Source: Candidatus Latescibacterota bacterium (GTDB taxonomy: Bacteria > Latescibacterota > UBA2968 > GCA-2709665). Taken from it: a DNA stretch of 64,000 nt. Shown piece by piece: positions 1-64,000 of the stretch (positions are counted from its first letter, which is position 1; each line of letters begins with the position of its first letter). The notes below the pieces were generated by a model. That model was not told the origin of the DNA, did no database searches, and saw nothing but the letters and a program-made list of their open reading frames with translations. The stretch lies in the NCBI GenBank assembly GCA_965208835.1, contig OZ242358.1:5088001-5152000 (forward strand). The letters run 5' to 3'. The position numbers were made by a program, and so were the translations under genes.

Positions 1-117
1 TGCCGTCGGATCCCTCGCGTCAATGACCAATCGCCATCCTCGCTCTGCGAGCTCTCGTGCGAGCGCGAATCCCAGACCGCGGGATGCGCCTGTGATGAGT
101 GCGGTTCGTATTGACAT
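1..117 (-). CDS. SDR family oxidoreductase, N-terminus (runs off the left edge)
   Basis: Manual translation MSIRTALITGASRGLGFALARELAERGWRLVIDARDPTA shows the TGxxxGxG Rossmann motif. AAGGAGG RBS lies just upstream. Not in the ORF track. Confidence 0.9.
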   Translation of the reverse strand, partial: MSIRTALITGASRGLGFALARELAERGWRLVIDARDPTA

Positions 118-193
118 AATCGACCTCCTTTGTAACTGATGCGCCTTCCGTTTTGGGCCGCTTACTCTTGACGTGGCTGAAATCTAGCCAAAC

Positions 194-226
194 AACAGGC
201 CCTCCGCATCGAACGGAGGGCCTGTT
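194..226. terminator. Intrinsic terminator-like hairpin
   Basis: AACAGGCCCTCCG-7nt-CGGAGGGCCTGTT, perfect 13-bp stem with short T tails on both strands. Confidence 0.55.
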
Positions 227-360
227 TGAGACCTGTACTTTTGGACAGGGAGAACCTGCCTGCAAGATCTGCACTTCTTTCGTCAGTGCTACCGACTGCT
301 ATCTGAATAGAGTATTGATGAGTTGGTGAGGGTTTTTAGCGGAATGACTTTCCCCCCACC

Positions 361-585
361 GCATCAGCCGTCGCCGACCCTTCGACAACCCTTCGGCAGG
401 CTCAGTGCAAGCAGCACAAGCAGGGCAAGTGCTCACGAAGCGCCTCTGGGCGGGTTAGGGGTCTCCTAGCACCGGCTCGATGGTCGTCCATTAAACGGAA
501 TTACGCGTGGTCATTGAGCTTGTCGAAATGCCCGCGATTCAACGGCCCTTCGACCCTTCGCCGACCCTTCGACAAGCTCAGGGTA
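361..585. repeat. Intergenic repeat of the CCCTTCGACAxGCTCAGG family; related copy at 38489-38728, partial copy at about 51810-51850
   Basis: Shared ATCAGCCGTCGCCGACCC start and shared ACGCGTGGTCATTGAGCTTGTCGAAATGCCCGC block. Confidence 0.8.
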
Positions 586-689
586 CTCGGTCAATGTTGT
601 GGAAAAAAGGCAAACTATCGGGTGCTCCCCGTAATTTGACGAGCTGGCAAGGGTGTACGTCGTCATGGTGTCGGGTCGTGTTTTTCACC

Positions 690-3407
690 TCAATAGCCCG
701 ATATCTTCGCGTCCCCGATTGACGTCAGTGACTGGTCGACCGTTTGCGCGAAGGCCGATGTGCGGAGGCGGTAACGTACGGTTCCCGGGATTTCGCGATG
801 CGGGAAGAACAGGTGGCGCATGCCTTCGCCATCGACATCGAATCCGGGGTCGTCATCCAGCAGCACGTGCGTCTCCTCTCCTTCGCGCGAAACCGCCCGC
901 ACCCGGCATCCGCGGGTCGATCCGTCGCCGAAGCTCACGATCGCGGTCGCCCCGTTCAATGACTCGCCGGCCGGTAACTCGCCAGTAACGACCAACCCGT
1001 CGTATGGCGCGCCGGCATCCTTCCTTGTCGTGCCGGTCACTTCCCCCTCAAACGCGCCGCTGCCTCTGAGTACGATCTGTTTCCACTTCAGAGACGTTCC
1101 GCCCCACAGCCCCATCGCTTCGGGCCGTCCGTTCCGCACCCTCACGAATCCGACTTCGCCAAGCAGCGACAGGTCTCCTGCAGATACGGCGTTGTCTCCC
1201 GATCCTCCCCGATACACGATATGGTCTGTAACGCCGTGTTGACTCACCGTGATCCCCACAGCGTCTCCATCCAGCATCTCGAGACGTACGTCGTCCACAA
1301 ATGGCTTTCCTTCGAACGGTTCGTGCACCGCGGCGAACAGACTCGAAAGGGGCGCCGGTCCCTTCCTGCGCAACAGAAGGATGGGCATTCGAAACCTGTC
1401 CAGCAGCGCGTCGTTCTCCTCCGCCCTGCGAAACGATATGGCATCCCCCGCAAACACCTCGGCGCCCGCCTGACCGGGAATATGCGTCCGCACCCCCACG
1501 GGTGAATCGTCGACGCTGAACGTGATCGCCAAATCGTCCGAAGCCGCGCCGCGAGAGACGTTTTGAAAATACCCATACGCGATATTCCGTCCTTCGGCGT
1601 CGCCCCGGTCCGACTCGCCCGTGGGAAACCGTACGTCCACGCCCGGCAGCAGGTGCTCCGCGTAGGGAGCAAGGGGAACGCTGACCGCCGCGTCCCCGTC
1701 CGCATCCGCGCTTCCATGCAGCGCCCAGTCGTGCTGTGAACCACCGGTTACGCGAAACAGGTCAATCGCGTATACATCCGATTCCCCGGCGTTCACCAGC
1801 AGCAGTCCGCGACGGTAGACCTTCGCCAGTCCGGGGTACGCCCGCTCTCCGCCCGCCTCCACCCACTTCACCACATCGAAGCCAGGCTCGAAGGCCAGCA
1901 GCCGCCCGTCTGAGGGCCCCTGTCTGCCGCCCGAATACTGCCGCTGCTCATCGATAACCACCGTATTGTGACACAGCGTACTCGTGCTCCAGACCCGGTG
2001 GCGCGTATGGGTGTACCCAAGGTCCGGCAACAGTTCCAGGCCCTTCGCAAACAGGCCCATGTTGAGATTGTCCGCGTGCTGGTGTCCGTAGCCGCCCGAA
2101 AAGTGGAGGTGAAGCTGCACCTGTTCGTCACCCTGACCACGCCCCAGCCACGCGTGTCCGACCCCCGCCAGCAACGTCGAGACCGATCGTTCGGGCACCT
2201 TCAGATTTCTGAAGTGCGCCCAATTGTCGTGTACCGTCATCTGCCGCCCGTCGGGATACCGGCAGATTTCCAGGATTTGCTCCGCCCGGGCGATCACGGA
2301 GATATCCCGTGCAAGGTCCAGGTTGTCCAGCCGCGTCCCGTCCTCCGGATGGACATATCCCGGCGGATCGCTATAGCCCCGGACTGCCCGGAATACCCGG
2401 TTCATTCCACCCATCGTCATCTGATGATAACCGACGCTGCCCTCCATCCAGAACCCGTCTTCGTAGAACATCCGCCTGAACAGTTCCCGGCTTCGCCTTA
2501 CGCCTTCGTGCACCAGCCCGGGGTCTGACAGGACCCGTCCGATCGCAATGTACCCTTCGTATATACGGGGACCCGCATTGCCGTAAACGACCCCGTGAAA
2601 CTGGTCCTGCCGAATGGCGCCGCGGAAGAAATCGTCCTCGATACGCGCCTTCACGTCCGTCCCCACTTCTTCCGAAAGCCGCTCCAGCTCTCCGCTGCCG
2701 TAGATCGAATCGTACGCGAACACCAGGTTCGTGGGCATCTCGTCGTGGCGCCACCGCCCCCATTTTCCGCCGCCATTGGGATACGGCGGCTCCATTGCGA
2801 ATCCTTTCGGTCTGTGCGGCCAATCGCGGCTTACGAGGAATCCGGGGTAGTACCGGGCGAACGCATCCAGTATGAGGGCCGCACGACGTGCATACGTACG
2901 GTCGCCTGTCATCTGGTACAGCTCGCCGAACCGCTGCGCGGTACTCGAAAAATACGATCGCGCCTCACGCCATCCCCTGGCAGAAAACAGGTACCTGTAT
3001 CCGGTCGCATCCTCCCAATAGGGATACTCAACCTCCACGCCAACGGGATTCACCACTTTCATCACCCGGTCCTCGGGATACCGATCGTTCGGAAAGACCA
3101 TGTCGCAGAATCGACATTTCACCCGGTGCGGATCGGATATCGACCATCGCAACTGCCCCTCCTGCGTACCCTCGTCGCAGTTCGGGCAGCCCATGAAGCG
3201 AAAGCCGGTCCTGTCCGGAACCAGGGCCACCATCTCGGCTTCGGACATTGCCATCACCCTGGAAACCACGCGTTTCAACACTGCCGCGCGTTTCTCCGAC
3301 GCCTCAACGGGATAGACCGGGCGGGTTGGCTCCGCCAGGGCCGATCTCGCCCAGCCCAGCGCGATCAAGCAGATGACCGCCAAAACCAAAAGGCCGATCC
3401 CATCCAT
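690..3407 (-). CDS. Secreted heparinase II/III-like protein with N-terminal CxxC...CxxC
   Basis: Signal peptide from MDGIGLLVLAV; EGSVGYH, GYGHQHADNL, PDLGY and STLCHNTVVID motifs of the Hepar_II_III family. Start trimmed to the ATG with RBS. Confidence 0.8.
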   Translation of the reverse strand: MDGIGLLVLAVICLIALGWARSALAEPTRPVYPVEASEKRAAVLKRVVSRVMAMSEAEMVALVPDRTGFRFMGCPNCDEGTQEGQLRWSISDPHRVKCRFCDMVFPNDRYPEDRVMKVVNPVGVEVEYPYWEDATGYRYLFSARGWREARSYFSSTAQRFGELYQMTGDRTYARRAALILDAFARYYPGFLVSRDWPHRPKGFAMEPPYPNGGGKWGRWRHDEMPTNLVFAYDSIYGSGELERLSEEVGTDVKARIEDDFFRGAIRQDQFHGVVYGNAGPRIYEGYIAIGRVLSDPGLVHEGVRRSRELFRRMFYEDGFWMEGSVGYHQMTMGGMNRVFRAVRGYSDPPGYVHPEDGTRLDNLDLARDISVIARAEQILEICRYPDGRQMTVHDNWAHFRNLKVPERSVSTLLAGVGHAWLGRGQGDEQVQLHLHFSGGYGHQHADNLNMGLFAKGLELLPDLGYTHTRHRVWSTSTLCHNTVVIDEQRQYSGGRQGPSDGRLLAFEPGFDVVKWVEAGGERAYPGLAKVYRRGLLLVNAGESDVYAIDLFRVTGGSQHDWALHGSADADGDAAVSVPLAPYAEHLLPGVDVRFPTGESDRGDAEGRNIAYGYFQNVSRGAASDDLAITFSVDDSPVGVRTHIPGQAGAEVFAGDAISFRRAEENDALLDRFRMPILLLRRKGPAPLSSLFAAVHEPFEGKPFVDDVRLEMLDGDAVGITVSQHGVTDHIVYRGGSGDNAVSAGDLSLLGEVGFVRVRNGRPEAMGLWGGTSLKWKQIVLRGSGAFEGEVTGTTRKDAGAPYDGLVVTGELPAGESLNGATAIVSFGDGSTRGCRVRAVSREGEETHVLLDDDPGFDVDGEGMRHLFFPHREIPGTVRYRLRTSAFAQTVDQSLTSIGDAKISGY

Positions 3408-3512
3408 TCCACACCGTCCTTTCTTCTCTGCGTTCGGTATAGGCCGGCAGTACGGGTAACAGGTGTTCGGGTACATGGGTGACACTCTCTGAAGTGGATG
3501 CCTTCTCCACGA

Positions 3513-4502
3513 CTACGCGTCGTCCGTACGAACCAGCTTCCAGACATCCGGGAACATGTTGTTGCCCGCCACCATCCAGAGCGCGTCGTCGAATACGAAT
3601 ACACTGGCGGCGTGGCGCGGGGCCCACGGCGTATCCGGCAGTTCGGACCAGTTCACCCCGTCCGGGCTGTACCAAACGTCGTTCCGGTTCCAGCTGCCGG
3701 TCGCCTCCTCCATCGAACGATGGGCCGCCTCGTGAAAGCAGCCTTCCATCACCCAGAGTTTATCGTCCCACACCCCAACGTCGTGGTACTGTCGCGGCGC
3801 CCACGGGGCCGCACGGGTATGCAACTCCCAGTTGGCGCCGTCGGCCGTACTCCACACGTCGCCGTACATCTTCCTGCTGTTGATACGCGGCGTATCGTAC
3901 GTGCCGCCGCCCAGAATCCAGATCCGGTCCTGAAAAACCGCGCTGCCGCCGATCATCCCCCGTTCCTCCCACGGCGCGTTTTCGACGACCCGGTTCCAGT
4001 TCCTGCCGTCGGTCGAATTCCACACGTCGTTGTAGAAGACCTCCTCTTCATCTGCGAACTGGGGGATGGTCTGCCCGCCCATCACCCAGATCCTGCCGTT
4101 GTGGACCGCCGTATAGTGCAGGACCCTCGGGCCCCACGGGACCGGATCGCAGACGAGATCCCATCCCATGCCGTCCGAACTGCGCCAGACGTCGTTCTGA
4201 TAGTGCCCCTGGTTGCAGTCTCCACCCACGATCCACATCTGGCCGTCGTGAACGGCGTAACCGGCCGTGTGCCGGCCCTCCCAGGGCGCTTCCTCGTTCA
4301 CTTCGATCCAGGTTTTCCCGTCTGTCGAACACCACACTTCGCTGTTGCAGATGATCGGGAAATTGACCTTGTCGCGCGGATTCCAACCCCCCAGCAGCCA
4401 CATTTTGTCCTGGAAAACCAGCGCGCCCGCGCCGTCGCGGCCCGCAAAGGCGGCATTTTCCGTTACGCAAATCCATTTGTAATCGGGCATCAAAGACTCC
4501 AT
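3513..4502 (-). CDS. Kelch-repeat beta-propeller protein
   Basis: Six repeats with (M/I)WxxGG...NDVWxSxDGxxW. Confidence 0.85.
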   Translation of the reverse strand: MESLMPDYKWICVTENAAFAGRDGAGALVFQDKMWLLGGWNPRDKVNFPIICNSEVWCSTDGKTWIEVNEEAPWEGRHTAGYAVHDGQMWIVGGDCNQGHYQNDVWRSSDGMGWDLVCDPVPWGPRVLHYTAVHNGRIWVMGGQTIPQFADEEEVFYNDVWNSTDGRNWNRVVENAPWEERGMIGGSAVFQDRIWILGGGTYDTPRINSRKMYGDVWSTADGANWELHTRAAPWAPRQYHDVGVWDDKLWVMEGCFHEAAHRSMEEATGSWNRNDVWYSPDGVNWSELPDTPWAPRHAASVFVFDDALWMVAGNNMFPDVWKLVRTDDA

Positions 4503-4546
4503 AGAAAAGGGGAAAGAAGGAGCGTATCAGCAGGAAAACCACGGCT

Positions 4547-4580
4547 CACACAAAGACACGAAGACACAAAGGGCACAAAG
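4547..4580 (+). repeat. Octamer tandem repeat (CACAAAGA-type); also at about 12584-12620 and 12684-12700
   Basis: CACAAAGACACGAAGACACAAAGGGCACAAAG. Confidence 0.7.
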
Positions 4581-4605
4581 GGAAACCCGGATACATAAAC
4601 AAGGC

Positions 4606-4630
4606 GGGCAACCACAAGGGTTGCCCCTAC
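4606..4630 (-). repeat. GTAG-type REP palindrome; copies at 12644-12668, 14748-14772, 15026-15050 and 15105-15129
   Basis: GGGCAACCACAAGGGTTGCCCCTAC; reverse complement starts GTAG and is followed by a hairpin. Confidence 0.85.
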
Positions 4631-4703
4631 AAACTCAACAATGGCGCGGTGAACGCAGAATACCGTCTGTCCAGGGGGACCTCTTCCCCCGGCCCCTCAA
4701 AAA

Positions 4704-4832
4704 CGGGTAGACGGGAGACGGGAGAGGGTAGAGATTGCCTGCCTTGTCGGGATTCTTTTCGTGCCGAAGGCAAAGAGGAATAACATACCGGGCGAGGATT
4801 TCTTCTACCGTCTACCCTCTACCGTCTCCCCG
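4704..4832 (+). repeat. ~130-bp heptamer-flanked MITE-like element, copy 1
   Basis: (GGGTAGA/CGGGAGA)n ... CTGCCTTG ... TGCC-GAA-GGCA ... CGGGCGAGG ... (TCTACCG/TCTACCC)n. Confidence 0.8.
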
Positions 4833-4840
4833 CCTTTCTT

Positions 4841-5896
4841 CTACCAACCCGGCCGTCCCACGTACAGACCCCGGTTCTTCATCGGCAAACGGACCCGCAC
4901 GCCGCCCAGCCGGTGGGACTCGATAAAGCCCATCACCATTTCCTGGCTGCGTCGCGCCAGTTGGACGGGGCCCGATGTCTCCCGTCCCGTGTCCAGCGCC
5001 TCGGCGATATCCCGAAGCCCGTTCACGGTGCCACTCTCGGTCGGCACATCGGGAAACGGCGCCTCTTCCAGTGTATGCCGTACGCCGCAGGCCTTTCGGT
5101 ATTGACAGGTCATTCCGTTGTCGAACGTCCTCAATTTTCCTTCCGAGCCGCAAAGCTCGAACTCCGCACCACTGCCCGCTGTCGTATATCCGTGAACGCC
5201 GTTTGCAAACCGGACATAGCCGGCGGCCACGCCCGGGTCCACGTTCAACCGGTTGTCCTCCCAGTCCGCGTCTTCGCAGACAATGGTTCCCTGAACGAAA
5301 TCGATCTCCGGGTCGCCCGCCAGATACAACATCATATCCGACCCGTGGGTAAGCCCCCACAGCGCGGAGGTCACACCCTGCTGTACGATCACGGCCTGAA
5401 CCGATCCCAGGTCTCCCTCGTCGGCCAGTTCCCGCATTTTCTGATAAACCGGAATATATCGACGTTGAGTGCCGTAATTGAACTTCGTTCCATTCCGTTC
5501 TACCGCCGCCACCATTGCGTCGGCTTCCTCCATCGAGCAGCAAAGCGGCTTTTCGCAGTAGATCCCCCTGACGCCGCGGTCGGCCGCGAAGACGGTCATC
5601 TCCGAATGGGTTGCCGGGCGCGTGGCGATGCACGCGATATCCGGCTTTTCCTTATCGATCATCTCCCGGTAGTCGGTATAACAGACGGGAACGTCGTACC
5701 GTTCCCTGATGGACTCCGCCTTTTCGGCCACCACGTCCGATACCGCCACCAGGTCCGTCCGCTCGCACGCCACCGCGGCGGCCGCGTGCGAGTACGGGAT
5801 CCAGATCTGGCTGTTGGGGTGGTCGCGCACTTCGTCGTCGATCGTGGCCCCCATCCGCCCGCATCCGATCAGCACCGTCCTGTATCGATCCGCCAT
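4841..5896 (-). CDS. Gfo/Idh/MocA family oxidoreductase
   Basis: IGCGRMG Rossmann motif, CEKP motif. Confidence 0.9.
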   Translation of the reverse strand: MADRYRTVLIGCGRMGATIDDEVRDHPNSQIWIPYSHAAAAVACERTDLVAVSDVVAEKAESIRERYDVPVCYTDYREMIDKEKPDIACIATRPATHSEMTVFAADRGVRGIYCEKPLCCSMEEADAMVAAVERNGTKFNYGTQRRYIPVYQKMRELADEGDLGSVQAVIVQQGVTSALWGLTHGSDMMLYLAGDPEIDFVQGTIVCEDADWEDNRLNVDPGVAAGYVRFANGVHGYTTAGSGAEFELCGSEGKLRTFDNGMTCQYRKACGVRHTLEEAPFPDVPTESGTVNGLRDIAEALDTGRETSGPVQLARRSQEMVMGFIESHRLGGVRVRLPMKNRGLYVGRPGW

Positions 5897-6046
5897 TTTC
5901 CTACCCTCGTGTTAACCTTGATTCGTAAATCTTCGTGGACGTTAATTCGAATATGTGCCAGTTAATAAAGGCGATTAGAAGGCGGATTACCAGGATACAC
6001 CGGGTCACTGGACGCGTTCGTGACCTCTCCTCTCATCCCCTCGGAA

Positions 6047-6178
6047 GCGGGTAGACGGGAGACGGTAGACGGGAGAGATATCCTGCCTTGTGGAGTCTCT
6101 TCTTGTGCCGGAGGCAAGTAAGGAATAAAGTATCGGGCAAGGGTTTCATCTACCGTCTTCCCTCTACCCTCTACCCGC
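6047..6178 (+). repeat. ~130-bp heptamer-flanked element, copy 2
   Basis: Same termini and core (TGCC-GGA-GGCA) as copy 1. Confidence 0.8.
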
Positions 6179-6238
6179 ATTCAGGCTTTTTGTGGCCAAT
6201 TTGACTCTTGTCTATTGTCGAATTGAGGCTAACGAGCG

Positions 6239-7807
6239 TTACTCCACCGCATTAGACCGCATCTCCGCTCTCAGGGGCCCGAACATGCCGTGGCCCCATT
6301 GGATATCCGCGTCCTTGACCGTCTTCTCCGCATGTCCGGGTCGGACCGGCGCCGTACCCAGAATCCGGCCGTCCTGCGCGATGCTGATCCGCTCCTCGTC
6401 GATGGTAAACTCCAGCGTCGTCGGCTTTCCCGTCCAGGCAACGGGCGCGGAAACGCTTCCGGGTTTTCTCACGCGGTAGACCTTCCGGTACTGGTTCCAC
6501 ACCTCGTCATCGTGCAGAAACGAATGCCGCATGTCACGCACAGGGCAACCCTTTGCGCTCACGGAGAGGTAAAGCGCATCCCCCATCGGCGCCAGACCGG
6601 TCACGCGCTGTCCCCAGTCGTTGGCCACCAGGTCAGTACCATGTTCCTCGTTGTATGCGACCACCCGGTCTTCGTAGGGATGGTTCATCTTGTCCGTAAT
6701 CGGCGGCTTGCGGAACATTCGTTTCACGAAATGCCACGCGTCTGCGTGCGCATCGTACCGCCACAATTCCGACCAGGGCCATACCCCCACGTAGACGTCC
6801 CCTCCGTATATCGCCGTTGTCTGCGCCTCCCGCACGTTGCCGGACACGCCCGGCATCACGGGAGGATAGTCTTTCAGATGGCGCAGCTCGCTGCGGTCGT
6901 ACCTGAACAGGTTTCCCGTGGGGTACTGTGCGATCAGCAACTCGTCGTACCAGTTCAACATCGAATACAGCTGAAAGCTCACGCCCGCCAGCGATGCCCG
7001 CACGATCTTCCACTTGGACCCGTCAAATACGTATACGCCCCCCATGTTGGAGGAATTCACGATCTCATCCCCGAGTTGGCCGATTGAGAACGGCGTCTCC
7101 TGGGGATACTTGAGATCCAGCGTCACCGCCTTGTCCAGGTCCACCGGTCCCCCACCCGGCGTCCATGGCACGGCATAGAGCGTCGTAAAAGGTGGATCCG
7201 AATCCTGGTCCTTGTGGAAAAACGTAAGGTGGCCCAGGGCGTAGTAGAAATGATGATAGCGTCCTTTCGCGGGCTTCGGCAGGATTATCTCGCCGTCGTA
7301 CCGGGCCTCGCTCTCCTTGAACTGGAAGACCTTCCCGGCAATCCGCATCTTTCCGTCGCCGCCCACGGTTTCGCCTTCGCCGAAACTCTCGTCCACCTGC
7401 CACCCGCCCGCCTCGTCGTCCCACCAGCGCGCGGTCCGGTCCTGGTGATAGCTGCACGAGTACACCCGGCCATCCAGATCGAACAGATAGCTCCCCCCGT
7501 CCTCCGTGGATGGCGGCAGGGTCTCGAATTCCGCCTCCGCCTCGTCGTCGCGCAGGAAAAACTGCAGCGTGAACCGGTCCATTCTGAACGCCGTGTTGTA
7601 GACCCCCACAAAGCCCGCGCCCAGAACCGCACGGCCGTCCCTGTCCCGGGCTTCGAACAGAGAACCCCAGTTCTGCCCCACGTCCTGTCCGAAATTGATC
7701 GTTGCTGTAATTTTCATGAGATGTGTCTCCCCGGCAAGCCCCGGCAGCGGCCAGAGCAGCAACGTGAAAAGGATCCAGTTCACGACACGTCGGTTTGAAA
7801 CGACCAT
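6239..7807 (-). CDS. Secreted hypothetical protein, probable beta-propeller
   Basis: Signal peptide; repeated strands such as YGGDVYVG and GVYVFDGSKW. Confidence 0.7.
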   Translation of the reverse strand: MVVSNRRVVNWILFTLLLWPLPGLAGETHLMKITATINFGQDVGQNWGSLFEARDRDGRAVLGAGFVGVYNTAFRMDRFTLQFFLRDDEAEAEFETLPPSTEDGGSYLFDLDGRVYSCSYHQDRTARWWDDEAGGWQVDESFGEGETVGGDGKMRIAGKVFQFKESEARYDGEIILPKPAKGRYHHFYYALGHLTFFHKDQDSDPPFTTLYAVPWTPGGGPVDLDKAVTLDLKYPQETPFSIGQLGDEIVNSSNMGGVYVFDGSKWKIVRASLAGVSFQLYSMLNWYDELLIAQYPTGNLFRYDRSELRHLKDYPPVMPGVSGNVREAQTTAIYGGDVYVGVWPWSELWRYDAHADAWHFVKRMFRKPPITDKMNHPYEDRVVAYNEEHGTDLVANDWGQRVTGLAPMGDALYLSVSAKGCPVRDMRHSFLHDDEVWNQYRKVYRVRKPGSVSAPVAWTGKPTTLEFTIDEERISIAQDGRILGTAPVRPGHAEKTVKDADIQWGHGMFGPLRAEMRSNAVE

Positions 7808-7809
7808 GG

Positions 7810-8772
7810 CTAAAACGCCAGGACGACCTTGACCGCGCCTTCCCTTTCGGGATGCTCGAATGCCAGATCGAACGCGTCCTGGATCTTTTCAAAGGGCAAC
7901 AGGTGCGTCAGCATGGGACGCACATCCAGCCGGCCCTGGGTGATCCAATCCAGCGCCGCCGTATAATCCAGGTCCGGATTCGGGCCCACGGACGTGACGA
8001 TCTGCAGTTCCTTCCTGAACATCTCCATAAACGCCAGGGTCATCCGTCCCTCGGCGTTCTCCTTGTTCGGCACGCCGAAATAGACCAGCGTACCGTTCTG
8101 ACGCCACAGGTCGCCGCAAAGGTTGAACGTCGATTCCCTGCCCACGGCCTCCACCGCCAGGTCCACCATCTCCCCGCCGGTGATTTCCGAAATCGCTTCC
8201 GAGAGATCGCAGGTCTCCGGATTGATGGTATGGGTGGCGCCCATATCCGGCGACACAGACAGCCGGTGGGGCAGCGGGTCCACGCCGATGATGTACCTTG
8301 CGCCCAGGTTGCGCAGTGTGGCGTTGAACAGTTGTCCCACCGCACCCTGGCCCATCACCAGCGCGTTCCTGTTGATCACGTTTCCGAGTTTATAGAAACA
8401 GTGAATAACCGTCCCCAGCAACTGGCTCATCAGAGCGACCTCCGGCTCGAGGTCCATCGGCAGTTTGACGCACCCCGCCGGATCGGCCAGCACGTATTCC
8501 TGAAACAGGCCCCGGTCGAAGCCCCAGAGCAGCACCCTGTCGCCGGCACGATAGGCGTCGGAGGCACAGGCCTCTACGATACCGAGACCTTCATGCCCGG
8601 TCTGCCCAAGTCCCATCGGATACGACGCGCCGATGCCATAGAACGCCGGTTTGTCCGTACCGCAAATTCCCGCCCGCTCCAGACGCACCAGCATCATATC
8701 CCTTGTTGGCTCGGGTCTCTCCACTTCGGCGATTTCCCAACGCTTCGGCGCGACCAATCTAGCCGCCTTCAT
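7810..8772 (-). CDS. Zinc-binding (MDR) alcohol dehydrogenase
   Basis: GICGTD, GHEGLG, GQGAVG; no structural-zinc cysteine cluster. Confidence 0.9.
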   Translation of the reverse strand: MKAARLVAPKRWEIAEVERPEPTRDMMLVRLERAGICGTDKPAFYGIGASYPMGLGQTGHEGLGIVEACASDAYRAGDRVLLWGFDRGLFQEYVLADPAGCVKLPMDLEPEVALMSQLLGTVIHCFYKLGNVINRNALVMGQGAVGQLFNATLRNLGARYIIGVDPLPHRLSVSPDMGATHTINPETCDLSEAISEITGGEMVDLAVEAVGRESTFNLCGDLWRQNGTLVYFGVPNKENAEGRMTLAFMEMFRKELQIVTSVGPNPDLDYTAALDWITQGRLDVRPMLTHLLPFEKIQDAFDLAFEHPEREGAVKVVLAF

Positions 8773-8791
8773 CTATCCCGACCTTTCTCTC

Positions 8792-10054
8792 TTACAAACA
8801 GTCCCAAACCGGCCAATCCTGGCTCTGAAGCCGTTTCCACAATCCGTCGAACTGCTCGCTGCCGTCGTCCTCCCACTCATCCAGCCGAACGCCGGGCGCA
8901 AAGGACTCGTCCACACCCTGCTTCATCAGCCGCTCGGCCTGTTGCAGATTCCGATAATAATGCCTTAGCCCGCCCGGTAACGTCACGACTGACAGATGCC
9001 GGGGCCATTCCACCGCTTGCGTCTCGCTGTACTTCGCGACGGCATCGTCGTCCAACGCCACACCCAGGCCAGGCGCCTCCGGGACCTTCATAAAACCGCG
9101 CTGGATTGGATGCGCGTCCACGATCAGGTCGTCTTCGTAGGAATGGCTGGCCGTTACCCCCGGCAGCGTCGCCGTTGGCATCACCGCACCCAGGTGCAGC
9201 GCGAACGCCGTCGTGATTCCCGTTCCCACGTATTGCAGCAGGATCGGCGTATTCGCCGCGGCGAACGTCCACCCCGCCGCCAGCGCGTCGCGCACGCACT
9301 CGTGGCTGCACAGCGCACCTTCGAAGTCGCCGGCCCGAAGCCCGGTCCACGGACCGGACGGCTGCCGGGAGGCCGCCTCGGAAAGCACACGCACGCCGTG
9401 CAGATAGAATGGAATGCGGATCTCGCCGTGCAGCCGGCGCCATCCTTCGATATCGTAGGCAAAGATCGGCTCCTCGACGCCCTTCACCACCGGGATCTTC
9501 TCCAGCGCCCGAAGCACAGGCAGCGCTTTTTCCACGCAGATCAGCGCCCCGTTGAAGTCGAATTCCACGCGAAAATCCGGAGGCGCCACGTCCTGAATAA
9601 CCTGAGCGCATTCCACGACGTCATAAAACGCGCGCGCCTTGCACTTCAGCCCGCGGTACCCGCGTTCCGCCGCCACCCGGACTTCGGCTGCCGTATCCTC
9701 CGGCGACATGCTCGGCATCCACCAGCCCATCGCCACCCATTGACGCGCCTGCTGACCCATCACCTTCCACGCGGGCAGGCCCAGGTGCTTCCCCATGAGA
9801 TCGTAGCACGCCATATCCAGATTGAACCTGCCCCGGCCCATCACGTGGTCGAACGGGTCCGTGCCTATATAGGCATCCAGTGCCTGCTGTTCGAGCGGCG
9901 GTCCGGGGTTTTCGCCCAGTCCCTCGAGCCCGGTATCCGTATGAAATCTGTAAACCGTCACTTCCTCCGGCATCGCGAAGTGATGGTACGCCTTTCGGAT
10001 TCGCGCTTCATACGGTACCCGCAGGGGAATGACTTCGATTTCGGTGATTTTCAT
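8792..10054 (-). CDS. Mandelate racemase/muconate lactonizing enzyme (enolase superfamily)
   Basis: MKITEIEVIP start, DLMGKHLGLP, KxK (LKCKAR), DFN, EEP, PEAPGLGV. Confidence 0.85.
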   Translation of the reverse strand: MKITEIEVIPLRVPYEARIRKAYHHFAMPEEVTVYRFHTDTGLEGLGENPGPPLEQQALDAYIGTDPFDHVMGRGRFNLDMACYDLMGKHLGLPAWKVMGQQARQWVAMGWWMPSMSPEDTAAEVRVAAERGYRGLKCKARAFYDVVECAQVIQDVAPPDFRVEFDFNGALICVEKALPVLRALEKIPVVKGVEEPIFAYDIEGWRRLHGEIRIPFYLHGVRVLSEAASRQPSGPWTGLRAGDFEGALCSHECVRDALAAGWTFAAANTPILLQYVGTGITTAFALHLGAVMPTATLPGVTASHSYEDDLIVDAHPIQRGFMKVPEAPGLGVALDDDAVAKYSETQAVEWPRHLSVVTLPGGLRHYYRNLQQAERLMKQGVDESFAPGVRLDEWEDDGSEQFDGLWKRLQSQDWPVWDCL

Positions 10055-10198
10055 GGGTATCGTCCTTGCCAGAGAGACCCGGAGGAAAAACGCCGTTCCC
10101 GCCAGCGTGCTGCGACGCTTGAATTGAGCCGTATGCGATGGTATATATAATGCGGGTAGAGGTAAGACGGGAGAGGACCACACCACCTCCCACAACCT

Positions 10199-10328
10199 GG
10201 TGAGACGGGAGCCGGGAGACGGGAGAGATTACCTGCCTTGTGACGATTCTTCTCGTGCCGGAGGCAGAAAGGAAAAACACACCGGGCAAGGATATCATCT
10301 ACCGTCTACCCTCTTACCTCTACCCGCC
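10199..10328 (+). repeat. ~130-bp heptamer-flanked element, copy 3 (extra heptamers at 10152-10175 and 10330-10356)
   Basis: Core CTGCCTTG...TGCC-GGA-GGCA...CGGGCAAGG. Confidence 0.8.
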
Positions 10329-10381
10329 TTTTTTCTTCCTTCTACCTTCTTCCTTCATATTGCCTCTCGAAAGGTGTTCCC

Positions 10382-11320
10382 ATGCCCCAGCGCCTTGTCT
10401 ATTTCAATGGCAGCTACGTCTCCGAACGGGATGCCCGAATCTCAATTTTCGATTCGGCCCTGATGTTCGGCGACATGGTATTTGAAATGACCCGTTCATT
10501 CAAGCAAAAACCCTACCGCCTGCGCAACCACATGGACCGGCTTTATGCCTCGATGAAATACGCCCGGATCGACTGCGGCCTGAACATCGAGGAGATGGAA
10601 TCCGCCACCGAAGAGACCATCGAACGGAACCTGCCCGCGCTGGAGGGCCTGGACTATCAGATCATGCACAACGTCACCCGGGGCGCCCTTCCCCTGTATG
10701 ATACACTTGTGACCGAAGGCGTCAGTCCCGTCGTCACCATCAACGTCATTCCGCTCGTGCGCCACATCGGAGGCGCGGCACATGATTACCAACAGGGCGC
10801 CCACTTCGTGGTCACGCCCCAGCAATCCGTTCCGGCACGATACATCGATCCCAAGGCAAAGAACCGCAGCCGGATCTACTACCAGCTTGCCAATCTGCAG
10901 GCGCAACGCATGGAAACGGGCGCCAACGCCCTGCTCACCGACGAGCACGGGTTCATCACCGAAGGCACCGGAAACAACGTCTTCTTCGTCCTCAACGGAG
11001 AGGTCCTGACGCCCAAGCCCCACAATATCCTGCGGGGGGTCTCAAGACAGGTATGCATGGAACTCGCCAAAAAGCTGAATATCCCTGTCAATGAGGCCGA
11101 TATCGAACCCTACGACGTCCGTAACGCCGACGAAGCCTGGTACACGGCGACCACCATCTGCATGGCCCCCATCACACGCTTCGACTTTCAGCCAGTCGGC
11201 GCGGGACGACCCGGCCCGATCTATCGACGGCTTATCGACGCCTGGTCGGAGGAGGTCGGCGTGGACATCCCCGCGCAGGCCCGGGAATACGCGAAACGCG
11301 CGAAATCCTGGGCGCCGTGA
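10382..11320 (+). CDS. Class IV PLP aminotransferase (branched-chain/D-amino acid type)
   Basis: ISIFDSALMFGDMVFE, catalytic K in KNRSR, EGTGNNVF, ILRGVSR. Confidence 0.9.
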   Translation: MPQRLVYFNGSYVSERDARISIFDSALMFGDMVFEMTRSFKQKPYRLRNHMDRLYASMKYARIDCGLNIEEMESATEETIERNLPALEGLDYQIMHNVTRGALPLYDTLVTEGVSPVVTINVIPLVRHIGGAAHDYQQGAHFVVTPQQSVPARYIDPKAKNRSRIYYQLANLQAQRMETGANALLTDEHGFITEGTGNNVFFVLNGEVLTPKPHNILRGVSRQVCMELAKKLNIPVNEADIEPYDVRNADEAWYTATTICMAPITRFDFQPVGAGRPGPIYRRLIDAWSEEVGVDIPAQAREYAKRAKSWAP

Positions 11321-11384
11321 TCGCCGGCGTAAAAACCGGACCACATCGACTCATTGTCCAAATCCATCACACGGAGCGACATCA

Positions 11385-12380
11385 ATGTCGTCATACAGAG
11401 CGGTACTCATCGGCTGCGGTAACGTCTCCGGCCGCCACGCGAGAGCCTACCTGGCACAGGGCAACGTCGAGCTTGTCGCCGCCTGCGACGTCAACCCGGA
11501 TAATCTGAGCAGAACCTGCGACGAACTCAACATTCGGGGTCGATACGCGTCACATCAGGACCTCTTCCGGCACGAGCGGGGCGTCGATCTCGTCAGCGTA
11601 TGCACCTACCCGATGGTCCACGCCGAGCAGACCATCGCCGCCGCCAACGCCGGCGCAAAAGCGGTACTGTGTGAGAAACCGATGTGTCTGAACCTGGACG
11701 AGGCCGACGGCATGATTCGGGCCTGCAGGCGGAACGACACCCGGCTGGTCATTGCTCATCGCCATCGCCAGAGTCCAAACTTCAACAAGGCGCGGCGTCT
11801 CATCGCCGAAGGCGCGATTGGCGAACCCCGCCTCGTCTGGAGCTATCTGACCAGTTGCATTGTAGACAACGGCACCCACATCGTCGACATGATGCGCTAC
11901 CTTCTCGGCGACCCGGAGGCGGACTGGGTGATGGGACAGGCCTCCCGGAAGCGCGACACCCTGTATCAGGGTTCCCCCGCCGAAGAATCCAGCGTCGGGC
12001 TCGTCGCCTTCAGGACCGGGACTCGCGCGGTGTTGGAAATGGGCGAAAGAACGCCGAAAGACGGGTTCCGCTTTCGAGTTCTGGGAAGCGAAGGGACGAT
12101 AGACGCCGCCCTGGACGAAGTGGTCCTCACCGACAGGAACGGCATCACAACATTTCGGGATGAACCCGTCCCGGGGTTTGTCGAACAGACACGGGAAATG
12201 ATCGCGTGGCTGGAAGGGGGACCCGAACACCGGAGCAGTGGTGCGAAAGGCCGGGCCGCAACCGAACTTCTCGTGGCCATGCACGAATCCGCCCGCACAC
12301 GCGAACTGATCGAACTGCCGCTCGAGATCGGGTATGATCCGATGAAGAAACGTGTAGGAGAAAATCAAGCTGTCAGCTAA
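11385..12380 (+). CDS. Gfo/Idh/MocA family oxidoreductase
   Basis: MSSYRAVLIGCG, CEKPM, DNGTH. Start trimmed to the ATG after GGAG. Confidence 0.9.
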   Translation: MSSYRAVLIGCGNVSGRHARAYLAQGNVELVAACDVNPDNLSRTCDELNIRGRYASHQDLFRHERGVDLVSVCTYPMVHAEQTIAAANAGAKAVLCEKPMCLNLDEADGMIRACRRNDTRLVIAHRHRQSPNFNKARRLIAEGAIGEPRLVWSYLTSCIVDNGTHIVDMMRYLLGDPEADWVMGQASRKRDTLYQGSPAEESSVGLVAFRTGTRAVLEMGERTPKDGFRFRVLGSEGTIDAALDEVVLTDRNGITTFRDEPVPGFVEQTREMIAWLEGGPEHRSSGAKGRAATELLVAMHESARTRELIELPLEIGYDPMKKRVGENQAVS

Positions 12381-12849
12381 ACGCGAAGAGCAAGATCAAA
12401 ATCCACCTCGCCCCACTACCCAGACCTGTCAAAGAAGCTATCAGCTATCGGCCGTCAGCTAAAGGCAAAAAACAAGAGTCAAAATCAAAATCCACATCTC
12501 CCCGAATTCCCTGCCTACGGCGTGTTTCTTGAAACCGGTGAGAGGGGAGACGGTAGAGGGGAGAGAAGCAGGAAAACCGGCCTCACACAAAGGCACGAAG
12601 ACACAAAAGGACACAAAGGGAAAACCGGAAACACCGACACGGCGGGCGACCACAAGGGTCGCCCCTACAAAGCCAATGACGGAGACACAAAAGGACGCAA
12701 AGGGAAAGGCGAAAAGCGGTGAGACGCAAGAGGGTAAACGGGAGAGGACCGCCCCGCGCTACACCCGGATTCGTGCCCTCTCTCGTGATCCATTTCTATT
12801 TAGCCGTGAGCGAGAGTCCGGCTTCGAGGGTGTCATATGGGAGAGTTAT

Positions 12850-14637
12850 CTACCCTTCTACCTTCTTCCCTCTACCTTCTTCCCTCCTTGATGACGGCGC
12901 CTTTTTTGGGGTGGCTTTGGTGTAGAGCCCGCCCCGACTCCGGTCATAGATGACCTCGATGCTCCCGTTATTCGATACCAGACGTGGCACGTTGCTACTC
13001 TTCTCGTCGCGGTCCGGTCCACGCATCACCGCCAGCTGCGCCTCATCCATCCCCTCCAGAAGATCCCCCCACCGTTCCTCCGGGGTCGCCATTGTCGGCC
13101 CGCCGTTGAAGTGCCGCGAGGAGTACCGCGTGAGAATGACGCGGCGCGGCACGTCGCTCTTCCACGCCAGCGCGCCGTGCGCCTGCGGGCCGTCCATGAA
13201 GAAGATGACGTCCCCGGCCTTCGTCAGCGGATGTAAGACCAGCCCCATGTCCTCGTCGCAGGTCCAGACGCCCTTCGGGATGCCGTACTGCGACTTGTGG
13301 CTTCCGGGCACGCAGGCAAATCCCCCGTCGTCTTCGGTGACATCCCGCAGTTGCCATGCCACGCCGACGGACGGCCCCCCCAGCGCATAGCTACGGCCGT
13401 TCTGGAAAGTATAGTTGCGAGACGGGCTCAACGGCTCGTTGCCGCCATGGAGGAAGTGTCCGGCGCCGCCCCTGGGCGTACAGATCGCTTCGAATCCCGT
13501 ACACCGGAAGCCCTTCCCGCCCATCCAGGTGAGGCGGTGGACCACCGCGGGGTGGGCAAGCATCTTCCTGAAGGGTTCACAGTAGGGCCTGGGCATTTCA
13601 AGCAGACCGGTTATGGTGGGCCGGCCGGTCCCGGCCAGGCTCTTCGACCCCATGGCGAGGTCTACGCTTTCGACCACGATGCGGTCTGAAAACCGGTCGA
13701 TCGCCTCGTTCGCCAGCGCCAGGTCTTCCGGAGTCATCACGTTTCGGAGGACCAGATGACCGCACAGGTCCCAAAAATAAAACTCCTTCTCGTCGATGTT
13801 CGAATCCGGATTCCTGATATAGATGGAAGGGTGGGACAGGTCGGGTTCCGGGTCCACCCAACAGGTCTCTCCATCGGAACTGAGCGTGGGAGGCGGGTCC
13901 GTATCGCTGTATCCGGGCTTGTGGAGCATCACACGCTGCTCCGGCGTCAGTTGCTCCATCCATTCCGGCTGGTCTTCCCGCCGTGTCTTCGGTCCGGTCC
14001 CGGTGGACTGCACCGCCGCGTGCCCCGCGTAACTGTACTGGAGCAGCTGCTGCGGGTGCTCCGCCGCTCCGTGACGGACGCCCTGCAGCAGGGTCGCCGC
14101 GCACAGCATCAGGTCTCCCGCGTCAAGCGACGGCTGCACGGTAAGTCCCAGGTCGTCCCTTCCCGTCAGCACGTCTTCAGGGGTTTCAACGTTGCTCTTG
14201 TGGCTGCACGGGACCAGCGAAAACCCGCCGTCTCCCGCGCTCGCATCGGACAGCGCCCAGATGGCGTGTATTCCCTGGCAGTGCCGGCGGCCGTTGAGAA
14301 TGTAGTAGGCCCGGCCGGCGTCCATCGGCTCATTGCCGCCAACGAGGCCGCCGGCGGCCCCCTCCGCGCTGCCGATTAGCTGCGGCCCCCTGTCGAGACG
14401 GAAACCGTATCCGATCAACTGGTTCAGGTAATTCACCAGAAGGGGATGGACCATCAGGTCGCGGAACGGCTCCCTGTGCGGCGCGGGCCATCCCAGCATC
14501 CCATTCTCGCTGCCTGCGAGCTCGAGCGCCCGATTGCAGGCTTCGATCTCTCCGGGAGTCAAAACGCCCCGCAAAATCAGGTAGCCCGAGATATCGAAAC
14601 AATAATTCTCCTCGTGGCTCATCTCTTGCCGGTCCAT
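12850..14637 (-). CDS. Tandem two-domain phytanoyl-CoA dioxygenase (PhyH)-family protein
   Basis: Two repeats of FDxxGxLxL...HP...GGFxxVPxSHKS...AGD; AGGAGG RBS 6 nt before ATG 14637. Confidence 0.85.
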   Translation of the reverse strand: MDRQEMSHEENYCFDISGYLILRGVLTPGEIEACNRALELAGSENGMLGWPAPHREPFRDLMVHPLLVNYLNQLIGYGFRLDRGPQLIGSAEGAAGGLVGGNEPMDAGRAYYILNGRRHCQGIHAIWALSDASAGDGGFSLVPCSHKSNVETPEDVLTGRDDLGLTVQPSLDAGDLMLCAATLLQGVRHGAAEHPQQLLQYSYAGHAAVQSTGTGPKTRREDQPEWMEQLTPEQRVMLHKPGYSDTDPPPTLSSDGETCWVDPEPDLSHPSIYIRNPDSNIDEKEFYFWDLCGHLVLRNVMTPEDLALANEAIDRFSDRIVVESVDLAMGSKSLAGTGRPTITGLLEMPRPYCEPFRKMLAHPAVVHRLTWMGGKGFRCTGFEAICTPRGGAGHFLHGGNEPLSPSRNYTFQNGRSYALGGPSVGVAWQLRDVTEDDGGFACVPGSHKSQYGIPKGVWTCDEDMGLVLHPLTKAGDVIFFMDGPQAHGALAWKSDVPRRVILTRYSSRHFNGGPTMATPEERWGDLLEGMDEAQLAVMRGPDRDEKSSNVPRLVSNNGSIEVIYDRSRGGLYTKATPKKAPSSRREEGRGKKVEG

Positions 14638-14692
14638 TTCCAACCTCCTGTATATTGTTCAATCTCCAGAGATAAGCTAATATGTAATATTC

Positions 14693-14722
14693 ATGGTACT
14701 TGTGGATAACCGGAGGTGTCAA
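14693..14722 (-). promoter_or_regulatory. Putative sigma70 promoter with a DnaA-box-like 9-mer in the spacer
   Basis: TTGACA-N18-TACCAT; TTATCCACA at 14701-14709. Confidence 0.45.
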
Positions 14723-15025
14723 CAGAAAACGGGACGCGCCGTATTGCGGGCAACCACAAGGGTTGCCCCTACCAATGCAACGACGGCACAGCGAGGGCAG
14801 GATGCCCTCGCTCCGATATTAGACATTCACGTGTCCGGCTGCATGGGCCGCCCCGAAAAGTGTTACCTATGTGCCCGAACAGATGTTACTCTCTGTAGCA
14901 GTCAGCTATCGGCCGTCAGCTAAAGACGAAGAGCAAGATCAAAAGCAACCGCTCCGCCCGACCCCGCAGACCTCTCTTCCCGGCTCTCTCTCCCGCAGGG
15001 AGAGAGGGAGGAAGACCGAAAAGGC

Positions 15026-15129
15026 GGGCGCCCACAAGGGACGCCCCTACAAATACAGCGACGGCGCGGAACCAGGATAGCTCACTTCATGGACGTTTGG
15101 TTCTGTAGGGGCGTCCCTTGTGGGCGCCC
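15026..15129. repeat. REP doublet (REPIN-like): two inverted GTAG REPs around a 54-bp spacer
   Basis: GGGCGCCCACAAGGGACGCCCCTAC ... GTAGGGGCGTCCCTTGTGGGCGCCC, exact reverse complements. Confidence 0.85.
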
Positions 15130-15179
15130 GGCCACTGGCGTTACACTCTCACCTCTACCCTCTTTGAAAGGATTTCACC

Positions 15180-16142
15180 ATGTCAGATTTGAAAGCGGCG
15201 GTGATCGGCTGCGGGGGCCACGCGCAGTCGCACCTTCAGATGATCGCGGACGAACCGCGACTCAGGCTGGCGGGCATCGCGGAACTCGATGAAGAGCGGT
15301 TGCGCATGAACCGGGCAGAATGGACGCCCGAGCAGGCCTTTGTCGACTATCGACAGATGCTGGACGCGTGCGCACCGGACCTCGTGTACGTTGTCACGAA
15401 TCCGGGGCATCTGCTGCCCATTGTAATCGATTGCCTGGAACGCGGGATCCATACATCGGTGGAGAAATCGCCCGGAATGAACGTGGACGAGACCTCTCGA
15501 ATGGCGCGCGCCGCCCGGGATAGCGACGGCAAGGGCATCGTGTCCTTCAACCGTCGATACTATCCCCAGGTGCTGGCCGTCCGGCGGCGCATCCAGGCCG
15601 GCGGGGGCGCGGTACACGTCGCCGCCACGTACAACAAGCCGTTATCCCGGTTTAAAGCCGCAACCCCCGATCCGGTGATCTGCGACGCCATACACCACGT
15701 GGACCTGATCCGCTGGTTGGCCGGTGCCGACCCGGAGGAAGCGGCGATACCGGTGGAGGTGCGGGGGATGGTGCAGGACGGCGAGCGCCCCGTATGCCAT
15801 CGTCACAATGCCGTGGTTCGTTTCGACACGGGCGCCTTCGGCGTCCTGATGTGCCACTACGGCGTGGGCTACCGCATCCAGCGGGCAGAAGTGCACGGGG
15901 AGGACCTGTCGGTGTATCTGGATCTGACGCGGGCGCCGCAGGTGGAGGGATATGAACGGGGAGAGGGATTTTCGGTGGGGGACGACGAAATCGAGGCCGT
16001 GGGCGGGGCGGGCTTCAACGAGATCGTCCACTTCGTCGACTGCATACTTGAAGACCGTACGCCATGGTCGACCCTGGACGACGCCGTTCAGACCATGCGT
16101 CTATGCGAGGCCATCCGCGCCGGGCACGTTGGGGAGTTGTAG
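15180..16142 (+). CDS. Gfo/Idh/MocA family oxidoreductase
   Basis: IGCGGHA, VEKSPG, FNRRY, DAIHHVD. Confidence 0.9.
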   Translation: MSDLKAAVIGCGGHAQSHLQMIADEPRLRLAGIAELDEERLRMNRAEWTPEQAFVDYRQMLDACAPDLVYVVTNPGHLLPIVIDCLERGIHTSVEKSPGMNVDETSRMARAARDSDGKGIVSFNRRYYPQVLAVRRRIQAGGGAVHVAATYNKPLSRFKAATPDPVICDAIHHVDLIRWLAGADPEEAAIPVEVRGMVQDGERPVCHRHNAVVRFDTGAFGVLMCHYGVGYRIQRAEVHGEDLSVYLDLTRAPQVEGYERGEGFSVGDDEIEAVGGAGFNEIVHFVDCILEDRTPWSTLDDAVQTMRLCEAIRAGHVGEL

Positions 16143-16224
16143 AGGTGCGGGGCTCGTGGAGAACGGGACGAGGAGGTGCGTCGTCCACCCTGGTCGGCTG
16201 CTGACTCAAGACCCGTAGAGTTCG

Positions 16225-18639
16225 TCACTCGTACCTGAGCGCGTCCACGGGATTCGCCAGTGCGGCCTTGACCGACTGGGCGCCCACGGTGAGCATGGCG
16301 ATCCCGAGCGCCAGACCGCCGCATAGAATGAAGATTCCAGGCTCAGGATCGATACGATAGGCGAAATTCTGAAGCCACCCGTTCATCACGTAGTAGGCCG
16401 CCGGCCAGGCCAGCAAATTGGCGACCAGAACAAGCTTCACAAATTCACTGGAGAGCAGCAGAGAAAGGTTCGAAACCGACCCCCCCAGGACCTTTCGGAT
16501 GCCGACCTCCCTGGTTCGCCGCGTTACGGACAGTGACGCCAGCCCGAGAAGCCCCAGACAGGAAATCAGGATCGCGAACAGAAACGTATATCCCGTTATC
16601 CTGAACCATCGATCTTCATTCCGGTATTGGCGGGCGAGATTATCTTCCAGGAAGGAATATTGAAATGGGCTTTCGGGCACAACCACCTCCCAGGTTTCCT
16701 TCAGAAACGCGATGCTACCTGCGACGTCCTCAGGCCGGATACGAATCAGGACGAAGGGTCCCCACGACCTTGGCCCGGTGTGCAGCAACAACGGCTTAAT
16801 TTCTCCGCGCAGGGAATCGAAATGGAAATCCTTTACAACGCCGATGACGGTCGGTTCGCCGAGTTGATCCCACGACTCTTGTTTCAGCGTTTTGCCAACG
16901 GGGTTCTCCCATCCGAGCATTCCAGCCAGCTTCTCATTTATCAGCGCGTACGATTTCAGGCTAGACGGCGCTGGTGTGAAATTCCGACCCGCGATTAGCT
17001 GAATCTTCAGGGTCTCAAGATAGTCTTGGTCGATTTGGACAATCCTTGCCTGAACACGCTCGCCGCTCTCCGTTACCAATCTGGTGGTATTGCGGCCGGT
17101 CGTAAACGCCCGATCGCTGATCGTTGCATTGAGTATCCGGGGAGATCTGGATATCTCCGCTTTGTACCGTTCGCTGACCTTGTCTGCGTCCCTCACCATG
17201 GCAGGGACAACGACCACCTGTTCTTCACGATACCCCAGATCTTTTTCTCTTACGTATCTGAGTTGTTCGAACATCATCGCGGCACTGATCATCAGCGTGA
17301 TGGTCAGGCCGTATTGCACAACCATCAGCGCCCTCGATCCCCGGTTTCGCCCACCAATTCCTTTCTGCCCCTTGAGTACCTCCACGGGTTGGATCCGGAG
17401 CAGGACGGCGGCCGGATAACTGCCCGCTACGAGTCCCGCGATGCCCACGATCCCCATGAGAGCCACCATCGTTCCCCAACCGTCCAGGTAGCGGATACTC
17501 AGATTTTTGCGTGCCAGATCATTGAAGACGGGTAAAAACAACTCCGCCAGAGCGATTCCCATCGCCAGAGCAACCATGCTCAAAAACACCGCCTCGCCCA
17601 AAAACTGCTCTACGAGTTGCATCCTTTGGGCTCCGAGCACTTTTCGCATGCCCACCTCGCGCGCGCGGCCCACCAACCGGCCGGCGGTCAGCGTCATATA
17701 ATTGATACACGCAATTGCCAGCACAAGAAGCGCAAGCCCGGACAGCACGTAGGAGTAGAACACGTTGCCTCTGGCTTCGTACGAGTTCCTTCTGACCTTG
17801 GAGTTCAGATAAACGTCTCGCAATGGCTGGATTTGCAGCAAAAACCCGTCGTCCGTTTTCCTCACGCGACCATGCGTCTTGTAGAACTCGATTCTGTCTC
17901 CGAGGTGCTTCTCGGCGAATGGCGGGAGTTCCGCTTCCAGGGCCTTTATATCCTGTCCTTGCACGAGTTGGACGTACACGGAGGCCTTCGCATTCAGCCA
18001 GTCTGAATTAGTCCCATAGTTCTCGTAGTATCCGATCGGGATAAGTAAACTGAATTTCAGGCTGGAAGTCTCGGGAACGTCCAGCATCACACCCGTGACG
18101 GTAAACTCCTTTACTCCAACCATTAGCGGTTTCCCCAAGGCTGCTGTATATCCATCTTCCGGATTCCCGAAGAGCTTGCGGGCGACGGTCTCGCTGATTA
18201 CAGCACCGTCCGGCCGTACCAGGGCCGTCGCAGCGTCTCCTGCGAGGAGCGAAAACGAGAATATCTCCAGAAACTCGGGGTCCACCAGCCCGAAGGATTC
18301 GCGCAAGAAGACCTGGTGGTGTGAGACCTGAGCCCTGGCACGCAGGAATCCGCTTGCCCGCTCCATTCCCGGGAATTCCTCTTTCAGAGATGCTGCAAAC
18401 GTTGTAGGATGAAGGGTTGAATACCCGACACTGCCGTCAGGCCTGGTTTCCTGCACGATCACGCGAAAGATGCGGTCGGCATTCTCGTGGAAGGCATCGT
18501 ATTGCCACTCGTGTCTGACGTAGAGAAAGATCAGAATACAGCAGGCAAGACCGACTGCCAGTCCGAACACGTTGATAAACGCGTACAGCTTCTGCCGGAG
18601 CAGGTGTCGCACGGCCACGATCAGGTAGTTGCGGAACAT
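16225..18639 (-). CDS. ABC transporter permease, duplicated MacB/FtsX type
   Basis: MFRNYLIVAVRHL, two RxREVGxRKVLG motifs, terminal NPVDALRYE. Confidence 0.95.
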   Translation of the reverse strand: MFRNYLIVAVRHLLRQKLYAFINVFGLAVGLACCILIFLYVRHEWQYDAFHENADRIFRVIVQETRPDGSVGYSTLHPTTFAASLKEEFPGMERASGFLRARAQVSHHQVFLRESFGLVDPEFLEIFSFSLLAGDAATALVRPDGAVISETVARKLFGNPEDGYTAALGKPLMVGVKEFTVTGVMLDVPETSSLKFSLLIPIGYYENYGTNSDWLNAKASVYVQLVQGQDIKALEAELPPFAEKHLGDRIEFYKTHGRVRKTDDGFLLQIQPLRDVYLNSKVRRNSYEARGNVFYSYVLSGLALLVLAIACINYMTLTAGRLVGRAREVGMRKVLGAQRMQLVEQFLGEAVFLSMVALAMGIALAELFLPVFNDLARKNLSIRYLDGWGTMVALMGIVGIAGLVAGSYPAAVLLRIQPVEVLKGQKGIGGRNRGSRALMVVQYGLTITLMISAAMMFEQLRYVREKDLGYREEQVVVVPAMVRDADKVSERYKAEISRSPRILNATISDRAFTTGRNTTRLVTESGERVQARIVQIDQDYLETLKIQLIAGRNFTPAPSSLKSYALINEKLAGMLGWENPVGKTLKQESWDQLGEPTVIGVVKDFHFDSLRGEIKPLLLHTGPRSWGPFVLIRIRPEDVAGSIAFLKETWEVVVPESPFQYSFLEDNLARQYRNEDRWFRITGYTFLFAILISCLGLLGLASLSVTRRTREVGIRKVLGGSVSNLSLLLSSEFVKLVLVANLLAWPAAYYVMNGWLQNFAYRIDPEPGIFILCGGLALGIAMLTVGAQSVKAALANPVDALRYE

Positions 18640-18738
18640 CCGAATTCCTCAAGGACCCACAGGGATGTGTGGATTGATCACCAGACGGATGGTATCCGAC
18701 CGCGTTGTGAGTTTCAAGTTCGCGCAGCTTGCATGCAC

Positions 18739-19428
18739 TTAATTCGGCGCTTGTTCCTTGATGTTCTCAGACACCACGTGGCCGTCGAACAGGTGAACGA
18801 CGCGATGGGCGAATCCGGCATCGTGCGCTTTGTGCGTCACCATGACGATGGTCGTTCCGTTCTTGTTCAGTTCCGTCAGCAATCCCATAACTTCATTGCC
18901 GTTGGCGGAATCCAGGTTCCCGGTAGGCTCGTCCGCAAGGATGATCTTCGGATTCGAGATCACCGCCCGCGCCACGGCAACTCGCTGCTGCTGGCCGCCT
19001 GACAGCTGCTGCGGGAAGTGCTTCTCGCGGTGCTTGATGCCCATATACTCCATGGATTCATCCACGCGCTTCCTGCGTTCTTTGGACGGCATCTTCAGGT
19101 ACAGGAGCGGCAGTTCGATATTTTCGGCGACGGTCAGTTCGTCGATCAGATTGAAACTCTGAAACACGAAGCCGATATTCTCTTTCCGGGTATCGGCTCT
19201 TTGCCGCTCCGAATGGCCGGAGACCTCCACGTCGTTCAGGTAATACTCTCCGTCCGTCGGGTTATCCAACAACCCCAGGACGTTCAGCAGCGTGGACTTG
19301 CCACAACCCGACGGCCCCATCACCGCCACGAACTCGCCTTCGCTGATCTCCAGGTTGACGTTTCGCAACGCGGTGGTTTCGACTTCTTCCGTTCGGTACA
19401 CCTTTTGCAGATCAACTGTTTTGATCAT
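18739..19428 (-). CDS. ABC transporter ATP-binding protein (LolD/MacB-like)
   Basis: GPSGCGKST, LSGGQQQR, ILADEPTG, VTH. Confidence 0.95.
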   Translation of the reverse strand: MIKTVDLQKVYRTEEVETTALRNVNLEISEGEFVAVMGPSGCGKSTLLNVLGLLDNPTDGEYYLNDVEVSGHSERQRADTRKENIGFVFQSFNLIDELTVAENIELPLLYLKMPSKERRKRVDESMEYMGIKHREKHFPQQLSGGQQQRVAVARAVISNPKIILADEPTGNLDSANGNEVMGLLTELNKNGTTIVMVTHKAHDAGFAHRVVHLFDGHVVSENIKEQAPN

Positions 19429-19444
19429 CTCGAGGCTCCTTGAA

Positions 19445-19482
19445 AAAGGGTAGACGTAAGACGGGAGAGGGTAGATGATGTG
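19445..19482 (+). repeat. 38-bp heptamer direct repeat, second copy at 19971-20008, bracketing the four-helix-bundle gene
   Basis: AAAGGGTAGACGTAAGACGGGAGA(G/C)GGTAGATGATGTG, 37/38 identical. Confidence 0.85.
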
Positions 19483-19536
19483 AGTGCCATATCGTCTGAT
19501 TTGTCGCATAAACAATGGCTGCGTTATTGGAACGGA

Positions 19537-19896
19537 TCACGACAAAGTCCTCTTTATCAATCCTGACAGCAAACCAAACAATCGGTTTATTGTTTCTGAT
19601 ATTGATTGAACGTCATCGTCCGAACACAATTGGAGGGTCAGTGCAATCTCAAGATGGGTATCCAATTCGACCAGCGAACTCCTGGCTATTTCGAGAAATC
19701 TCCTGCGTTCGATTTGTGAAGATCTTGCCGATCCCTCGGCGATGTTTGAAGGTATTGAGACAGCAGATCGCCGCAACTGACTGGTAATGCCATAGATTTC
19801 GGTGGAAGGAAATCCAGAAGTCAGGGTGTAAATCTCGTTCACCAGTTCGATGCTCTTTTTCCACACTACAAGCTTCTTGTGGCTGAGTTCCATCAT
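19537..19896 (-). CDS. Four helix bundle protein (23S rRNA-IVP / TIGR02436-like)
   Basis: L.VWKKS, FPSTEIYGITSQLRRSAVSIPSNIAEG, ARSSLVELDT. Confidence 0.92.
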   Translation of the reverse strand: MMELSHKKLVVWKKSIELVNEIYTLTSGFPSTEIYGITSQLRRSAVSIPSNIAEGSARSSQIERRRFLEIARSSLVELDTHLEIALTLQLCSDDDVQSISETINRLFGLLSGLIKRTLS

Positions 19897-20189
19897 CGTG
19901 TCTTGGCTCTATTCCGTTTGGCCTTGCGAATAACCAGGTGACAAGGTCTTTCCTCTAATGACTGCCAATGAAAGGGTAGACGTAAGACGGGAGACGGTAG
20001 ATGATGTGTGTGCTTGAAAGTTCCAGTGGTCGAAACAGCAGTGGCTATGCAATCTGCACGGGTTAAGTGGATACGTTGTTGTGCCAATCTCAAGACCATG
20101 GCGTATGTGTTTCAAATTGGCGTTCCGGCGCTATCCTTTTTGACCCGCCACGGGACCAGGTAGCGAGGTTCTTTCTCCTACTTCTTCCC

Positions 20190-20310
20190 GAGGTTAGACG
20201 TAAGAGTTTAGAGATGGCCCGCCTCGTTGGGTTTCAATTTATGCCGGAGGCATAGAGGTAGAACAGATCGGCAATGATCTCTTCTCCCGTCTACCCTCTC
20301 CCGTCTCCCC
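20190..20310 (+). repeat. Heptamer-flanked element, copy 4 (degenerate)
   Basis: TATGCC-GGA-GGCATA core, (TCTCCCG/TCTACCC)n right end. Confidence 0.7.
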
Positions 20311-20337
20311 ACTCTTAGGCTTCTCACCTCTTCCCTC

Positions 20338-21780
20338 TCACCGCTGTAACACCAGCTTATCGATTTCCTCATAATTCTCGTACGACGACGTGACTACCTG
20401 TTCCCCGGGCGACAGGCCCTCGAGCACTTCGAAATACTCGGGGTTCTGGCGTCCGATACGGACCTTGCGTCGGACGGCCAGGTCGCCTTCCACCACGAAG
20501 ACCCAGTTGCCGCCGGTGGTCTGATAGAATCCGCCCCTCGGCAACAGCAACGCTTCTTCGGGCGCGTCCAGTTCCAGTCGAATCTGCTCCGTCTGTCCGC
20601 GGCGGATGCTTCGAGGCGCTTCACCCACGAAATCCATGTCGACCTCGAACTGCCCCTCCTTCACCTCCGGGAAGACCCGGCGGATTTTCAACTCGAAGAT
20701 CTCTTCGTCGATTTCAATCGTCCCCCGGAGTCCCGCTGTAATCCTCGTAATGTAGAATTCATCGATCGCTGCGCGCATCTTGTACGCGTCGAGGACGTCG
20801 ATCTGGCCGATGCTGGTCCCCTTCCCGATCAGTTTGCCGATCTCGGCGTTGAGCTGTGACAGTTGACCTGCGATCGGAGCGCGGACGGTCAGGTTTCTCA
20901 AGGGTCGGCGCACGTCATCCAGTTGAAGCTGCAGGCTGCGTGCGCGCTTCTGCAGGGCAGCGAGTTCGTTGACGCGATACATGGAGTCGCGTCGAATGGT
21001 CTCCACCATGAACACCTTGAGCTTTTGAGCGTGTTCGTACTTTTCTCTTGCTTCGTTGAATTTGTTTCGCGAGGCGAGGTTGTTTTCGAACAGCGCTTCC
21101 TCTCTCCGAAAATCGCGTTCCGACTTCTGAAGGTCCAGTTCGATGTCCATCAGCGATCGCTTGCGCTGAATATCCTGGATCTCCTGGTTCAGACGCGTGT
21201 TTTCCATTCGGTTGATCTGCTCGAACAGCTGCGCTTCCTGGCTCAACACGGTCTGTTCCAGGGTCGGATTCGACATCCGCAGGATTGGCGTGCCCTGTTC
21301 GACCATCGCCCCCACTTCCAGGTAGATCTCCTCCACCTGCCCGCCTTCCAGCGCATCCAGGTAGTGCGTCTGAATGGGCATCACCGTGCCGCGCTGGGGG
21401 ATAAACTCCTGGAATGGACCGATGGTGACTTCGGATATCGTGATTCGCTCGGCCTGCACGTTGAGCCTTGCGCTGTGGTCGCCGAAGATGGCCATATAGA
21501 GTACCAGCCCCACAAAGCCCACGACCGCCACGACGCTGATAATGCGCTTCGGCGTCAACAGCTTCTTCTCGATCCTGCGGTCCATGCCCCCGGTTGGCGT
21601 CTCCCGTCCCGACGCGGAAGTACCCGGATTCACGAATCCGGGGACCGGTTTGTCTCCGCCTACCGAGTCCGCCGGATCTTGAGACGCCTCCCGATCGGAA
21701 GCCTGATGATCGGAGGACGCGTCAGATCGATTCAGCCGCAACACGCGTCCCTTTTCCTTCTTTGGTTTTTTCTCTTCCAT
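20338..21780 (-). CDS. HlyD/MacA-family periplasmic adaptor subunit
   Basis: MDRRIEKK plus TM helix, coiled coil, VRAPIAGQL, EVLEGLSPGEQVV. Confidence 0.92.
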   Translation of the reverse strand: MEEKKPKKEKGRVLRLNRSDASSDHQASDREASQDPADSVGGDKPVPGFVNPGTSASGRETPTGGMDRRIEKKLLTPKRIISVVAVVGFVGLVLYMAIFGDHSARLNVQAERITISEVTIGPFQEFIPQRGTVMPIQTHYLDALEGGQVEEIYLEVGAMVEQGTPILRMSNPTLEQTVLSQEAQLFEQINRMENTRLNQEIQDIQRKRSLMDIELDLQKSERDFRREEALFENNLASRNKFNEAREKYEHAQKLKVFMVETIRRDSMYRVNELAALQKRARSLQLQLDDVRRPLRNLTVRAPIAGQLSQLNAEIGKLIGKGTSIGQIDVLDAYKMRAAIDEFYITRITAGLRGTIEIDEEIFELKIRRVFPEVKEGQFEVDMDFVGEAPRSIRRGQTEQIRLELDAPEEALLLPRGGFYQTTGGNWVFVVEGDLAVRRKVRIGRQNPEYFEVLEGLSPGEQVVTSSYENYEEIDKLVLQR

Positions 21781-21841
21781 CGTCTTGCCTTAACATCCCG
21801 TTGAAACGCCGGGTTCAGCTTTTTCAGATTTCAGGCCACTC

Positions 21842-22453
21842 CTATGAACTCCCCGTCACCCCCAGCCGTTCGACCTCCCGCTTCAACCCGTGGCGCCCCC
21901 TGTACAACCAGACTTTCAGCGTTCCCGCCGGTACCTGCAGCTGCTCGACGATTTCATCATACGAACGTTCCATGAGATAATGGAGACAGATCGCCTCCCG
22001 GTGGCGTTCCGGCAGCGTCCGGATGCTCCGCGCCACGATTTCCCTGCGTTCCTTCCGGACCAACGCCGTTTCGGGATCCTGGGCGGGCACCGGCAGCCAA
22101 CGCGCCTGGAGCGCGGGCACGGCATCCTCAACCTCGCTCAACCAGATCTTCCGCTTTTTCAGGGACCGCAGGTAATTGGTACACTCATTCATTGCGATGC
22201 GCGTAAGCCACGTGGTGAATGCGGCATTCCCGCGAAACCCTGCCAACCCCAGAAACGCCTTGATGAAGACCATCTGGACAAGATCTTCGGCCTCATCCGC
22301 ATTCCTCGCGCATCGGTGCACGAGCGCATGCACACGGTCACGGTGGCGCCTGAATAGGACCTGAAAAGCCAAATCGTCACCGGCAATCGCCCGATCGATC
22401 ACCGCCGCGTCGGATTCAGGCGCGACGTGCAAGTTCTTGTATTCACATTTCAT
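21842..22453 (-). CDS. ECF RNA polymerase sigma factor
   Basis: AEDLVQMVF, FTTWLTRIAMN, region 4 LPERHRE...SYDEI...GTLKVWLYRGR. Confidence 0.92.
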   Translation of the reverse strand: MKCEYKNLHVAPESDAAVIDRAIAGDDLAFQVLFRRHRDRVHALVHRCARNADEAEDLVQMVFIKAFLGLAGFRGNAAFTTWLTRIAMNECTNYLRSLKKRKIWLSEVEDAVPALQARWLPVPAQDPETALVRKERREIVARSIRTLPERHREAICLHYLMERSYDEIVEQLQVPAGTLKVWLYRGRHGLKREVERLGVTGSS

Positions 22454-22518
22454 CGTAAAGGGTATTCACTCCGTTTTGCGTCGTTCGTACGGATTTGACC
22501 GACCTCATATCCATAAGA

Positions 22519-22534
22519 AGCGACAACCGTGCCA
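22519..22534 (-). promoter_or_regulatory. sigma54 -24/-12 promoter upstream of the ECF gene
   Basis: TGGCACGGTTGTCGCT. Confidence 0.75.
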
Positions 22535-22593
22535 AGATTCATTTCCATATAATTTTCAACTGTTTATCCATTATTCTTGAGAAGATGCGACGA

Positions 22594-22635
22594 ACAAGTG
22601 TTCGATTTTGATACACTGATGTCCGAAAACGGACA
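22594..22635. promoter_or_regulatory. Enhancer (UAS) with two TGT...ACA dyads
   Basis: 37/42 identical to 26661-26702, with the same offset (60 positions) from the -24 element. Confidence 0.75.
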
Positions 22636-22662
22636 TCATCGAGTACGCCGACAGAGGAAGTT

Positions 22663-25002
22663 TCACTCCGTTCGCAGCGCATCCACCGGATTCGCCCACG
22701 CCGCCCGGACGGCTTGGACGCTCACGGTCAGCAGCACAGCCAGCAGCACGAACGCCGCGCCTATCGCAAAGGAAGGAATGTCCGGGTCGATCCGGTACGC
22801 GAAATCCTGCAGCCATCGTTCCGTCGCATAATACGCCGCGGGGAACGCGATCAGACTCGCAATGACCACGAGCTTAACGAAATCCCTGGATAACAGGGAG
22901 ACAATCCCGGACGCATGGGCGCCCAGGACCTTCCGGATCCCAATCTCCCGGGTCCGCCTGGCCACTGCAAGGGCCGTGAGTCCGAACGCGCCGAGACAGG
23001 CGATGAAGATCGCCAGCAGCGTAGCATATCCAAGAATGCGGCTCAATCGTTCCTCTTTCCAGTACTGCCTGTCCAGTTCATCGTCTAGAAAGAAATAGCG
23101 AAACTCGCGGCCCGGCGCGACCTTCCGCCACTTTTCCTCGAGGAAGGCCAGTGTACCGGGCACGTTCTCAGGACGGATCCTGACAAGCATCTGATAGGTG
23201 TGGCGCGGAAGGAAAGTCAACACCATAGGCCCGATTTTGTGATGCAAAGACCGAAAATGAAAGTCCTGTACCACTCCGATAACAGTAAAGTTTCGGTTGT
23301 TTCCCCGCAGCGTCCTGCCTGTGATCGGACCTTCCCACCCCAGACGATGGACCAGCGACTCGTTGATGATAACGAACCTCGATGAACCCGGCTTACGTGG
23401 ATCGAAATCGACGCCTTCCACGAGCGATACGCCCATGGTCTCCAGAAAATCATGGCCGACACTGATGTGTTCTACATCGATCTTTTTTCCTTCATGTTCG
23501 ACAATATCATGGATTCTCGTCCTGTTGCTCAGGGTGTGACTGGTGGCCGTTACACCCAGAATCATATGGTGTCCTGACAACTCGTTCCGGTAAACCTCGG
23601 TCAGTCCCGTACCCGGCTGCAGCGTATCAAATGCATCGATGCGCACAAGATGTTCACTGTCAAACCCCAGGGGTTTCGACCTCAGGAAATCAAACTGCCT
23701 GACCATTAGCAGCGCCGTGACGACGAGGGACACGGACAGGACGAATTGCAATACCATCAGCGCACGCCCGAATCGGTTCGGCCCACCGAGCCGCATGCGG
23801 CCTTTCAATGCCGCAGCAGGCGGGACCCCTGACAGCACGAAGGCAGGGTAGCCGCCCGCGGTCAGTCCGACGATTACGATGATTCCAACCAGAAAAGCCA
23901 GACCCCCACCGTCGACTTGATCGCCCAAAGCAAGGTCGGTGACAACAATACTATTGAAAGCCGGAAGGAGAAGCTCCGTTAAACCAACGCCGGCAATGAG
24001 CGCGATAAGGCATAGTAGCGTCGATTCTCCGAGAAACTGCGTCCTCAGCTGGATTTGAGACGCGCCCGCCACCTTCCGCATCGCCACCTCCCGGTCGCGG
24101 TAGTAAGATCGGCCCACAGCAAGGGTAATGAAATTCACACAGGCAATCGTGAGGACGAGGAGAGCGATACCGAGCAGAATTAAAGATAGCGCCGGGTTTC
24201 CTGATCCATCGGGTCCGCGTTTACCGCGGTTGAGATGCATCTCCAGCAGTGGCTGCAAGGTGATTGACTCGTTCCGCCGCTCTCCCCGGTTTGCCCTGAG
24301 TAACTTTGTAGATTGGTCTTCGACATCCGCCGGACGTTTGTTTTCTGAAAGCAATACAAATGTCTGGGTAGAGTTCATTGACCAGCTACGCGTCTTGCCT
24401 CTATCCGCAATCGGGGCCAGAAAATCAAACCGAATGCTGGAATTCTTCGGTATGGATTTCGCAATCCCGGTGATAACGAAGTCCCGGACCACCGGTTGCC
24501 GCCCCGCCATCTCCACGGAAAGGACTTTACCAATGGGGTCTTCGTCGCCGAAATACTTCCGAGATGCCGCTTCCGTGACAATTAGAGAGTAGGGATCCTC
24601 CATGACCGACGCCGGATCTCCACGGAGGAGAGGAAAGGTGAACACATCCAAAATCGCCGGATCGGCAATTCTGAAAATTCCGTGAATGGTGCGGTCCCGG
24701 TACTTCACAGAGGAAAAGCCCCAGCCCAACCTCACGGCACGAACGTCTGGAAACGCCTCTTCCAGCGCCGGCCCAAACGCGTCGGGCGTCTCCCCACTCA
24801 TACCCGTACGGTCAATGAGGCAGGCCCTGTAGATCCGGCCCGCATTCTCGTGGAACGCATCGAACGTCCACTGGCGCCGTACAAACAGAAACGCGAGAAT
24901 ACAGAATGCGATTCCGATGGAAAGGCCTGCCACGTTGATCAGGGAGTAGACCTTGTGCCGCATGAGATTGCGATACGCAACGATCAGGTAATTTCGGAGC
25001 AT
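22663..25002 (-). CDS. ABC transporter permease, duplicated MacB/FtsX type
   Basis: MLRNYLIVAYRNL, RRTREIGIRKVLGA, NPVDALRTE. Confidence 0.95.
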   Translation of the reverse strand: MLRNYLIVAYRNLMRHKVYSLINVAGLSIGIAFCILAFLFVRRQWTFDAFHENAGRIYRACLIDRTGMSGETPDAFGPALEEAFPDVRAVRLGWGFSSVKYRDRTIHGIFRIADPAILDVFTFPLLRGDPASVMEDPYSLIVTEAASRKYFGDEDPIGKVLSVEMAGRQPVVRDFVITGIAKSIPKNSSIRFDFLAPIADRGKTRSWSMNSTQTFVLLSENKRPADVEDQSTKLLRANRGERRNESITLQPLLEMHLNRGKRGPDGSGNPALSLILLGIALLVLTIACVNFITLAVGRSYYRDREVAMRKVAGASQIQLRTQFLGESTLLCLIALIAGVGLTELLLPAFNSIVVTDLALGDQVDGGGLAFLVGIIVIVGLTAGGYPAFVLSGVPPAAALKGRMRLGGPNRFGRALMVLQFVLSVSLVVTALLMVRQFDFLRSKPLGFDSEHLVRIDAFDTLQPGTGLTEVYRNELSGHHMILGVTATSHTLSNRTRIHDIVEHEGKKIDVEHISVGHDFLETMGVSLVEGVDFDPRKPGSSRFVIINESLVHRLGWEGPITGRTLRGNNRNFTVIGVVQDFHFRSLHHKIGPMVLTFLPRHTYQMLVRIRPENVPGTLAFLEEKWRKVAPGREFRYFFLDDELDRQYWKEERLSRILGYATLLAIFIACLGAFGLTALAVARRTREIGIRKVLGAHASGIVSLLSRDFVKLVVIASLIAFPAAYYATERWLQDFAYRIDPDIPSFAIGAAFVLLAVLLTVSVQAVRAAWANPVDALRTE

Positions 25003-25098
25003 GGGTCCCGTGCCCTTGAGGGTGTGACTCGTACGTCAAACGGGTTCGTGGATTCACTTTCACGTACTCTGTAGAGACGTTCAAGAAGTGGGTGCGAA

Positions 25099-25124
25099 GG
25101 TGGGGCAGACATTCCTGTCTGCCC
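25099..25124 (+). repeat. GTGG-type REP; copies at 30262-30287, 39015-39040 (inverted) and 52130-52157 (degenerate)
   Basis: GGTGGGGCAGACATTCCTGTCTGCCC. Confidence 0.8.
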
Positions 25125-25173
25125 ATAACGATGCGCGACACTGGCCACTCCCAGTTGTCGGAGAGCTACAGGC

Positions 25174-25998
25174 CTATCGCTCCTTCAACCGAATGGAACC
25201 ATTTACCGTCCTCAGATGAATCAGTTCCCCGCCGCCGTTGATGACGCCGTCGACGGACTTGCTGATGAGCCCCTTCACGGTAACCGGAAAAACCGTATTG
25301 ATCTTTCCGTTTACCGTGGATGCTTTCAGGTTTGCTTTCAGGCCTTTTGGCAGCGTCACCTCGATGCCGCCGTTTGTCGTTGCCGCGCGGATCTCGTGTT
25401 GTTGCTCTCCGCTCCCGCCAACCTCCGCCTTGATGCTGCCGTTCGCTGTTTTCGCGTTGATCGGACCCAGCACCTCCAGGAGACCGATCTTGCCGTTCGT
25501 CGTCTTTGCCTGAATTGTGCCAACGATGCCGGTAAGCTCGATGCGACCGTTGGATGTCTTGGCTTCGACTGCTCCCGATACATCGTCGACGTCTACGCGT
25601 CCATTGACCGTTTTCACTTCCAGATCGATCTTTCTGGGTACGGTCACTATATAGGCGACGCTGACGTTCCGGTTCCTTCCTGGCTTTTTGGGCGCGGCCG
25701 TGCGGATGTCAATCACCGCTTCAGTCCGGTCGAGCTGCACCGTGGTCTTATCCAGAAGCAGCCGTGCCTCTTCTTCGCTTTCGGCACGCGCGCGCTTGAC
25801 CGCCTTCATCTTTACTTCGTGCCGGTCCCATGAACCGATCGTTATATCCCCGTTCACGTTGACAATCGTGATTCGTCCCCCCGGCGCAAACTCGACGGAA
25901 CGCTCGACGACCTCCTCCATGACACTCTTGCCAGCACCGCAGCCGGCTGGCGTCAGAGAGAAGATGAACATCGCGATCAGAATGGGAGCAAGTTTCAT
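25174..25998 (-). CDS. DUF4097-like beta-strand repeat protein, probable lipoprotein
   Basis: Repeats xxKTxNGxI; signal peptide ending in AGC. Confidence 0.85.
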   Translation of the reverse strand: MKLAPILIAMFIFSLTPAGCGAGKSVMEEVVERSVEFAPGGRITIVNVNGDITIGSWDRHEVKMKAVKRARAESEEEARLLLDKTTVQLDRTEAVIDIRTAAPKKPGRNRNVSVAYIVTVPRKIDLEVKTVNGRVDVDDVSGAVEAKTSNGRIELTGIVGTIQAKTTNGKIGLLEVLGPINAKTANGSIKAEVGGSGEQQHEIRAATTNGGIEVTLPKGLKANLKASTVNGKINTVFPVTVKGLISKSVDGVINGGGELIHLRTVNGSIRLKER

Positions 25999-26107
25999 GC
26001 GACAGTCACCTCCTGGTTCGGCTATCGAATACAGCTCGTCTTACAGGTCAAGAATCATGTCCGAAATGCAGTTTCAACTACAGAGGGTTATATTTCTCGA
26101 CAAATCC

Positions 26108-26527
26108 CTAGAATAACCATGTACCTGGATTTGGGTACGCCTCGTCCCGCAACTCGTATATCAGACCCTTTATACACCGGACGATCGTCCAGATCACGCC
26201 GAATATCCATCCGGCTGAGCCTGCCGCAATCATCAGGCCCATCAGGCCGAAATCGCTAGAGAACACGAACCCGATCGAAGAAACAATGACCGCGAAGGCG
26301 ATCAGGATGTACAGCCATCCGATCCAGAACGTCCGAATCTGAAACCGGTAGTGCGAAACCAGCCGATCCGGCGCATCCTGACGGCACACATAGGCGAGCA
26401 CGACGCCCGCCAATTCTCCGAGAGGACCGATAAAAAACTTGGCCAGGAAGAGAACGTAAACGACCCTTGCCACGGATATCGTGTCCAAATATCGCTGTAC
26501 CGTATCAGGCATCGTGTCCTCCTTCAT
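26108..26527 (-). CDS. DUF4870-like small membrane protein
   Basis: SHYRFQIRTFW and WTIVRCIKG...YPNPGTW motifs, three hydrophobic segments. Confidence 0.8.
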   Translation of the reverse strand: MKEDTMPDTVQRYLDTISVARVVYVLFLAKFFIGPLGELAGVVLAYVCRQDAPDRLVSHYRFQIRTFWIGWLYILIAFAVIVSSIGFVFSSDFGLMGLMIAAGSAGWIFGVIWTIVRCIKGLIYELRDEAYPNPGTWLF

Positions 26528-26585
26528 CGAGAGACACCCGGATCGAAGATTGAGGATCGCCGGACGTCCCCGCGGCTTAACCGAT

Positions 26586-26601
26586 TGCGATTATCGTGCC
26601 A
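26586..26601 (-). promoter_or_regulatory. sigma54 -24/-12 promoter
   Basis: TGGCACGATAATCGCA followed upstream by an AT-rich IHF-like CAA-N4-TTG. Confidence 0.75.
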
Positions 26602-26660
26602 TGAATACAACTTATTGAATATCAATTATATATGTGATACTTGTCCGATGAAACTGTCCG

Positions 26661-26702
26661 ACAAGTGTTCGATAATGATACACTATTGTCCAAAAACGGA
26701 CA
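26661..26702. promoter_or_regulatory. Enhancer (UAS), paralogous to 22594-22635
   Basis: ACAAGTGTTCGATAATGATACACTATTGTCCAAAAACGGACA. Confidence 0.75.
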
Positions 26703-27055
26703 CTATGGCGAACATTAAGACAACCGCACATTGCAGATGTGCGCTCAATCAGCGCCCGGGGGTCTATAACCCGCGAACGAACAGTTCGCGTTACGGTCGC
26801 AAACTACATTGGGGGGAGGTTGAACGGTAACGCGGCGTTTTCGCGCGGAATTGCGGGCGGTTCACAAGCCGCCCGTACAAATGTTGTCACTCGCGATGTT
26901 GATATCGCCAGGCCATATCGCTAACTGATTTTGGCTGACGGCTGATAGCTGACCGCTTTTACCGGGTTGTCATTATTTCGTGGAACAAATCTACACGGAA
27001 GACGATCAAATCCATGAAACCAATGACATTCTTACTTCAAAAGGGGGTGGTGACC

Positions 27056-27130
27056 GTGCCACAGATCAAACGGAGAAGACGCCGCCCGAGGCTCGTATTC
27101 GTCAAAGGTCAAAGGCGGCCAAAGGGATAA
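27056..27130 (+). CDS. Putative 24-aa Arg-rich small protein MPQIKRRRRRPRLVFVKGQRRPKG
   Basis: AAAGGGGGTG SD-like element before the GTG start, terminator immediately after. In-frame ATG at 27014 is an alternative start. Confidence 0.5.
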   Translation: MPQIKRRRRRPRLVFVKGQRRPKG

Positions 27131-27142
27131 ATTTTCGCAAAG

Positions 27143-27177
27143 AACCGCCGGTCTCGGAAAGAGGCCGGTGGTTTTTT
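27143..27177 (+). terminator. Rho-independent terminator
   Basis: AACCGCCGGTCTC-GGAAA-GAGGCCGGTGGTT followed by a T run. Confidence 0.8.
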
Positions 27178-27247
27178 CTATCAACCCTTTCGCGTCTCCC
27201 CTCTACCTGCTCACGCCATCAGCTTTTCGCTCTCACTGAGTCCGGAT

Positions 27248-27380
27248 GTGGGTAGACGTGAGACGTTAGAGGGTAGAGATTGCCTGCCCGGTGGGTGTTT
27301 CAGTTCAAGCCGCAGGCAAGCACGAGGAACCGATCGGGCAGTGGATTCATCTCCCGTCTCCCGTCTTACGTCTCCCCGCT
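27248..27380 (+). repeat. ~130-bp heptamer-flanked element, copy 5 (overlaps the MFS stop codon)
   Basis: GCC-GCA-GGC core, heptamer inverted ends. Confidence 0.8.
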
Positions 27381-28532
27381 TTTAGGTATTTTGAATACCA
27401 GCAGAACACCGGCGAACATCAGAACCGCGCTGACTTCGAATGCCCGCCGCAGGCCGTAGGCGTCCCCCATCATACCGAGCAGAAGCATTGCCAGCCCTCT
27501 GAGCGCGAAACCCCCGCCCATGTAGATCCCGTTGGCGAACGCCCGGTTTTCGGGGCAGCTTTCCTGCACCATCGCCATGACCACGGGACCCGTCGAGAGC
27601 GCGGCAAAGCCCAGAACGACCAGGGCGGGAAACAGGACCCAGCCCTGGCTTTCGAGAAAGACAAAGAGCAGAATGGGCGTCACGATCATAGAGAAGCCCA
27701 GCACCCGCCTGCGCCCCAGCCTGTCGCTCACCCATCCGCCGATCAGTGCCCCTGCGATGCCCGCACCTTCCAGGACCGAAAGGGACGCGCCGGCCAGCCA
27801 CAGGCTCGCGCCCTCTTCGCTCAGGAACGTGGGCAGAAATGCGGTGAGCGAGGCCAACGTAAACGCACGGACGAACACGATGCCGGACAGCGGGACCATA
27901 ACGGGCGCCATGCGTTTCAGGGCGGAACGCCATGGCAGCGCCTTGTAGAAGGAAAACGCTTGCGCCCCGACGCGCCTCATGCGTAACAACAGGACCACAG
28001 ATGCAACAAGGCCAACGGGGATCAGATAGGCCGTTCCCACGATCCCCCACAGGCCGATGACGCTTACGATCAGAATCGGACCCAGGGTGCGGCCGAGTTC
28101 ACCGCACAACATCCAGATACCCATCCCGCGCCCCAGGTTCGGCCCCGACAGCGTTCCGGCGATGGCCGGCCCGACGGCGTGAAAGGCCGCCGAACTGAAG
28201 CCGGCGATCAACAGGAGCGCGACCAGCGTCGAGTACCCGCCGGCCACGCCAAGTAAACTCATCGCGATGCCCGTGACCGCGGGTCCGAGGATGACCAGAA
28301 AGCGCAGATTCGAGCGGTCCGCCCGAAGTCCGATAATCGGCTGAAATACCGACGGCGCCTGCCTCACGACCATCAGCATGCCCGCCTCGGTCTTGGTCAG
28401 CGACAGAGCCCCAATGAAGACCGGCAGGAGGGGCGCCAGGAATCCGCTGTACGTATCGTGCACGGCGTGCCCGCCCGAAAGCATGAGCACGTCGGTGGTC
28501 TGAAATCGATCCCCCTGTCGTCTCTGCGACAT
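27366..28532 (-). CDS. MFS transporter (Fsr-like)
   Basis: HAVHDTY, QPIIGLRADR, SAAFH, GWVSDRLGRRR; about 12 hydrophobic segments. Confidence 0.9.
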   Translation of the reverse strand: MSQRRQGDRFQTTDVLMLSGGHAVHDTYSGFLAPLLPVFIGALSLTKTEAGMLMVVRQAPSVFQPIIGLRADRSNLRFLVILGPAVTGIAMSLLGVAGGYSTLVALLLIAGFSSAAFHAVGPAIAGTLSGPNLGRGMGIWMLCGELGRTLGPILIVSVIGLWGIVGTAYLIPVGLVASVVLLLRMRRVGAQAFSFYKALPWRSALKRMAPVMVPLSGIVFVRAFTLASLTAFLPTFLSEEGASLWLAGASLSVLEGAGIAGALIGGWVSDRLGRRRVLGFSMIVTPILLFVFLESQGWVLFPALVVLGFAALSTGPVVMAMVQESCPENRAFANGIYMGGGFALRGLAMLLLGMMGDAYGLRRAFEVSAVLMFAGVLLVFKIPKSGET

Positions 28533-28780
28533 GCGCTTCCCAAAACAAAAAGCGGTCCGGAATGACCGCTTTTCCAGCCTCTTCAATTCACAAAGCGGGA
28601 ATTTACATGGATGGACAGGATAAACAGGATAGAGTCACAAAGACCCGAGTGTCGCCCGCTGTTTCGAATTCTTCAAATGAGCCTTTGGACCACAAATCGC
28701 GCAACACCAATGTAGCCAACCCGATTCCGCAACGTCAAGCTTGAAATCGTCTCCGGGCCGGTCCCTGCTCACGGATCGAC

Positions 28781-30154
28781 TCAGACCCGTACCCAGTACA
28801 GGTGGTTGTCGATGGTCTCGCCCTCGTGCGCGTACCGGGATTCGCCCAGCGTGTAGATGAATGAAGGACGGTCGCCCGGCGGGATAGGGTTCGCGCCGTT
28901 TTGGCGTTCCAGGGAAGGCATAACCTGACCTTGTTCCGGGTCGAACGCGAGCACCTCCCGCGGCGTGAATGTCTCGCCGTAATCGGACGATTCGAGCCAG
29001 ACGACGCGTGAGAGTTCCGGATGCTCGCGCAGCCAGAAGGCGGGCAGGCCATAGATGCCCGGGGCCCAGTTCTCGTCCGGGTGCCCCAGTGCAACGAGCT
29101 GCGCGAGGACGCAAAGGACGTCATCGGACGTCATTACCGGCTTGAAGCCGATGATCCCCCAACCGGGCCAGTGCGACGCCACGGCCTCGCCTAACGGCAT
29201 TTCACGCCACCTCCCGGCGTCGAATGTCTTCAGGAAGGCGCGACAGGGCGTGGGTGTGTGGCGAACGTAGCCGACGTAGGGTCGGTCCTTTGAGTCGACG
29301 GCCATGCCGCAGTGCTCGATGCCGGGCTTCGGGTTGTTGCTTTCACCCTCCTCCAGCAGGTCAAGCGTGTCCGACGTCGCCGGAAGCGGAACCCGCGTCC
29401 CGTCGGCCTTCTGCCAGGTGCGTCCGAAGTCGAAGGAGCGCATGTACCCCACGGCCTGGTACAGACCGGCCACGTCACGCGGGTGCTCCCCAGCATTCGC
29501 CTTTCGACTCAGGAAAAAGGCCATGCTCATGTGCATTGTCTTCCGGCCCGGGCCCCAAACCATATCGTTGTTCATGCCCGTGTACCCGGTGAAACGTCGC
29601 TGCCGGGTCACGACCAGTCCGCGGCTTTGCCACGGACCGGCAGGCGGTCTCTCCCAGAGTTCCATGCCGTTGTGGCTGCCGTCGCGGGCGGTGAGGTGAA
29701 GCGTGTCGTCCGGGCCGCACATCAGCACGGGATAGGTGTTTCGGCCAAAGGCCTGGACGGGGGTCCAGGCTGACGCATCGTGCGGCCGCAGCGATCGCTG
29801 GTACTGCAGAGGCGAGTTGTGGCCGCCCATGACCATGTGCAGGTAGCCCCGGCTATCGACCGCCAGGGTGGGACGGGAATGCTCGTCGACGCCCTCGGCC
29901 AGGATGGCGCCCGCGGTCCACCTGCCCGTTTCATGATCGAGTGTGCGTACCCGGGCGAAGTACCTCTGATTGTATGAGTCCTGCCAGGCAATGTGGGTCC
30001 TGCCGCGGCAGGCAACGATCTTGTTCCCCGGCCCCTGGCTCGCGCGTTCGCCGGCGATCACGGACAGCAAGGCGTTGCCGAAGGCGCGATCGGCAGCGGC
30101 GAACGGGTCGCCCACGTCGCAGGTCCTGATACGGTCGAAAAATTCAGTCTCCAA
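28781..30154 (-). CDS. BNR/Asp-box repeat protein (BNR_4-like)
   Basis: DEHSRPTLAVDSRGYLH...HN, SFDFGRTW, SSDYGETF; GAAGGAGG before TTG 30154. Confidence 0.75.
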   Translation of the reverse strand: METEFFDRIRTCDVGDPFAAADRAFGNALLSVIAGERASQGPGNKIVACRGRTHIAWQDSYNQRYFARVRTLDHETGRWTAGAILAEGVDEHSRPTLAVDSRGYLHMVMGGHNSPLQYQRSLRPHDASAWTPVQAFGRNTYPVLMCGPDDTLHLTARDGSHNGMELWERPPAGPWQSRGLVVTRQRRFTGYTGMNNDMVWGPGRKTMHMSMAFFLSRKANAGEHPRDVAGLYQAVGYMRSFDFGRTWQKADGTRVPLPATSDTLDLLEEGESNNPKPGIEHCGMAVDSKDRPYVGYVRHTPTPCRAFLKTFDAGRWREMPLGEAVASHWPGWGIIGFKPVMTSDDVLCVLAQLVALGHPDENWAPGIYGLPAFWLREHPELSRVVWLESSDYGETFTPREVLAFDPEQGQVMPSLERQNGANPIPPGDRPSFIYTLGESRYAHEGETIDNHLYWVRV

Positions 30155-30358
30155 TTGCACTCCTCCTTCGTTATTCATCGAACGCCGGATGCTATGACCA
30201 TTGGCGAAATCTGGCGGTGCGGTGTCGGCACTGACTGTAATGCTGGCGATGCCGGTGTGAAGGTGGGGCGGACATTCCTGTCTGCCCACGTCAAGATTCT
30301 TCTGTCGAATTGCGGAAACAAGAAGAAATCGCAAGGCTGTCGAGGGGGCACCGGTCCC

Positions 30359-30797
30359 TCACTCATATCGGAGCGCGTCCACCGGATTCGCGCGGGCCGC
30401 CCGGGTGACCTGAAGACTGACGGCCAGGAGGACCATGAGAAGCATGAGCACGCCGCCCAGAAGAAACGTCCCAATTCCCGGATCCACGCGATACGCGAAA
30501 TTCTGCAGCCAGCGTTCAGCCGCGACGTAGGTCACGGGCCATGCGATCAGGACAGCGATGCCGACCAGGACCACGTATTCTCGGGTCAGCAGAGAGATGA
30601 TGCCAAATGTTGGCGCGCCCAGGACTTTGCGAATCCCGATTTCCTTGGTGCGCCTAGCGACGGAGAGCGACGTCAACCCGAAAGCGCCCAGGCACGCTAT
30701 GAATACGGCGAACAAAGTCGCGTAGCCCGCTATTCTGAACCACCTGTTTTCCTCCTCGTATTGACGACTTATCAGGTCGTCGAGAAAGAAATAATAA
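30359..30797 (-). pseudogene. C-terminal fragment of an ABC permease, truncated at the IS left end
   Basis: YYFFLDDLISRQY...RRTKEIGIRKVLGA...NPVDALRYE; homology stops exactly at the inverted repeat. Confidence 0.9.
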
Positions 30798-30817
30798 CGC
30801 GAATACAAGATATGGGC

Positions 30818-30846
30818 TTGACAAGGTGGGCGGATTGTGTTATATT
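30818..30846 (+). promoter_or_regulatory. sigma70 promoter of the transposase, abutting the left IR
   Basis: TTGACA-N17-TATATT. Confidence 0.75.
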
Positions 30847-30891
30847 GTAAGTAACAGGGACACAACACATAACCCCCACCGGAGAGACAAC

Positions 30892-31785
30892 ATGAACCTT
30901 CACCAGATTTTCCGCAAATACCCGACACAGGAATCCTGCATTGAATTCTTGGAGCGGGTACGGTTCGGCGATGAGCCCTTTTGCCCGTTGTGTGGCGTAG
31001 TCGGAGAGTGTAAGCGCAAGAATGACGGGGAGCGGATAGGACGCTGGAACTGTCATTCCTGCAAATCCAGCTTTAACGTCCTGTCTGGAACGATCTTCCA
31101 GAAAACCAAGATCGACCTGCAAAAATGGTTCATGGCTATCGGTATCATGCTGAACGCGAAAAAGAGCGTATCAAGCCCACAGCTGGCGCGGGACGTGGGG
31201 TTGACTCAACAGACCGCCCTTTACGTCCAGCAGCGTATTCGTTCCGAGATGGCCAGCAAACAGGGTTTCCTGCTGTTGCAGGGCATTGTTGAGGCGGACG
31301 AAACGTATGTAGGCGGCAAGCCTCGCAAGCGGAACAAGCGTAATTCTGGTAACGGTACCCCCCCCCCGAACAAACGCGGACGCGGAACGAAAAAGACCCC
31401 GATAATTGGCGTTGTTGAGCGAGGCGGCAAGGTTGTCGCGCAGGTTGCAGACGATCTGTCCGGTCGTGGCGTTATGGCGTTCATCAAGAACGCGGTCGAT
31501 CCCGATGGTTCGGTATTGATGACGGACGCCTACAAGGCGTATAACGCGGCTTCCGAGAAGTACCACCATCAAGTCATTGACCACGCCAAAGAGTATGCCC
31601 GCAATGGCGTTCACACGAATACGATTGAAGGCGTCTGGAGTCTGCTGAAGCGGGCATGGTATGGTTCCCATCATCACTATTCCAAGCACTTTACGCCCCT
31701 GTATGTCGCTGAAACCTGCTGGAAGTATAACAACCGGAAGAATGAACAGGCTTTTGATTCGTTCATGCGCGGGTGTTTCGCATGA
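30892..31785 (+). CDS. IS1595-family DDE transposase
   Basis: Zn ribbon CPLC...CHSC, SGTIF, EADETYVGG, KRGRGT, MTDAY, HTNTIEGVWSLLKR. Confidence 0.95.
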   Translation: MNLHQIFRKYPTQESCIEFLERVRFGDEPFCPLCGVVGECKRKNDGERIGRWNCHSCKSSFNVLSGTIFQKTKIDLQKWFMAIGIMLNAKKSVSSPQLARDVGLTQQTALYVQQRIRSEMASKQGFLLLQGIVEADETYVGGKPRKRNKRNSGNGTPPPNKRGRGTKKTPIIGVVERGGKVVAQVADDLSGRGVMAFIKNAVDPDGSVLMTDAYKAYNAASEKYHHQVIDHAKEYARNGVHTNTIEGVWSLLKRAWYGSHHHYSKHFTPLYVAETCWKYNNRKNEQAFDSFMRGCFA

Positions 31786-33332
31786 ACCGCCTCTATTATG
31801 GGGACTGCCTGACCGTGATGCAGGAATATATGCGGTCAAATAGCGTAGACCTGATTTACCTTGACCCTCCCTTCAACTCCAACCGAGAATACAATCAGAT
31901 TTACAAAGATGAAACCGGACGACCGCTCCCGGATCAGATAGACGCTTTCTGCGACCTGTGGACGCTCGACGAGGAACGAGAGCGGGCGATCCGCGCCATG
32001 CCCGTGCTGATGCGCGAAGCGGGCATAGAAGACAGTGTAGCGGCTTTCTGGCGGCTGTGGATGAACGCCTTGCGGGAGACTAATCCCCGGCTTTTGGCGT
32101 ATCTGTCTTACATGGTGGAGCGGTTGCTTCATTTGAGATCGATCCTCAAGCCGACTGGATCGGTCTTTCTCCACTGCGATCCCACCGCAAGCCATTATAT
32201 CAAGGTCATGATGGATGGGATTTTTGGACACTCGAATTTCCGAAATGAAATTGTCTGGTGCTACAAGACCAGACCACAACCGAAGCGGTACTTTGGCAAA
32301 AAACACGATTGCATCCTGTTCTATTCTAACGGAGAGCAATACAGGTTCAATCACGAGAACGTCATGCGCCCGCTTTCTCCCGTGACGGTTGCCAAATACA
32401 AGCACAAAGACGAAAACGGGCGCTTGTACCGGTTGCAGGGACGGGGAATTACAGGTAGTCCGATACGCTCCGCGAAAGACGTTGATCTTAAATGGGAAAC
32501 CGAGCGACCGGACTTAGTGGTGCGTGACTACTTGGACGAAAAAAAAGGCGTTGTGCTTGAAGATTGGTGGTCTGATATAGGTATACTGAATCAATCGGCA
32601 AAGGAACGTCTGGGATACCGGACTCAAAAGCCCATGCAATTGCTGGAGCGCATCATCAGGGCCAGTACAAACGAGGGCGATGTGGTCTTTGATCCGTTCT
32701 GTGGATGCGCTACAACGCTTGAGGCAGCTCATATCCACAAACGGCGATGGATCGGAATTGATATTGCAATTCACGCAATCAAGCGAGTTGCCGCGCTTCG
32801 ATTGCGTGACAAGCTGGCTTTGGTCGAAAACGAAGATTTCACGATTGAAGGCGTGCCTCGCAATCTGGAAGGCGCACGGCATCTGTGGGAGCGCGACACA
32901 TACCACTTCCAGAAGTGGGCGGTTGAGGAAGTAGACGGCTTTGTGACCACCAAGCGGACGGCGGACGGCGGTATCGATGGGCGGTTGTATTTCGATTGTC
33001 CGGGCAAGCCGGATCTCCAGAGCATGGCTATCGAAGTGAAGGGCGGCAAGAATGTCGGTATCCGTGACCTGCGCGCCCTACATGGCGTTCTGGAAAACGA
33101 CCTCGCCATGATGGGCGGTCTGATCGTTCTGGAACCGCTTGGAGAGCGCAAAACACAGAACTTCAAGCGGGAGATGGGCAAGGCGGGAGACGTGCGTATC
33201 GGGCAAGCCGCGTATCCTGCGCTCCAGCTGTTGACCGTGCAGGACATATTCGAAGGCAAACGCTTCGATACGCCCGGCGCCGTTGGACGCGGACTATCGC
33301 AGCCTCAATTGCGCCTTGACCCCAAACCCTAA
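31782..33332 (+). CDS. N6/N4 DNA methyltransferase (beta-class order) fused to a C-terminal Mrr-like PD-(D/E)xK domain
   Basis: LIYLDPPF precedes FDPFCGCAT; C-terminal DGGIDG...IEVKGG; ATGA overlap with the transposase. Confidence 0.9.
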   Translation: MNRLYYGDCLTVMQEYMRSNSVDLIYLDPPFNSNREYNQIYKDETGRPLPDQIDAFCDLWTLDEERERAIRAMPVLMREAGIEDSVAAFWRLWMNALRETNPRLLAYLSYMVERLLHLRSILKPTGSVFLHCDPTASHYIKVMMDGIFGHSNFRNEIVWCYKTRPQPKRYFGKKHDCILFYSNGEQYRFNHENVMRPLSPVTVAKYKHKDENGRLYRLQGRGITGSPIRSAKDVDLKWETERPDLVVRDYLDEKKGVVLEDWWSDIGILNQSAKERLGYRTQKPMQLLERIIRASTNEGDVVFDPFCGCATTLEAAHIHKRRWIGIDIAIHAIKRVAALRLRDKLALVENEDFTIEGVPRNLEGARHLWERDTYHFQKWAVEEVDGFVTTKRTADGGIDGRLYFDCPGKPDLQSMAIEVKGGKNVGIRDLRALHGVLENDLAMMGGLIVLEPLGERKTQNFKREMGKAGDVRIGQAAYPALQLLTVQDIFEGKRFDTPGAVGRGLSQPQLRLDPKP

Positions 33333-33401
33333 AGCCCATATCTTGTATTCGCGAATAGAAATGTTGGGAATGTTTTGTCGACTGATTCTCAGTCGGTCGT
33401 C

Positions 33402-33479
33402 TCACTCATCTCTGAGCGTATTCGTCGGATTCAGCGTTGCGGCCATGTAAGTTTTACAATTGACGGCGATCATGACGAA
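33402..33479 (-). pseudogene. Eroded C-terminal remnant of another ABC permease
   Basis: Manual translation FVMIAVNCKTYMAATLNPTNTLRDE-stop resembles AALANPVDALRYE-stop. Confidence 0.65.
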
Positions 33480-33554
33480 TCCTGTCCGATCGATCAAGCC
33501 GTGAGACCAATTGCCGGATTACCGGTGCTCTTGCATAACATCCGGTATGATCCC

Positions 33555-36500
33555 TTAGTACGTCTTCGCGATCACAAAACCGGCGTCCTTCTCGACGGTT
33601 TTGCTGGTGTTCCGGTCCCTGACAGTTACTCTCAACAGGTATTTGCCGGGCGGACGGTTTTCAAGCTCGAGTTCCACGTATTCCGCTTCCTGGGCCGCCG
33701 TGCCCTGTTGTTCGTACGTAACGGAGAGTTCCTCACGTTTGCCTTCCCGCCATCGGGTCAGGCTGGATATGATACCGACGGCGCCGGGGTTGTCGTTCGA
33801 CGTGACCGTATAGGATACTTCGTAATCCGTCTGACCAAACTCGTCCTGTGACAGGTTGTAGATCTCGTAATAGACGAATACGCTCTGGCCTTTCGCGTAC
33901 GTCCGCGTGGGCATAGGGATCACACGCACCTCACCCTTGCTGAATCTAGATCCTGTTTGCTCCTTTTCAATTTGCCAGGCGAGTTGCAGATCGCTGATCT
34001 GTAATCCTTGCCTTCCGTACGGTTTTACGATTACCTCCTGACGATATCTGCCCCGGCTTTGGGACAATCGGTCCTTGATTCCAACCTCCATCAGGTAGCG
34101 CCCCGCGGGAACGGCCAAACGAACCATATCCGGTACGAAGCCGTCTCGCCTTCCGGTAAGGTCGCCGTCGTTTTCAAAGTTGATCTGTCCGTCTCTTCGG
34201 TAGACTGCGCCGGTCTGCCTGTTGACCAGCGTGACGGTCCGTTCAACCTCAATTCGGGTTTCGTTCTTCTCCTGCTCGTAGTGTCCCTTTACGTGAGGAA
34301 TGCCCAGATAAACTTCCAATGAGGATTGATCGTCTCTTCGAAAGTCCGCCAGATCGTAGTAAAACGTGAAAGGGTCTTCATTGGTTTCGAGCTTGTAATA
34401 GTTGGGCGTGGCGCTGGCGGCCTGGGCGGTGACGGTTCTCGGGTTGTAACGATTCAGACTGGCCTGTTGTCGAACGGGAATCCGCGCATCCGTGGGTGAC
34501 GGCGCAAAGTCGTAGATCCCGTTGTGAAATTCATCCGCAAAAGTGATCTCGATTCCGCCGCCGACGTCTGTGTAGACCCACGTCACCCATGCGACCATGG
34601 ACGCATCTTCCTCGCTGGAGACCGGCCTGTAGTTCGTGGGAGGAAGGGCATCGCTGGCGTGGTTGTTACTATCGTCCTCAATTTCCGCACTGAATTCCGG
34701 TCCTTCGCCCAAAGACTGCCGGAGGCTTTGAACGGGATAGACCGGGCCGGGATAGATGGACTCGAAGGGAGATACTTGAAGCTTATAATCTCCTGCCTTG
34801 TGACGGGTCCCGTCCACATCCACAGCGGATCGAAGAAAGTTCTTCGCTGGGACGGAGGTGCCGTAGATCGCCCGGGCAAGGCGTTCCTTGACCCGCTGGA
34901 CGGCAAGGCTCTGATCCGCGTTCATCATATCGGATCGCGACCGATGGTCCGGCTCCCCGAACCGCACGTACACATCGCCGCGGCGGTCCCAGGGTTGTCG
35001 GCCTGACGAGAAGCTGCGGCGCGCGTACCACACCCGGCGATAGTGCTCCAGCTGACGTTCGTTGGCCGACGTGGTTAAATCAGGGTCTTTTTCGGTCCAG
35101 AACCTCTGCAGGAACGCTACCTTTGACGCTTCCGGCAAGTTTTCAAAGGCTGCCAATTCGTCTTCCGACGCCACAAGGCTGATATCGCCGAAGAGCGCAC
35201 GATCCTCGGCGCTCAAACTCTCCAGGTATCTGCTGAAGTATACATCAGCCTGATCGAGGGCTTCCAGTTTCAGACATGCCTGAGCCAATATGGGCAGGAC
35301 TTCGGTGTCCTGGGGGTGCTGGCGGGCGTAGTCTTCCAGGAGTTCAACAATCCTGCCATACTCCCGGGACTTCAGGTAGACGGCGGCCAAACGATTCCGG
35401 CCCCGCGGATCATCGGGACGCAGAGACATGTACTGGGCGTAGTGGAGCGCCGCTCGTTCATAATCCTTGTGAAATGTCTCGTACCATTCCCCAAGAAGCA
35501 GATAGGCAGGTCCGAATGTCGGATCCATTTCCAGAAGCTTCTCACAGTCGCCTTTGACGTCGAATTCCTCTAGTGCGTACCTGATTTTGGCAATGTTGAA
35601 GCGCGCCTCGACATAGTCCCGGTCGTACTGCAGTGCCTTCTGGAAATATCGAATGGCGTCATGACGGGCTTTCGGGCGTTCCTGAAACACCAGGCCGAGG
35701 CCGTTGTACGCTTCGGCCAGTCTGTGGTCCAATCGGGTCGCCCGTTCGAACGATGCCAGCGCCTTATCCAATTGCCCCGACTCCAGGTAGGCATAGCCCG
35801 CCTTCGCGTGTCCCAGCGCGAAACGAGGCGCCACCCGCGATACCATTTCCAGCGCCTGAGGCGCAAGCGGATTCCCGGCTTCCAGCAGGGCGACCCCGGC
35901 AGAGAGAATAGAGTCGACCTGCGCGCGACCGATAGCCCGGTCCTGCACGCGGTCGCCAGGGGGATCACGGACCAGTTCAACCAGCCGACCTTTATAGAAG
36001 AAGCTGGTCAACATCGCTTCGTCCCGGTCCGCGTCAGACCGATAGAAGTAGCTGAACTCGCGACCGGATTCTGGGTCCGCAGGAGACCGAAAAAGCGCAT
36101 TCAGTACTTCCAGGTCTCTCTTTGCGGAAACTTGCGCTGCGGCCCAGGACTTGAGCAACGAAAGGGTTTCCGGTCGACGTCCGTCGTGCGCCAGGGCGTA
36201 TGCACGGAAGAGATCCCCGACAATCCGGAGATGGTCGCGGCAAACCCAGCGGGCGCCGTCTCTTCTGGCTTCTGCGGCTCTTCGTTCCAGTTCGCGCACG
36301 TATGCGTCAATCGGTTCAGCAAAGAATCCAATTGTCCTGTGTTGGCGGCGCATCGCCACGAATGCGGAAGCCGCCCGGCGATACTTCTTCGACGCGGCTT
36401 CAAAGTCCCATTGGTGCAGGGCTGTGTACGCCATGGCAGACGCCTGAAATGCGTTTCCAAGCGCTTGCAGCACGGCGTTTATTTTTTTCGATGCCGCATC

Positions 36501-36989
36501 TGACGTGCCGGTGTTGTATGCCTTTGTCGTGCCTCCACCCGAAACACCGGCGCTGCTTTCCTGGAAAATTCGTATCGACCCTTGATCAACGGGGAGTTCC
36601 CAGACACGCGGAGGGGACAGCGGAGATGACCTTCGTTCCATCAGGGGAATACCGATCATGTTTGTTTCAAGAGGTTTCTCACGGTAATAGAGCCGGTCTC
36701 CTGCCGAGTTCCATTCCAGGCCACGTGACTCTCCCGGGAATGTCCCGAGCCGACGTGTGTCTTGTGTCGTCTCTACCCACACTTCGGTCAGGCTCACCGG
36801 TCCCTCAGACCATGTAATCGTCCAGGCTTTCTTCTCCTTTGACGGATCGACCACGACGGTCTGTTGTGACAATGCATCGGAAATACCGATTGTCAGAATT
36901 GTCCAGATCGGCATTAAACGAAACATCGCCGGCAGAATGCCGCCGAATCGGAGGGAGATATGTGGACTGGATGGATTGGGTAGATGCAT
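33555..36989 (-). CDS. TPR + GWxTD-domain protein (PWDxRG variant, class A); start probably slightly downstream
   Basis: FWTEKDPDLTTSANERQLEHYRRVWYA...PWDRRGDVYVRFGEPD; TPR run; C-terminal FVYYEIYNL domain; signal-like N-terminus. Confidence 0.85.
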   Translation of the reverse strand: MHLPNPSSPHISLRFGGILPAMFRLMPIWTILTIGISDALSQQTVVVDPSKEKKAWTITWSEGPVSLTEVWVETTQDTRRLGTFPGESRGLEWNSAGDRLYYREKPLETNMIGIPLMERRSSPLSPPRVWELPVDQGSIRIFQESSAGVSGGGTTKAYNTGTSDAASKKINAVLQALGNAFQASAMAYTALHQWDFEAASKKYRRAASAFVAMRRQHRTIGFFAEPIDAYVRELERRAAEARRDGARWVCRDHLRIVGDLFRAYALAHDGRRPETLSLLKSWAAAQVSAKRDLEVLNALFRSPADPESGREFSYFYRSDADRDEAMLTSFFYKGRLVELVRDPPGDRVQDRAIGRAQVDSILSAGVALLEAGNPLAPQALEMVSRVAPRFALGHAKAGYAYLESGQLDKALASFERATRLDHRLAEAYNGLGLVFQERPKARHDAIRYFQKALQYDRDYVEARFNIAKIRYALEEFDVKGDCEKLLEMDPTFGPAYLLLGEWYETFHKDYERAALHYAQYMSLRPDDPRGRNRLAAVYLKSREYGRIVELLEDYARQHPQDTEVLPILAQACLKLEALDQADVYFSRYLESLSAEDRALFGDISLVASEDELAAFENLPEASKVAFLQRFWTEKDPDLTTSANERQLEHYRRVWYARRSFSSGRQPWDRRGDVYVRFGEPDHRSRSDMMNADQSLAVQRVKERLARAIYGTSVPAKNFLRSAVDVDGTRHKAGDYKLQVSPFESIYPGPVYPVQSLRQSLGEGPEFSAEIEDDSNNHASDALPPTNYRPVSSEEDASMVAWVTWVYTDVGGGIEITFADEFHNGIYDFAPSPTDARIPVRQQASLNRYNPRTVTAQAASATPNYYKLETNEDPFTFYYDLADFRRDDQSSLEVYLGIPHVKGHYEQEKNETRIEVERTVTLVNRQTGAVYRRDGQINFENDGDLTGRRDGFVPDMVRLAVPAGRYLMEVGIKDRLSQSRGRYRQEVIVKPYGRQGLQISDLQLAWQIEKEQTGSRFSKGEVRVIPMPTRTYAKGQSVFVYYEIYNLSQDEFGQTDYEVSYTVTSNDNPGAVGIISSLTRWREGKREELSVTYEQQGTAAQEAEYVELELENRPPGKYLLRVTVRDRNTSKTVEKDAGFVIAKTY

Positions 36990-37332
36990 TGGGATCCAGA
37001 TCTTCGGAATTTTCTCGCGGAATGCAGAAAGTGGAGTCTAACCTGATTAATTCAAGAATCGACGGATAATGAATTTCACGGAAGCAGAAAGAGCTTCCGG
37101 ATGAAACGAGAAACGAAAGAGCAAGGGCGGTGACGGATTTGGCGCGTTCACGCCGTTTGTATGGTGTGTGCCGGGAACACGATAGCGCCGTGGCGTCAGG
37201 TTGCCCTGAATCCCGCTATCGGAAGCACAAACACCTCCGTGGTTGTTGGTCGTTTCGATGCAAACGTGAAGGCGAGGTCAGCACGTCGATGGGTTATCGA
37301 ACACCTGTTGCCAGTCTTGAGAGCTATGTGGG

Positions 37333-38445
37333 TTAAGGCGTGAAGATGAAAATCTGATCCGTAATCGACTCAGGAGAATGACCGCCATCCGTCGTCTTCA
37401 ATCCGCCGGCGATAAGAACGCGGCCGTCATCGAGGAGCGTAACCGTCTGCCCGGATCGCCAAGATCCTATGTTGTGTCCCGTAGGTGAAAATACCTGGGT
37501 GTCCGGATTGTACAGTGCGATATTGCCGTTGTCCCGGTGGATGAAAAACACCCTGCCGGACGGCAGCAGCAGGGCGGCTAAGGGATCCATTACGGAAGTT
37601 CCGGCGGGCGAGAAGGTGTTTGTCTCGGGGTTGTAGATCTCGGGAGTCTGTGCGCGACGCCCGTCTCGCCTGTAGCCGCCGACGATCATTACCCTGCCGT
37701 CCTGAAGGAGCACCGCCTTATGGAGCATGCGGTCGACGTGCAGGCTGCCTGCCTCGGAAAAGGCTTCGGTCGAGGGATCATAGATGAAATTCTGTCCCAG
37801 CAACCATTCCCTCCCGATGGTTCTTCCTCCAACGATCAGCACGCGGCCGTCCTTCAACAAAGTCGCCGTATGCCCAAATCCTGGATGGTCCATCGCGAAT
37901 GTGTCGGAAAGTGCGCCTGTAGCGGGATCGAAAACACGCCATCGTCCACCCCCGGGGTGTCCGCTGAGTAAAAGGATCTCTCCGTTGGGCAACACGGTGG
38001 CAGTCTCGGTCCCGACCGAAAAAGGTGCGTCTGCAACGGTGTCGAATCTGCCGGAATGAGGATCGTACTTCTCAATGGGGAGTCTAAGGAAACTGGATAT
38101 AACCAGGACCCGACCGTCGGGAAGCAATATTCCGTGGTCCTTGCTGCGACTGGCGGTCAGGTCTCCCGTAGGCGTTGAGACCCCGGTTTCAGGATCGAAA
38201 ATCTCCGCGCTGACAAGAAGATCTTGCTCGATTACACCCCCTCCCGCAGGAGGTAGTGCCGCGTTGCCGCCGGCAATCAGGACCTTGCCATTCTGCAATA
38301 GTGTCGCGACATGCAAATTTCGCGGTCGAGTCAGATTTCCGACCTCATGGAGACCCCGTTCAAGGTCCGGCGCCGTCACCGAATCGCTTCCGCAAGCGCA
38401 GAGGCTCGAGAGGACTAACAGCGCAAGCAAGATTCTGGTGGTCAT
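37333..38445 (-). CDS. Kelch-repeat lipoprotein
   Basis: Lipobox LCAC; repeats H.ATLL.DGRVLI.GG...EIYDP. Confidence 0.88.
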   Translation of the reverse strand: MTTRILLALLVLSSLCACGSDSVTAPDLERGLHEVGNLTRPRNLHVATLLQNGKVLIAGGNAALPPAGGGVIEQDLLVSAEIFDPETGVSTPTGDLTASRSKDHGILLPDGRVLVISSFLRLPIEKYDPHSGRFDTVADAPFSVGTETATVLPNGEILLLSGHPGGGRWRVFDPATGALSDTFAMDHPGFGHTATLLKDGRVLIVGGRTIGREWLLGQNFIYDPSTEAFSEAGSLHVDRMLHKAVLLQDGRVMIVGGYRRDGRRAQTPEIYNPETNTFSPAGTSVMDPLAALLLPSGRVFFIHRDNGNIALYNPDTQVFSPTGHNIGSWRSGQTVTLLDDGRVLIAGGLKTTDGGHSPESITDQIFIFTP

Positions 38446-38488
38446 TTTCTTCTTCCCTCGTTGAGGAATGAACTGACATCCCCACAAC

Positions 38489-39040
38489 GTATCAGCCGTC
38501 GCCGACCCCTTCGACAGGCTCAGGGCAGCGCCTTCGACCCTTCGACAGGCTCAGGGACCGTAGGCCCAGGGCAGCGCGTTCGACATTTCGACGAACTCAA
38601 TGCAGGCAGGCTTAGGGCAGGTTACGGGTCTCCTGAAAGCGGCCCAATGACGTTAAATGAACGAATTAACGCGTGGTCATTGAGCTTGTCGAAATGCCCG
38701 CTATTCAACGACGCTTCGACCCCTCGACGATGGTTATTGCGAAGCATGTCATTCTAAGCGCAGCGAAGACTCTCCCGTCCGTTCCGTGCAGCAGGACGAC
38801 GTGCTGCCTCTCAGGTGTCGCCACGTGGTAATTGCACTGGGTTGATCCCATGCTGCAGTAGATCCTTCGTCGGCCTGGGGCGCCTCTGCACGACAATCTG
38901 ATCTCATGTGAATGAAACAGAAGTGATTCCTGGACGTTGCACCCTGGCCTCCTCTGGATGACAGCGGGAAGCATCGTGCTTGACGATCGGCCAGCCTGTC
39001 ATTCTGAGCGATGCGGGCAGACAGGAATGTCCGCCCCACC
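38489..39040. repeat. Patchwork of several intergenic repeat families
   Basis: CTTCGACAGGCTCAGGG units, TGTCATTCTxAGCG units (38748 and 38997) and a GTGG REP. Confidence 0.7.
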
Positions 39041-39172
39041 TTCACTTCGGCTTCCTCACTGCTTATGTTGGGATTCGATCCTGCCGTTCTCTTCGCTGAC
39101 GTCGCTTGGCGTGTATATCCTGAATCCCGTAGAGCCGTTATTCCATCCATGTTTCGGTTGGCCCCGACAATC

Positions 39173-39237
39173 CTATTCTGCGATCACAAAACCGGCGCCC
39201 TTTTCGACGGTTACGCCGCTGTTGCTGTCGTGGATCA
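39173..39237 (-). pseudogene. C-terminal remnant of a class A GWxTD gene
   Basis: IHDSNSGVTVEKGAGFVIAE-stop versus VRDRNTSKTVEKDAGFVIAKTY-stop; shares GCGATCACAAAACCGGCG with 33568. Confidence 0.75.
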
Positions 39238-39286
39238 GATACTGTATCAAATGTCCACCCGTAATCCGCACGCACGCCCACCTCGG

Positions 39287-40381
39287 CTAAGGGCGGTACG
39301 CAAGTATCTGATCGATGGACTCTCCATTTTTTGACCCGCCAATAATCAGCACACGCCCGTCGCGAAGCGCAGTAACGCTATACAGCTTGTAGTCTAGCCC
39401 GATACTGTGGCCTGTGGGATGAAATGTCCCGTTTTCAGGGTCGTAGAGTACCACGTCGCCGTTGCGGAGGATGAAAAATACATTCCCATTATTTAAAACA
39501 GCGGCAGCTCGAATCTGCTCGCTGCCCGGGCTCCCTGCGGGCAAAAACGTGCCGTTGGTGGGGTCGTAACGCTCAGCGGCCGTGACCTGCGTCGGAGAGG
39601 ACGGATCACCTATTCTGCCGCCTGCAATGAACACGCTGCCGTTCCGAAGCAGCAGCGCCGCATGTCCGTATCGCTCGTGCGTCAGACCCCCGACCTTCGT
39701 AATAATATTGGACGATGGGTCGTAGATTTCAGAATCTCTAACCGCACGATCGGTAATGCCACCGGTAATCAAGGCCCGCCCATCCCGCAGCATTGTCGCC
39801 GTATATGCCCCGCGAGGGACCGCCAGCCTGTTCTTGAATTCAAACTCGCCCGTTTCCGGATCGATCGTCCAGATCGCGCCGGATCGACCGAATGCAAGGA
39901 TTTTTCCATCTGAAAGCGCCATGGATTTGGAGATTTTTTCGAATGCGGGATTGAATTGAACTGGCGTAAATTCGCCGGTTCGTGGATTGAATATTTCCAC
40001 CGGGTAAGTCTTTGAACGGGTATGCTGAGTTGCGCTTGCAAATACAACCCGGCCGTCTGGCAGCAACGTTCCCTTGTCGTTCATTCGTGCGGTCGACATG
40101 CTGTGGGTTGCCCTGGAGGATCCGGTTTCGGGATCGAAAATCTCCGCACTGCTATGATACGTCGCGTATGCATCGGGCCCACCCGTCGCGGCGCCTCCAC
40201 CGATAAGTACCCTTCCGTCCTGCAACAATATCGAGTAGTGCGAGTGCCGCTTGTCCGTCATGCGTCCGGCGACTGCAAAGCCGATCCGTTCGCTCTTCGC
40301 CTCCGGGGACGTCGGCGCGGGCGAACCGCAACCCATCAGGCTTGAGACAATTGCCAGTGCGGAAATCATCCTGACGGTCAT
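39287..40381 (-). CDS. Kelch-repeat lipoprotein
   Basis: Lipobox LMGC; Kelch repeats; paralogue of 37333-38445. Confidence 0.88.
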   Translation of the reverse strand: MTVRMISALAIVSSLMGCGSPAPTSPEAKSERIGFAVAGRMTDKRHSHYSILLQDGRVLIGGGAATGGPDAYATYHSSAEIFDPETGSSRATHSMSTARMNDKGTLLPDGRVVFASATQHTRSKTYPVEIFNPRTGEFTPVQFNPAFEKISKSMALSDGKILAFGRSGAIWTIDPETGEFEFKNRLAVPRGAYTATMLRDGRALITGGITDRAVRDSEIYDPSSNIITKVGGLTHERYGHAALLLRNGSVFIAGGRIGDPSSPTQVTAAERYDPTNGTFLPAGSPGSEQIRAAAVLNNGNVFFILRNGDVVLYDPENGTFHPTGHSIGLDYKLYSVTALRDGRVLIIGGSKNGESIDQILAYRP

Positions 40382-40471
40382 CGAATGTCCTTCCACGGAA
40401 AATAAACGGGTAAAACCAAATCAGAAATCCACATCTCCCCAGATTTCATGCCTACGGCGTGTTCCTTAAAA

Positions 40472-40602
40472 GCGGGGAGACGGAAGAGGTAAGAGGTGAG
40501 AGATCGTCTGCCTTGTGTGGATTCAACTCAGGCCGCAGGCAAGTGGAGAGAATAAATCGGGCAAGGTCTTCATCTCCCGTCTACCCTCTCCCCTCTACCC
40601 GC
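40472..40602 (+). repeat. ~130-bp heptamer-flanked element, copy 6
   Basis: CTGCCTTG...GCC-GCA-GGC...CGGGCAAGG core. Confidence 0.8.
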
Positions 40603-40640
40603 CTTTGAGGAACCTCTCGCCCTGAATCCAGCAGGCATTA

Positions 40641-43600
40641 CTAAGGCGCAATAACAAACACAACGTCTTTCTCCGCCGTTTCACCGCTGTTCCTGTCTTC
40701 GATTGATACCTTCAGCGAGTATCGGCCCGGAACCTGTTCAGCGAGGTCCAATTCAACATATTCCACTTCCTGTGCCGCCTCCCCCTGCTGTTCGTAGGTG
40801 ACGGCCAGTTCCTCGCGTATCCCGGGTCGCCAGCGGAAGAGGCGGGAGATGTTGCTGGTTGCTCCCGGTATGTCTCTGGATGTGATCGTGTGGGATACAG
40901 TGTAATTGGTCTGCCCGAACCCGTCTTTCGCCAGGTTGTAGATTTCATAGTACACGAACACGCCCTGGCCTTTCTTGAACGTCCGCGACGGCATTGGAAC
41001 GACGTTCAGGTCTCCCTTGTTGAACGGGCTGTCCGCTCTTTCCTCTGCTACCTTCCAGGCCAGTTCCAGGTCGCTGATTTGCAGCCGGTCCTCTCCATAC
41101 GGCTCCACAACAACCTGCTGGCTGTAGGCGCCCATGCGTCCTCTGAGCCGGTCCTGCGACCTCACCTCCAGACGGTAGGCGCCGGGCGGCAGGTTCAGCT
41201 TCAGCACGCCGGGAACCTGGATGCCCTCTCCGGCCTGGTTTCCTTTCGCCTCGTACGTCAATCCATCCGATTGCCGGTAGACCGTGTCCAGCGTGGATGA
41301 AATCAGCGCCGCATGGTGCGTGAGCACCTGACGCGTGACGTTCTCTTCCGAATCGTAGTGGGCAGGCAGGATGGGGACCCCGTAGTAGATTTCCAGGAGG
41401 CTGCGGTCATCCTCGCCCCTGAAGTCAGCCAGTGAATAGTGGAAATCGAGAGGCGCCGACTCCTCTTCCGGCGCATAGTAATTGGGTGTTACACGTGCCG
41501 CTCGCTTGTAGATCTCTCTTGGAGAGTGGGTTCTTAACTTTGCGGTCTGGCCGAGGTCAATGTCACCCCGGTCGGGCGGCATCGGGGCGTATTCGTACGT
41601 TCCGGCGCCGAATTCGTCCGTAAAGGTGATTTCAAGGCCGCCGCCCACGTTTGTATAGATCCACGTTTCCCACGGGATGGTGCTCATGTCTTCGCCGGAA
41701 GTAACCGGTTGATAGTTGCCAAACCCCAGTCGCTTGTCCATATCCATGAGCCCCAGCTTGACGGTATCCATAACGTCCTCCACCGGTACGGGTCCCTCAA
41801 ACCCTCCACCCCCACCGGAGAATTCATCCCCACCTCCGGAACTACCGCCTTCGCCGGGCGGTCCCACATTACCCCTACGCGGACCCGGAGTCTCCGCTTC
41901 TGGAAACTCGTACCATTCGCCCTCGAGTCGTCGCTTGCCGCGTATGGGAAAGACCGGCCCCGTAAACGTCTCTCCCATTCCATCGCCGCCGTAGATATTC
42001 GCGGCGAGGCGTTCCTTGACCCGCTGAACGGCCAGGCTTTGTTTGTAGTTGGGCCGATCCGATCTGGAGCGGTGGTCCGGTTCTCCAAACCGGATGTAGA
42101 CCTCGCCTCTGATGTCCCACGGCTGCTTGTTCTCCGAAAATTCCGTGAGCGCCTGCCAGACACGACGGTAGTGTTCCAGCAGGCGTTCGTTTACCGGCGT
42201 GGACAGGTCCGGATCGCGGTCGTTCCAGAACCGTTTCAGGAATGCGGCCCGTTCACGCTCGGGAGTATCGTTGAATTCGGCCAATTCTTCCGATGACGAG
42301 ACCAGGCGGATATCTTCGTACAAACCACGCTCATCCGGCGCGAGTTTTTTTACGTAGTCCTGAAAGAACTCCATTGCCATGTCGGCCTTTCCCTGCTTCA
42401 TGGACGCCTGCGCGACGATCGGCATGAGTTCAATCGCATCGGGGTTCTCCGCGACGAAACCCAGCAGCTTCGCCATGATTTTCTCGTAGTCTTCGATCAT
42501 CAGGTAGGCGACGCCCAGCCGGCTGCGCAGACCGGAATCGCCGGGTCTCAGCGCCATATATCGGGTGTACCAGACAATGGCCTGTTCGTAGTCCTTCCAG
42601 AAATCGGCGTACCACTCGCCCATCAGGCGATAGGCGTCCGCATAGTCCGGGTCGAGCTCCAGCACCCGTTCGACCGCGCGGCCCACGTCGTATTCATTCA
42701 ACTGGTAGCGCATTCTTGCGATCTGATATCGGGCGTCCACGTACCCGTGGTCACGGGCAAGGGCCTCCTGGAAATAGTGGATGGCCAGGTTGCGTTCCTT
42801 CGGAATCTCCGCGTAGACCAGACCCACACCGTAATAGGCCCTGGCGCCTCCCTGTAGAGAGATCGCTTTCTTGAAAGCCCACATCGCCCGCTCGTAGTCT
42901 TCCGCCTTGTAGTACGCGTGGCCGAGTTCGATATGGAGAGGCGCGTCCTTCGGGCGCTGGACGGCAACGAGACGGAACAGTCCGGCCGCCTCCCGCAGCC
43001 GGTTCTCTCTGGTGCGCTGCACCACAACCGCGAAAAGAGAGTCGACCGTCTCGGAACGCATATCCACCGCCTCGAGGCTTCGCGCATCCGGCGTTTGCGT
43101 CAGGTGAAGATACCGGTCCGAGTGCCGGAAACACGCCAGGATTGGCATGCCGGGAGCGGCGTCCGGCCGATATAGATATTCGATCAACGGCTCCGAATCG
43201 GAAGTTGTCGGACAGCTGAAGACAATGTCGAGGACTTCCTTGTCTCGCCTGAGTTCCGGTTCGCTGGACGCCTGCATATCTACGTTCTGTTTCATCCACC
43301 CATACAGAACGCTGTGTTCATTCGGAAGGGCGCCGTGCTTTTCGGCGTAGCGGTGCGCCAAGTCGTTCAATACGAGCATGTGTTCCAGGCAGGCATGCTC
43401 TCCTGCGGCGGCGCCGGTTCTCAGCTGTTGCTCGCGCAGCGTCGCCACGTACGCGAGGCAGCTTGCTTTCGACATCCGGAGGTCCTTGTGATGTTTATGG
43501 AATCCCGCGAACATCCGTTCAACGGCCTTTCGCGCGTCCTTCTCTCTGTGGCGGTCCGCCCGGTGCACGGCTGAATTCATCCGGCTGATCCGGATCATTC

Positions 43601-44465
43601 CTCTTTGAAGTTCAGCCAGGGCTCTATGAAGGGAAGCCTGTTCCCGAGCGTCCGGAGTGGATTCGAATTCGGCGCGAGGGGCCTGAGCAGTAGCACGAAC
43701 GCTGGCGGCTTCGAAGGCGGTTTCAGTACCCACTTCTCCGGTTTCCACGTGAATGAATTTCACGTCTTCCAACGTCGAATCACTCTCGACAAAGTAGATT
43801 TTCGCACCGTCTCCGGACCAACGCGGGGCACCGGTTGACCTGCCAATCCAGAGTCGCGTTGCCTGTCCCGATCGGTCAACCCTCCAGAGCCCCGGTCGAC
43901 CCCAGTCCACCAGCGCGTCCCACTCGCCCCGCACCGCGAGAAAGTGGCCGTCGGGCGAGAGGGCAAGGTCCAATGGATTGAGCTCTGGAGGGAGCGGCCA
44001 GCGGGACTCGTCCGATCCGTCGATCGCCAATTCCCAAATCCGATTCTTGACTATCGGCAGGCTGCGGCCACCCGAGAGATAGGATCCGAACGCGGGATAT
44101 CTGAGGCCGTGTTCGAGATAGACCAGAGCGCTGCCGTCAGGCAGGAATCCGAGGGAGCCCGCCGCACCCGGATAGGTCCTGATCCTTTCGCGACTGGCGC
44201 CGCCGTCTCGGGACAGCCATATCTCCGTCAGCAACGCCCTCCGTTCGCCCTGTTGGACGGAGTACGTGCGCATCTGGCCATTTGGAGACATCACTGATCG
44301 GATCTCCGCTAAGGCGGGGGGTTGTGGGTACAACAGCATTGCCGCAAGCAACACCGTCCCATACGACAATCCGGTACCGGGAGTCGTCCGTGCGGCATTA
44401 AGGTTGTTTGTCGTCTTAGAATCGACCATCTGGCCTGTCCCAGCTACTGCCTCTGAAGAAAACAT
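40641..44465 (-). CDS. TPR + GWxTD-domain protein (class A) with N-terminal TolB-like propeller blades; start uncertain (44429-44525)
   Basis: FWNDRDPDLSTPVNERLLEHYRRV...PWDIRGEVYIRFGEPD; LSPDG and WSGDG blades. Confidence 0.85.
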   Translation of the reverse strand: MFSSEAVAGTGQMVDSKTTNNLNAARTTPGTGLSYGTVLLAAMLLYPQPPALAEIRSVMSPNGQMRTYSVQQGERRALLTEIWLSRDGGASRERIRTYPGAAGSLGFLPDGSALVYLEHGLRYPAFGSYLSGGRSLPIVKNRIWELAIDGSDESRWPLPPELNPLDLALSPDGHFLAVRGEWDALVDWGRPGLWRVDRSGQATRLWIGRSTGAPRWSGDGAKIYFVESDSTLEDVKFIHVETGEVGTETAFEAASVRATAQAPRAEFESTPDAREQASLHRALAELQRGMIRISRMNSAVHRADRHREKDARKAVERMFAGFHKHHKDLRMSKASCLAYVATLREQQLRTGAAAGEHACLEHMLVLNDLAHRYAEKHGALPNEHSVLYGWMKQNVDMQASSEPELRRDKEVLDIVFSCPTTSDSEPLIEYLYRPDAAPGMPILACFRHSDRYLHLTQTPDARSLEAVDMRSETVDSLFAVVVQRTRENRLREAAGLFRLVAVQRPKDAPLHIELGHAYYKAEDYERAMWAFKKAISLQGGARAYYGVGLVYAEIPKERNLAIHYFQEALARDHGYVDARYQIARMRYQLNEYDVGRAVERVLELDPDYADAYRLMGEWYADFWKDYEQAIVWYTRYMALRPGDSGLRSRLGVAYLMIEDYEKIMAKLLGFVAENPDAIELMPIVAQASMKQGKADMAMEFFQDYVKKLAPDERGLYEDIRLVSSSEELAEFNDTPERERAAFLKRFWNDRDPDLSTPVNERLLEHYRRVWQALTEFSENKQPWDIRGEVYIRFGEPDHRSRSDRPNYKQSLAVQRVKERLAANIYGGDGMGETFTGPVFPIRGKRRLEGEWYEFPEAETPGPRRGNVGPPGEGGSSGGGDEFSGGGGGFEGPVPVEDVMDTVKLGLMDMDKRLGFGNYQPVTSGEDMSTIPWETWIYTNVGGGLEITFTDEFGAGTYEYAPMPPDRGDIDLGQTAKLRTHSPREIYKRAARVTPNYYAPEEESAPLDFHYSLADFRGEDDRSLLEIYYGVPILPAHYDSEENVTRQVLTHHAALISSTLDTVYRQSDGLTYEAKGNQAGEGIQVPGVLKLNLPPGAYRLEVRSQDRLRGRMGAYSQQVVVEPYGEDRLQISDLELAWKVAEERADSPFNKGDLNVVPMPSRTFKKGQGVFVYYEIYNLAKDGFGQTNYTVSHTITSRDIPGATSNISRLFRWRPGIREELAVTYEQQGEAAQEVEYVELDLAEQVPGRYSLKVSIEDRNSGETAEKDVVFVIAP

Positions 44466-44525
44466 CCTGGAGCACAATACTCCAGGACACGGAGAATTAC
44501 GTTTACGAATCTTAATTTCGGTCAA

Positions 44526-45572
44526 TTATCTGCGGACCATCAGCACGCGAAATCCGGTACGACTTCCTCTCAAGCCCCTCGTCCGCACAGCAGACCGGAC
44601 TTCAAGGACGTCGTCCAGATACGCCCCCCCCTTGATAACGATAAATTCACCCGGAAATGCGTAACCGGCCAATTCAACGGGCGTGGGTTGATCAGGTCCC
44701 CTGGGATCGGTCTGCGGCTCTCCCGTATAAGGACCGTAGACATCCTGCACCCATTCCCAGACATTCCCGTGCATATCGTACAATCCCCACGGATTCGCAA
44801 AAACACCGCCTGTTTCCTGTGGCTCCGGGTTTCCGTATGCGACAATCCCGTTCTCCAGAACAGTTGCGCTGCGCGAGTTTTCGTAATAGCGCGCGTAACT
44901 GCCGACGTGACTGGGGTCGGCACCAAATGACCACGCCGTTGTTGTGCCAGCCCTGCACGCGTATTCCCACTCCGCCTCCGTGGGCAAACGGAAAATATCC
45001 CTCCCTTTTGTTTCGTTCAATCTACGGACGAAAGTCTGGACATCCCTCCAAGGCAAATTAAACGCCGGAAAATTCGCCTTTCTGGGGTCTCCTTCGACGC
45101 CGGGTGTCGACCACGGTCTCGTATTCATTACGGCCTCCCACTGCGCCTGCGTGACTTCATATTTACCCAAGTAGAACCCCTTCGTGATCGTGACCTCATG
45201 TTGGGGACCCTCATCGTCATCTCGACCGGACTCTGAATCGGGCGATCCCATCATAAACCGCCCCGGTTGTATCCACACCATTTCCAGGTCTATCCCTCTC
45301 GGAAGCGTTATAGTGATGTTCTCTTCCGGCATACCTTCGCCAAACCGCTTCGCGAAGAGGATGAAATCCGGAAAATCGACACTTCCGCTGCCATCAAGGT
45401 CGAAATTGGACTGATTTGACCCGAACGCCTGCGCGAACAGGATGAAGTCCCCGAAGTCCACAATGCCATTGGCGTCGAAATCGGCGTTACGGGAGGCCTG
45501 GGCGATCAAATGCTGCTTCGACGCCAATAGCGCTCCGACGGCAAGCAACGCGATAATTGCATTTCGTCTCAT
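44526..45572 (-). CDS. Secreted dockerin/EF-hand-like + FGE-sulfatase-fold protein, paralogue 4
   Basis: DFDANGIVDFGDF...DLDGSGSVDFPDF; FMMGS, RLPTEAEWEYACRAG, NPWGLYDMHGNVWEW, GFR. Confidence 0.9.
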   Translation of the reverse strand: MRRNAIIALLAVGALLASKQHLIAQASRNADFDANGIVDFGDFILFAQAFGSNQSNFDLDGSGSVDFPDFILFAKRFGEGMPEENITITLPRGIDLEMVWIQPGRFMMGSPDSESGRDDDEGPQHEVTITKGFYLGKYEVTQAQWEAVMNTRPWSTPGVEGDPRKANFPAFNLPWRDVQTFVRRLNETKGRDIFRLPTEAEWEYACRAGTTTAWSFGADPSHVGSYARYYENSRSATVLENGIVAYGNPEPQETGGVFANPWGLYDMHGNVWEWVQDVYGPYTGEPQTDPRGPDQPTPVELAGYAFPGEFIVIKGGAYLDDVLEVRSAVRTRGLRGSRTGFRVLMVRR

Positions 45573-45685
45573 TTTACACAAATCTCCTGCTGGTCAACGA
45601 ACCACGACGCGTGCGCGATTCGGTATATGACGTCTCAATGCCCAAGACCATTATCGATAAGGCGATTCACGGCTCCTGATCGAAC
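45573..45685 (-). repeat. Conserved ~110-bp spacer of the FGE tandem array; copies at 46715-46826 and 47877-47996
   Basis: Shared CACGCGTCGTGGTTCGTTGA..AGCAGGAGAT.TGTG and CCGTGA.TCGCCTT. Confidence 0.85.
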
Positions 45686-46714
45686 TTACCTGTATTCCAT
45701 CAACAAGCGAAATCCGGTGAAGTCGTTTGGCACCCACCCGACCGATCGGGAAGCCGACCGTATCCACTCGGGGCGGTCGAAACTGGATCCTCCTCGTTCG
45801 ACGTGGCTGCCACTAGGAGTGCGACTTCCAGTGGGACCTTCGGGGCCCCCGGGATCAACCTGCGGCTGTTCTGAGAATGGACCGAAGTAATCCTGCACCA
45901 ACTCCCGCACATTCCCGTGCATATCGTACAGGCCCCAGGGGTTTGGAAATACACTTCCTGTTTCCTGAACCTCCGGGCTTCCATAGGCTATGCTACCGTC
46001 ATTCCTAACGATCGTCGTTCGTGAGTTCTCATAATAACGTGCGAAATCGGCGATTCGGGTGGAATCCTCACCGAACGACCAGCGGGTCGTCGTGCCGGCC
46101 CTGCACGCATATTCCCACTCCGCCTCCGTGGGCAATCGGAAGACGTCCTTTCCTTCCGCATCGTTCAGTTTACGGATGAATGTCTCGACGTGCTGCCAGC
46201 GCATTCTGTTGGCCGGAAAGTTCCCCCGGTCCTGAGAAACCGATCCCGTAACCCAGGGACTGGTATTCATTACGCTTTCCCACTGCGCCTGCGTGACTTC
46301 GTACTTTCCGAGGTAGAATCCCTTTGTGATCGTTACCTGATGCTGGGGACCCTCGTGATCCTCCCTACCGGACTCAGAATCGGGCGATCCCATCAGGAAC
46401 CTTCCAGGCTGGATCCAGACCATCGCCAGCTTCACATCGCCGGGAAGCGTTATGGTGATGCTTTCTTCCGGCGCGCCCTCCCCGAACTGCTTCGCAAAGA
46501 GAATGAAGTCCGGAAAGTCCACGTTCCCGTTGCCGTCTAGATCGAAACCGGATTGATCGGACCCGAACGCCTGAGCGAAGAGGATAAAATCACCGAAATC
46601 CACAATACCATTGGCGTCGAAATCCGCATCACGGGCGGACTGGGCTGTCGCAATCTGTTTCGCAGTCAGCATCGCTGCGAGGGCAAGCAAGCCAATAATT
46701 GCATTTCGTCTCAT
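45686..46714 (-). CDS. Secreted dockerin-like + FGE-fold protein, paralogue 3
   Basis: Same architecture and motifs. Confidence 0.9.
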   Translation of the reverse strand: MRRNAIIGLLALAAMLTAKQIATAQSARDADFDANGIVDFGDFILFAQAFGSDQSGFDLDGNGNVDFPDFILFAKQFGEGAPEESITITLPGDVKLAMVWIQPGRFLMGSPDSESGREDHEGPQHQVTITKGFYLGKYEVTQAQWESVMNTSPWVTGSVSQDRGNFPANRMRWQHVETFIRKLNDAEGKDVFRLPTEAEWEYACRAGTTTRWSFGEDSTRIADFARYYENSRTTIVRNDGSIAYGSPEVQETGSVFPNPWGLYDMHGNVRELVQDYFGPFSEQPQVDPGGPEGPTGSRTPSGSHVERGGSSFDRPEWIRSASRSVGWVPNDFTGFRLLMEYR

Positions 46715-46826
46715 TTCACACAGATCTCCTGCTAATCAACGAACCACGACGCGTGCGTGATTCAGCGTATGACGTGCAATGACCGGGACCACTATCGATA
46801 AGGCGATTCACGGCACCTGATCGAAC

Positions 46827-47876
46827 TCACCTGTATTCCATCAGCAATCGAAACCCAACTCGGTGACTGCCACCTGCGCCGCGAACACGCATCGCCGACC
46901 GCATTCTGAGAGCGGTGTCGAAGTAATAGCCCCCTCTGGCAACATGGAATGACCCCTGCCATCCTGCATTGACATTTTCAAACTCCGCAGGCTCGGGCGG
47001 CCCTCTCGGATCGATCTGCGCCTCTCCTGAATACGGGGCCCAGTAATCCTGAACCCATTCCAACACATTCCCGTACATATCGTATAGGCCCCACGGATTC
47101 GGCAATACGCTTCCCGTCTCCTGAGGCTCCAGGCTGCCGTAGACCACGCGGCCGTCCGGCATCAACGTCGCATTCCGCGAGTTCTCACGATAGCGGGCAT
47201 AATCGCCGATACGGCTCGAGTCGGCTCCGAAAAACCACGTCGTCGTAGTGCCTGCCCTGCACGCATATTCCCACTCCGCCTCCGTCGGCAACCGGAAAAT
47301 GTCCTTTCCTTCCGCCTCGTTCAATCTCCGAATGAATGACTGTATCCACTCCCAACGCGCGCTGCGAGCCGGGTATCTTGTCTTCTCGAGTTCATCGGTT
47401 GCTCCGAACCGCTCCCACGGACGCGTATTCATCACGCTCTGCCACTGCGCCTGGGTGACTTCGTATTTACCGAGGTAAAACCCCTGAGTAATGGTAACTT
47501 CGTGCTGAGGACCCTCGTCATCCCGGCGCCCCGGCTCTGTATCGGGCGATCCCATCAGAAAGCGGCCGGGCTGGATCCAGACCATCGCCAGCTTCGCGCC
47601 GCCTGGAAGCGTCACAGCAATATTCCTTTCGGGTGCGCCCTCCCCGAACTGCTTCGCAAAGAGAACAAAGTCCGGAAAGTCCACATTCCCGTTGCCGTCG
47701 AGATCGAAACCGGATTGATCGGACCCGAACGCCTGAGCGAAGAGGATAAAATCACCGAAATCCACAATGCCATTGGCGTCGAAATCCGCGTCACGGGAGG
47801 GTTGGGCGATTACAATCTGTTTCGCAGTCAGCATCGCGCCAAGGGCAATCAAGCCGATAATTGCATTTCGTCTCAT
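46827..47876 (-). CDS. Secreted dockerin-like + FGE-fold protein, paralogue 2
   Basis: Same architecture and motifs. Confidence 0.9.
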   Translation of the reverse strand: MRRNAIIGLIALGAMLTAKQIVIAQPSRDADFDANGIVDFGDFILFAQAFGSDQSGFDLDGNGNVDFPDFVLFAKQFGEGAPERNIAVTLPGGAKLAMVWIQPGRFLMGSPDTEPGRRDDEGPQHEVTITQGFYLGKYEVTQAQWQSVMNTRPWERFGATDELEKTRYPARSARWEWIQSFIRRLNEAEGKDIFRLPTEAEWEYACRAGTTTTWFFGADSSRIGDYARYRENSRNATLMPDGRVVYGSLEPQETGSVLPNPWGLYDMYGNVLEWVQDYWAPYSGEAQIDPRGPPEPAEFENVNAGWQGSFHVARGGYYFDTALRMRSAMRVRGAGGSHRVGFRLLMEYR

Positions 47877-47996
47877 TTCACACAAATCTCCTGCTTGTCA
47901 ACGAACCACGACGCGTGCGGGATTCAGCATTCGGCGTACAATGCCTCAATGCCCGGGACCAATCCCGACAAGGCGACTCACGGATCTATACTGATT

Positions 47997-49034
47997 TTAC
48001 CTGTTTTCCATCAACAAGCGAAATCCGGTGAGGATATTCCGGCGCCAACCACGGTATCTGACAGCCGACCGTATCGCTATAGGGCGATCTTGGTACGATC
48101 CCCCTCTCTCAACGTGGCTGTTATGCGGTGCTTGTCCTTCAGTCGGCCACGCAGGACCCTTCGGATCGATCTGGGGCTCGTCTGAGTACGGACCGTAAAA
48201 ATCCTGCACCCACTCACGTGCGTTCCCGTGCATATCGTATAGCCCCCACGGGTTCGGAAAGACGCTACCCGTCTCCTGTGCCTCAGGGTTTCCATACGCT
48301 ATGCTACCGTCATCTCTGACGATCACCGCCCGTGAGTTTTCGTTATAACGTACGTAATCCGCGATGCGGGTCGAATCCTCACCGAACGACCAGCGGCTCG
48401 TCGTACCGGCCCTGCAAGCGTATTCCCATTCCGCTTCCGTCGGTAATCGGAATATATCACTTCCTTCTGCTTCGTTTAATCTGCGAATGAAGCCCTCAAC
48501 GTCTTGCCAGTCCATGTTGACCGCTGGAAATTTGCCTTTCGTCTGATCTTCTGCAACGCCAGCCCAATTCCAGGGGCGGGAGTTCATTACGCTCTCCCAT
48601 TGAGCCCTTGTCACTTCATATTTGCCGAAATAGTATCCTGTTGTGATAGTTACTACACGCTGGGGGCCCTCATCCTCATTTCGACCCGACTCAGAATTTG
48701 GCGATCCCATCAGGAACCTGCCGGGTTGGATCCAGACCATTTCGAGTTTCGCACTGCCTGGAAGCGTTACCGTAACGTCCTCTTCCGGCGCACCCTCACC
48801 AAATTGCTCAGCAAATAGGATAAAATCCGGAAAATCGACGATTCCGTTGCCGTCAAGGTCGAAATTGGATTGCTCAGACCCGAACGCCTGCGCGAACAGA
48901 ATGAAATCTCCGAAATCCACAATGCCATTTGCGTCGAAATCCGCATTACCTGCGGATTGGGCTGTCAGAAGCGGCGTTGAAGCCAACAGCGTTCCAAGGG
49001 CGACGAACAGGGTTATGGCGTACCGTCTCACCAT
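47997..49034 (-). CDS. Secreted dockerin-like + FGE-fold protein, paralogue 1
   Basis: Same architecture and motifs. Confidence 0.9.
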   Translation of the reverse strand: MVRRYAITLFVALGTLLASTPLLTAQSAGNADFDANGIVDFGDFILFAQAFGSEQSNFDLDGNGIVDFPDFILFAEQFGEGAPEEDVTVTLPGSAKLEMVWIQPGRFLMGSPNSESGRNEDEGPQRVVTITTGYYFGKYEVTRAQWESVMNSRPWNWAGVAEDQTKGKFPAVNMDWQDVEGFIRRLNEAEGSDIFRLPTEAEWEYACRAGTTSRWSFGEDSTRIADYVRYNENSRAVIVRDDGSIAYGNPEAQETGSVFPNPWGLYDMHGNAREWVQDFYGPYSDEPQIDPKGPAWPTEGQAPHNSHVERGGSYQDRPIAIRSAVRYRGWRRNILTGFRLLMENR

Positions 49035-49112
49035 TTCCAGGATGCCTTCAAACCGCCTGGTGCAGGTATATGTGAGCGCCAAAGTTCAGGTTTCCAGTGA
49101 CCGACAGTCTTT

Positions 49113-49175
49113 ACTATGCACAAGCACAGTGACTCGTCAATTCTATAAAATAAATTCATTTGAAATATTAATCAA
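49113..49175 (-). promoter_or_regulatory. Possible internal sigma70-type promoter with AT-rich UP tract before the FGE array
   Basis: TTGACG-N16-CATAGT preceded by an almost pure A/T tract. Confidence 0.3.
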
Positions 49176-49262
49176 GGTTCAGCGAAATCGACCGGGTTCA
49201 ATGAATTGGTCTGCGGAAGGAGCCGGACAACAGGCCGCGGGCCTTCCCGAACGCCTTGATCT

Positions 49263-51653
49263 TCAATCAATAACGCGGAACAACGCGTCGCGTGACACAA
49301 CCTGCCCGTTATGCATGTCCCTGACCCTCACTGATAGTCGGTGAACGCCTGCGGGCACGTGGCTCAAGTCAATCTGCAGATACGTGAAGTCATCCTCGCG
49401 ATCACCCTCGTACCGCGCCGTAATCGTCGTCTCAACCCCCTCTTTGCTTCGACCCATCTTCCTGATCCGGCTGGCAAGTTCATCCTCTTCAGGAAACACA
49501 TATCTCACACGATACGTCACTTCCTCTTCTCGTCCCCTTACGAAAAGGTCCGGGCTCACGTCCCGGCTTGTTACGAAAACACCCGCAGGCGGCTGATCTT
49601 CATCAATCGGCAACCGTGCTTGTCGGCCCGTTTGTCTGTGTCGGCTCTCTTGCTCGAATGCCACCTCCAATTGAACGCCGCCTTGCCGCAGTCGCTCCGC
49701 CATGAACAGGTATGGATCAATCTCTTCACGAACCGGCCGGCCGATACGATACGAGATTTCATATTCCGTGCGCCCGTACCTGTCCCGCTTGAGATTGTAC
49801 ACCTCAAGATAGATAAATGCGGGTTCCGAACGATGGTAGGTACGTAGAGGATTCGCCACGACCTTGAGATCGTCTCGTCCCCCCGGAAACGGCGTCCGCG
49901 TTTCGATGTGGGTAGCCAACAATAAATCGCTGACTGACAATAAAGAATCCACGGCCAGGAACCTGCGCTTTTCCTGAAATGTCCCGATTGATCGCCGCGT
50001 CCGATCACGCATCTCCACCACCAATTGATACGTGCCCGGCGCCAACCTGAACACCCTTTGAAATACCAGATGATCTTCCCGAAAACTGTCAGCGGATGGG
50101 TACCCGGTTTTTGTCAATACTGGCCATCGCACCTTGAGATCGGACCGATTTCGATATACCTCGTTCCAGAGTTCGTCGAAAAGAAAAAGGCCGTTTTCCA
50201 GCACGATTGTGCTGTCCACATTCGTGACCGACACATTATACTTCGGCAGTACATACGACAGTTCCGCGCGAAGCCTTCCCCTATCCTTGAATGTAGCCAA
50301 CTGGTAGGGAATTCTATATTTGCTGTGCCGATACGGGTCGGTATAGTGAGATGGTGTATGGTTGAACACGTATTGACCAGAGGTACGTGTCGTATCGAAA
50401 CGCCAGGCGTCAAACCCGTCCCAATTGCGAAACGTTATTGAGAATCCATCATAGAACCACGTTTCCAGATGGTCTGGTCTTTCGAAATCGGGTCTTACAG
50501 AAATTCGGCGCAGGTATTTCCCGAACTTGATATAGGCCTTGCCCATCGCCGTCCGCCAGCCGGGAATGCTCTTCAATCGTCTGCTAAAGCGCAGATTCGC
50601 GTAAGCCACTCGTCCATAGTGTTCGAGTCTTCTTTCGTTATACTCAGTCAAATACAACGGATCCCGCTTTCTCCAGAACCGGGAGAGTTCCGGGGTGTCC
50701 TCCCAGGGGTGATGCGCCCCTACAAATCGATCTCGGCCCATAGTGGGTAACATGCGCTTTTCCTGCTTTGTGGCGACAAGTTCGACAGATTCCATCAGTG
50801 CGCGCTCATCGGGGTCCATCTGGCGAATCGCCTGATCGTAGAATCGAAAGGCGGCGTCCTGCTCGCCGATAGTTTGATATCCAAATCCGATATACAGAAG
50901 CGCATCCTTATCGCCCGGCACCTCCCCCAGAAGTTTTCGCGATACGTGAATCAATCCCTCTGGGTTGCCGCTTTCAAAATGAATCAGTCCCAGATAGTAA
51001 TAGGCATCTCTTAGTTTCGAATCGCTTTCGATACTATGTTCGAAGTGACTTATCGCCCTGACGCGATCTTTTTCTCCAAAATCCCTCCAATAAAACAGGT
51101 GCCTTGTCTTTGGTTCTCCGGCAAACGACCCTTCTACGATATCCACATATTGCATGTCGATGAATTTTTCAAAGTCCTTAAGGGCGTAATATCCCGCCAT
51201 GAATGCTGATTCAGCATTACCAGGATGCGCACTGGAAATTTCCTCGTATTTCTTCGCGGAATTATACCAGAATCCTTGTTTTCCCAGCAACTCGGCAAGC
51301 TTCAACTGATATGTGACATTTGTGGAATCCAGGCGTATCGCATTGTTCAGGGCGTTCCGGGCGCTTTGCCGGTCCATGGGCGTGTCAAGCGACATATACA
51401 GCTTCGCGACTTCATAATGCGCAGGTGCAAAGTCCCTGTCAGCTCCCAAAGCTGAACGGAAAGCCTCGAAACTCTCGTCTACGGTAACACTTCCAACTTG
51501 CTCCATCGCAGTCTCATAGAGCCTTTCGGCAAGCTGACTATCGCCGGCGGCAATCGGCGCCGAGAGGTATAATCCGTGAAACAGTACGGCGCAGATCGAT
51601 GAAGTCAGGCACGTGCGGCGTCTGTGCAGTTCGCAAATCCTTGGGAATGGCAT
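49263..51653 (-). CDS. TPR + GWxTD-domain protein (class B)
   Basis: FWRKRDPLYLTEYNERRLEHYGRVAYANLRF...GWRTAMGKAYIKFG. Confidence 0.88.
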   Translation of the reverse strand: MPFPRICELHRRRTCLTSSICAVLFHGLYLSAPIAAGDSQLAERLYETAMEQVGSVTVDESFEAFRSALGADRDFAPAHYEVAKLYMSLDTPMDRQSARNALNNAIRLDSTNVTYQLKLAELLGKQGFWYNSAKKYEEISSAHPGNAESAFMAGYYALKDFEKFIDMQYVDIVEGSFAGEPKTRHLFYWRDFGEKDRVRAISHFEHSIESDSKLRDAYYYLGLIHFESGNPEGLIHVSRKLLGEVPGDKDALLYIGFGYQTIGEQDAAFRFYDQAIRQMDPDERALMESVELVATKQEKRMLPTMGRDRFVGAHHPWEDTPELSRFWRKRDPLYLTEYNERRLEHYGRVAYANLRFSRRLKSIPGWRTAMGKAYIKFGKYLRRISVRPDFERPDHLETWFYDGFSITFRNWDGFDAWRFDTTRTSGQYVFNHTPSHYTDPYRHSKYRIPYQLATFKDRGRLRAELSYVLPKYNVSVTNVDSTIVLENGLFLFDELWNEVYRNRSDLKVRWPVLTKTGYPSADSFREDHLVFQRVFRLAPGTYQLVVEMRDRTRRSIGTFQEKRRFLAVDSLLSVSDLLLATHIETRTPFPGGRDDLKVVANPLRTYHRSEPAFIYLEVYNLKRDRYGRTEYEISYRIGRPVREEIDPYLFMAERLRQGGVQLEVAFEQESRHRQTGRQARLPIDEDQPPAGVFVTSRDVSPDLFVRGREEEVTYRVRYVFPEEDELASRIRKMGRSKEGVETTITARYEGDREDDFTYLQIDLSHVPAGVHRLSVRVRDMHNGQVVSRDALFRVID

Positions 51654-52188
51654 TGTAAGAACCCTGGCGCGGCTTCGTGATGTTCAGCCGCAACCTGATA
51701 GGTGGCAGCGAATGCGCGTCCGTTTGATGGACCAATCACTCCCCCCTTGAAGGGGAGTCGCAAAAGCCGAGCAGGTCTGTGAGCCGCTGTCCTGAGACTG
51801 CCGAAGGGTTGTCGATGGTTCGAAGGCGCCGCCCTGAGCTTGTCGAAGGGACCGGCGAACGCTGATGCGGTCGGGGGATTTCAACGCCTTACCTTTCCAG
51901 GCAACGCGAACAGGAATGCACCCGATTTGCATCGAAGGCATACAATGAGGTCGTTTCCCGATTCCAGTCTCTTAATCGATCGTAAAACCTGTGTACGCGA
52001 CCGTGCTCCTGCCCGCAAACGACTCTCAAAACAACAATACTCAGCTCATGCTGGTCGCCTGTCCTGGAGCCATGGGGAACCGGCAGGCGACGTTCCCAAT
52101 TGCCGTGATCTTCACTCAATCACAACGAGGGTGGGGGCAGACATTCCTGTCGTGCCCTTCTCTTTTCCCCTGCCTGATATGGACCGAC

Positions 52189-55100
52189 CTATCGTGTGAT
52201 AACAAACACCACGTCTTTCTCCGCCGTTTCGCCGCTGTTGCCATCCTCGATTGATACCCTGAGAGAGTATCGGCCCGGAACCTGTTCATCCAGCGCGAGT
52301 TCCACGTATTCCATTTCCCGTTCAGCATCACCCAGTTGTTCGTACGTAACGGCCAGTTCTTCTCTCTTGCCGGCTTCCCACCGGAAGAGTCGGGAGATAT
52401 TGCTCACGTTGCCCGGTGATTCCCTCGATGTGATCGTGTAGGAGACGTTGTACTTTGTCTGCCCGAACTCATCCTTATTCAAATTGTAAATCTCGTAGTA
52501 GACGAATACGCTCTGGCCCTTCCTGTAAGTTCGGGAAGGCATCGGGACGACATGTAGGTCTCCTTTGGTGAACTTTCCGGATTGTCTGGTTTCGCCAACC
52601 TGCCATGCCAGTTCCAGGTCGCTGATCCGCAGCCCCTCCTCGCCATATGGCTCCACAACGACCTGCTGCTGATAGATGCCTATTCGCCCTCTCACGCGGT
52701 CCTGTGACTTCACCTCCAGACGGTAGGCGCCGGGCGGCAGGTTCAGCTTCAGGACGTCGAGCGCCATCAGGCCTTCTCCGGCCTGGTTGCCTGCGGCTTC
52801 GTAGGTGATCTCACCGGTTTGCCGGTAGACCGTATCCAGCGACGATGATATGAGCGCCGCATGGTGCGTCAGAACCTGGCGAGTTACATCTTCTTCGAAT
52901 ACGTAGTGACCCGGAAGGATTGGAACTCCATAATAGATCTCCAATACGCTACGATCGTCACTACCCCTGAAGTCAGCCAGCGAATAGTGAAAATCCAGAG
53001 GTGGTTTTTCGTCTTCCGGGACATAGAAATCTGGAGCAACCGACGACGCTCGTTGGAACACGGATCGAGGAGAATTGGTACTCAACGAAGCGGACTGACG
53101 TATTGACCTTCCTCCCTGGTTGGTCGGTATCGGGGCATAGTCATAGGTTCCGGAACCGATTTCGTCTGTAAAAGTGATTTCAATGCCACCCGCCACGTCA
53201 ACATAGATCCATGTCTCCCAGGGAACCGTACTTGGGTCGTCGCCTGAAGTTACCGGATGATAGTCACCGAATCCAAGCCGTTCGTCCATTGGCAAAATTC
53301 CGATACGGACTTCGTCATCAGGGGCCGGTGAAGGCGTTGTGACCTCCTCAACGGCAGATGTACCTCCTTCGGAGGTCCCCGAGCCTGTTGAGGCACCAAT
53401 TCCAAAATCATCGGCAGGGACATCACCTACATCGTCCAGATCGGACGATCCGGATGCATTCTCATTGTTGATGTCTTTCAAATCATACCAGGCACCATCC
53501 AACTGTTTGAGGCTGCGTACGGGGTACACAGGTCCAACGAACGTGTGCGCCCCGACGTCGCTCTTGTAAATCTGGAAAGCGAGGCGCTCCTTGACCCGCT
53601 GTACTTCAAGGCTCTGTTTGAAATTGGGGTCGTCCGACCTTGATCGATGGTCGGGTTCACCGAACCGAATATAGACTTCGCCTCGTGCATCCCAGGGCTT
53701 TTTACTCTTGGAGAACTCCGTGAGCGCGTACCAGACCCTTCTGTAGTGTTCAAGTTGACGTTCATTGACGGGGGTTGACAGATCCGGGTCTTTGGAATTC
53801 CAGAAGCGCTCCAAATAATCAGCACGGTCGGTACCCTCGGCTTCGCCAAGGCTCTTTAGTTCTTCGCTGGACGCAATACGCGTTACATCTTCGTACCATT
53901 TTTGCTCATCCGGGGCAAGACCGGAAATGTAGTCTTCGAAGAACCTCATTGCCATATCCAAACTGTCCTGCTTAATGGCGGAAATCGCAACGATGGGCAT
54001 CAGCTTGATTGAATTCGGATGCCTTTGGACAAAGTTGAATAGATGGTTCAAAATCTTCGAATAATCTCTGACTTTCAAGTATGCGATTCCGAGGCTGCGT
54101 TGCGCATCTGCATCTTCCGGTTGAAGGGCGAGGTATTTGGTATACCATACAACGGCCTTTTCAAATTCCCACGACAGGTTCAGATAGTAGTCTGCGATCA
54201 ACAAATAGGCGCCGGCATGCTCGGGGTCCAGATCCAGTACTCTTTTTGCTTCCAATTCGGCATCGCGTTCCTTCATGTCGTATCGCACTCTAGCCATCTG
54301 GTACCGGGCATCCACAAACCTCCGATCTTTGATCAACGCTTCAGTGAAATGGTGGATGGCAAAATGCCGCTGCATGGGCCACGTCTTGTAGAGCATTCCC
54401 AGCCCATAATGCGCCTCCGCCTTACTTCCCAGCCTCAGAGCCCGGTGGAACGCTTCCTTCGATTCCTTGAATCTCTTCATTGTCAATAGAATGTGCCCCA
54501 GACTGATATATGCTTCAGGATCCTTCGGTCTTTGGCGTGCGACATTTCGGAAAATCAAGCGCGCCTGTTCCAGTTTTTCCCGGTTCACGGCCAGGTTGCC
54601 AAGGAAGACAAGACTGTCTACGCGAGCCGGTTGTAGTGCTGACCTCTTCGTGCGAATGCCTTCCGGTCCGGCGGTGCCGTATATCTGCTCTCGACTGTGC
54701 CAGAAACAGGCGAAGACCGGTGCGCCGGGCAACTTTTCGGGCTTGTAAAGATAGTCGCTGAAAAGCTTGTATTCGAAGTTCGCCGGGCAGGAGAACAGCA
54801 AGTCGAGGATCGCGATCTTGTCTTTTCGTTCGTTTCCCGCGGGCGAACCTCCGAGCTTTTCTTGAATCGTCCATTCATGTAGTTCTTCAAGGTTCGAAGG
54901 ATCCCTCTCGTCATGGACTCGCTTAAATCCCTGTATCAAGCCCAGCATGCCGGTTAAGTGCTCTTGACATATGGTGGATTCCGTTTCGTGTTTCTTCGAT
55001 TCAATCCAGAATTCACAGACGTTGATATATCTCGTGCAACTCTTCCTGGAGAGGCCGTATTTTGCGGCTTTGTCGTAGAGGCGGCTAAATGCGCTTCTGG

Positions 55101-55959
55101 CATTCTTAAACATCTTTTCCGCGTGTTTTTCGTTTCCTCTGTGCAGCGCATTCTTGCCGCGTATATAGAGGTTGAGACCGGCGCCGATCATGCCCAACAC
55201 GATTTCCGAAGAGTCCGTTTGGTCCAAGACGGCAGTAGAAAGCGCCCTCGAGTTGGACTCTCGATGCCGGTTTTCGTTCTTGGACCTGGCTTCTACCGCT
55301 TGTGCCTCACTAATCTCTCCACTGTTGACGTGAATACGGATCGTCTTCGATCCATCCTGAATTCGGCACGAAACAGACGTTCCATCAGCTGACCACAATA
55401 CAGGGGGCTTCACTTTGCCGGCAAACAGAAGCTTGATACCGGCCCCTTGGGCCGATACCCACAGGCCAGTGTTGATTCTCTCGAAAGAGTTCCCTCTGTA
55501 TCCTACCATCGCCAATTTGCGTCCATCGGGAGATAGCGCTATGTCGTTTGGTTGAAAATCATCCGGAAGCGGCCACAATTCCTCTTCTGCGCCGTCAAGA
55601 CTTAATTTCCATATCCCGTTTTTTATTATCGGAAGAGACTGTCCGCCATAATAAGAGGATGCCCAGACCTGATTTCGTAAGCTTCGCTCCAGATATATCA
55701 GGCCCTCACCAGCCGGATCAAAATGGAGATCACCCAATTCTCCAGGGTAAGTCTTGATCCTCATGGGTCGGTTATCCTCCTTCAAAACCACCCATATCTC
55801 CGTCACAGAAACCGCACCCTCGCCACGTTGCAGTCCAATTGCATGATCTCCGGCTTCCGACGTTACAGTGATTATCTCACGGCCAGACGCTTCGACAGGG
55901 CGGGGCAATGATGAAATGCAGAACGCAAACACGAGTAGACTATTTGTAATCCGAGCCAT
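52189..55959 (-). CDS. TPR + GWxTD-domain protein (class A) with N-terminal propeller blades
   Basis: Signal peptide; FWNSKDPDLSTPVNERQLEHYRRVWYA...PWDARGEVYIRFGEPD. Confidence 0.88.
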   Translation of the reverse strand: MARITNSLLVFAFCISSLPRPVEASGREIITVTSEAGDHAIGLQRGEGAVSVTEIWVVLKEDNRPMRIKTYPGELGDLHFDPAGEGLIYLERSLRNQVWASSYYGGQSLPIIKNGIWKLSLDGAEEELWPLPDDFQPNDIALSPDGRKLAMVGYRGNSFERINTGLWVSAQGAGIKLLFAGKVKPPVLWSADGTSVSCRIQDGSKTIRIHVNSGEISEAQAVEARSKNENRHRESNSRALSTAVLDQTDSSEIVLGMIGAGLNLYIRGKNALHRGNEKHAEKMFKNARSAFSRLYDKAAKYGLSRKSCTRYINVCEFWIESKKHETESTICQEHLTGMLGLIQGFKRVHDERDPSNLEELHEWTIQEKLGGSPAGNERKDKIAILDLLFSCPANFEYKLFSDYLYKPEKLPGAPVFACFWHSREQIYGTAGPEGIRTKRSALQPARVDSLVFLGNLAVNREKLEQARLIFRNVARQRPKDPEAYISLGHILLTMKRFKESKEAFHRALRLGSKAEAHYGLGMLYKTWPMQRHFAIHHFTEALIKDRRFVDARYQMARVRYDMKERDAELEAKRVLDLDPEHAGAYLLIADYYLNLSWEFEKAVVWYTKYLALQPEDADAQRSLGIAYLKVRDYSKILNHLFNFVQRHPNSIKLMPIVAISAIKQDSLDMAMRFFEDYISGLAPDEQKWYEDVTRIASSEELKSLGEAEGTDRADYLERFWNSKDPDLSTPVNERQLEHYRRVWYALTEFSKSKKPWDARGEVYIRFGEPDHRSRSDDPNFKQSLEVQRVKERLAFQIYKSDVGAHTFVGPVYPVRSLKQLDGAWYDLKDINNENASGSSDLDDVGDVPADDFGIGASTGSGTSEGGTSAVEEVTTPSPAPDDEVRIGILPMDERLGFGDYHPVTSGDDPSTVPWETWIYVDVAGGIEITFTDEIGSGTYDYAPIPTNQGGRSIRQSASLSTNSPRSVFQRASSVAPDFYVPEDEKPPLDFHYSLADFRGSDDRSVLEIYYGVPILPGHYVFEEDVTRQVLTHHAALISSSLDTVYRQTGEITYEAAGNQAGEGLMALDVLKLNLPPGAYRLEVKSQDRVRGRIGIYQQQVVVEPYGEEGLRISDLELAWQVGETRQSGKFTKGDLHVVPMPSRTYRKGQSVFVYYEIYNLNKDEFGQTKYNVSYTITSRESPGNVSNISRLFRWEAGKREELAVTYEQLGDAEREMEYVELALDEQVPGRYSLRVSIEDGNSGETAEKDVVFVITR

Positions 55960-56024
55960 GACGTTTACCTCGTGTCATTCAAAGACACCTATTATTCGAC
56001 AGAAAGCCTGAAACGAAAGACGAG

Positions 56025-56294
56025 CTTCAAATTGCCACCGCGTCCAATACGTCGAGGCCGGTCGGCGCGAAATCCCTGTCCGCCTCTAATACTCGCTGGA
56101 AGGCTTTGATACTCTCCTCAGAGGCGACACTTCAGACCCGCTCCATCGCCGTCTCATAGAGCCTTTCGGCAAGCTGAGGATCGCCGGTGGTAATTGGCCC
56201 TGGGAGAGCGAGTCCGAGACACAGAACGGACGCCGACCATTGAAGTCGACCTTGTGCGGCGCCTATGCAGTTCAATATTTCGACGGAGCGGCAT
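56025..56294 (-). pseudogene. Frameshifted N-terminal remnant of a class B GWxTD gene
   Basis: GTCTCATAGAGCCTTTCGGCAAGCTGA is identical to 51511-51537; encodes QLAERLYETAMERV-stop...ADRDFAP. Confidence 0.85.
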
Positions 56295-56475
56295 TGCGTG
56301 TGCATTCAAATTCACATCGAGGAGAAACCGTCGATAAGTTGCGGATTAGAAAAATGAACCTTGCATTGGATTCCTACGGAGAGAAAAAGGGCTTGAACCA
56401 AGCGGTTGGAACATACCAGATACGGCATGGTGTGGCCCAAGGATTCGAACGCAAGACCCGATCCTGATCGGGATT

Positions 56476-58827
56476 CTATTCAACCACACGGAACACTACG
56501 TCCCGTTCAGCGGTCTGACCGGTGTAGAGGTCCTTCACAGCAACGACCAGCTTGTGGAAACCCGCCGGGGCGCTGCTGGCATTGATCTGCAGGAATGTGA
56601 AGTCATCGTTCTTATATCCCTGGTAACGTGCTGTAACAGTAGTTTCCGCTCCTTTACGCAAACGAGACGCTGCTTCGATCTCCTCGGAAATCTTATTGCG
56701 TTCCGGCAGGATGTACTTTACTCGATAACTCACGGACGGCTGTGCCTGACCACTATCCTTAGTGTCCCCTACGATAGTCTGAATCTCCGTGACGGCACCC
56801 TCGCCCGGTACGTCCAGAGCGGCGAAGCGTTCCGGGAAAATTTCATCCGGTTTCGGCTGCGTTAATCGGTAGGAAATCCGGTATTTGGTTCTCCCGAATC
56901 GGTCCTTTCTCAGATTGTAAATCTCAAGATAGAGAAAGACCGGCTCCGAACGCCCGTAGGTGTGTAGGGGATTTGGCGTGACCCGAAGATCTTCACGACC
57001 CTCGGGAAAGGCCGATTTTGGCTCAATCCCAGAAGCCAATAGTAGATCGCTCATCGCCACTAACGAGTCAGTCTCCCGAAATACCAGCCGTTCGTGAAAG
57101 GTCCCTATCGATCCAGTGCCATGGTCCCGAACCTCCACTACGAGACGGTGCGGCACCGGCGAGACACGCAGCGTTCGGAATGACACAACATGGTTGCGCC
57201 TTAAACTTTCACTCTTTGTCCTTTTCCTTGTGTCGAAAACTGGCCACCGCATGGTCACGCCCATCTTCTTCCGATATACCTCATTCCAGTAATCATTGAA
57301 AATAAACACCCCATCATCCAAGTCCAGGAATCCACCGGGATCTGAAACCTGCACGCGCGCCTTAGGGATGGCGTAGGCGAACTCGACGCGAATACTGTCA
57401 CGCTCCCTGAAAGCGGCGACTTGGCGCGGCATCCGATATTTCACGTCACTATAGGGGTCAACGTAACGCTGTGGTGTATTTTGAAATACCTGTCGTGCGT
57501 GTGGCCGCGTTCCTTTCAAACGTTCCCGTCGGCTTTTTCCCGAATAAAAGTCTCCCAGATCATCTCGCATCCTTGTAATCTTGACTGCACTCTTACCCAC
57601 ACACACCCAATAGTCCTTCGTCGATTCTCTCGCACTCCTTCCTGTATTCGATCCTCGCGCAAAACGCCAGGCGTCCAAACCGTCACCGTTCTCGAACCAA
57701 ATGCGAAACTTCCCATAATTCCAAACCTTCCAGTTGGTAAAGACATCTCGACCTATATATCGTCCGAATTTGATGAACGCTTTCCCCGGATCAGTCTGCC
57801 ACCCCATGATGCCCTTGAAAGGGCGGGAAAACCTGAGATTTGCGTAAGCAACCCGCCCGTAGTGTTCCATCTTTCGTTCATTGAATTCCGTCAGAAACAG
57901 GGGATCCTGCTTGCGCCAGAAGCTTTCGACACTGTCATTTGTCCAAATCTCACTTCCATTGTGATCGATTGTAACCGCCTGAGCCATACGTCTCGTTTCT
58001 TCCTTTGACGCGATAATGTCCACCGACTCCATCAAGGATCGCTCTTCGACGGTCATTCGTTCAATGGCTCGCCGGTAATAGTCATAAGCTACGTCCATTT
58101 CACCGAGCATATGATAGCCAAGACCACAGAACAAGAATGCATCCTTGTCATCGGGAAATTGTCTCAAAAGACGCTTGAACAGCAATACCAACGCTTCCGG
58201 TTCTCCAGTCTCGACATGGAGGAGTCCCATCATTTTGTACGCGCCTTTAAATCCAGGATCCGCTTCAATGCTTTGCCTCAAAAGCCCGTGCGCGCGTTCC
58301 ACGGCTCTTTCGGCGAAACCCTTCCAGTAGAACACATGAACATCACGAGATTTTTTGAAGGAGACGAATTCCTTTTTATCGATCAACGCGAGATACTCCT
58401 GTACCGCGAAAAATCCCGCCCGGTACGCACCTTCTGCATTGCCTGTGTGAATACTTGCCATCTTTTGAAATTGTCGTCCCGCATTGTACGTGAATCCCTG
58501 CCTGCTCAGCAACTCACCCATTGTCAACTGGTATTCGCTGTTCGACGGATCAATCCGTATGGCCTCGTTCAGCGCGTTACGTGCGCTCTGGCGCGTAAGT
58601 GGCGTGTTCATTTCGTTGTACAGTTTTGCAATCTGATAGTGCGCTGGCGCGAATTCCCAGTCCAGCTTAAGGACCTGCTCAAATGCGTTGATACCCTCCT
58701 TCGGTGGTACCTGGCCGATCTGAGTCAATGCTTCGCGATAGAGCGAGTCCACTCGCGCAGACTTTGACAAGGCGAGTACATCGCTTGCCGACTGGAACAT
58801 TAACATTGAGACCAATAGATGTCTCAT
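56476..58827 (-). CDS. TPR + GWxTD-domain protein (class B)
   Basis: FWRKQDPLFLTEFNERKMEHYGRVAYANLRF...GWQTDPGKAFIKFG; GGAGG RBS. Confidence 0.9.
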   Translation of the reverse strand: MRHLLVSMLMFQSASDVLALSKSARVDSLYREALTQIGQVPPKEGINAFEQVLKLDWEFAPAHYQIAKLYNEMNTPLTRQSARNALNEAIRIDPSNSEYQLTMGELLSRQGFTYNAGRQFQKMASIHTGNAEGAYRAGFFAVQEYLALIDKKEFVSFKKSRDVHVFYWKGFAERAVERAHGLLRQSIEADPGFKGAYKMMGLLHVETGEPEALVLLFKRLLRQFPDDKDAFLFCGLGYHMLGEMDVAYDYYRRAIERMTVEERSLMESVDIIASKEETRRMAQAVTIDHNGSEIWTNDSVESFWRKQDPLFLTEFNERKMEHYGRVAYANLRFSRPFKGIMGWQTDPGKAFIKFGRYIGRDVFTNWKVWNYGKFRIWFENGDGLDAWRFARGSNTGRSARESTKDYWVCVGKSAVKITRMRDDLGDFYSGKSRRERLKGTRPHARQVFQNTPQRYVDPYSDVKYRMPRQVAAFRERDSIRVEFAYAIPKARVQVSDPGGFLDLDDGVFIFNDYWNEVYRKKMGVTMRWPVFDTRKRTKSESLRRNHVVSFRTLRVSPVPHRLVVEVRDHGTGSIGTFHERLVFRETDSLVAMSDLLLASGIEPKSAFPEGREDLRVTPNPLHTYGRSEPVFLYLEIYNLRKDRFGRTKYRISYRLTQPKPDEIFPERFAALDVPGEGAVTEIQTIVGDTKDSGQAQPSVSYRVKYILPERNKISEEIEAASRLRKGAETTVTARYQGYKNDDFTFLQINASSAPAGFHKLVVAVKDLYTGQTAERDVVFRVVE

Positions 58828-59184
58828 TCCAGTGAGTCTCCTCCGATGTCTCGAGGCATTCGAGCCGCCCGGCTTTCTAATACCAAGTAGGCCCCCTTGA
58901 ATTGCTAACGCATCCCGGGCTGTCTGCTATTGCATGAATCGACATTTCATCCATGAAATTCGAACCGGCATTCACAACAGGCTTCCGAGTACACCAAACC
59001 CACGTGAATTCGTCCCGCTTCCATTAGCTTCCATTATAAAAAGACACACGCCGCGCTGGGCGGGTTCAATTAACCTGAGATCTGCCCTCGGACAGAAGAC
59101 CCCTGCATCCTCCAGTCGTTGCGTGACGCCTTAACCTCTTGAATTCCCGTCGGAATGGCTGGTCGCTCGGCCTTCTTCAGCACT

Positions 59185-59200
59185 TGCAATCTTCGTACCA
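59185..59200 (-). promoter_or_regulatory. sigma54 -24/-12 promoter of the GWxTD cluster
   Basis: TGGTACGAAGATTGCA versus consensus TGGCACG-N4-TTGCW. Confidence 0.8.
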
Positions 59201-59247
59201 GACTCCATAATAAAAATCGCCTGTGCGGTTACGCACAAGCGAAATAA

Positions 59248-59260
59248 AATCAATATCTTA
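59248..59260 (+). promoter_or_regulatory. IHF-binding consensus
   Basis: AATCAATATCTTA matches WATCAA-N4-TTR and lies between the promoter and the UAS. Confidence 0.65.
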
Positions 59261-59297
59261 TGAATTCACATTTTACGCTTTTTTGAAGCGTTCAATT

Positions 59298-59442
59298 CAT
59301 GATGTATACATTGTATACATCATGGTCTTTTAGATGTTGCTCCTCCTGAATCGTCCGTGTGTAGAATACTAAGTTGCAAGTTCTTACAGCTCACGCAACA
59401 CTGTCTACAGTGTCACGCCCGTAACTGTATACAATGTATACA
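59298..59442. promoter_or_regulatory. Enhancer sites: TGTATACA-N-TGTATACA twice
   Basis: 27-bp palindrome CATGATGTATACA-T-TGTATACATCATG (59298-59324); second copy 59426-59442; variant TGTCTACA at 59402. Confidence 0.75.
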
Positions 59443-59465
59443 TATGCTTGCCTTGAATTCGTACC

Positions 59466-62400
59466 TTACCTCAGACCGTACCGGCTCATCATCTTTTGCA
59501 GTCCGTTTCGACTCAGCCCCAGTTGGCGCGCGGCGCGGGTGATGTTCCCGTCGCACTGATTGAGCGCTTCGACGATCATCCGCCTCTCGAGGGACGCGAC
59601 ACGGGACTTGAAATAACTCCCATCACCTGACCGGAGTTGCTCGGGAAGCCCGATTCTTTCTGAGAACAGATCGGCGGAGACGTCTTTGCCTTCCTCCACC
59701 AGCGCAACCGCGCGCCTTATCTCGTTCTCCAGTTCCCGCACGTTGCCCGGCCACCCGTGATCCATCAACGCCCGCATGGCCGCTACCGTGAAACCCGGAA
59801 CCGCCTTATTCTGGTCCGCGCAAAGACGGTTCACAATGTGTTCGCATAACAATGGAATGTCTTCAATGTGGCGGCGCAATGGGGGCATTTCAATCTGCAA
59901 CACACGCAGTCTGTAATACAGATCCTCCCGAAAAAGGCCGTTGCGCACATCAGCTTCCAAATCACGATTCGTCGCCGCGATCACCCGCACGTCCACGTTT
60001 CGTACCTCTGCCTCGCCCACCCGCTGGATTTCCCCGTCCTGAAGCACCCGCAACAGGCTCGATTGGAGCTGTGCGGATGCGTTTCCAATCTCGTCCAGGA
60101 AGACCGTGCCGCCGTCCGCGGATACGAACAATCCCTTCCGGTCCGACGACGCCCCGGTAAAAGCGCCCTTCCTGTGTCCGAACAGTTCGCTCTGAAGCAG
60201 CTCGTGGGTCATTGCGGCGCAGTTGGCGGAGAGAAACGGCTTCGCCTTGCGTTCGCTCCGGCTATGGATAGCCCGGGCAGCCAGCTCCTTGCCCGTACCC
60301 GTCTCACCCTGTATGAGCACGGTCATGTCGCTTTCAGCCGCAACTTCCACCAGCTTGAAAACCTCCTGCATAACGTCGCTCTGCCCAACGAGTTCTCCCA
60401 GGCGGTAGCTTTCCCCGGTCTGTTTCTGCAAGAAAAGCGCACGTTCCTGGATCCGGGAGTACATCCGGGCGTTGACAACCGCAATGGACACCAGGTTCCC
60501 AAACGCCGACAAAAGGGCGCGGTCTTTTTCGGTAAACAGATCCTCGAGCTCCCTGTGGTCCATGTAGAGCGCGCCGATAACGCCAGATTCCCCGTGCCGT
60601 AGCGGTACGCACAGAACCGAACGGATGCCGTAATCGGTAACACTCGACCTCTGCCTGAATCGTTCGTCTACTCGAGCGTCCAGGCTCAATACCGGCTCGT
60701 TTCGCTCCATCGTCCACTTGATGATTCCCCGGCTGATCTCGTGCGTTTCGACATCGTCGAGGTTATGCCTTCGCGCCACTTCGACGTGAACAGTGTCCTC
60801 GTCCTTTAACGCAATCAACACGCGTTCGGCCCGGCTCACCTTCCTCAAGCGGTCCAGAATCCGGTCCAGAAGCACGTTCAGGTCCAGGACCGACGTCAAG
60901 ACCTCGGAAGCCTGGTAAAGCGTTAGCAGATGTTTCTCGGAAAGCGCGGGAGCCATCTCCTTTGCGGGAAGCGTTAATGCAGATTGCTCTGAAACCCGAT
61001 CCAGAAGATCCGCCGCCTTCCCGGCAAGATAGCGCAGACTCAGCCGCTCGGCAGCCCCGCGGGCGTCTTCCAGGTACCGCCGGGCGTCGGCAAGACGACA
61101 CCGCTCCAGATAGTAAGCGCCCGCTACAACGTACAGAATTACTTGCTCATGACCGTCCAGCGAGCCCTGGGCTTCCGATACATGATCGAACAGGGAATCG
61201 ACATCGTCATGCCGGCCGGCCGCGGCAAGCGATTTTGCCTTCGCGGTCCATGCCATGGCGCGAATATTTCCGCCGTACTCCACGCCCGGCCAGGCCCGTT
61301 CGGCCCAGGAAAGCGCCTCTTCAACGCAGCCGGTCTCAGCCAGCGTCTCGGCCAGCAATCCGTAGGACCGGTACACATGATGCATGCGCCCGCCATCCGA
61401 CAATAAGCGCTCAGCAGATCGAGCATGCGTTTCGGCACTAGCGGTGTCTCCCTGTTCCAGGGCGATCCAGCCCAATCGATGATGTGCTCCGGCCTCCGTA
61501 GACTTCGAACCTCGCCTGGCCCAGAAGTCTCGATGTTCCTGGAATATCTCCTTCGCACGATCGAAATTTCCCAGTCGGATCTCTATACGTCCCAGCAGGA
61601 AAAGACTGCCATGGCGATTGGACCGATCCCCTGCCCTGTCCATCAGATCCAATGAAGACTCAAGGAGCGTCCTGGCTGTTTCATTCCGATAGGTAAACTG
61701 TGCCGAAAACGCGAGATAATTCAAGGCACGCGCCTCATTGACGTCCCCTCCCAATTCCCGGCATCTTTCAGCGGCTGACTCACAAAATCTCTCGGCTGTT
61801 TTCAATTCCCTCAGCTCAAAGTAGATATTGGACAATAACCCCACAACACTCATTTCAGACTCGTCGTCGCCCAATTCTCGGAAGAGACCCAGGGCCTCCG
61901 ACAACACGGATTCGGCCTCTTCATAATCCCCGAAATGGATGTGGTTTATTCCCATCATCCTCAACGCGTACGCTTTCTGCCGCGGTGCATCGGCGGACAC
62001 CCACCGCATGACGTGATCCAATTCGCGCCGAGCGTCCTTGTACCGGTCACAACCGGAGAGCGCCTCGGCGTAGGCGCAGAGGAAATCCAGGTGCGCCACC
62101 GACCCGCGAGAAACGCCGGCCGGCGCGTCGGGTGAGAATGCGCCTTTTTCAAGAATCGCTTCGAACAGCTCCAGGGCGTGCGAAAAGTCCCACATCCGCA
62201 ACGCCATTCGGCCGGATGCCGTTACGTACTGTGCCATTTTTTTCAGGTCGTTCGATCTCGAGAAGTGGTAAGCCAGTTCATCAAGCGTCTCCAAGCCGCC
62301 GGACTCGGAACGAGTCTCCAGCGCCCTGCCTGCCTCCAGGTGAAGTAACGTACGTCTGTTCTCGGATATGCCGTCATAAACCGCCCGTTGAATCAATCCA

Positions 62401-64000
62401 TGAGAAAAACGATACCGTCCCTCTCGGTCCTGCAGATCCTTCAAGAGGCCCAGGCGAACGTGTCCCTCCAGCGTCTCCAACAACTGCAGTTCGTCTTCGC
62501 GCCAGACCTCTGCAATCAGGCCGAATGAAAACGCGCCGCGAAAGATAGAGGCATATTCCAGCGCCTGCCTTTGGGCCGAACGAAGCCGTTCCAGGCGCAA
62601 CTCGATGGCCTGCACAATGCCCGAAGGCATCGGCCATTCCCTGGACTCCGGCCATCTCCACCCGCCGGCCGAATCCCTCCAAATCAAACCTTCTTCAACC
62701 GAACCGCGGATCATTTCGACGACAAACAGAGGGTTTCCCCCGGTCTCCGCGAAAATCCTGCGAGCTTCCGCGTCGGGGACCGCCTGCTCGCCAATCAGGG
62801 ACGCTGCCAGATTCCCCGTTTCCTCCATTCCGAGAGGCTCGAGTTGAAGATGCAAAACGCCGGTTGCGTCAGGCCCTCTAGTCAGGTCGTCAATTCCCCG
62901 GGGCAACGGGTCTTCGCCCACCTTGCGGCAGGCGAGCCCGAAGACGAGGGGCACTGGATCAGGACCTCTGCTCATAAAGCCGAGGAACCGCAGGGTCAGG
63001 TCGTCGGCCCACTGCAGGTCTTCAATGCATACAAGGGTGGGCGTTTCCCGGCTCAGGTCGTCGAATAATTCTGACATAGTCTCCATTGCCGGGTACGGAT
63101 CCGGCTGATCGGCGGGCGCCGGCCTTTCGATTAGCGTTAGGACTCGCCTGACGGATGCTTCCAGATCCGACGCCTGCATGCCCGGCTGTTCCGCAATGTC
63201 GCGCAGGGCTTCCAGGAATGGACCGAATGGAGTGCCGCCGTTTTCATAGCAACGCCCGGTGAGAACGCGCATTCCCTGAACGCGGGCATCGGCCTGAAAC
63301 TCTTCCAGGACCTGGGACTTCCCGATACCGGCCTCTCCGCTCACCAGCACCACGCGCCCCGTCCCGTGACCGGTTTCTCTCAGGATCTCCCGTAACGCCT
63401 TCATCTCACGTTCTCGCCCCTGAAATTGAGGCTGCAGAACGGGAGCGTCCCTTGTGCCCTCGACGTGAGGTGGACTGAAAGAATCGTCGCCGCGCTCCTG
63501 ATCGGACCCGGCTTCCTCCTCTTCCATGAGATCGTGCAACAGGCTCCCTACGGAACTGTAGCGATCGATGGGCTCCTTCTCCAGCAGTTTCATGACTGAT
63601 TCTTCGATCGGGGAGAAAGCACCGCCGGTAGACGGGCGCGGCGGTGGGGGCAGGTCTCTCAAATGCTGGAACATCACCGAAGCCGGATTCTCGCCCGTGA
63701 AGGGCGGTCTCCCGGTGAGAATTTCGTATAGCACGACACCCAGAGAATACAGGTCCGACCGCTGATCCGTTCGCCGCGCACGAATCTGTTCGGGCGACAT
63801 GTACTCCACGGTCCCGGTCGGTCTGCCCGGCGGCGTCACACGCTGTTCCGCGGACTCCCGAAAACGGGCCAGACCCAGATCCAGAATCGAGACCTCAAGT
63901 TCGCCTTCAAACTCGGAAATCATAATATTCGAAGGCTTCAGGTCCCGGTGCACCACACCCTGTTCGTGGATATACGCCAGCCCATCTCCGATCTGCCGGA
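59466..64000 (-). CDS. Ser/Thr kinase - AAA ATPase - TPR - GAF - sigma54 activator - Fis HTH fusion (5' end outside the window)
   Basis: HRDLKPSN, DLG, YMSPEQ; GEAGIGKS, EDLQWAD, GGNPLF; GAF; GETGTGKE, GAFTGA, FREDLYYRL; terminal HTH. Confidence 0.93.
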   Translation of the reverse strand, partial: RQIGDGLAYIHEQGVVHRDLKPSNIMISEFEGELEVSILDLGLARFRESAEQRVTPPGRPTGTVEYMSPEQIRARRTDQRSDLYSLGVVLYEILTGRPPFTGENPASVMFQHLRDLPPPPRPSTGGAFSPIEESVMKLLEKEPIDRYSSVGSLLHDLMEEEEAGSDQERGDDSFSPPHVEGTRDAPVLQPQFQGREREMKALREILRETGHGTGRVVLVSGEAGIGKSQVLEEFQADARVQGMRVLTGRCYENGGTPFGPFLEALRDIAEQPGMQASDLEASVRRVLTLIERPAPADQPDPYPAMETMSELFDDLSRETPTLVCIEDLQWADDLTLRFLGFMSRGPDPVPLVFGLACRKVGEDPLPRGIDDLTRGPDATGVLHLQLEPLGMEETGNLAASLIGEQAVPDAEARRIFAETGGNPLFVVEMIRGSVEEGLIWRDSAGGWRWPESREWPMPSGIVQAIELRLERLRSAQRQALEYASIFRGAFSFGLIAEVWREDELQLLETLEGHVRLGLLKDLQDREGRYRFSHGLIQRAVYDGISENRRTLLHLEAGRALETRSESGGLETLDELAYHFSRSNDLKKMAQYVTASGRMALRMWDFSHALELFEAILEKGAFSPDAPAGVSRGSVAHLDFLCAYAEALSGCDRYKDARRELDHVMRWVSADAPRQKAYALRMMGINHIHFGDYEEAESVLSEALGLFRELGDDESEMSVVGLLSNIYFELRELKTAERFCESAAERCRELGGDVNEARALNYLAFSAQFTYRNETARTLLESSLDLMDRAGDRSNRHGSLFLLGRIEIRLGNFDRAKEIFQEHRDFWARRGSKSTEAGAHHRLGWIALEQGDTASAETHARSAERLLSDGGRMHHVYRSYGLLAETLAETGCVEEALSWAERAWPGVEYGGNIRAMAWTAKAKSLAAAGRHDDVDSLFDHVSEAQGSLDGHEQVILYVVAGAYYLERCRLADARRYLEDARGAAERLSLRYLAGKAADLLDRVSEQSALTLPAKEMAPALSEKHLLTLYQASEVLTSVLDLNVLLDRILDRLRKVSRAERVLIALKDEDTVHVEVARRHNLDDVETHEISRGIIKWTMERNEPVLSLDARVDERFRQRSSVTDYGIRSVLCVPLRHGESGVIGALYMDHRELEDLFTEKDRALLSAFGNLVSIAVVNARMYSRIQERALFLQKQTGESYRLGELVGQSDVMQEVFKLVEVAAESDMTVLIQGETGTGKELAARAIHSRSERKAKPFLSANCAAMTHELLQSELFGHRKGAFTGASSDRKGLFVSADGGTVFLDEIGNASAQLQSSLLRVLQDGEIQRVGEAEVRNVDVRVIAATNRDLEADVRNGLFREDLYYRLRVLQIEMPPLRRHIEDIPLLCEHIVNRLCADQNKAVPGFTVAAMRALMDHGWPGNVRELENEIRRAVALVEEGKDVSADLFSERIGLPEQLRSGDGSYFKSRVASLERRMIVEALNQCDGNITRAARQLGLSRNGLQKMMSRYGLR

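Follow-up and report, generated by a model that had tools for sequence, protein, structure and literature searches.

A sigma-54 promoter and a kinase/enhancer-binding regulator gene ahead of a GWxTD, FGE-fold and Kelch gene array in a Latescibacterota genome: possible inducible envelope binding proteins

The window analysed here, 64,000 nucleotides from the 5.18 Mb genome of an uncultured Latescibacterota bacterium, carries a cluster of eleven co-oriented genes. Five encode TPR-GWxTD proteins, four encode proteins with a dockerin-like module and an FGE fold and two encode Kelch lipoproteins. Annotation from the list of open reading frames together with Pfam and NCBIfam profile searches bore out the gene content and order given in the original prediction, including the 5/4/2 split between families and their position behind a sigma-54 promoter. 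In the direction of transcription of the cluster, the features are as follows.

59466..64000, minus strand: 3' part of the regulator gene (within-window ORF 59466-63998; full ORF 1628 aa)
59426..59442, no strand assigned: inverted repeat 1, two TGTATACA half-sites, ~235 nt ahead of the promoter
59297..59325, no strand assigned: inverted repeat 2, a 13-1-13 palindrome around TGTATACA, ~112 nt ahead of the promoter
59217..59242, minus strand: terminator-like hairpin of 11 pairs (7 G-C) with a T run, just ahead of the promoter
59185..59200, minus strand: sigma-54 -24/-12 promoter element, a 16-mer close to the consensus
58828..59184, minus strand: leader of ~350 nt, conserved among window-type loci
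56476..58827, minus strand: G1, TPR-GWxTD protein, 783 aa (TIGR04514, 50.0 bits)
52189..55959, minus strand: G2, long TPR-GWxTD protein, 1256 aa (TIGR04514, 59.5 bits)
49263..51653, minus strand: G3, TPR-GWxTD protein, 796 aa (TIGR04514, 56.4 bits; no PF20094 match)
47997..49082, minus strand: F1, FGE fold (PF03781) without a cysteine pair, behind a signal peptide and a double EF-hand (dockerin-like) module
46827..47885, minus strand: F2, architecture as F1 (PF03781)
45686..46714, minus strand: F3, architecture as F1 (PF03781)
44526..45581, minus strand: F4, architecture as F1 (PF03781)
44462..44490, minus strand: candidate hairpin of 13 pairs followed by T-rich sequence, after the F4 stop and ahead of the probable G4 start
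40641..44525, minus strand: G4, long TPR-GWxTD protein, ORF of 1294 aa (TIGR04514, 64.1 bits)
39287..40396, minus strand: K1, Kelch propeller lipoprotein (Pfam; lipobox-like motif)
38749..39150, minus strand: 133-aa ORF without a family (Pfam, NCBIfam), within the 799-nt gap
37333..38487, minus strand: K2, Kelch propeller lipoprotein (Pfam; lipobox-like motif)
33555..36989, minus strand: G5, long TPR-GWxTD protein, 1144 aa (profile searches and structure model)
33405..33500, minus strand: remnant of a MacB-like permease C-terminus (69% identity over 32 aa)
30826..33332, plus strand: IS1595-family transposase and DNA methylase, convergent with the cluster and forming its downstream boundary

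The regulator protein starts 352 bases past the end of the window. Its domains are a Hanks-type Pkinase, an AAA_16 (STAND-like) NTPase, TPR, GAF, Sigma54_activat (238.6 bits, with intact GAFTGA and Walker A motifs) and a Fis-type HTH_8, so that the kinase/ATPase/TPR/GAF/bEBP gene of more than 1500 aa proposed ahead of the promoter is present, at 1628 aa. Against the TOMM kinase/cyclase fusion model the protein scores 235 bits, with a cut-off of 705, and none of the literature matches listed was a paper describing this domain architecture. The regulator resembles the NtrC/NifA/PspF class of enhancer-binding proteins in its AAA+ sigma-54 activator with GAFTGA, its C-terminal Fis-type HTH and the palindromes ~110 and ~235 nt ahead of a -24/-12 promoter that adjoins its own gene. 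It departs from that class by sensing through a kinase, AAA_16, TPR and GAF assembly of ~1200 residues in place of a receiver or one sensor domain.

The promoter matches 11 of 12 consensus positions with the correct spacing of GG and GC. Sites this good occur just 38 times on both strands of the 5.18 Mb genome, and thus ~0.002 would be expected in the 638-nt spacer between the regulator and G1. A looser sigma-54 pattern is not enriched across the window (46 found, 56 expected), and the remaining intergenic gaps within the cluster contain no sigma-54 site. The genome contains rpoN, and the -12 position predicts a transcription start near 59175. The position of the promoter directly behind the regulator gene, as originally proposed, is constant in all 21 related regulator loci compared, which come from two families; this supports the promoter and the STAND-type kinase/bEBP as a conserved pair; the cassette is conserved across the order. 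Both inverted repeats are candidate enhancer sites, the first conserved in loci of the genus only. The hairpin at 59217..59242 would end the regulator transcript directly before the promoter, and a homologous hairpin and T run are visible in a 13-locus alignment. The leader has no Rfam match.

Profile searches recovered the families that had been predicted: TIGR04514 in all five G proteins (50-64 bits against a cut-off of 28), PF03781 in all four F proteins (E values of 1e-38 to 4e-42), Kelch in both K proteins and Sigma54_activat in the regulator. The cut-off of Pfam PF20094 is passed by one of the five G proteins. Translation of G4 probably begins at Met33 (position 44429), which makes the protein 1262 aa long, the length found in three relatives. 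The GWxTD family is greatly expanded, with 32 copies in this genome and 8-41 across the order. The model of G5 has an N-terminal beta/helical part, about eight TPRs, the GWxTD region and two beta-sandwiches, the last of which resembles the Wzt carbohydrate-binding domain (Z of 10.6, r.m.s.d. of 2.9 over 111 residues). This match is generic, and numerous Ig/PKD/CBM-like domains score within one Z unit of it. The fold searches on G5 barely probed the GWxTD region itself. K1 and K2 carry a lipobox-like LMGC or LCAC, and the N-termini of the other nine proteins resemble signal peptides when judged by eye, in line with the signal- or lipoprotein-like N-termini claimed earlier. The sequences support the cluster products as exported, multi-paralogue cargo. 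The array is fast-evolving, and its eleven proteins, of which the GWxTD type combines TPRs, the GWxTD region and two beta-sandwiches, appear to be non-catalytic.

In F1-F4 the signal peptide is followed by two tandem EF-hand-like loop-helix repeats, which score below the dockerin cut-offs (NF041540, 19-25 bits against 29). Copper-dependent FGEs require a pair of cysteines in the C-terminal ~130 residues. Each mature F chain has a single cysteine and none in the last ~130 residues, which makes F1-F4 very unlikely to be formylglycine-generating enzymes. Their best solved relative is PvdO (E of 7e-23), followed by FGE and PorK; Treponema denticola variable protein 1 is also among the matches. With PvdO, PorK/GldK and the T. 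denticola protein they share the fold family and the loss of the catalytic cysteine pair. They differ in being encoded in tandem and in carrying a dockerin-like module; they score 98-114 bits as PvdO equivalogs against a cut-off of 500 and lack the lipobox of PorK/GldK. Among the four, the docking module is 87-94% identical, whereas patches of the head fall to 41-59%. F1-F4 thus look like non-catalytic binders. This much of the proposal that the FGE-fold and Kelch proteins are exchangeable binders stands; a scaffold role of the GWxTD proteins for both, proposed with it, is hypothetical, and the co-occurrence of the three families is not seen outside the genus.

Because gaps of 516, 535 and 799 nt interrupt the array and a hairpin lies between F4 and G4, a single 25-kb operon is unproven; these features allow separate transcription units. 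The F4-G4 hairpin is a possible terminator or attenuator, in a hairpin scan that overall did not exceed shuffled sequence (17 found, 15.1 in shuffles), and no sigma-70-type signal in the cluster rose above shuffles. Relatives have a ~526-aa gene without a family at the part of the cassette where the window has the 133-aa ORF; the longer gene is absent here. A MacB-like permease follows the G5 orthologue in a relative, and by this comparison the permease remnant marks a broken downstream edge of the cluster. A transposase ORF equal in length to the one at this edge and with identical Pfam scores also flanks a paralogous cluster.

GWxTD arrays lie behind the regulator in the six closest orthologues only (6/6, at least 78% identity, the six closest species), and FGE arrays in five of these six loci. 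The arrays differ in copy number and gene order, and split genes occur. The first gene past the promoter is a GWxTD gene in all six species, of differing subtype, and in one species a transposase is inserted ahead of it. In 13 of the 14 remaining regulator loci a small conserved ORF, to which the leader in the window is unrelated, and a radical-SAM/SPASM peptide maturase come first. By upstream synteny, the positional orthologue is such a radical-SAM-bearing locus in G002, a different species of the genus; its ApbE, FGE and GWxTD genes are separated by only 24 and 38 nt. From this distribution we infer that the small-ORF/radical-SAM head was lost, so that in the lineage of the window the array starts at the promoter, under an inherited switch. 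On this comparison of loci, the regulator cassette is inherited from a peptide/radical-SAM operon and was not built for GWxTD, FGE-fold and Kelch cargo.

Within this genome, GWxTD genes lie beside nine of ten Kelch paralogues and 6-7 of 11 FGE matches; the window accounts for two of the Kelch paralogues and four of the FGE matches. In five genomes of other genera the proximity of FGE to GWxTD genes is at chance (1-2/10, 0-3/19, 0/7, 2-3/24 and 0/5), and a K1 query found no K1-type Kelch protein in three of three sister-family genomes. The families may thus be neighbours through genus-specific duplication rather than as functional partners. On this sampling, co-occurrence of all three is confined to the genus. 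In this genome, a GWxTD gene lies 2-7 kb from four of the five triads of a TonB-type barrel, an ~800-aa protein and a PorV-like barrel; two FGE genes occur at one triad locus as well. A GWxTD array of the sister family is headed by the same kind of triad.

We tentatively read the cluster, with a probability of about 0.4, as a satellite array that is inducible and changes fast, encoding ligand-binding or adaptor proteins of the envelope. Some signal sensed by the regulator would switch on transcription from the sigma-54 promoter, reaching the first GWxTD gene at least and possibly the whole set of eleven. Placed in the periplasm or at the outer membrane, the products would be exchangeable adaptors or ligand-capture proteins, most likely serving the barrel triads near other GWxTD genes, with a glycan or other polymer as a first guess at the ligand. 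One parallel is with TonB-dependent SusC/SusD-type or Oar-type loci: GWxTD genes at other places in the genome, and those of the sister family, adjoin CarboxypepD_reg/Plug and PorV-family barrels, and the cluster products are TPR-rich, propeller or lectin-like and exported, as would be expected of accessory binders. Unlike such loci, the cluster has no barrel, SusD family member or glycoside hydrolase, nor a PorV-like gene; the nearest TonB-type receptor, paired with a DUF4249 gene, lies ~8 kb upstream of G1, past the regulator. Any link between cluster and barrels would be one by analogy with other loci.

Somewhat less probable, and on balance doubtful, is that there is no single system here: tandemly duplicating secreted families would merely lie downstream of a regulator cassette whose peptide/radical-SAM cargo was deleted, with at most the first gene or genes under sigma-54 control and the others, of unrelated roles, having their own promoters. 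The peptide and radical-SAM head retained in G002, the long gaps and the hairpin after F4, and the lack of F and K linkage to GWxTD outside the genus all fit this, as do insertion elements at or inside arrays and the occurrence of GWxTD arrays without an adjacent bEBP, such as the cluster at genome positions 222888-252186. Against it, a GWxTD gene of whatever subtype comes first past the promoter in 6/6 closest species, and the eleven genes share one orientation, with sigma-70-type signals not exceeding those in shuffled sequence. Three different paralogous cassette types have also retained GWxTD next to Kelch or FGE genes in species throughout the genus, and the FGE and GWxTD genes of G002 follow the radical-SAM operon closely, at 24 and 38 nt.

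It seems unlikely that the cluster builds an inducible layer of adhesive or matrix character, independent of transport barrels, with the F proteins docked on cohesin scaffoldins at the cell surface and the GWxTD and Kelch proteins binding matrix or host ligands. Three Cohesin matches exceed the cut-off (genome positions 4917220, 4927615 and 628504); one of these proteins, of 1602 aa, has a FlgD_ig-type C-terminal Ig-like domain and adjoins a gene with a type IX sorting tail. Of 44 Dockerin_1 matches in the genome 37 are above the cut-off, and ~70 other ORFs, among them several with Dockerin_1 scores, contain modules that share 40-65% identity with those of the F proteins. The biofilm scaffold RbmA is the top Foldseek match of the C-terminal model of G5 (E of 7e-9, TM of only 0.16/0.31), and an excerpt of PMC7081726 cites cellulosome-affiliated extracellular enzymes in Latescibacteria. 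It could be these canonical cohesins with which the dockerin-like modules really pair. The cluster nevertheless differs from cellulosome-like systems: the tandem repeats of F1-F4 fall below both the Dockerin_1 and dockerin_GC cut-offs, the domain they carry as cargo is an FGE fold poor in cysteines and not an enzyme, and Pfam finds no cohesin within the cluster. As Pfam and NCBIfam detect no type IX sorting tail on the F, G and K proteins, their route across the outer membrane is not evident.

It is very improbable that F1-F4 are working formylglycine-generating or related oxidative maturases acting on sulfatases or on the GWxTD proteins; the strong PF03781 matches, the 17 sulfatase matches in the genome and a paralogous cassette with an FGE-fold gene two genes ahead of a sulfatase would suit this, but the cysteine count, PvdO rather than FGE as the best solved relative and the export signals speak against it. 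Still more remote is a set of type IX secretion or gliding machine parts (PorK/GldK/GldJ-like FGE-fold, TPR and propeller proteins), given GldK scores of 71-76 bits against a cut-off of 350, F proteins without a lipobox and no PorL, PorM, PorN or Sov-like match in the cluster (Pfam, NCBIfam), even though GldK, GldJ and PorK are among the weaker matches of F1-F4 and the genome encodes type IX sorting tails and PorV-family barrels.

Twelve long ORFs, all co-oriented, run along the minus strand from 63998 to 33555: the regulator gene and eleven cargo genes, encoding five TPR-GWxTD proteins (G1-G5), four proteins with a dockerin-like module and an FGE fold (F1-F4) and two Kelch lipoproteins (K1 and K2). 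The regulator ORF exits the window and is 1628 aa long in the genome, with Pkinase, AAA_16, TPR, GAF, Sigma54_activat and HTH_8 domains recognized by Pfam and NCBIfam. In its translation the kinase domain shows HRDLKPSN, each of the two NTPase domains has a Walker A motif, and GAFTGA is present; the last of these, together with PF00158 (238.6 bits) and HTH_8 (43.6 bits), identifies it as the bEBP that the original prediction saw in a kinase/ATPase/TPR/GAF gene of >1500 aa. AAA_16 (111.7 bits, cut-off 32.6) is followed by TPR_12 (81.5 bits), both from Pfam, which is the layout of STAND/NLR-type proteins, and judged by this domain order the regulator would qualify as the NLR-like sensor that had been proposed. 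Its PADLOC matches are confined to generic kinase and RtcR-type AAA-HTH models, and a literature search gave no paper describing a regulator of this kinase/STAND/bEBP architecture among the matches listed. PMC3162934 links sigma-54 to the bacterial exterior.

The spacer behind the regulator contains the following features.

59466-59468, minus strand: stop codon of the regulator (ORF)
59426-59442 and 59297-59325: palindromes built on TGTATACA, two copies (sequence reading)
59242-59217, minus strand: terminator-like hairpin of 11 pairs with a T run (hairpin scan)
59200-59185, minus strand: sigma-54 -24/-12 element, 11/12 consensus positions

Candidate sites were scored with the sigma-54 -24/-12 consensus, taking GG and GC 10 nt apart, a gene downstream and a bEBP nearby as the mark of a promoter. 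All of these are found at 59185-59200 on the minus strand, the predicted promoter. Only 38 sites on both strands of the 5.18 Mb genome score as well or better, so that ∼0.002 would be expected by chance in the spacer, and rpoN is found in the genome. Site scans gave no second sigma-54 site in the cluster and no excess of sigma-70-type sites. Rfam in E-value mode returned no match in 33000-64000, and thus no known riboswitch or leader was found there. We compared the 20-kb stretches that follow 20 full-length relatives of the regulator, which come from two families of the order and share 91% to 43% identity with it. A -24/-12 element (9-12 of 12 positions) lies ∼240-270 nt past the regulator stop, at the same position, in all 21 loci, the window's among them, which bears out the predicted promoter directly behind the regulator; the palindromes were seen at no locus outside the window's genus. 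Regulator and promoter therefore make up a conserved cassette. Elsewhere in the genome (205371-219902), a 12/12-consensus sigma-54 site lies beside a response-regulator bEBP and before five tandem MacB/FtsX-type permease genes.

What the cassette carries differs between loci. The six closest regulator orthologues (78-91% identity) have GWxTD genes first and then GWxTD/FGE/Kelch arrays, with FGE genes in five of the six. These loci differ in first-gene subtype, copy numbers and gene order, and one has a DDE transposase inserted between the promoter and the first gene; array turnover is fast, and the locus shows the speed of array change between species. In one locus of a relative (L012 of genome G009; oriented 3993-7762 and 9217-10255), the orthologue of G2 and one of F3 have both been split into two ORFs, possibly through frameshifts or as decaying copies. 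At the remaining 14 loci the first long gene encodes a protein of 476-535 aa in all but one (L022). In the seven loci scanned with Pfam, three of them also with NCBIfam, this is a radical-SAM/SPASM peptide maturase, scoring 254-266 bits as SCIFF-type, 248-253 as nif11-type and 234-253 as QhpD-type, every one under the equivalog cut-off. Between promoter and maturase, 13 loci (L016-L021 and L023-L029) have a small conserved ORF (∼60-105 aa), starting ∼30-140 nt past the promoter and lying at ∼780-1100 of each locus, counted with the regulator first. It has one conserved Cys and a Trp/Pro-rich motif, with an Asp-rich tail in the sister family, and a ribosome-binding site is visible upstream of it in six aligned loci of the genus. 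Small ORF and maturase look like an undescribed peptide-modification circuit under the kinase/STAND/bEBP regulator. One of these loci (L020) additionally has YcaO, ThiF-like and ABC genes. With a sigma-54 promoter always ∼250 nt past its stop and a small ORF plus maturase as its usual cargo, this kinase/STAND NTPase/GAF/sigma-54-activator family may be the more general finding.

The loci of the window's type have neither small ORF nor maturase and share a different leader of ∼350 nt. Upstream of the regulator, the order FGGY kinase, IlvD, CarboxypepD_reg/Plug receptor, DUF4249, SBP_bac_5, regulator is common to the window, to genomes G009 and G013 and to a radical-SAM-bearing locus of genome G002; in G008 and G014 it was found in part, within the 16 kb examined. 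The G002 locus is therefore the positional orthologue of the window locus. Its operon contains genes for the maturase, an AhpC-like protein, an NHL protein and ApbE, after which come an FGE-fold gene and a long GWxTD gene at gaps of 24 and 38 nt, with a full array further on. The peptide/maturase head would then have been lost in the window's lineage, the array shifting up to the promoter.

The reading we prefer, at a probability of about 40%, is that the cluster encodes non-catalytic envelope binders which would be induced together and would work with the barrel/PorV-like modules described below; we infer all three elements. Alternatively, the array is merely juxtaposed to a switch that it inherited, which we regard as rather unlikely; the peptide/maturase head kept in G002 and the spacing within the cluster speak for this, and the six closest loci, where GWxTD genes follow the promoter, against it. 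The intergenic gaps are 516, 535, 180, 111, 112, 104, 0, 244, 799 and 343 nt. The 0-nt gap would suggest translational coupling of F4 and G4; it is an artefact of an unlikely TTG start, and the probable start of G4 at 44429, giving 1262 aa as in three relatives, leaves 97 nt with a hairpin (13 pairs and a T-rich tail after F4). Among the sequencing runs listed as containing parts of the window none is from RNA; several metagenome runs contain small shares (0.09-0.13). The downstream end of the cluster is marked by a 32-aa remnant of a MacB-like permease (33405-33500), corresponding to its last ∼32 codons; in a relative this permease trails the G5 orthologue. Next to the remnant, on the opposite strand, are genes for an IS1595 transposase and a DNA methylase (30826-33332).

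The four model families listed in the original prediction all score over their cut-offs: TIGR04514 in all five GWxTD proteins, PF03781 in all four FGE-fold proteins, Kelch in both lipoproteins and PF00158 in the regulator. G1-G5 score 50.0, 59.5, 56.4, 64.1 and 56.3 bits with TIGR04514 (NCBIfam, cut-off 28). With PF20094 (Pfam) only G4 passes, at 27.1 versus 26.9; three others score 17.6-23.3 and G3 has no match. GWxTD is greatly expanded in this genome (32 matches) and in the order (8-41 per genome in 41 of 41 relatives); from a phylum-wide search, over-strict at an E-value of 1e-25, first-look candidate counts point to far lower numbers in the phylum's other families. One 458-aa copy sits among unrelated housekeeping genes, with no hint of function from its neighbours. 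In line with the original prediction, no established function was found for the domain: a full-text literature search returned no paper containing 'GWxTD'. The locus places an array of this large family (8-41 copies per genome across the order, with no function in the literature found) under a switch that can be tested with a reporter, beside two other families of probable binders.

An AlphaFold model of G5, made with 60 relatives in the alignment, has a mean pLDDT of 84.4. In the predicted fold a β and helical part at the N-terminus is followed by some eight TPRs, then by the GWxTD region, which is α/β and has two loops that are disordered, and lastly by two β-sandwiches. The last sandwich is closest to the Wzt carbohydrate-binding domain (VIA; Z 10.6, r.m.s.d. 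2.9, 111 residues), a match that is not distinctive, with dozens of Ig, PKD and CBM-like domains within one Z unit. Foldseek matched the whole model mainly to TPR proteins and the C-terminal model to loose tandem-sandwich proteins such as RbmA; the GWxTD region proper was barely covered. Complex prediction for G4 57-490 with F4 25-351, both supplied as alignments, gave a score of 0.00 for this one pair, which is evidence neither way. By eye, SPDG- and WS.DG-like motifs recur in the N-termini of G4 and G2 (∼60-300 of G4), which also share four conserved cysteines; no family model matched them, and the motifs suggest a TolB/PD40-like propeller with a disulfide-bonded helical part.

F1-F4 (342-361 aa) match PF03781 at 130.8-145.2 bits (Pfam; E 1e-38 to 4e-42). 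Copper-dependent FGEs have a catalytic, copper-binding cysteine pair near the C-terminus. The mature chain of each F protein has a single cysteine, located at 204-223, and the final ∼130 residues are cysteine-free; as candidates for a catalytic FGE these proteins thus have the fold and not the cysteine pair. Among solved structures PvdO is the closest (E 7e-23); human and bacterial FGEs, PorK and a Treponema variable protein rank behind it. Unlike PorK/GldK of the T9SS, they score 70.9-76.0 bits with TIGR03525, for which the cut-off is 350, and carry no lipobox-like motif; we rejected that assignment on the equivalog score and the lipoprotein signal. Identity among the four is highest in the N-terminal module (87-94%) and falls to 41-59% in patches of the FGE fold, the pattern expected, to judge from these alignments, of a common anchor with diversifying heads. 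The missing cysteine pair, conserved anchor and diverse heads agree with the proposal that FGE-fold proteins are exchangeable binders; binding itself we infer. K1 and K2 score 76.8 and 85.1 bits with Kelch_6 and 62.4 and 59.5 bits with Kelch_4 (Pfam, over the cut-off) and have lipobox-like motifs, LMGC or LCAC. The N-termini of the other nine cargo proteins look like signal peptides by eye, so signal- or lipoprotein-like N-termini, which the original prediction gave for most of the eleven, are seen in all of them. None of ten cargo and ORF proteins (F2 and F3 left out) matched a PADLOC anti-phage defence model.

At least three types of GWxTD cassette are found within the genus.

Window's type: FGE array, long GWxTD, Kelch, 526-aa no-family protein, long GWxTD, Kelch
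Second type: runs of GWxTD and Kelch genes, a PF01663 phosphodiesterase, an HTH protein
Third type: DUF6785 membrane protein, aminotransferase, long GWxTD, FGE, NHL, sulfatase

In the organism's own genome, nine of ten Kelch paralogues and 6-7 of 11 FGE matches have a GWxTD match no more than 5-10 kb away (0.6-1.0 expected for FGE). FGE-GWxTD proximity in five genomes of other genera is at chance (1-2/10, 0-3/19, 0/7, 2-3/24 and 0/5), and K1-type Kelch was not found with the K1 query in three of three sister-family genomes. The grouping is therefore real in the genus and unseen in those genomes, so that the predicted co-occurrence in related MAGs stands within the genus and was not seen in the other-genera genomes tested. 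A paralogous cluster at genome 222888-252186 has five GWxTD genes and seven for Kelch lipoproteins, and also encodes a PF01663 phosphodiesterase and an HTH protein; it has no FGE gene and no adjacent bEBP. The IS1595 transposase ORF that flanks it equals that of the window in length and has identical Pfam scores.

The third element of the preferred reading concerns five paralogous triads in the genome (G000:C1), each consisting of a CarboxypepD_reg/Plug TonB-type barrel (1050-1230 aa), a ∼800-aa protein of no family and a PorV-like barrel (∼330 aa).

630378-644676: triad
3582847-3589663: triad
3749542-3756218: triad
4183893-4190527: triad
4576057-4582478: triad

A tblastn search with a PorV-like protein of this genome located the PorV-like genes, and the two that were scanned reach 158-162 bits with the PorV/PorQ family model (cut-off 90). 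A GWxTD gene lies 2-7 kb from four of the five triads, and at the 630-kb triad two FGE-fold genes, a gene for a TPR protein and a heparinase-like gene are found as well. Genome-wide, 7 of 18 CarboxypepD_reg matches are within 15 kb of a GWxTD match, versus 2.1 expected. At one sister-family locus (L082), two ∼810-aa proteins resembling the triad's barrel and 800-aa member, and then a PorV-family barrel, head a GWxTD array; two further sister-family loci have the same pattern of ORF sizes. Pfam and NCBIfam found no barrel or PorV-like family among the 13 cluster proteins, and there is no PorV-like gene within the 64-kb window; the nearest receptor, paired with DUF4249, lies ∼8 kb upstream of G1, starting ∼5 kb past the start of the regulator. 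If the barrel link is true, the arrays would serve as accessories to a so far undescribed machinery for uptake or display at the outer membrane.

A wider proposal joins combinatorial plug-in receptors on shared barrels to a circuit from peptide signal to envelope remodelling; taken jointly, we find it very doubtful. GWxTD, lectin-like FGE-fold and Kelch proteins would attach to a few shared outer-membrane barrel/PorV-like machines and set what these capture or display. The repertoire would be kept in rapidly changing arrays in this Latescibacterota genus, one of them switched on by an NLR-like kinase-bEBP whose original role may have been to sense or control a ribosomal peptide, the product of a radical-SAM enzyme.

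Canonical cohesin domains are encoded at 4916884-4921692 (L087:6884-11692), 4927615 and 628504; one cohesin protein, of 1602 aa, has an FlgD_ig-type C-terminal Ig-like domain and adjoins a gene with a type IX sorting tail. With these and 37 Dockerin_1 matches over the cut-off, the organism therefore has a cohesin-dockerin system. A passage in PMC7081726 cites cellulosome-affiliated enzymes for Latescibacteria; a literature search for Latescibacteria with dockerin gave only unrelated papers. The N-terminal module of F1-F4 has two EF-hand-like loop-helix repeats and is 40-65% identical to modules in ∼70 other ORFs, several scoring as Dockerin_1; F1-F4 themselves reach 19.0-25.2 bits with the type I dockerin model NF041540 (cut-off 29), and none of the genome's 44 Dockerin_1 matches falls in them. 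That the cluster forms a cohesin-docked adhesive layer, for which the EF-hand-like repeats and the cohesins speak and these scores do not, is improbable. At the far end of the window (690-4502), amid sugar oxidoreductase genes and with no connection to the cluster as far as examined, are two further genes, one encoding a heparinase II/III-like protein of 931 aa and the other an additional Kelch protein of 329 aa.
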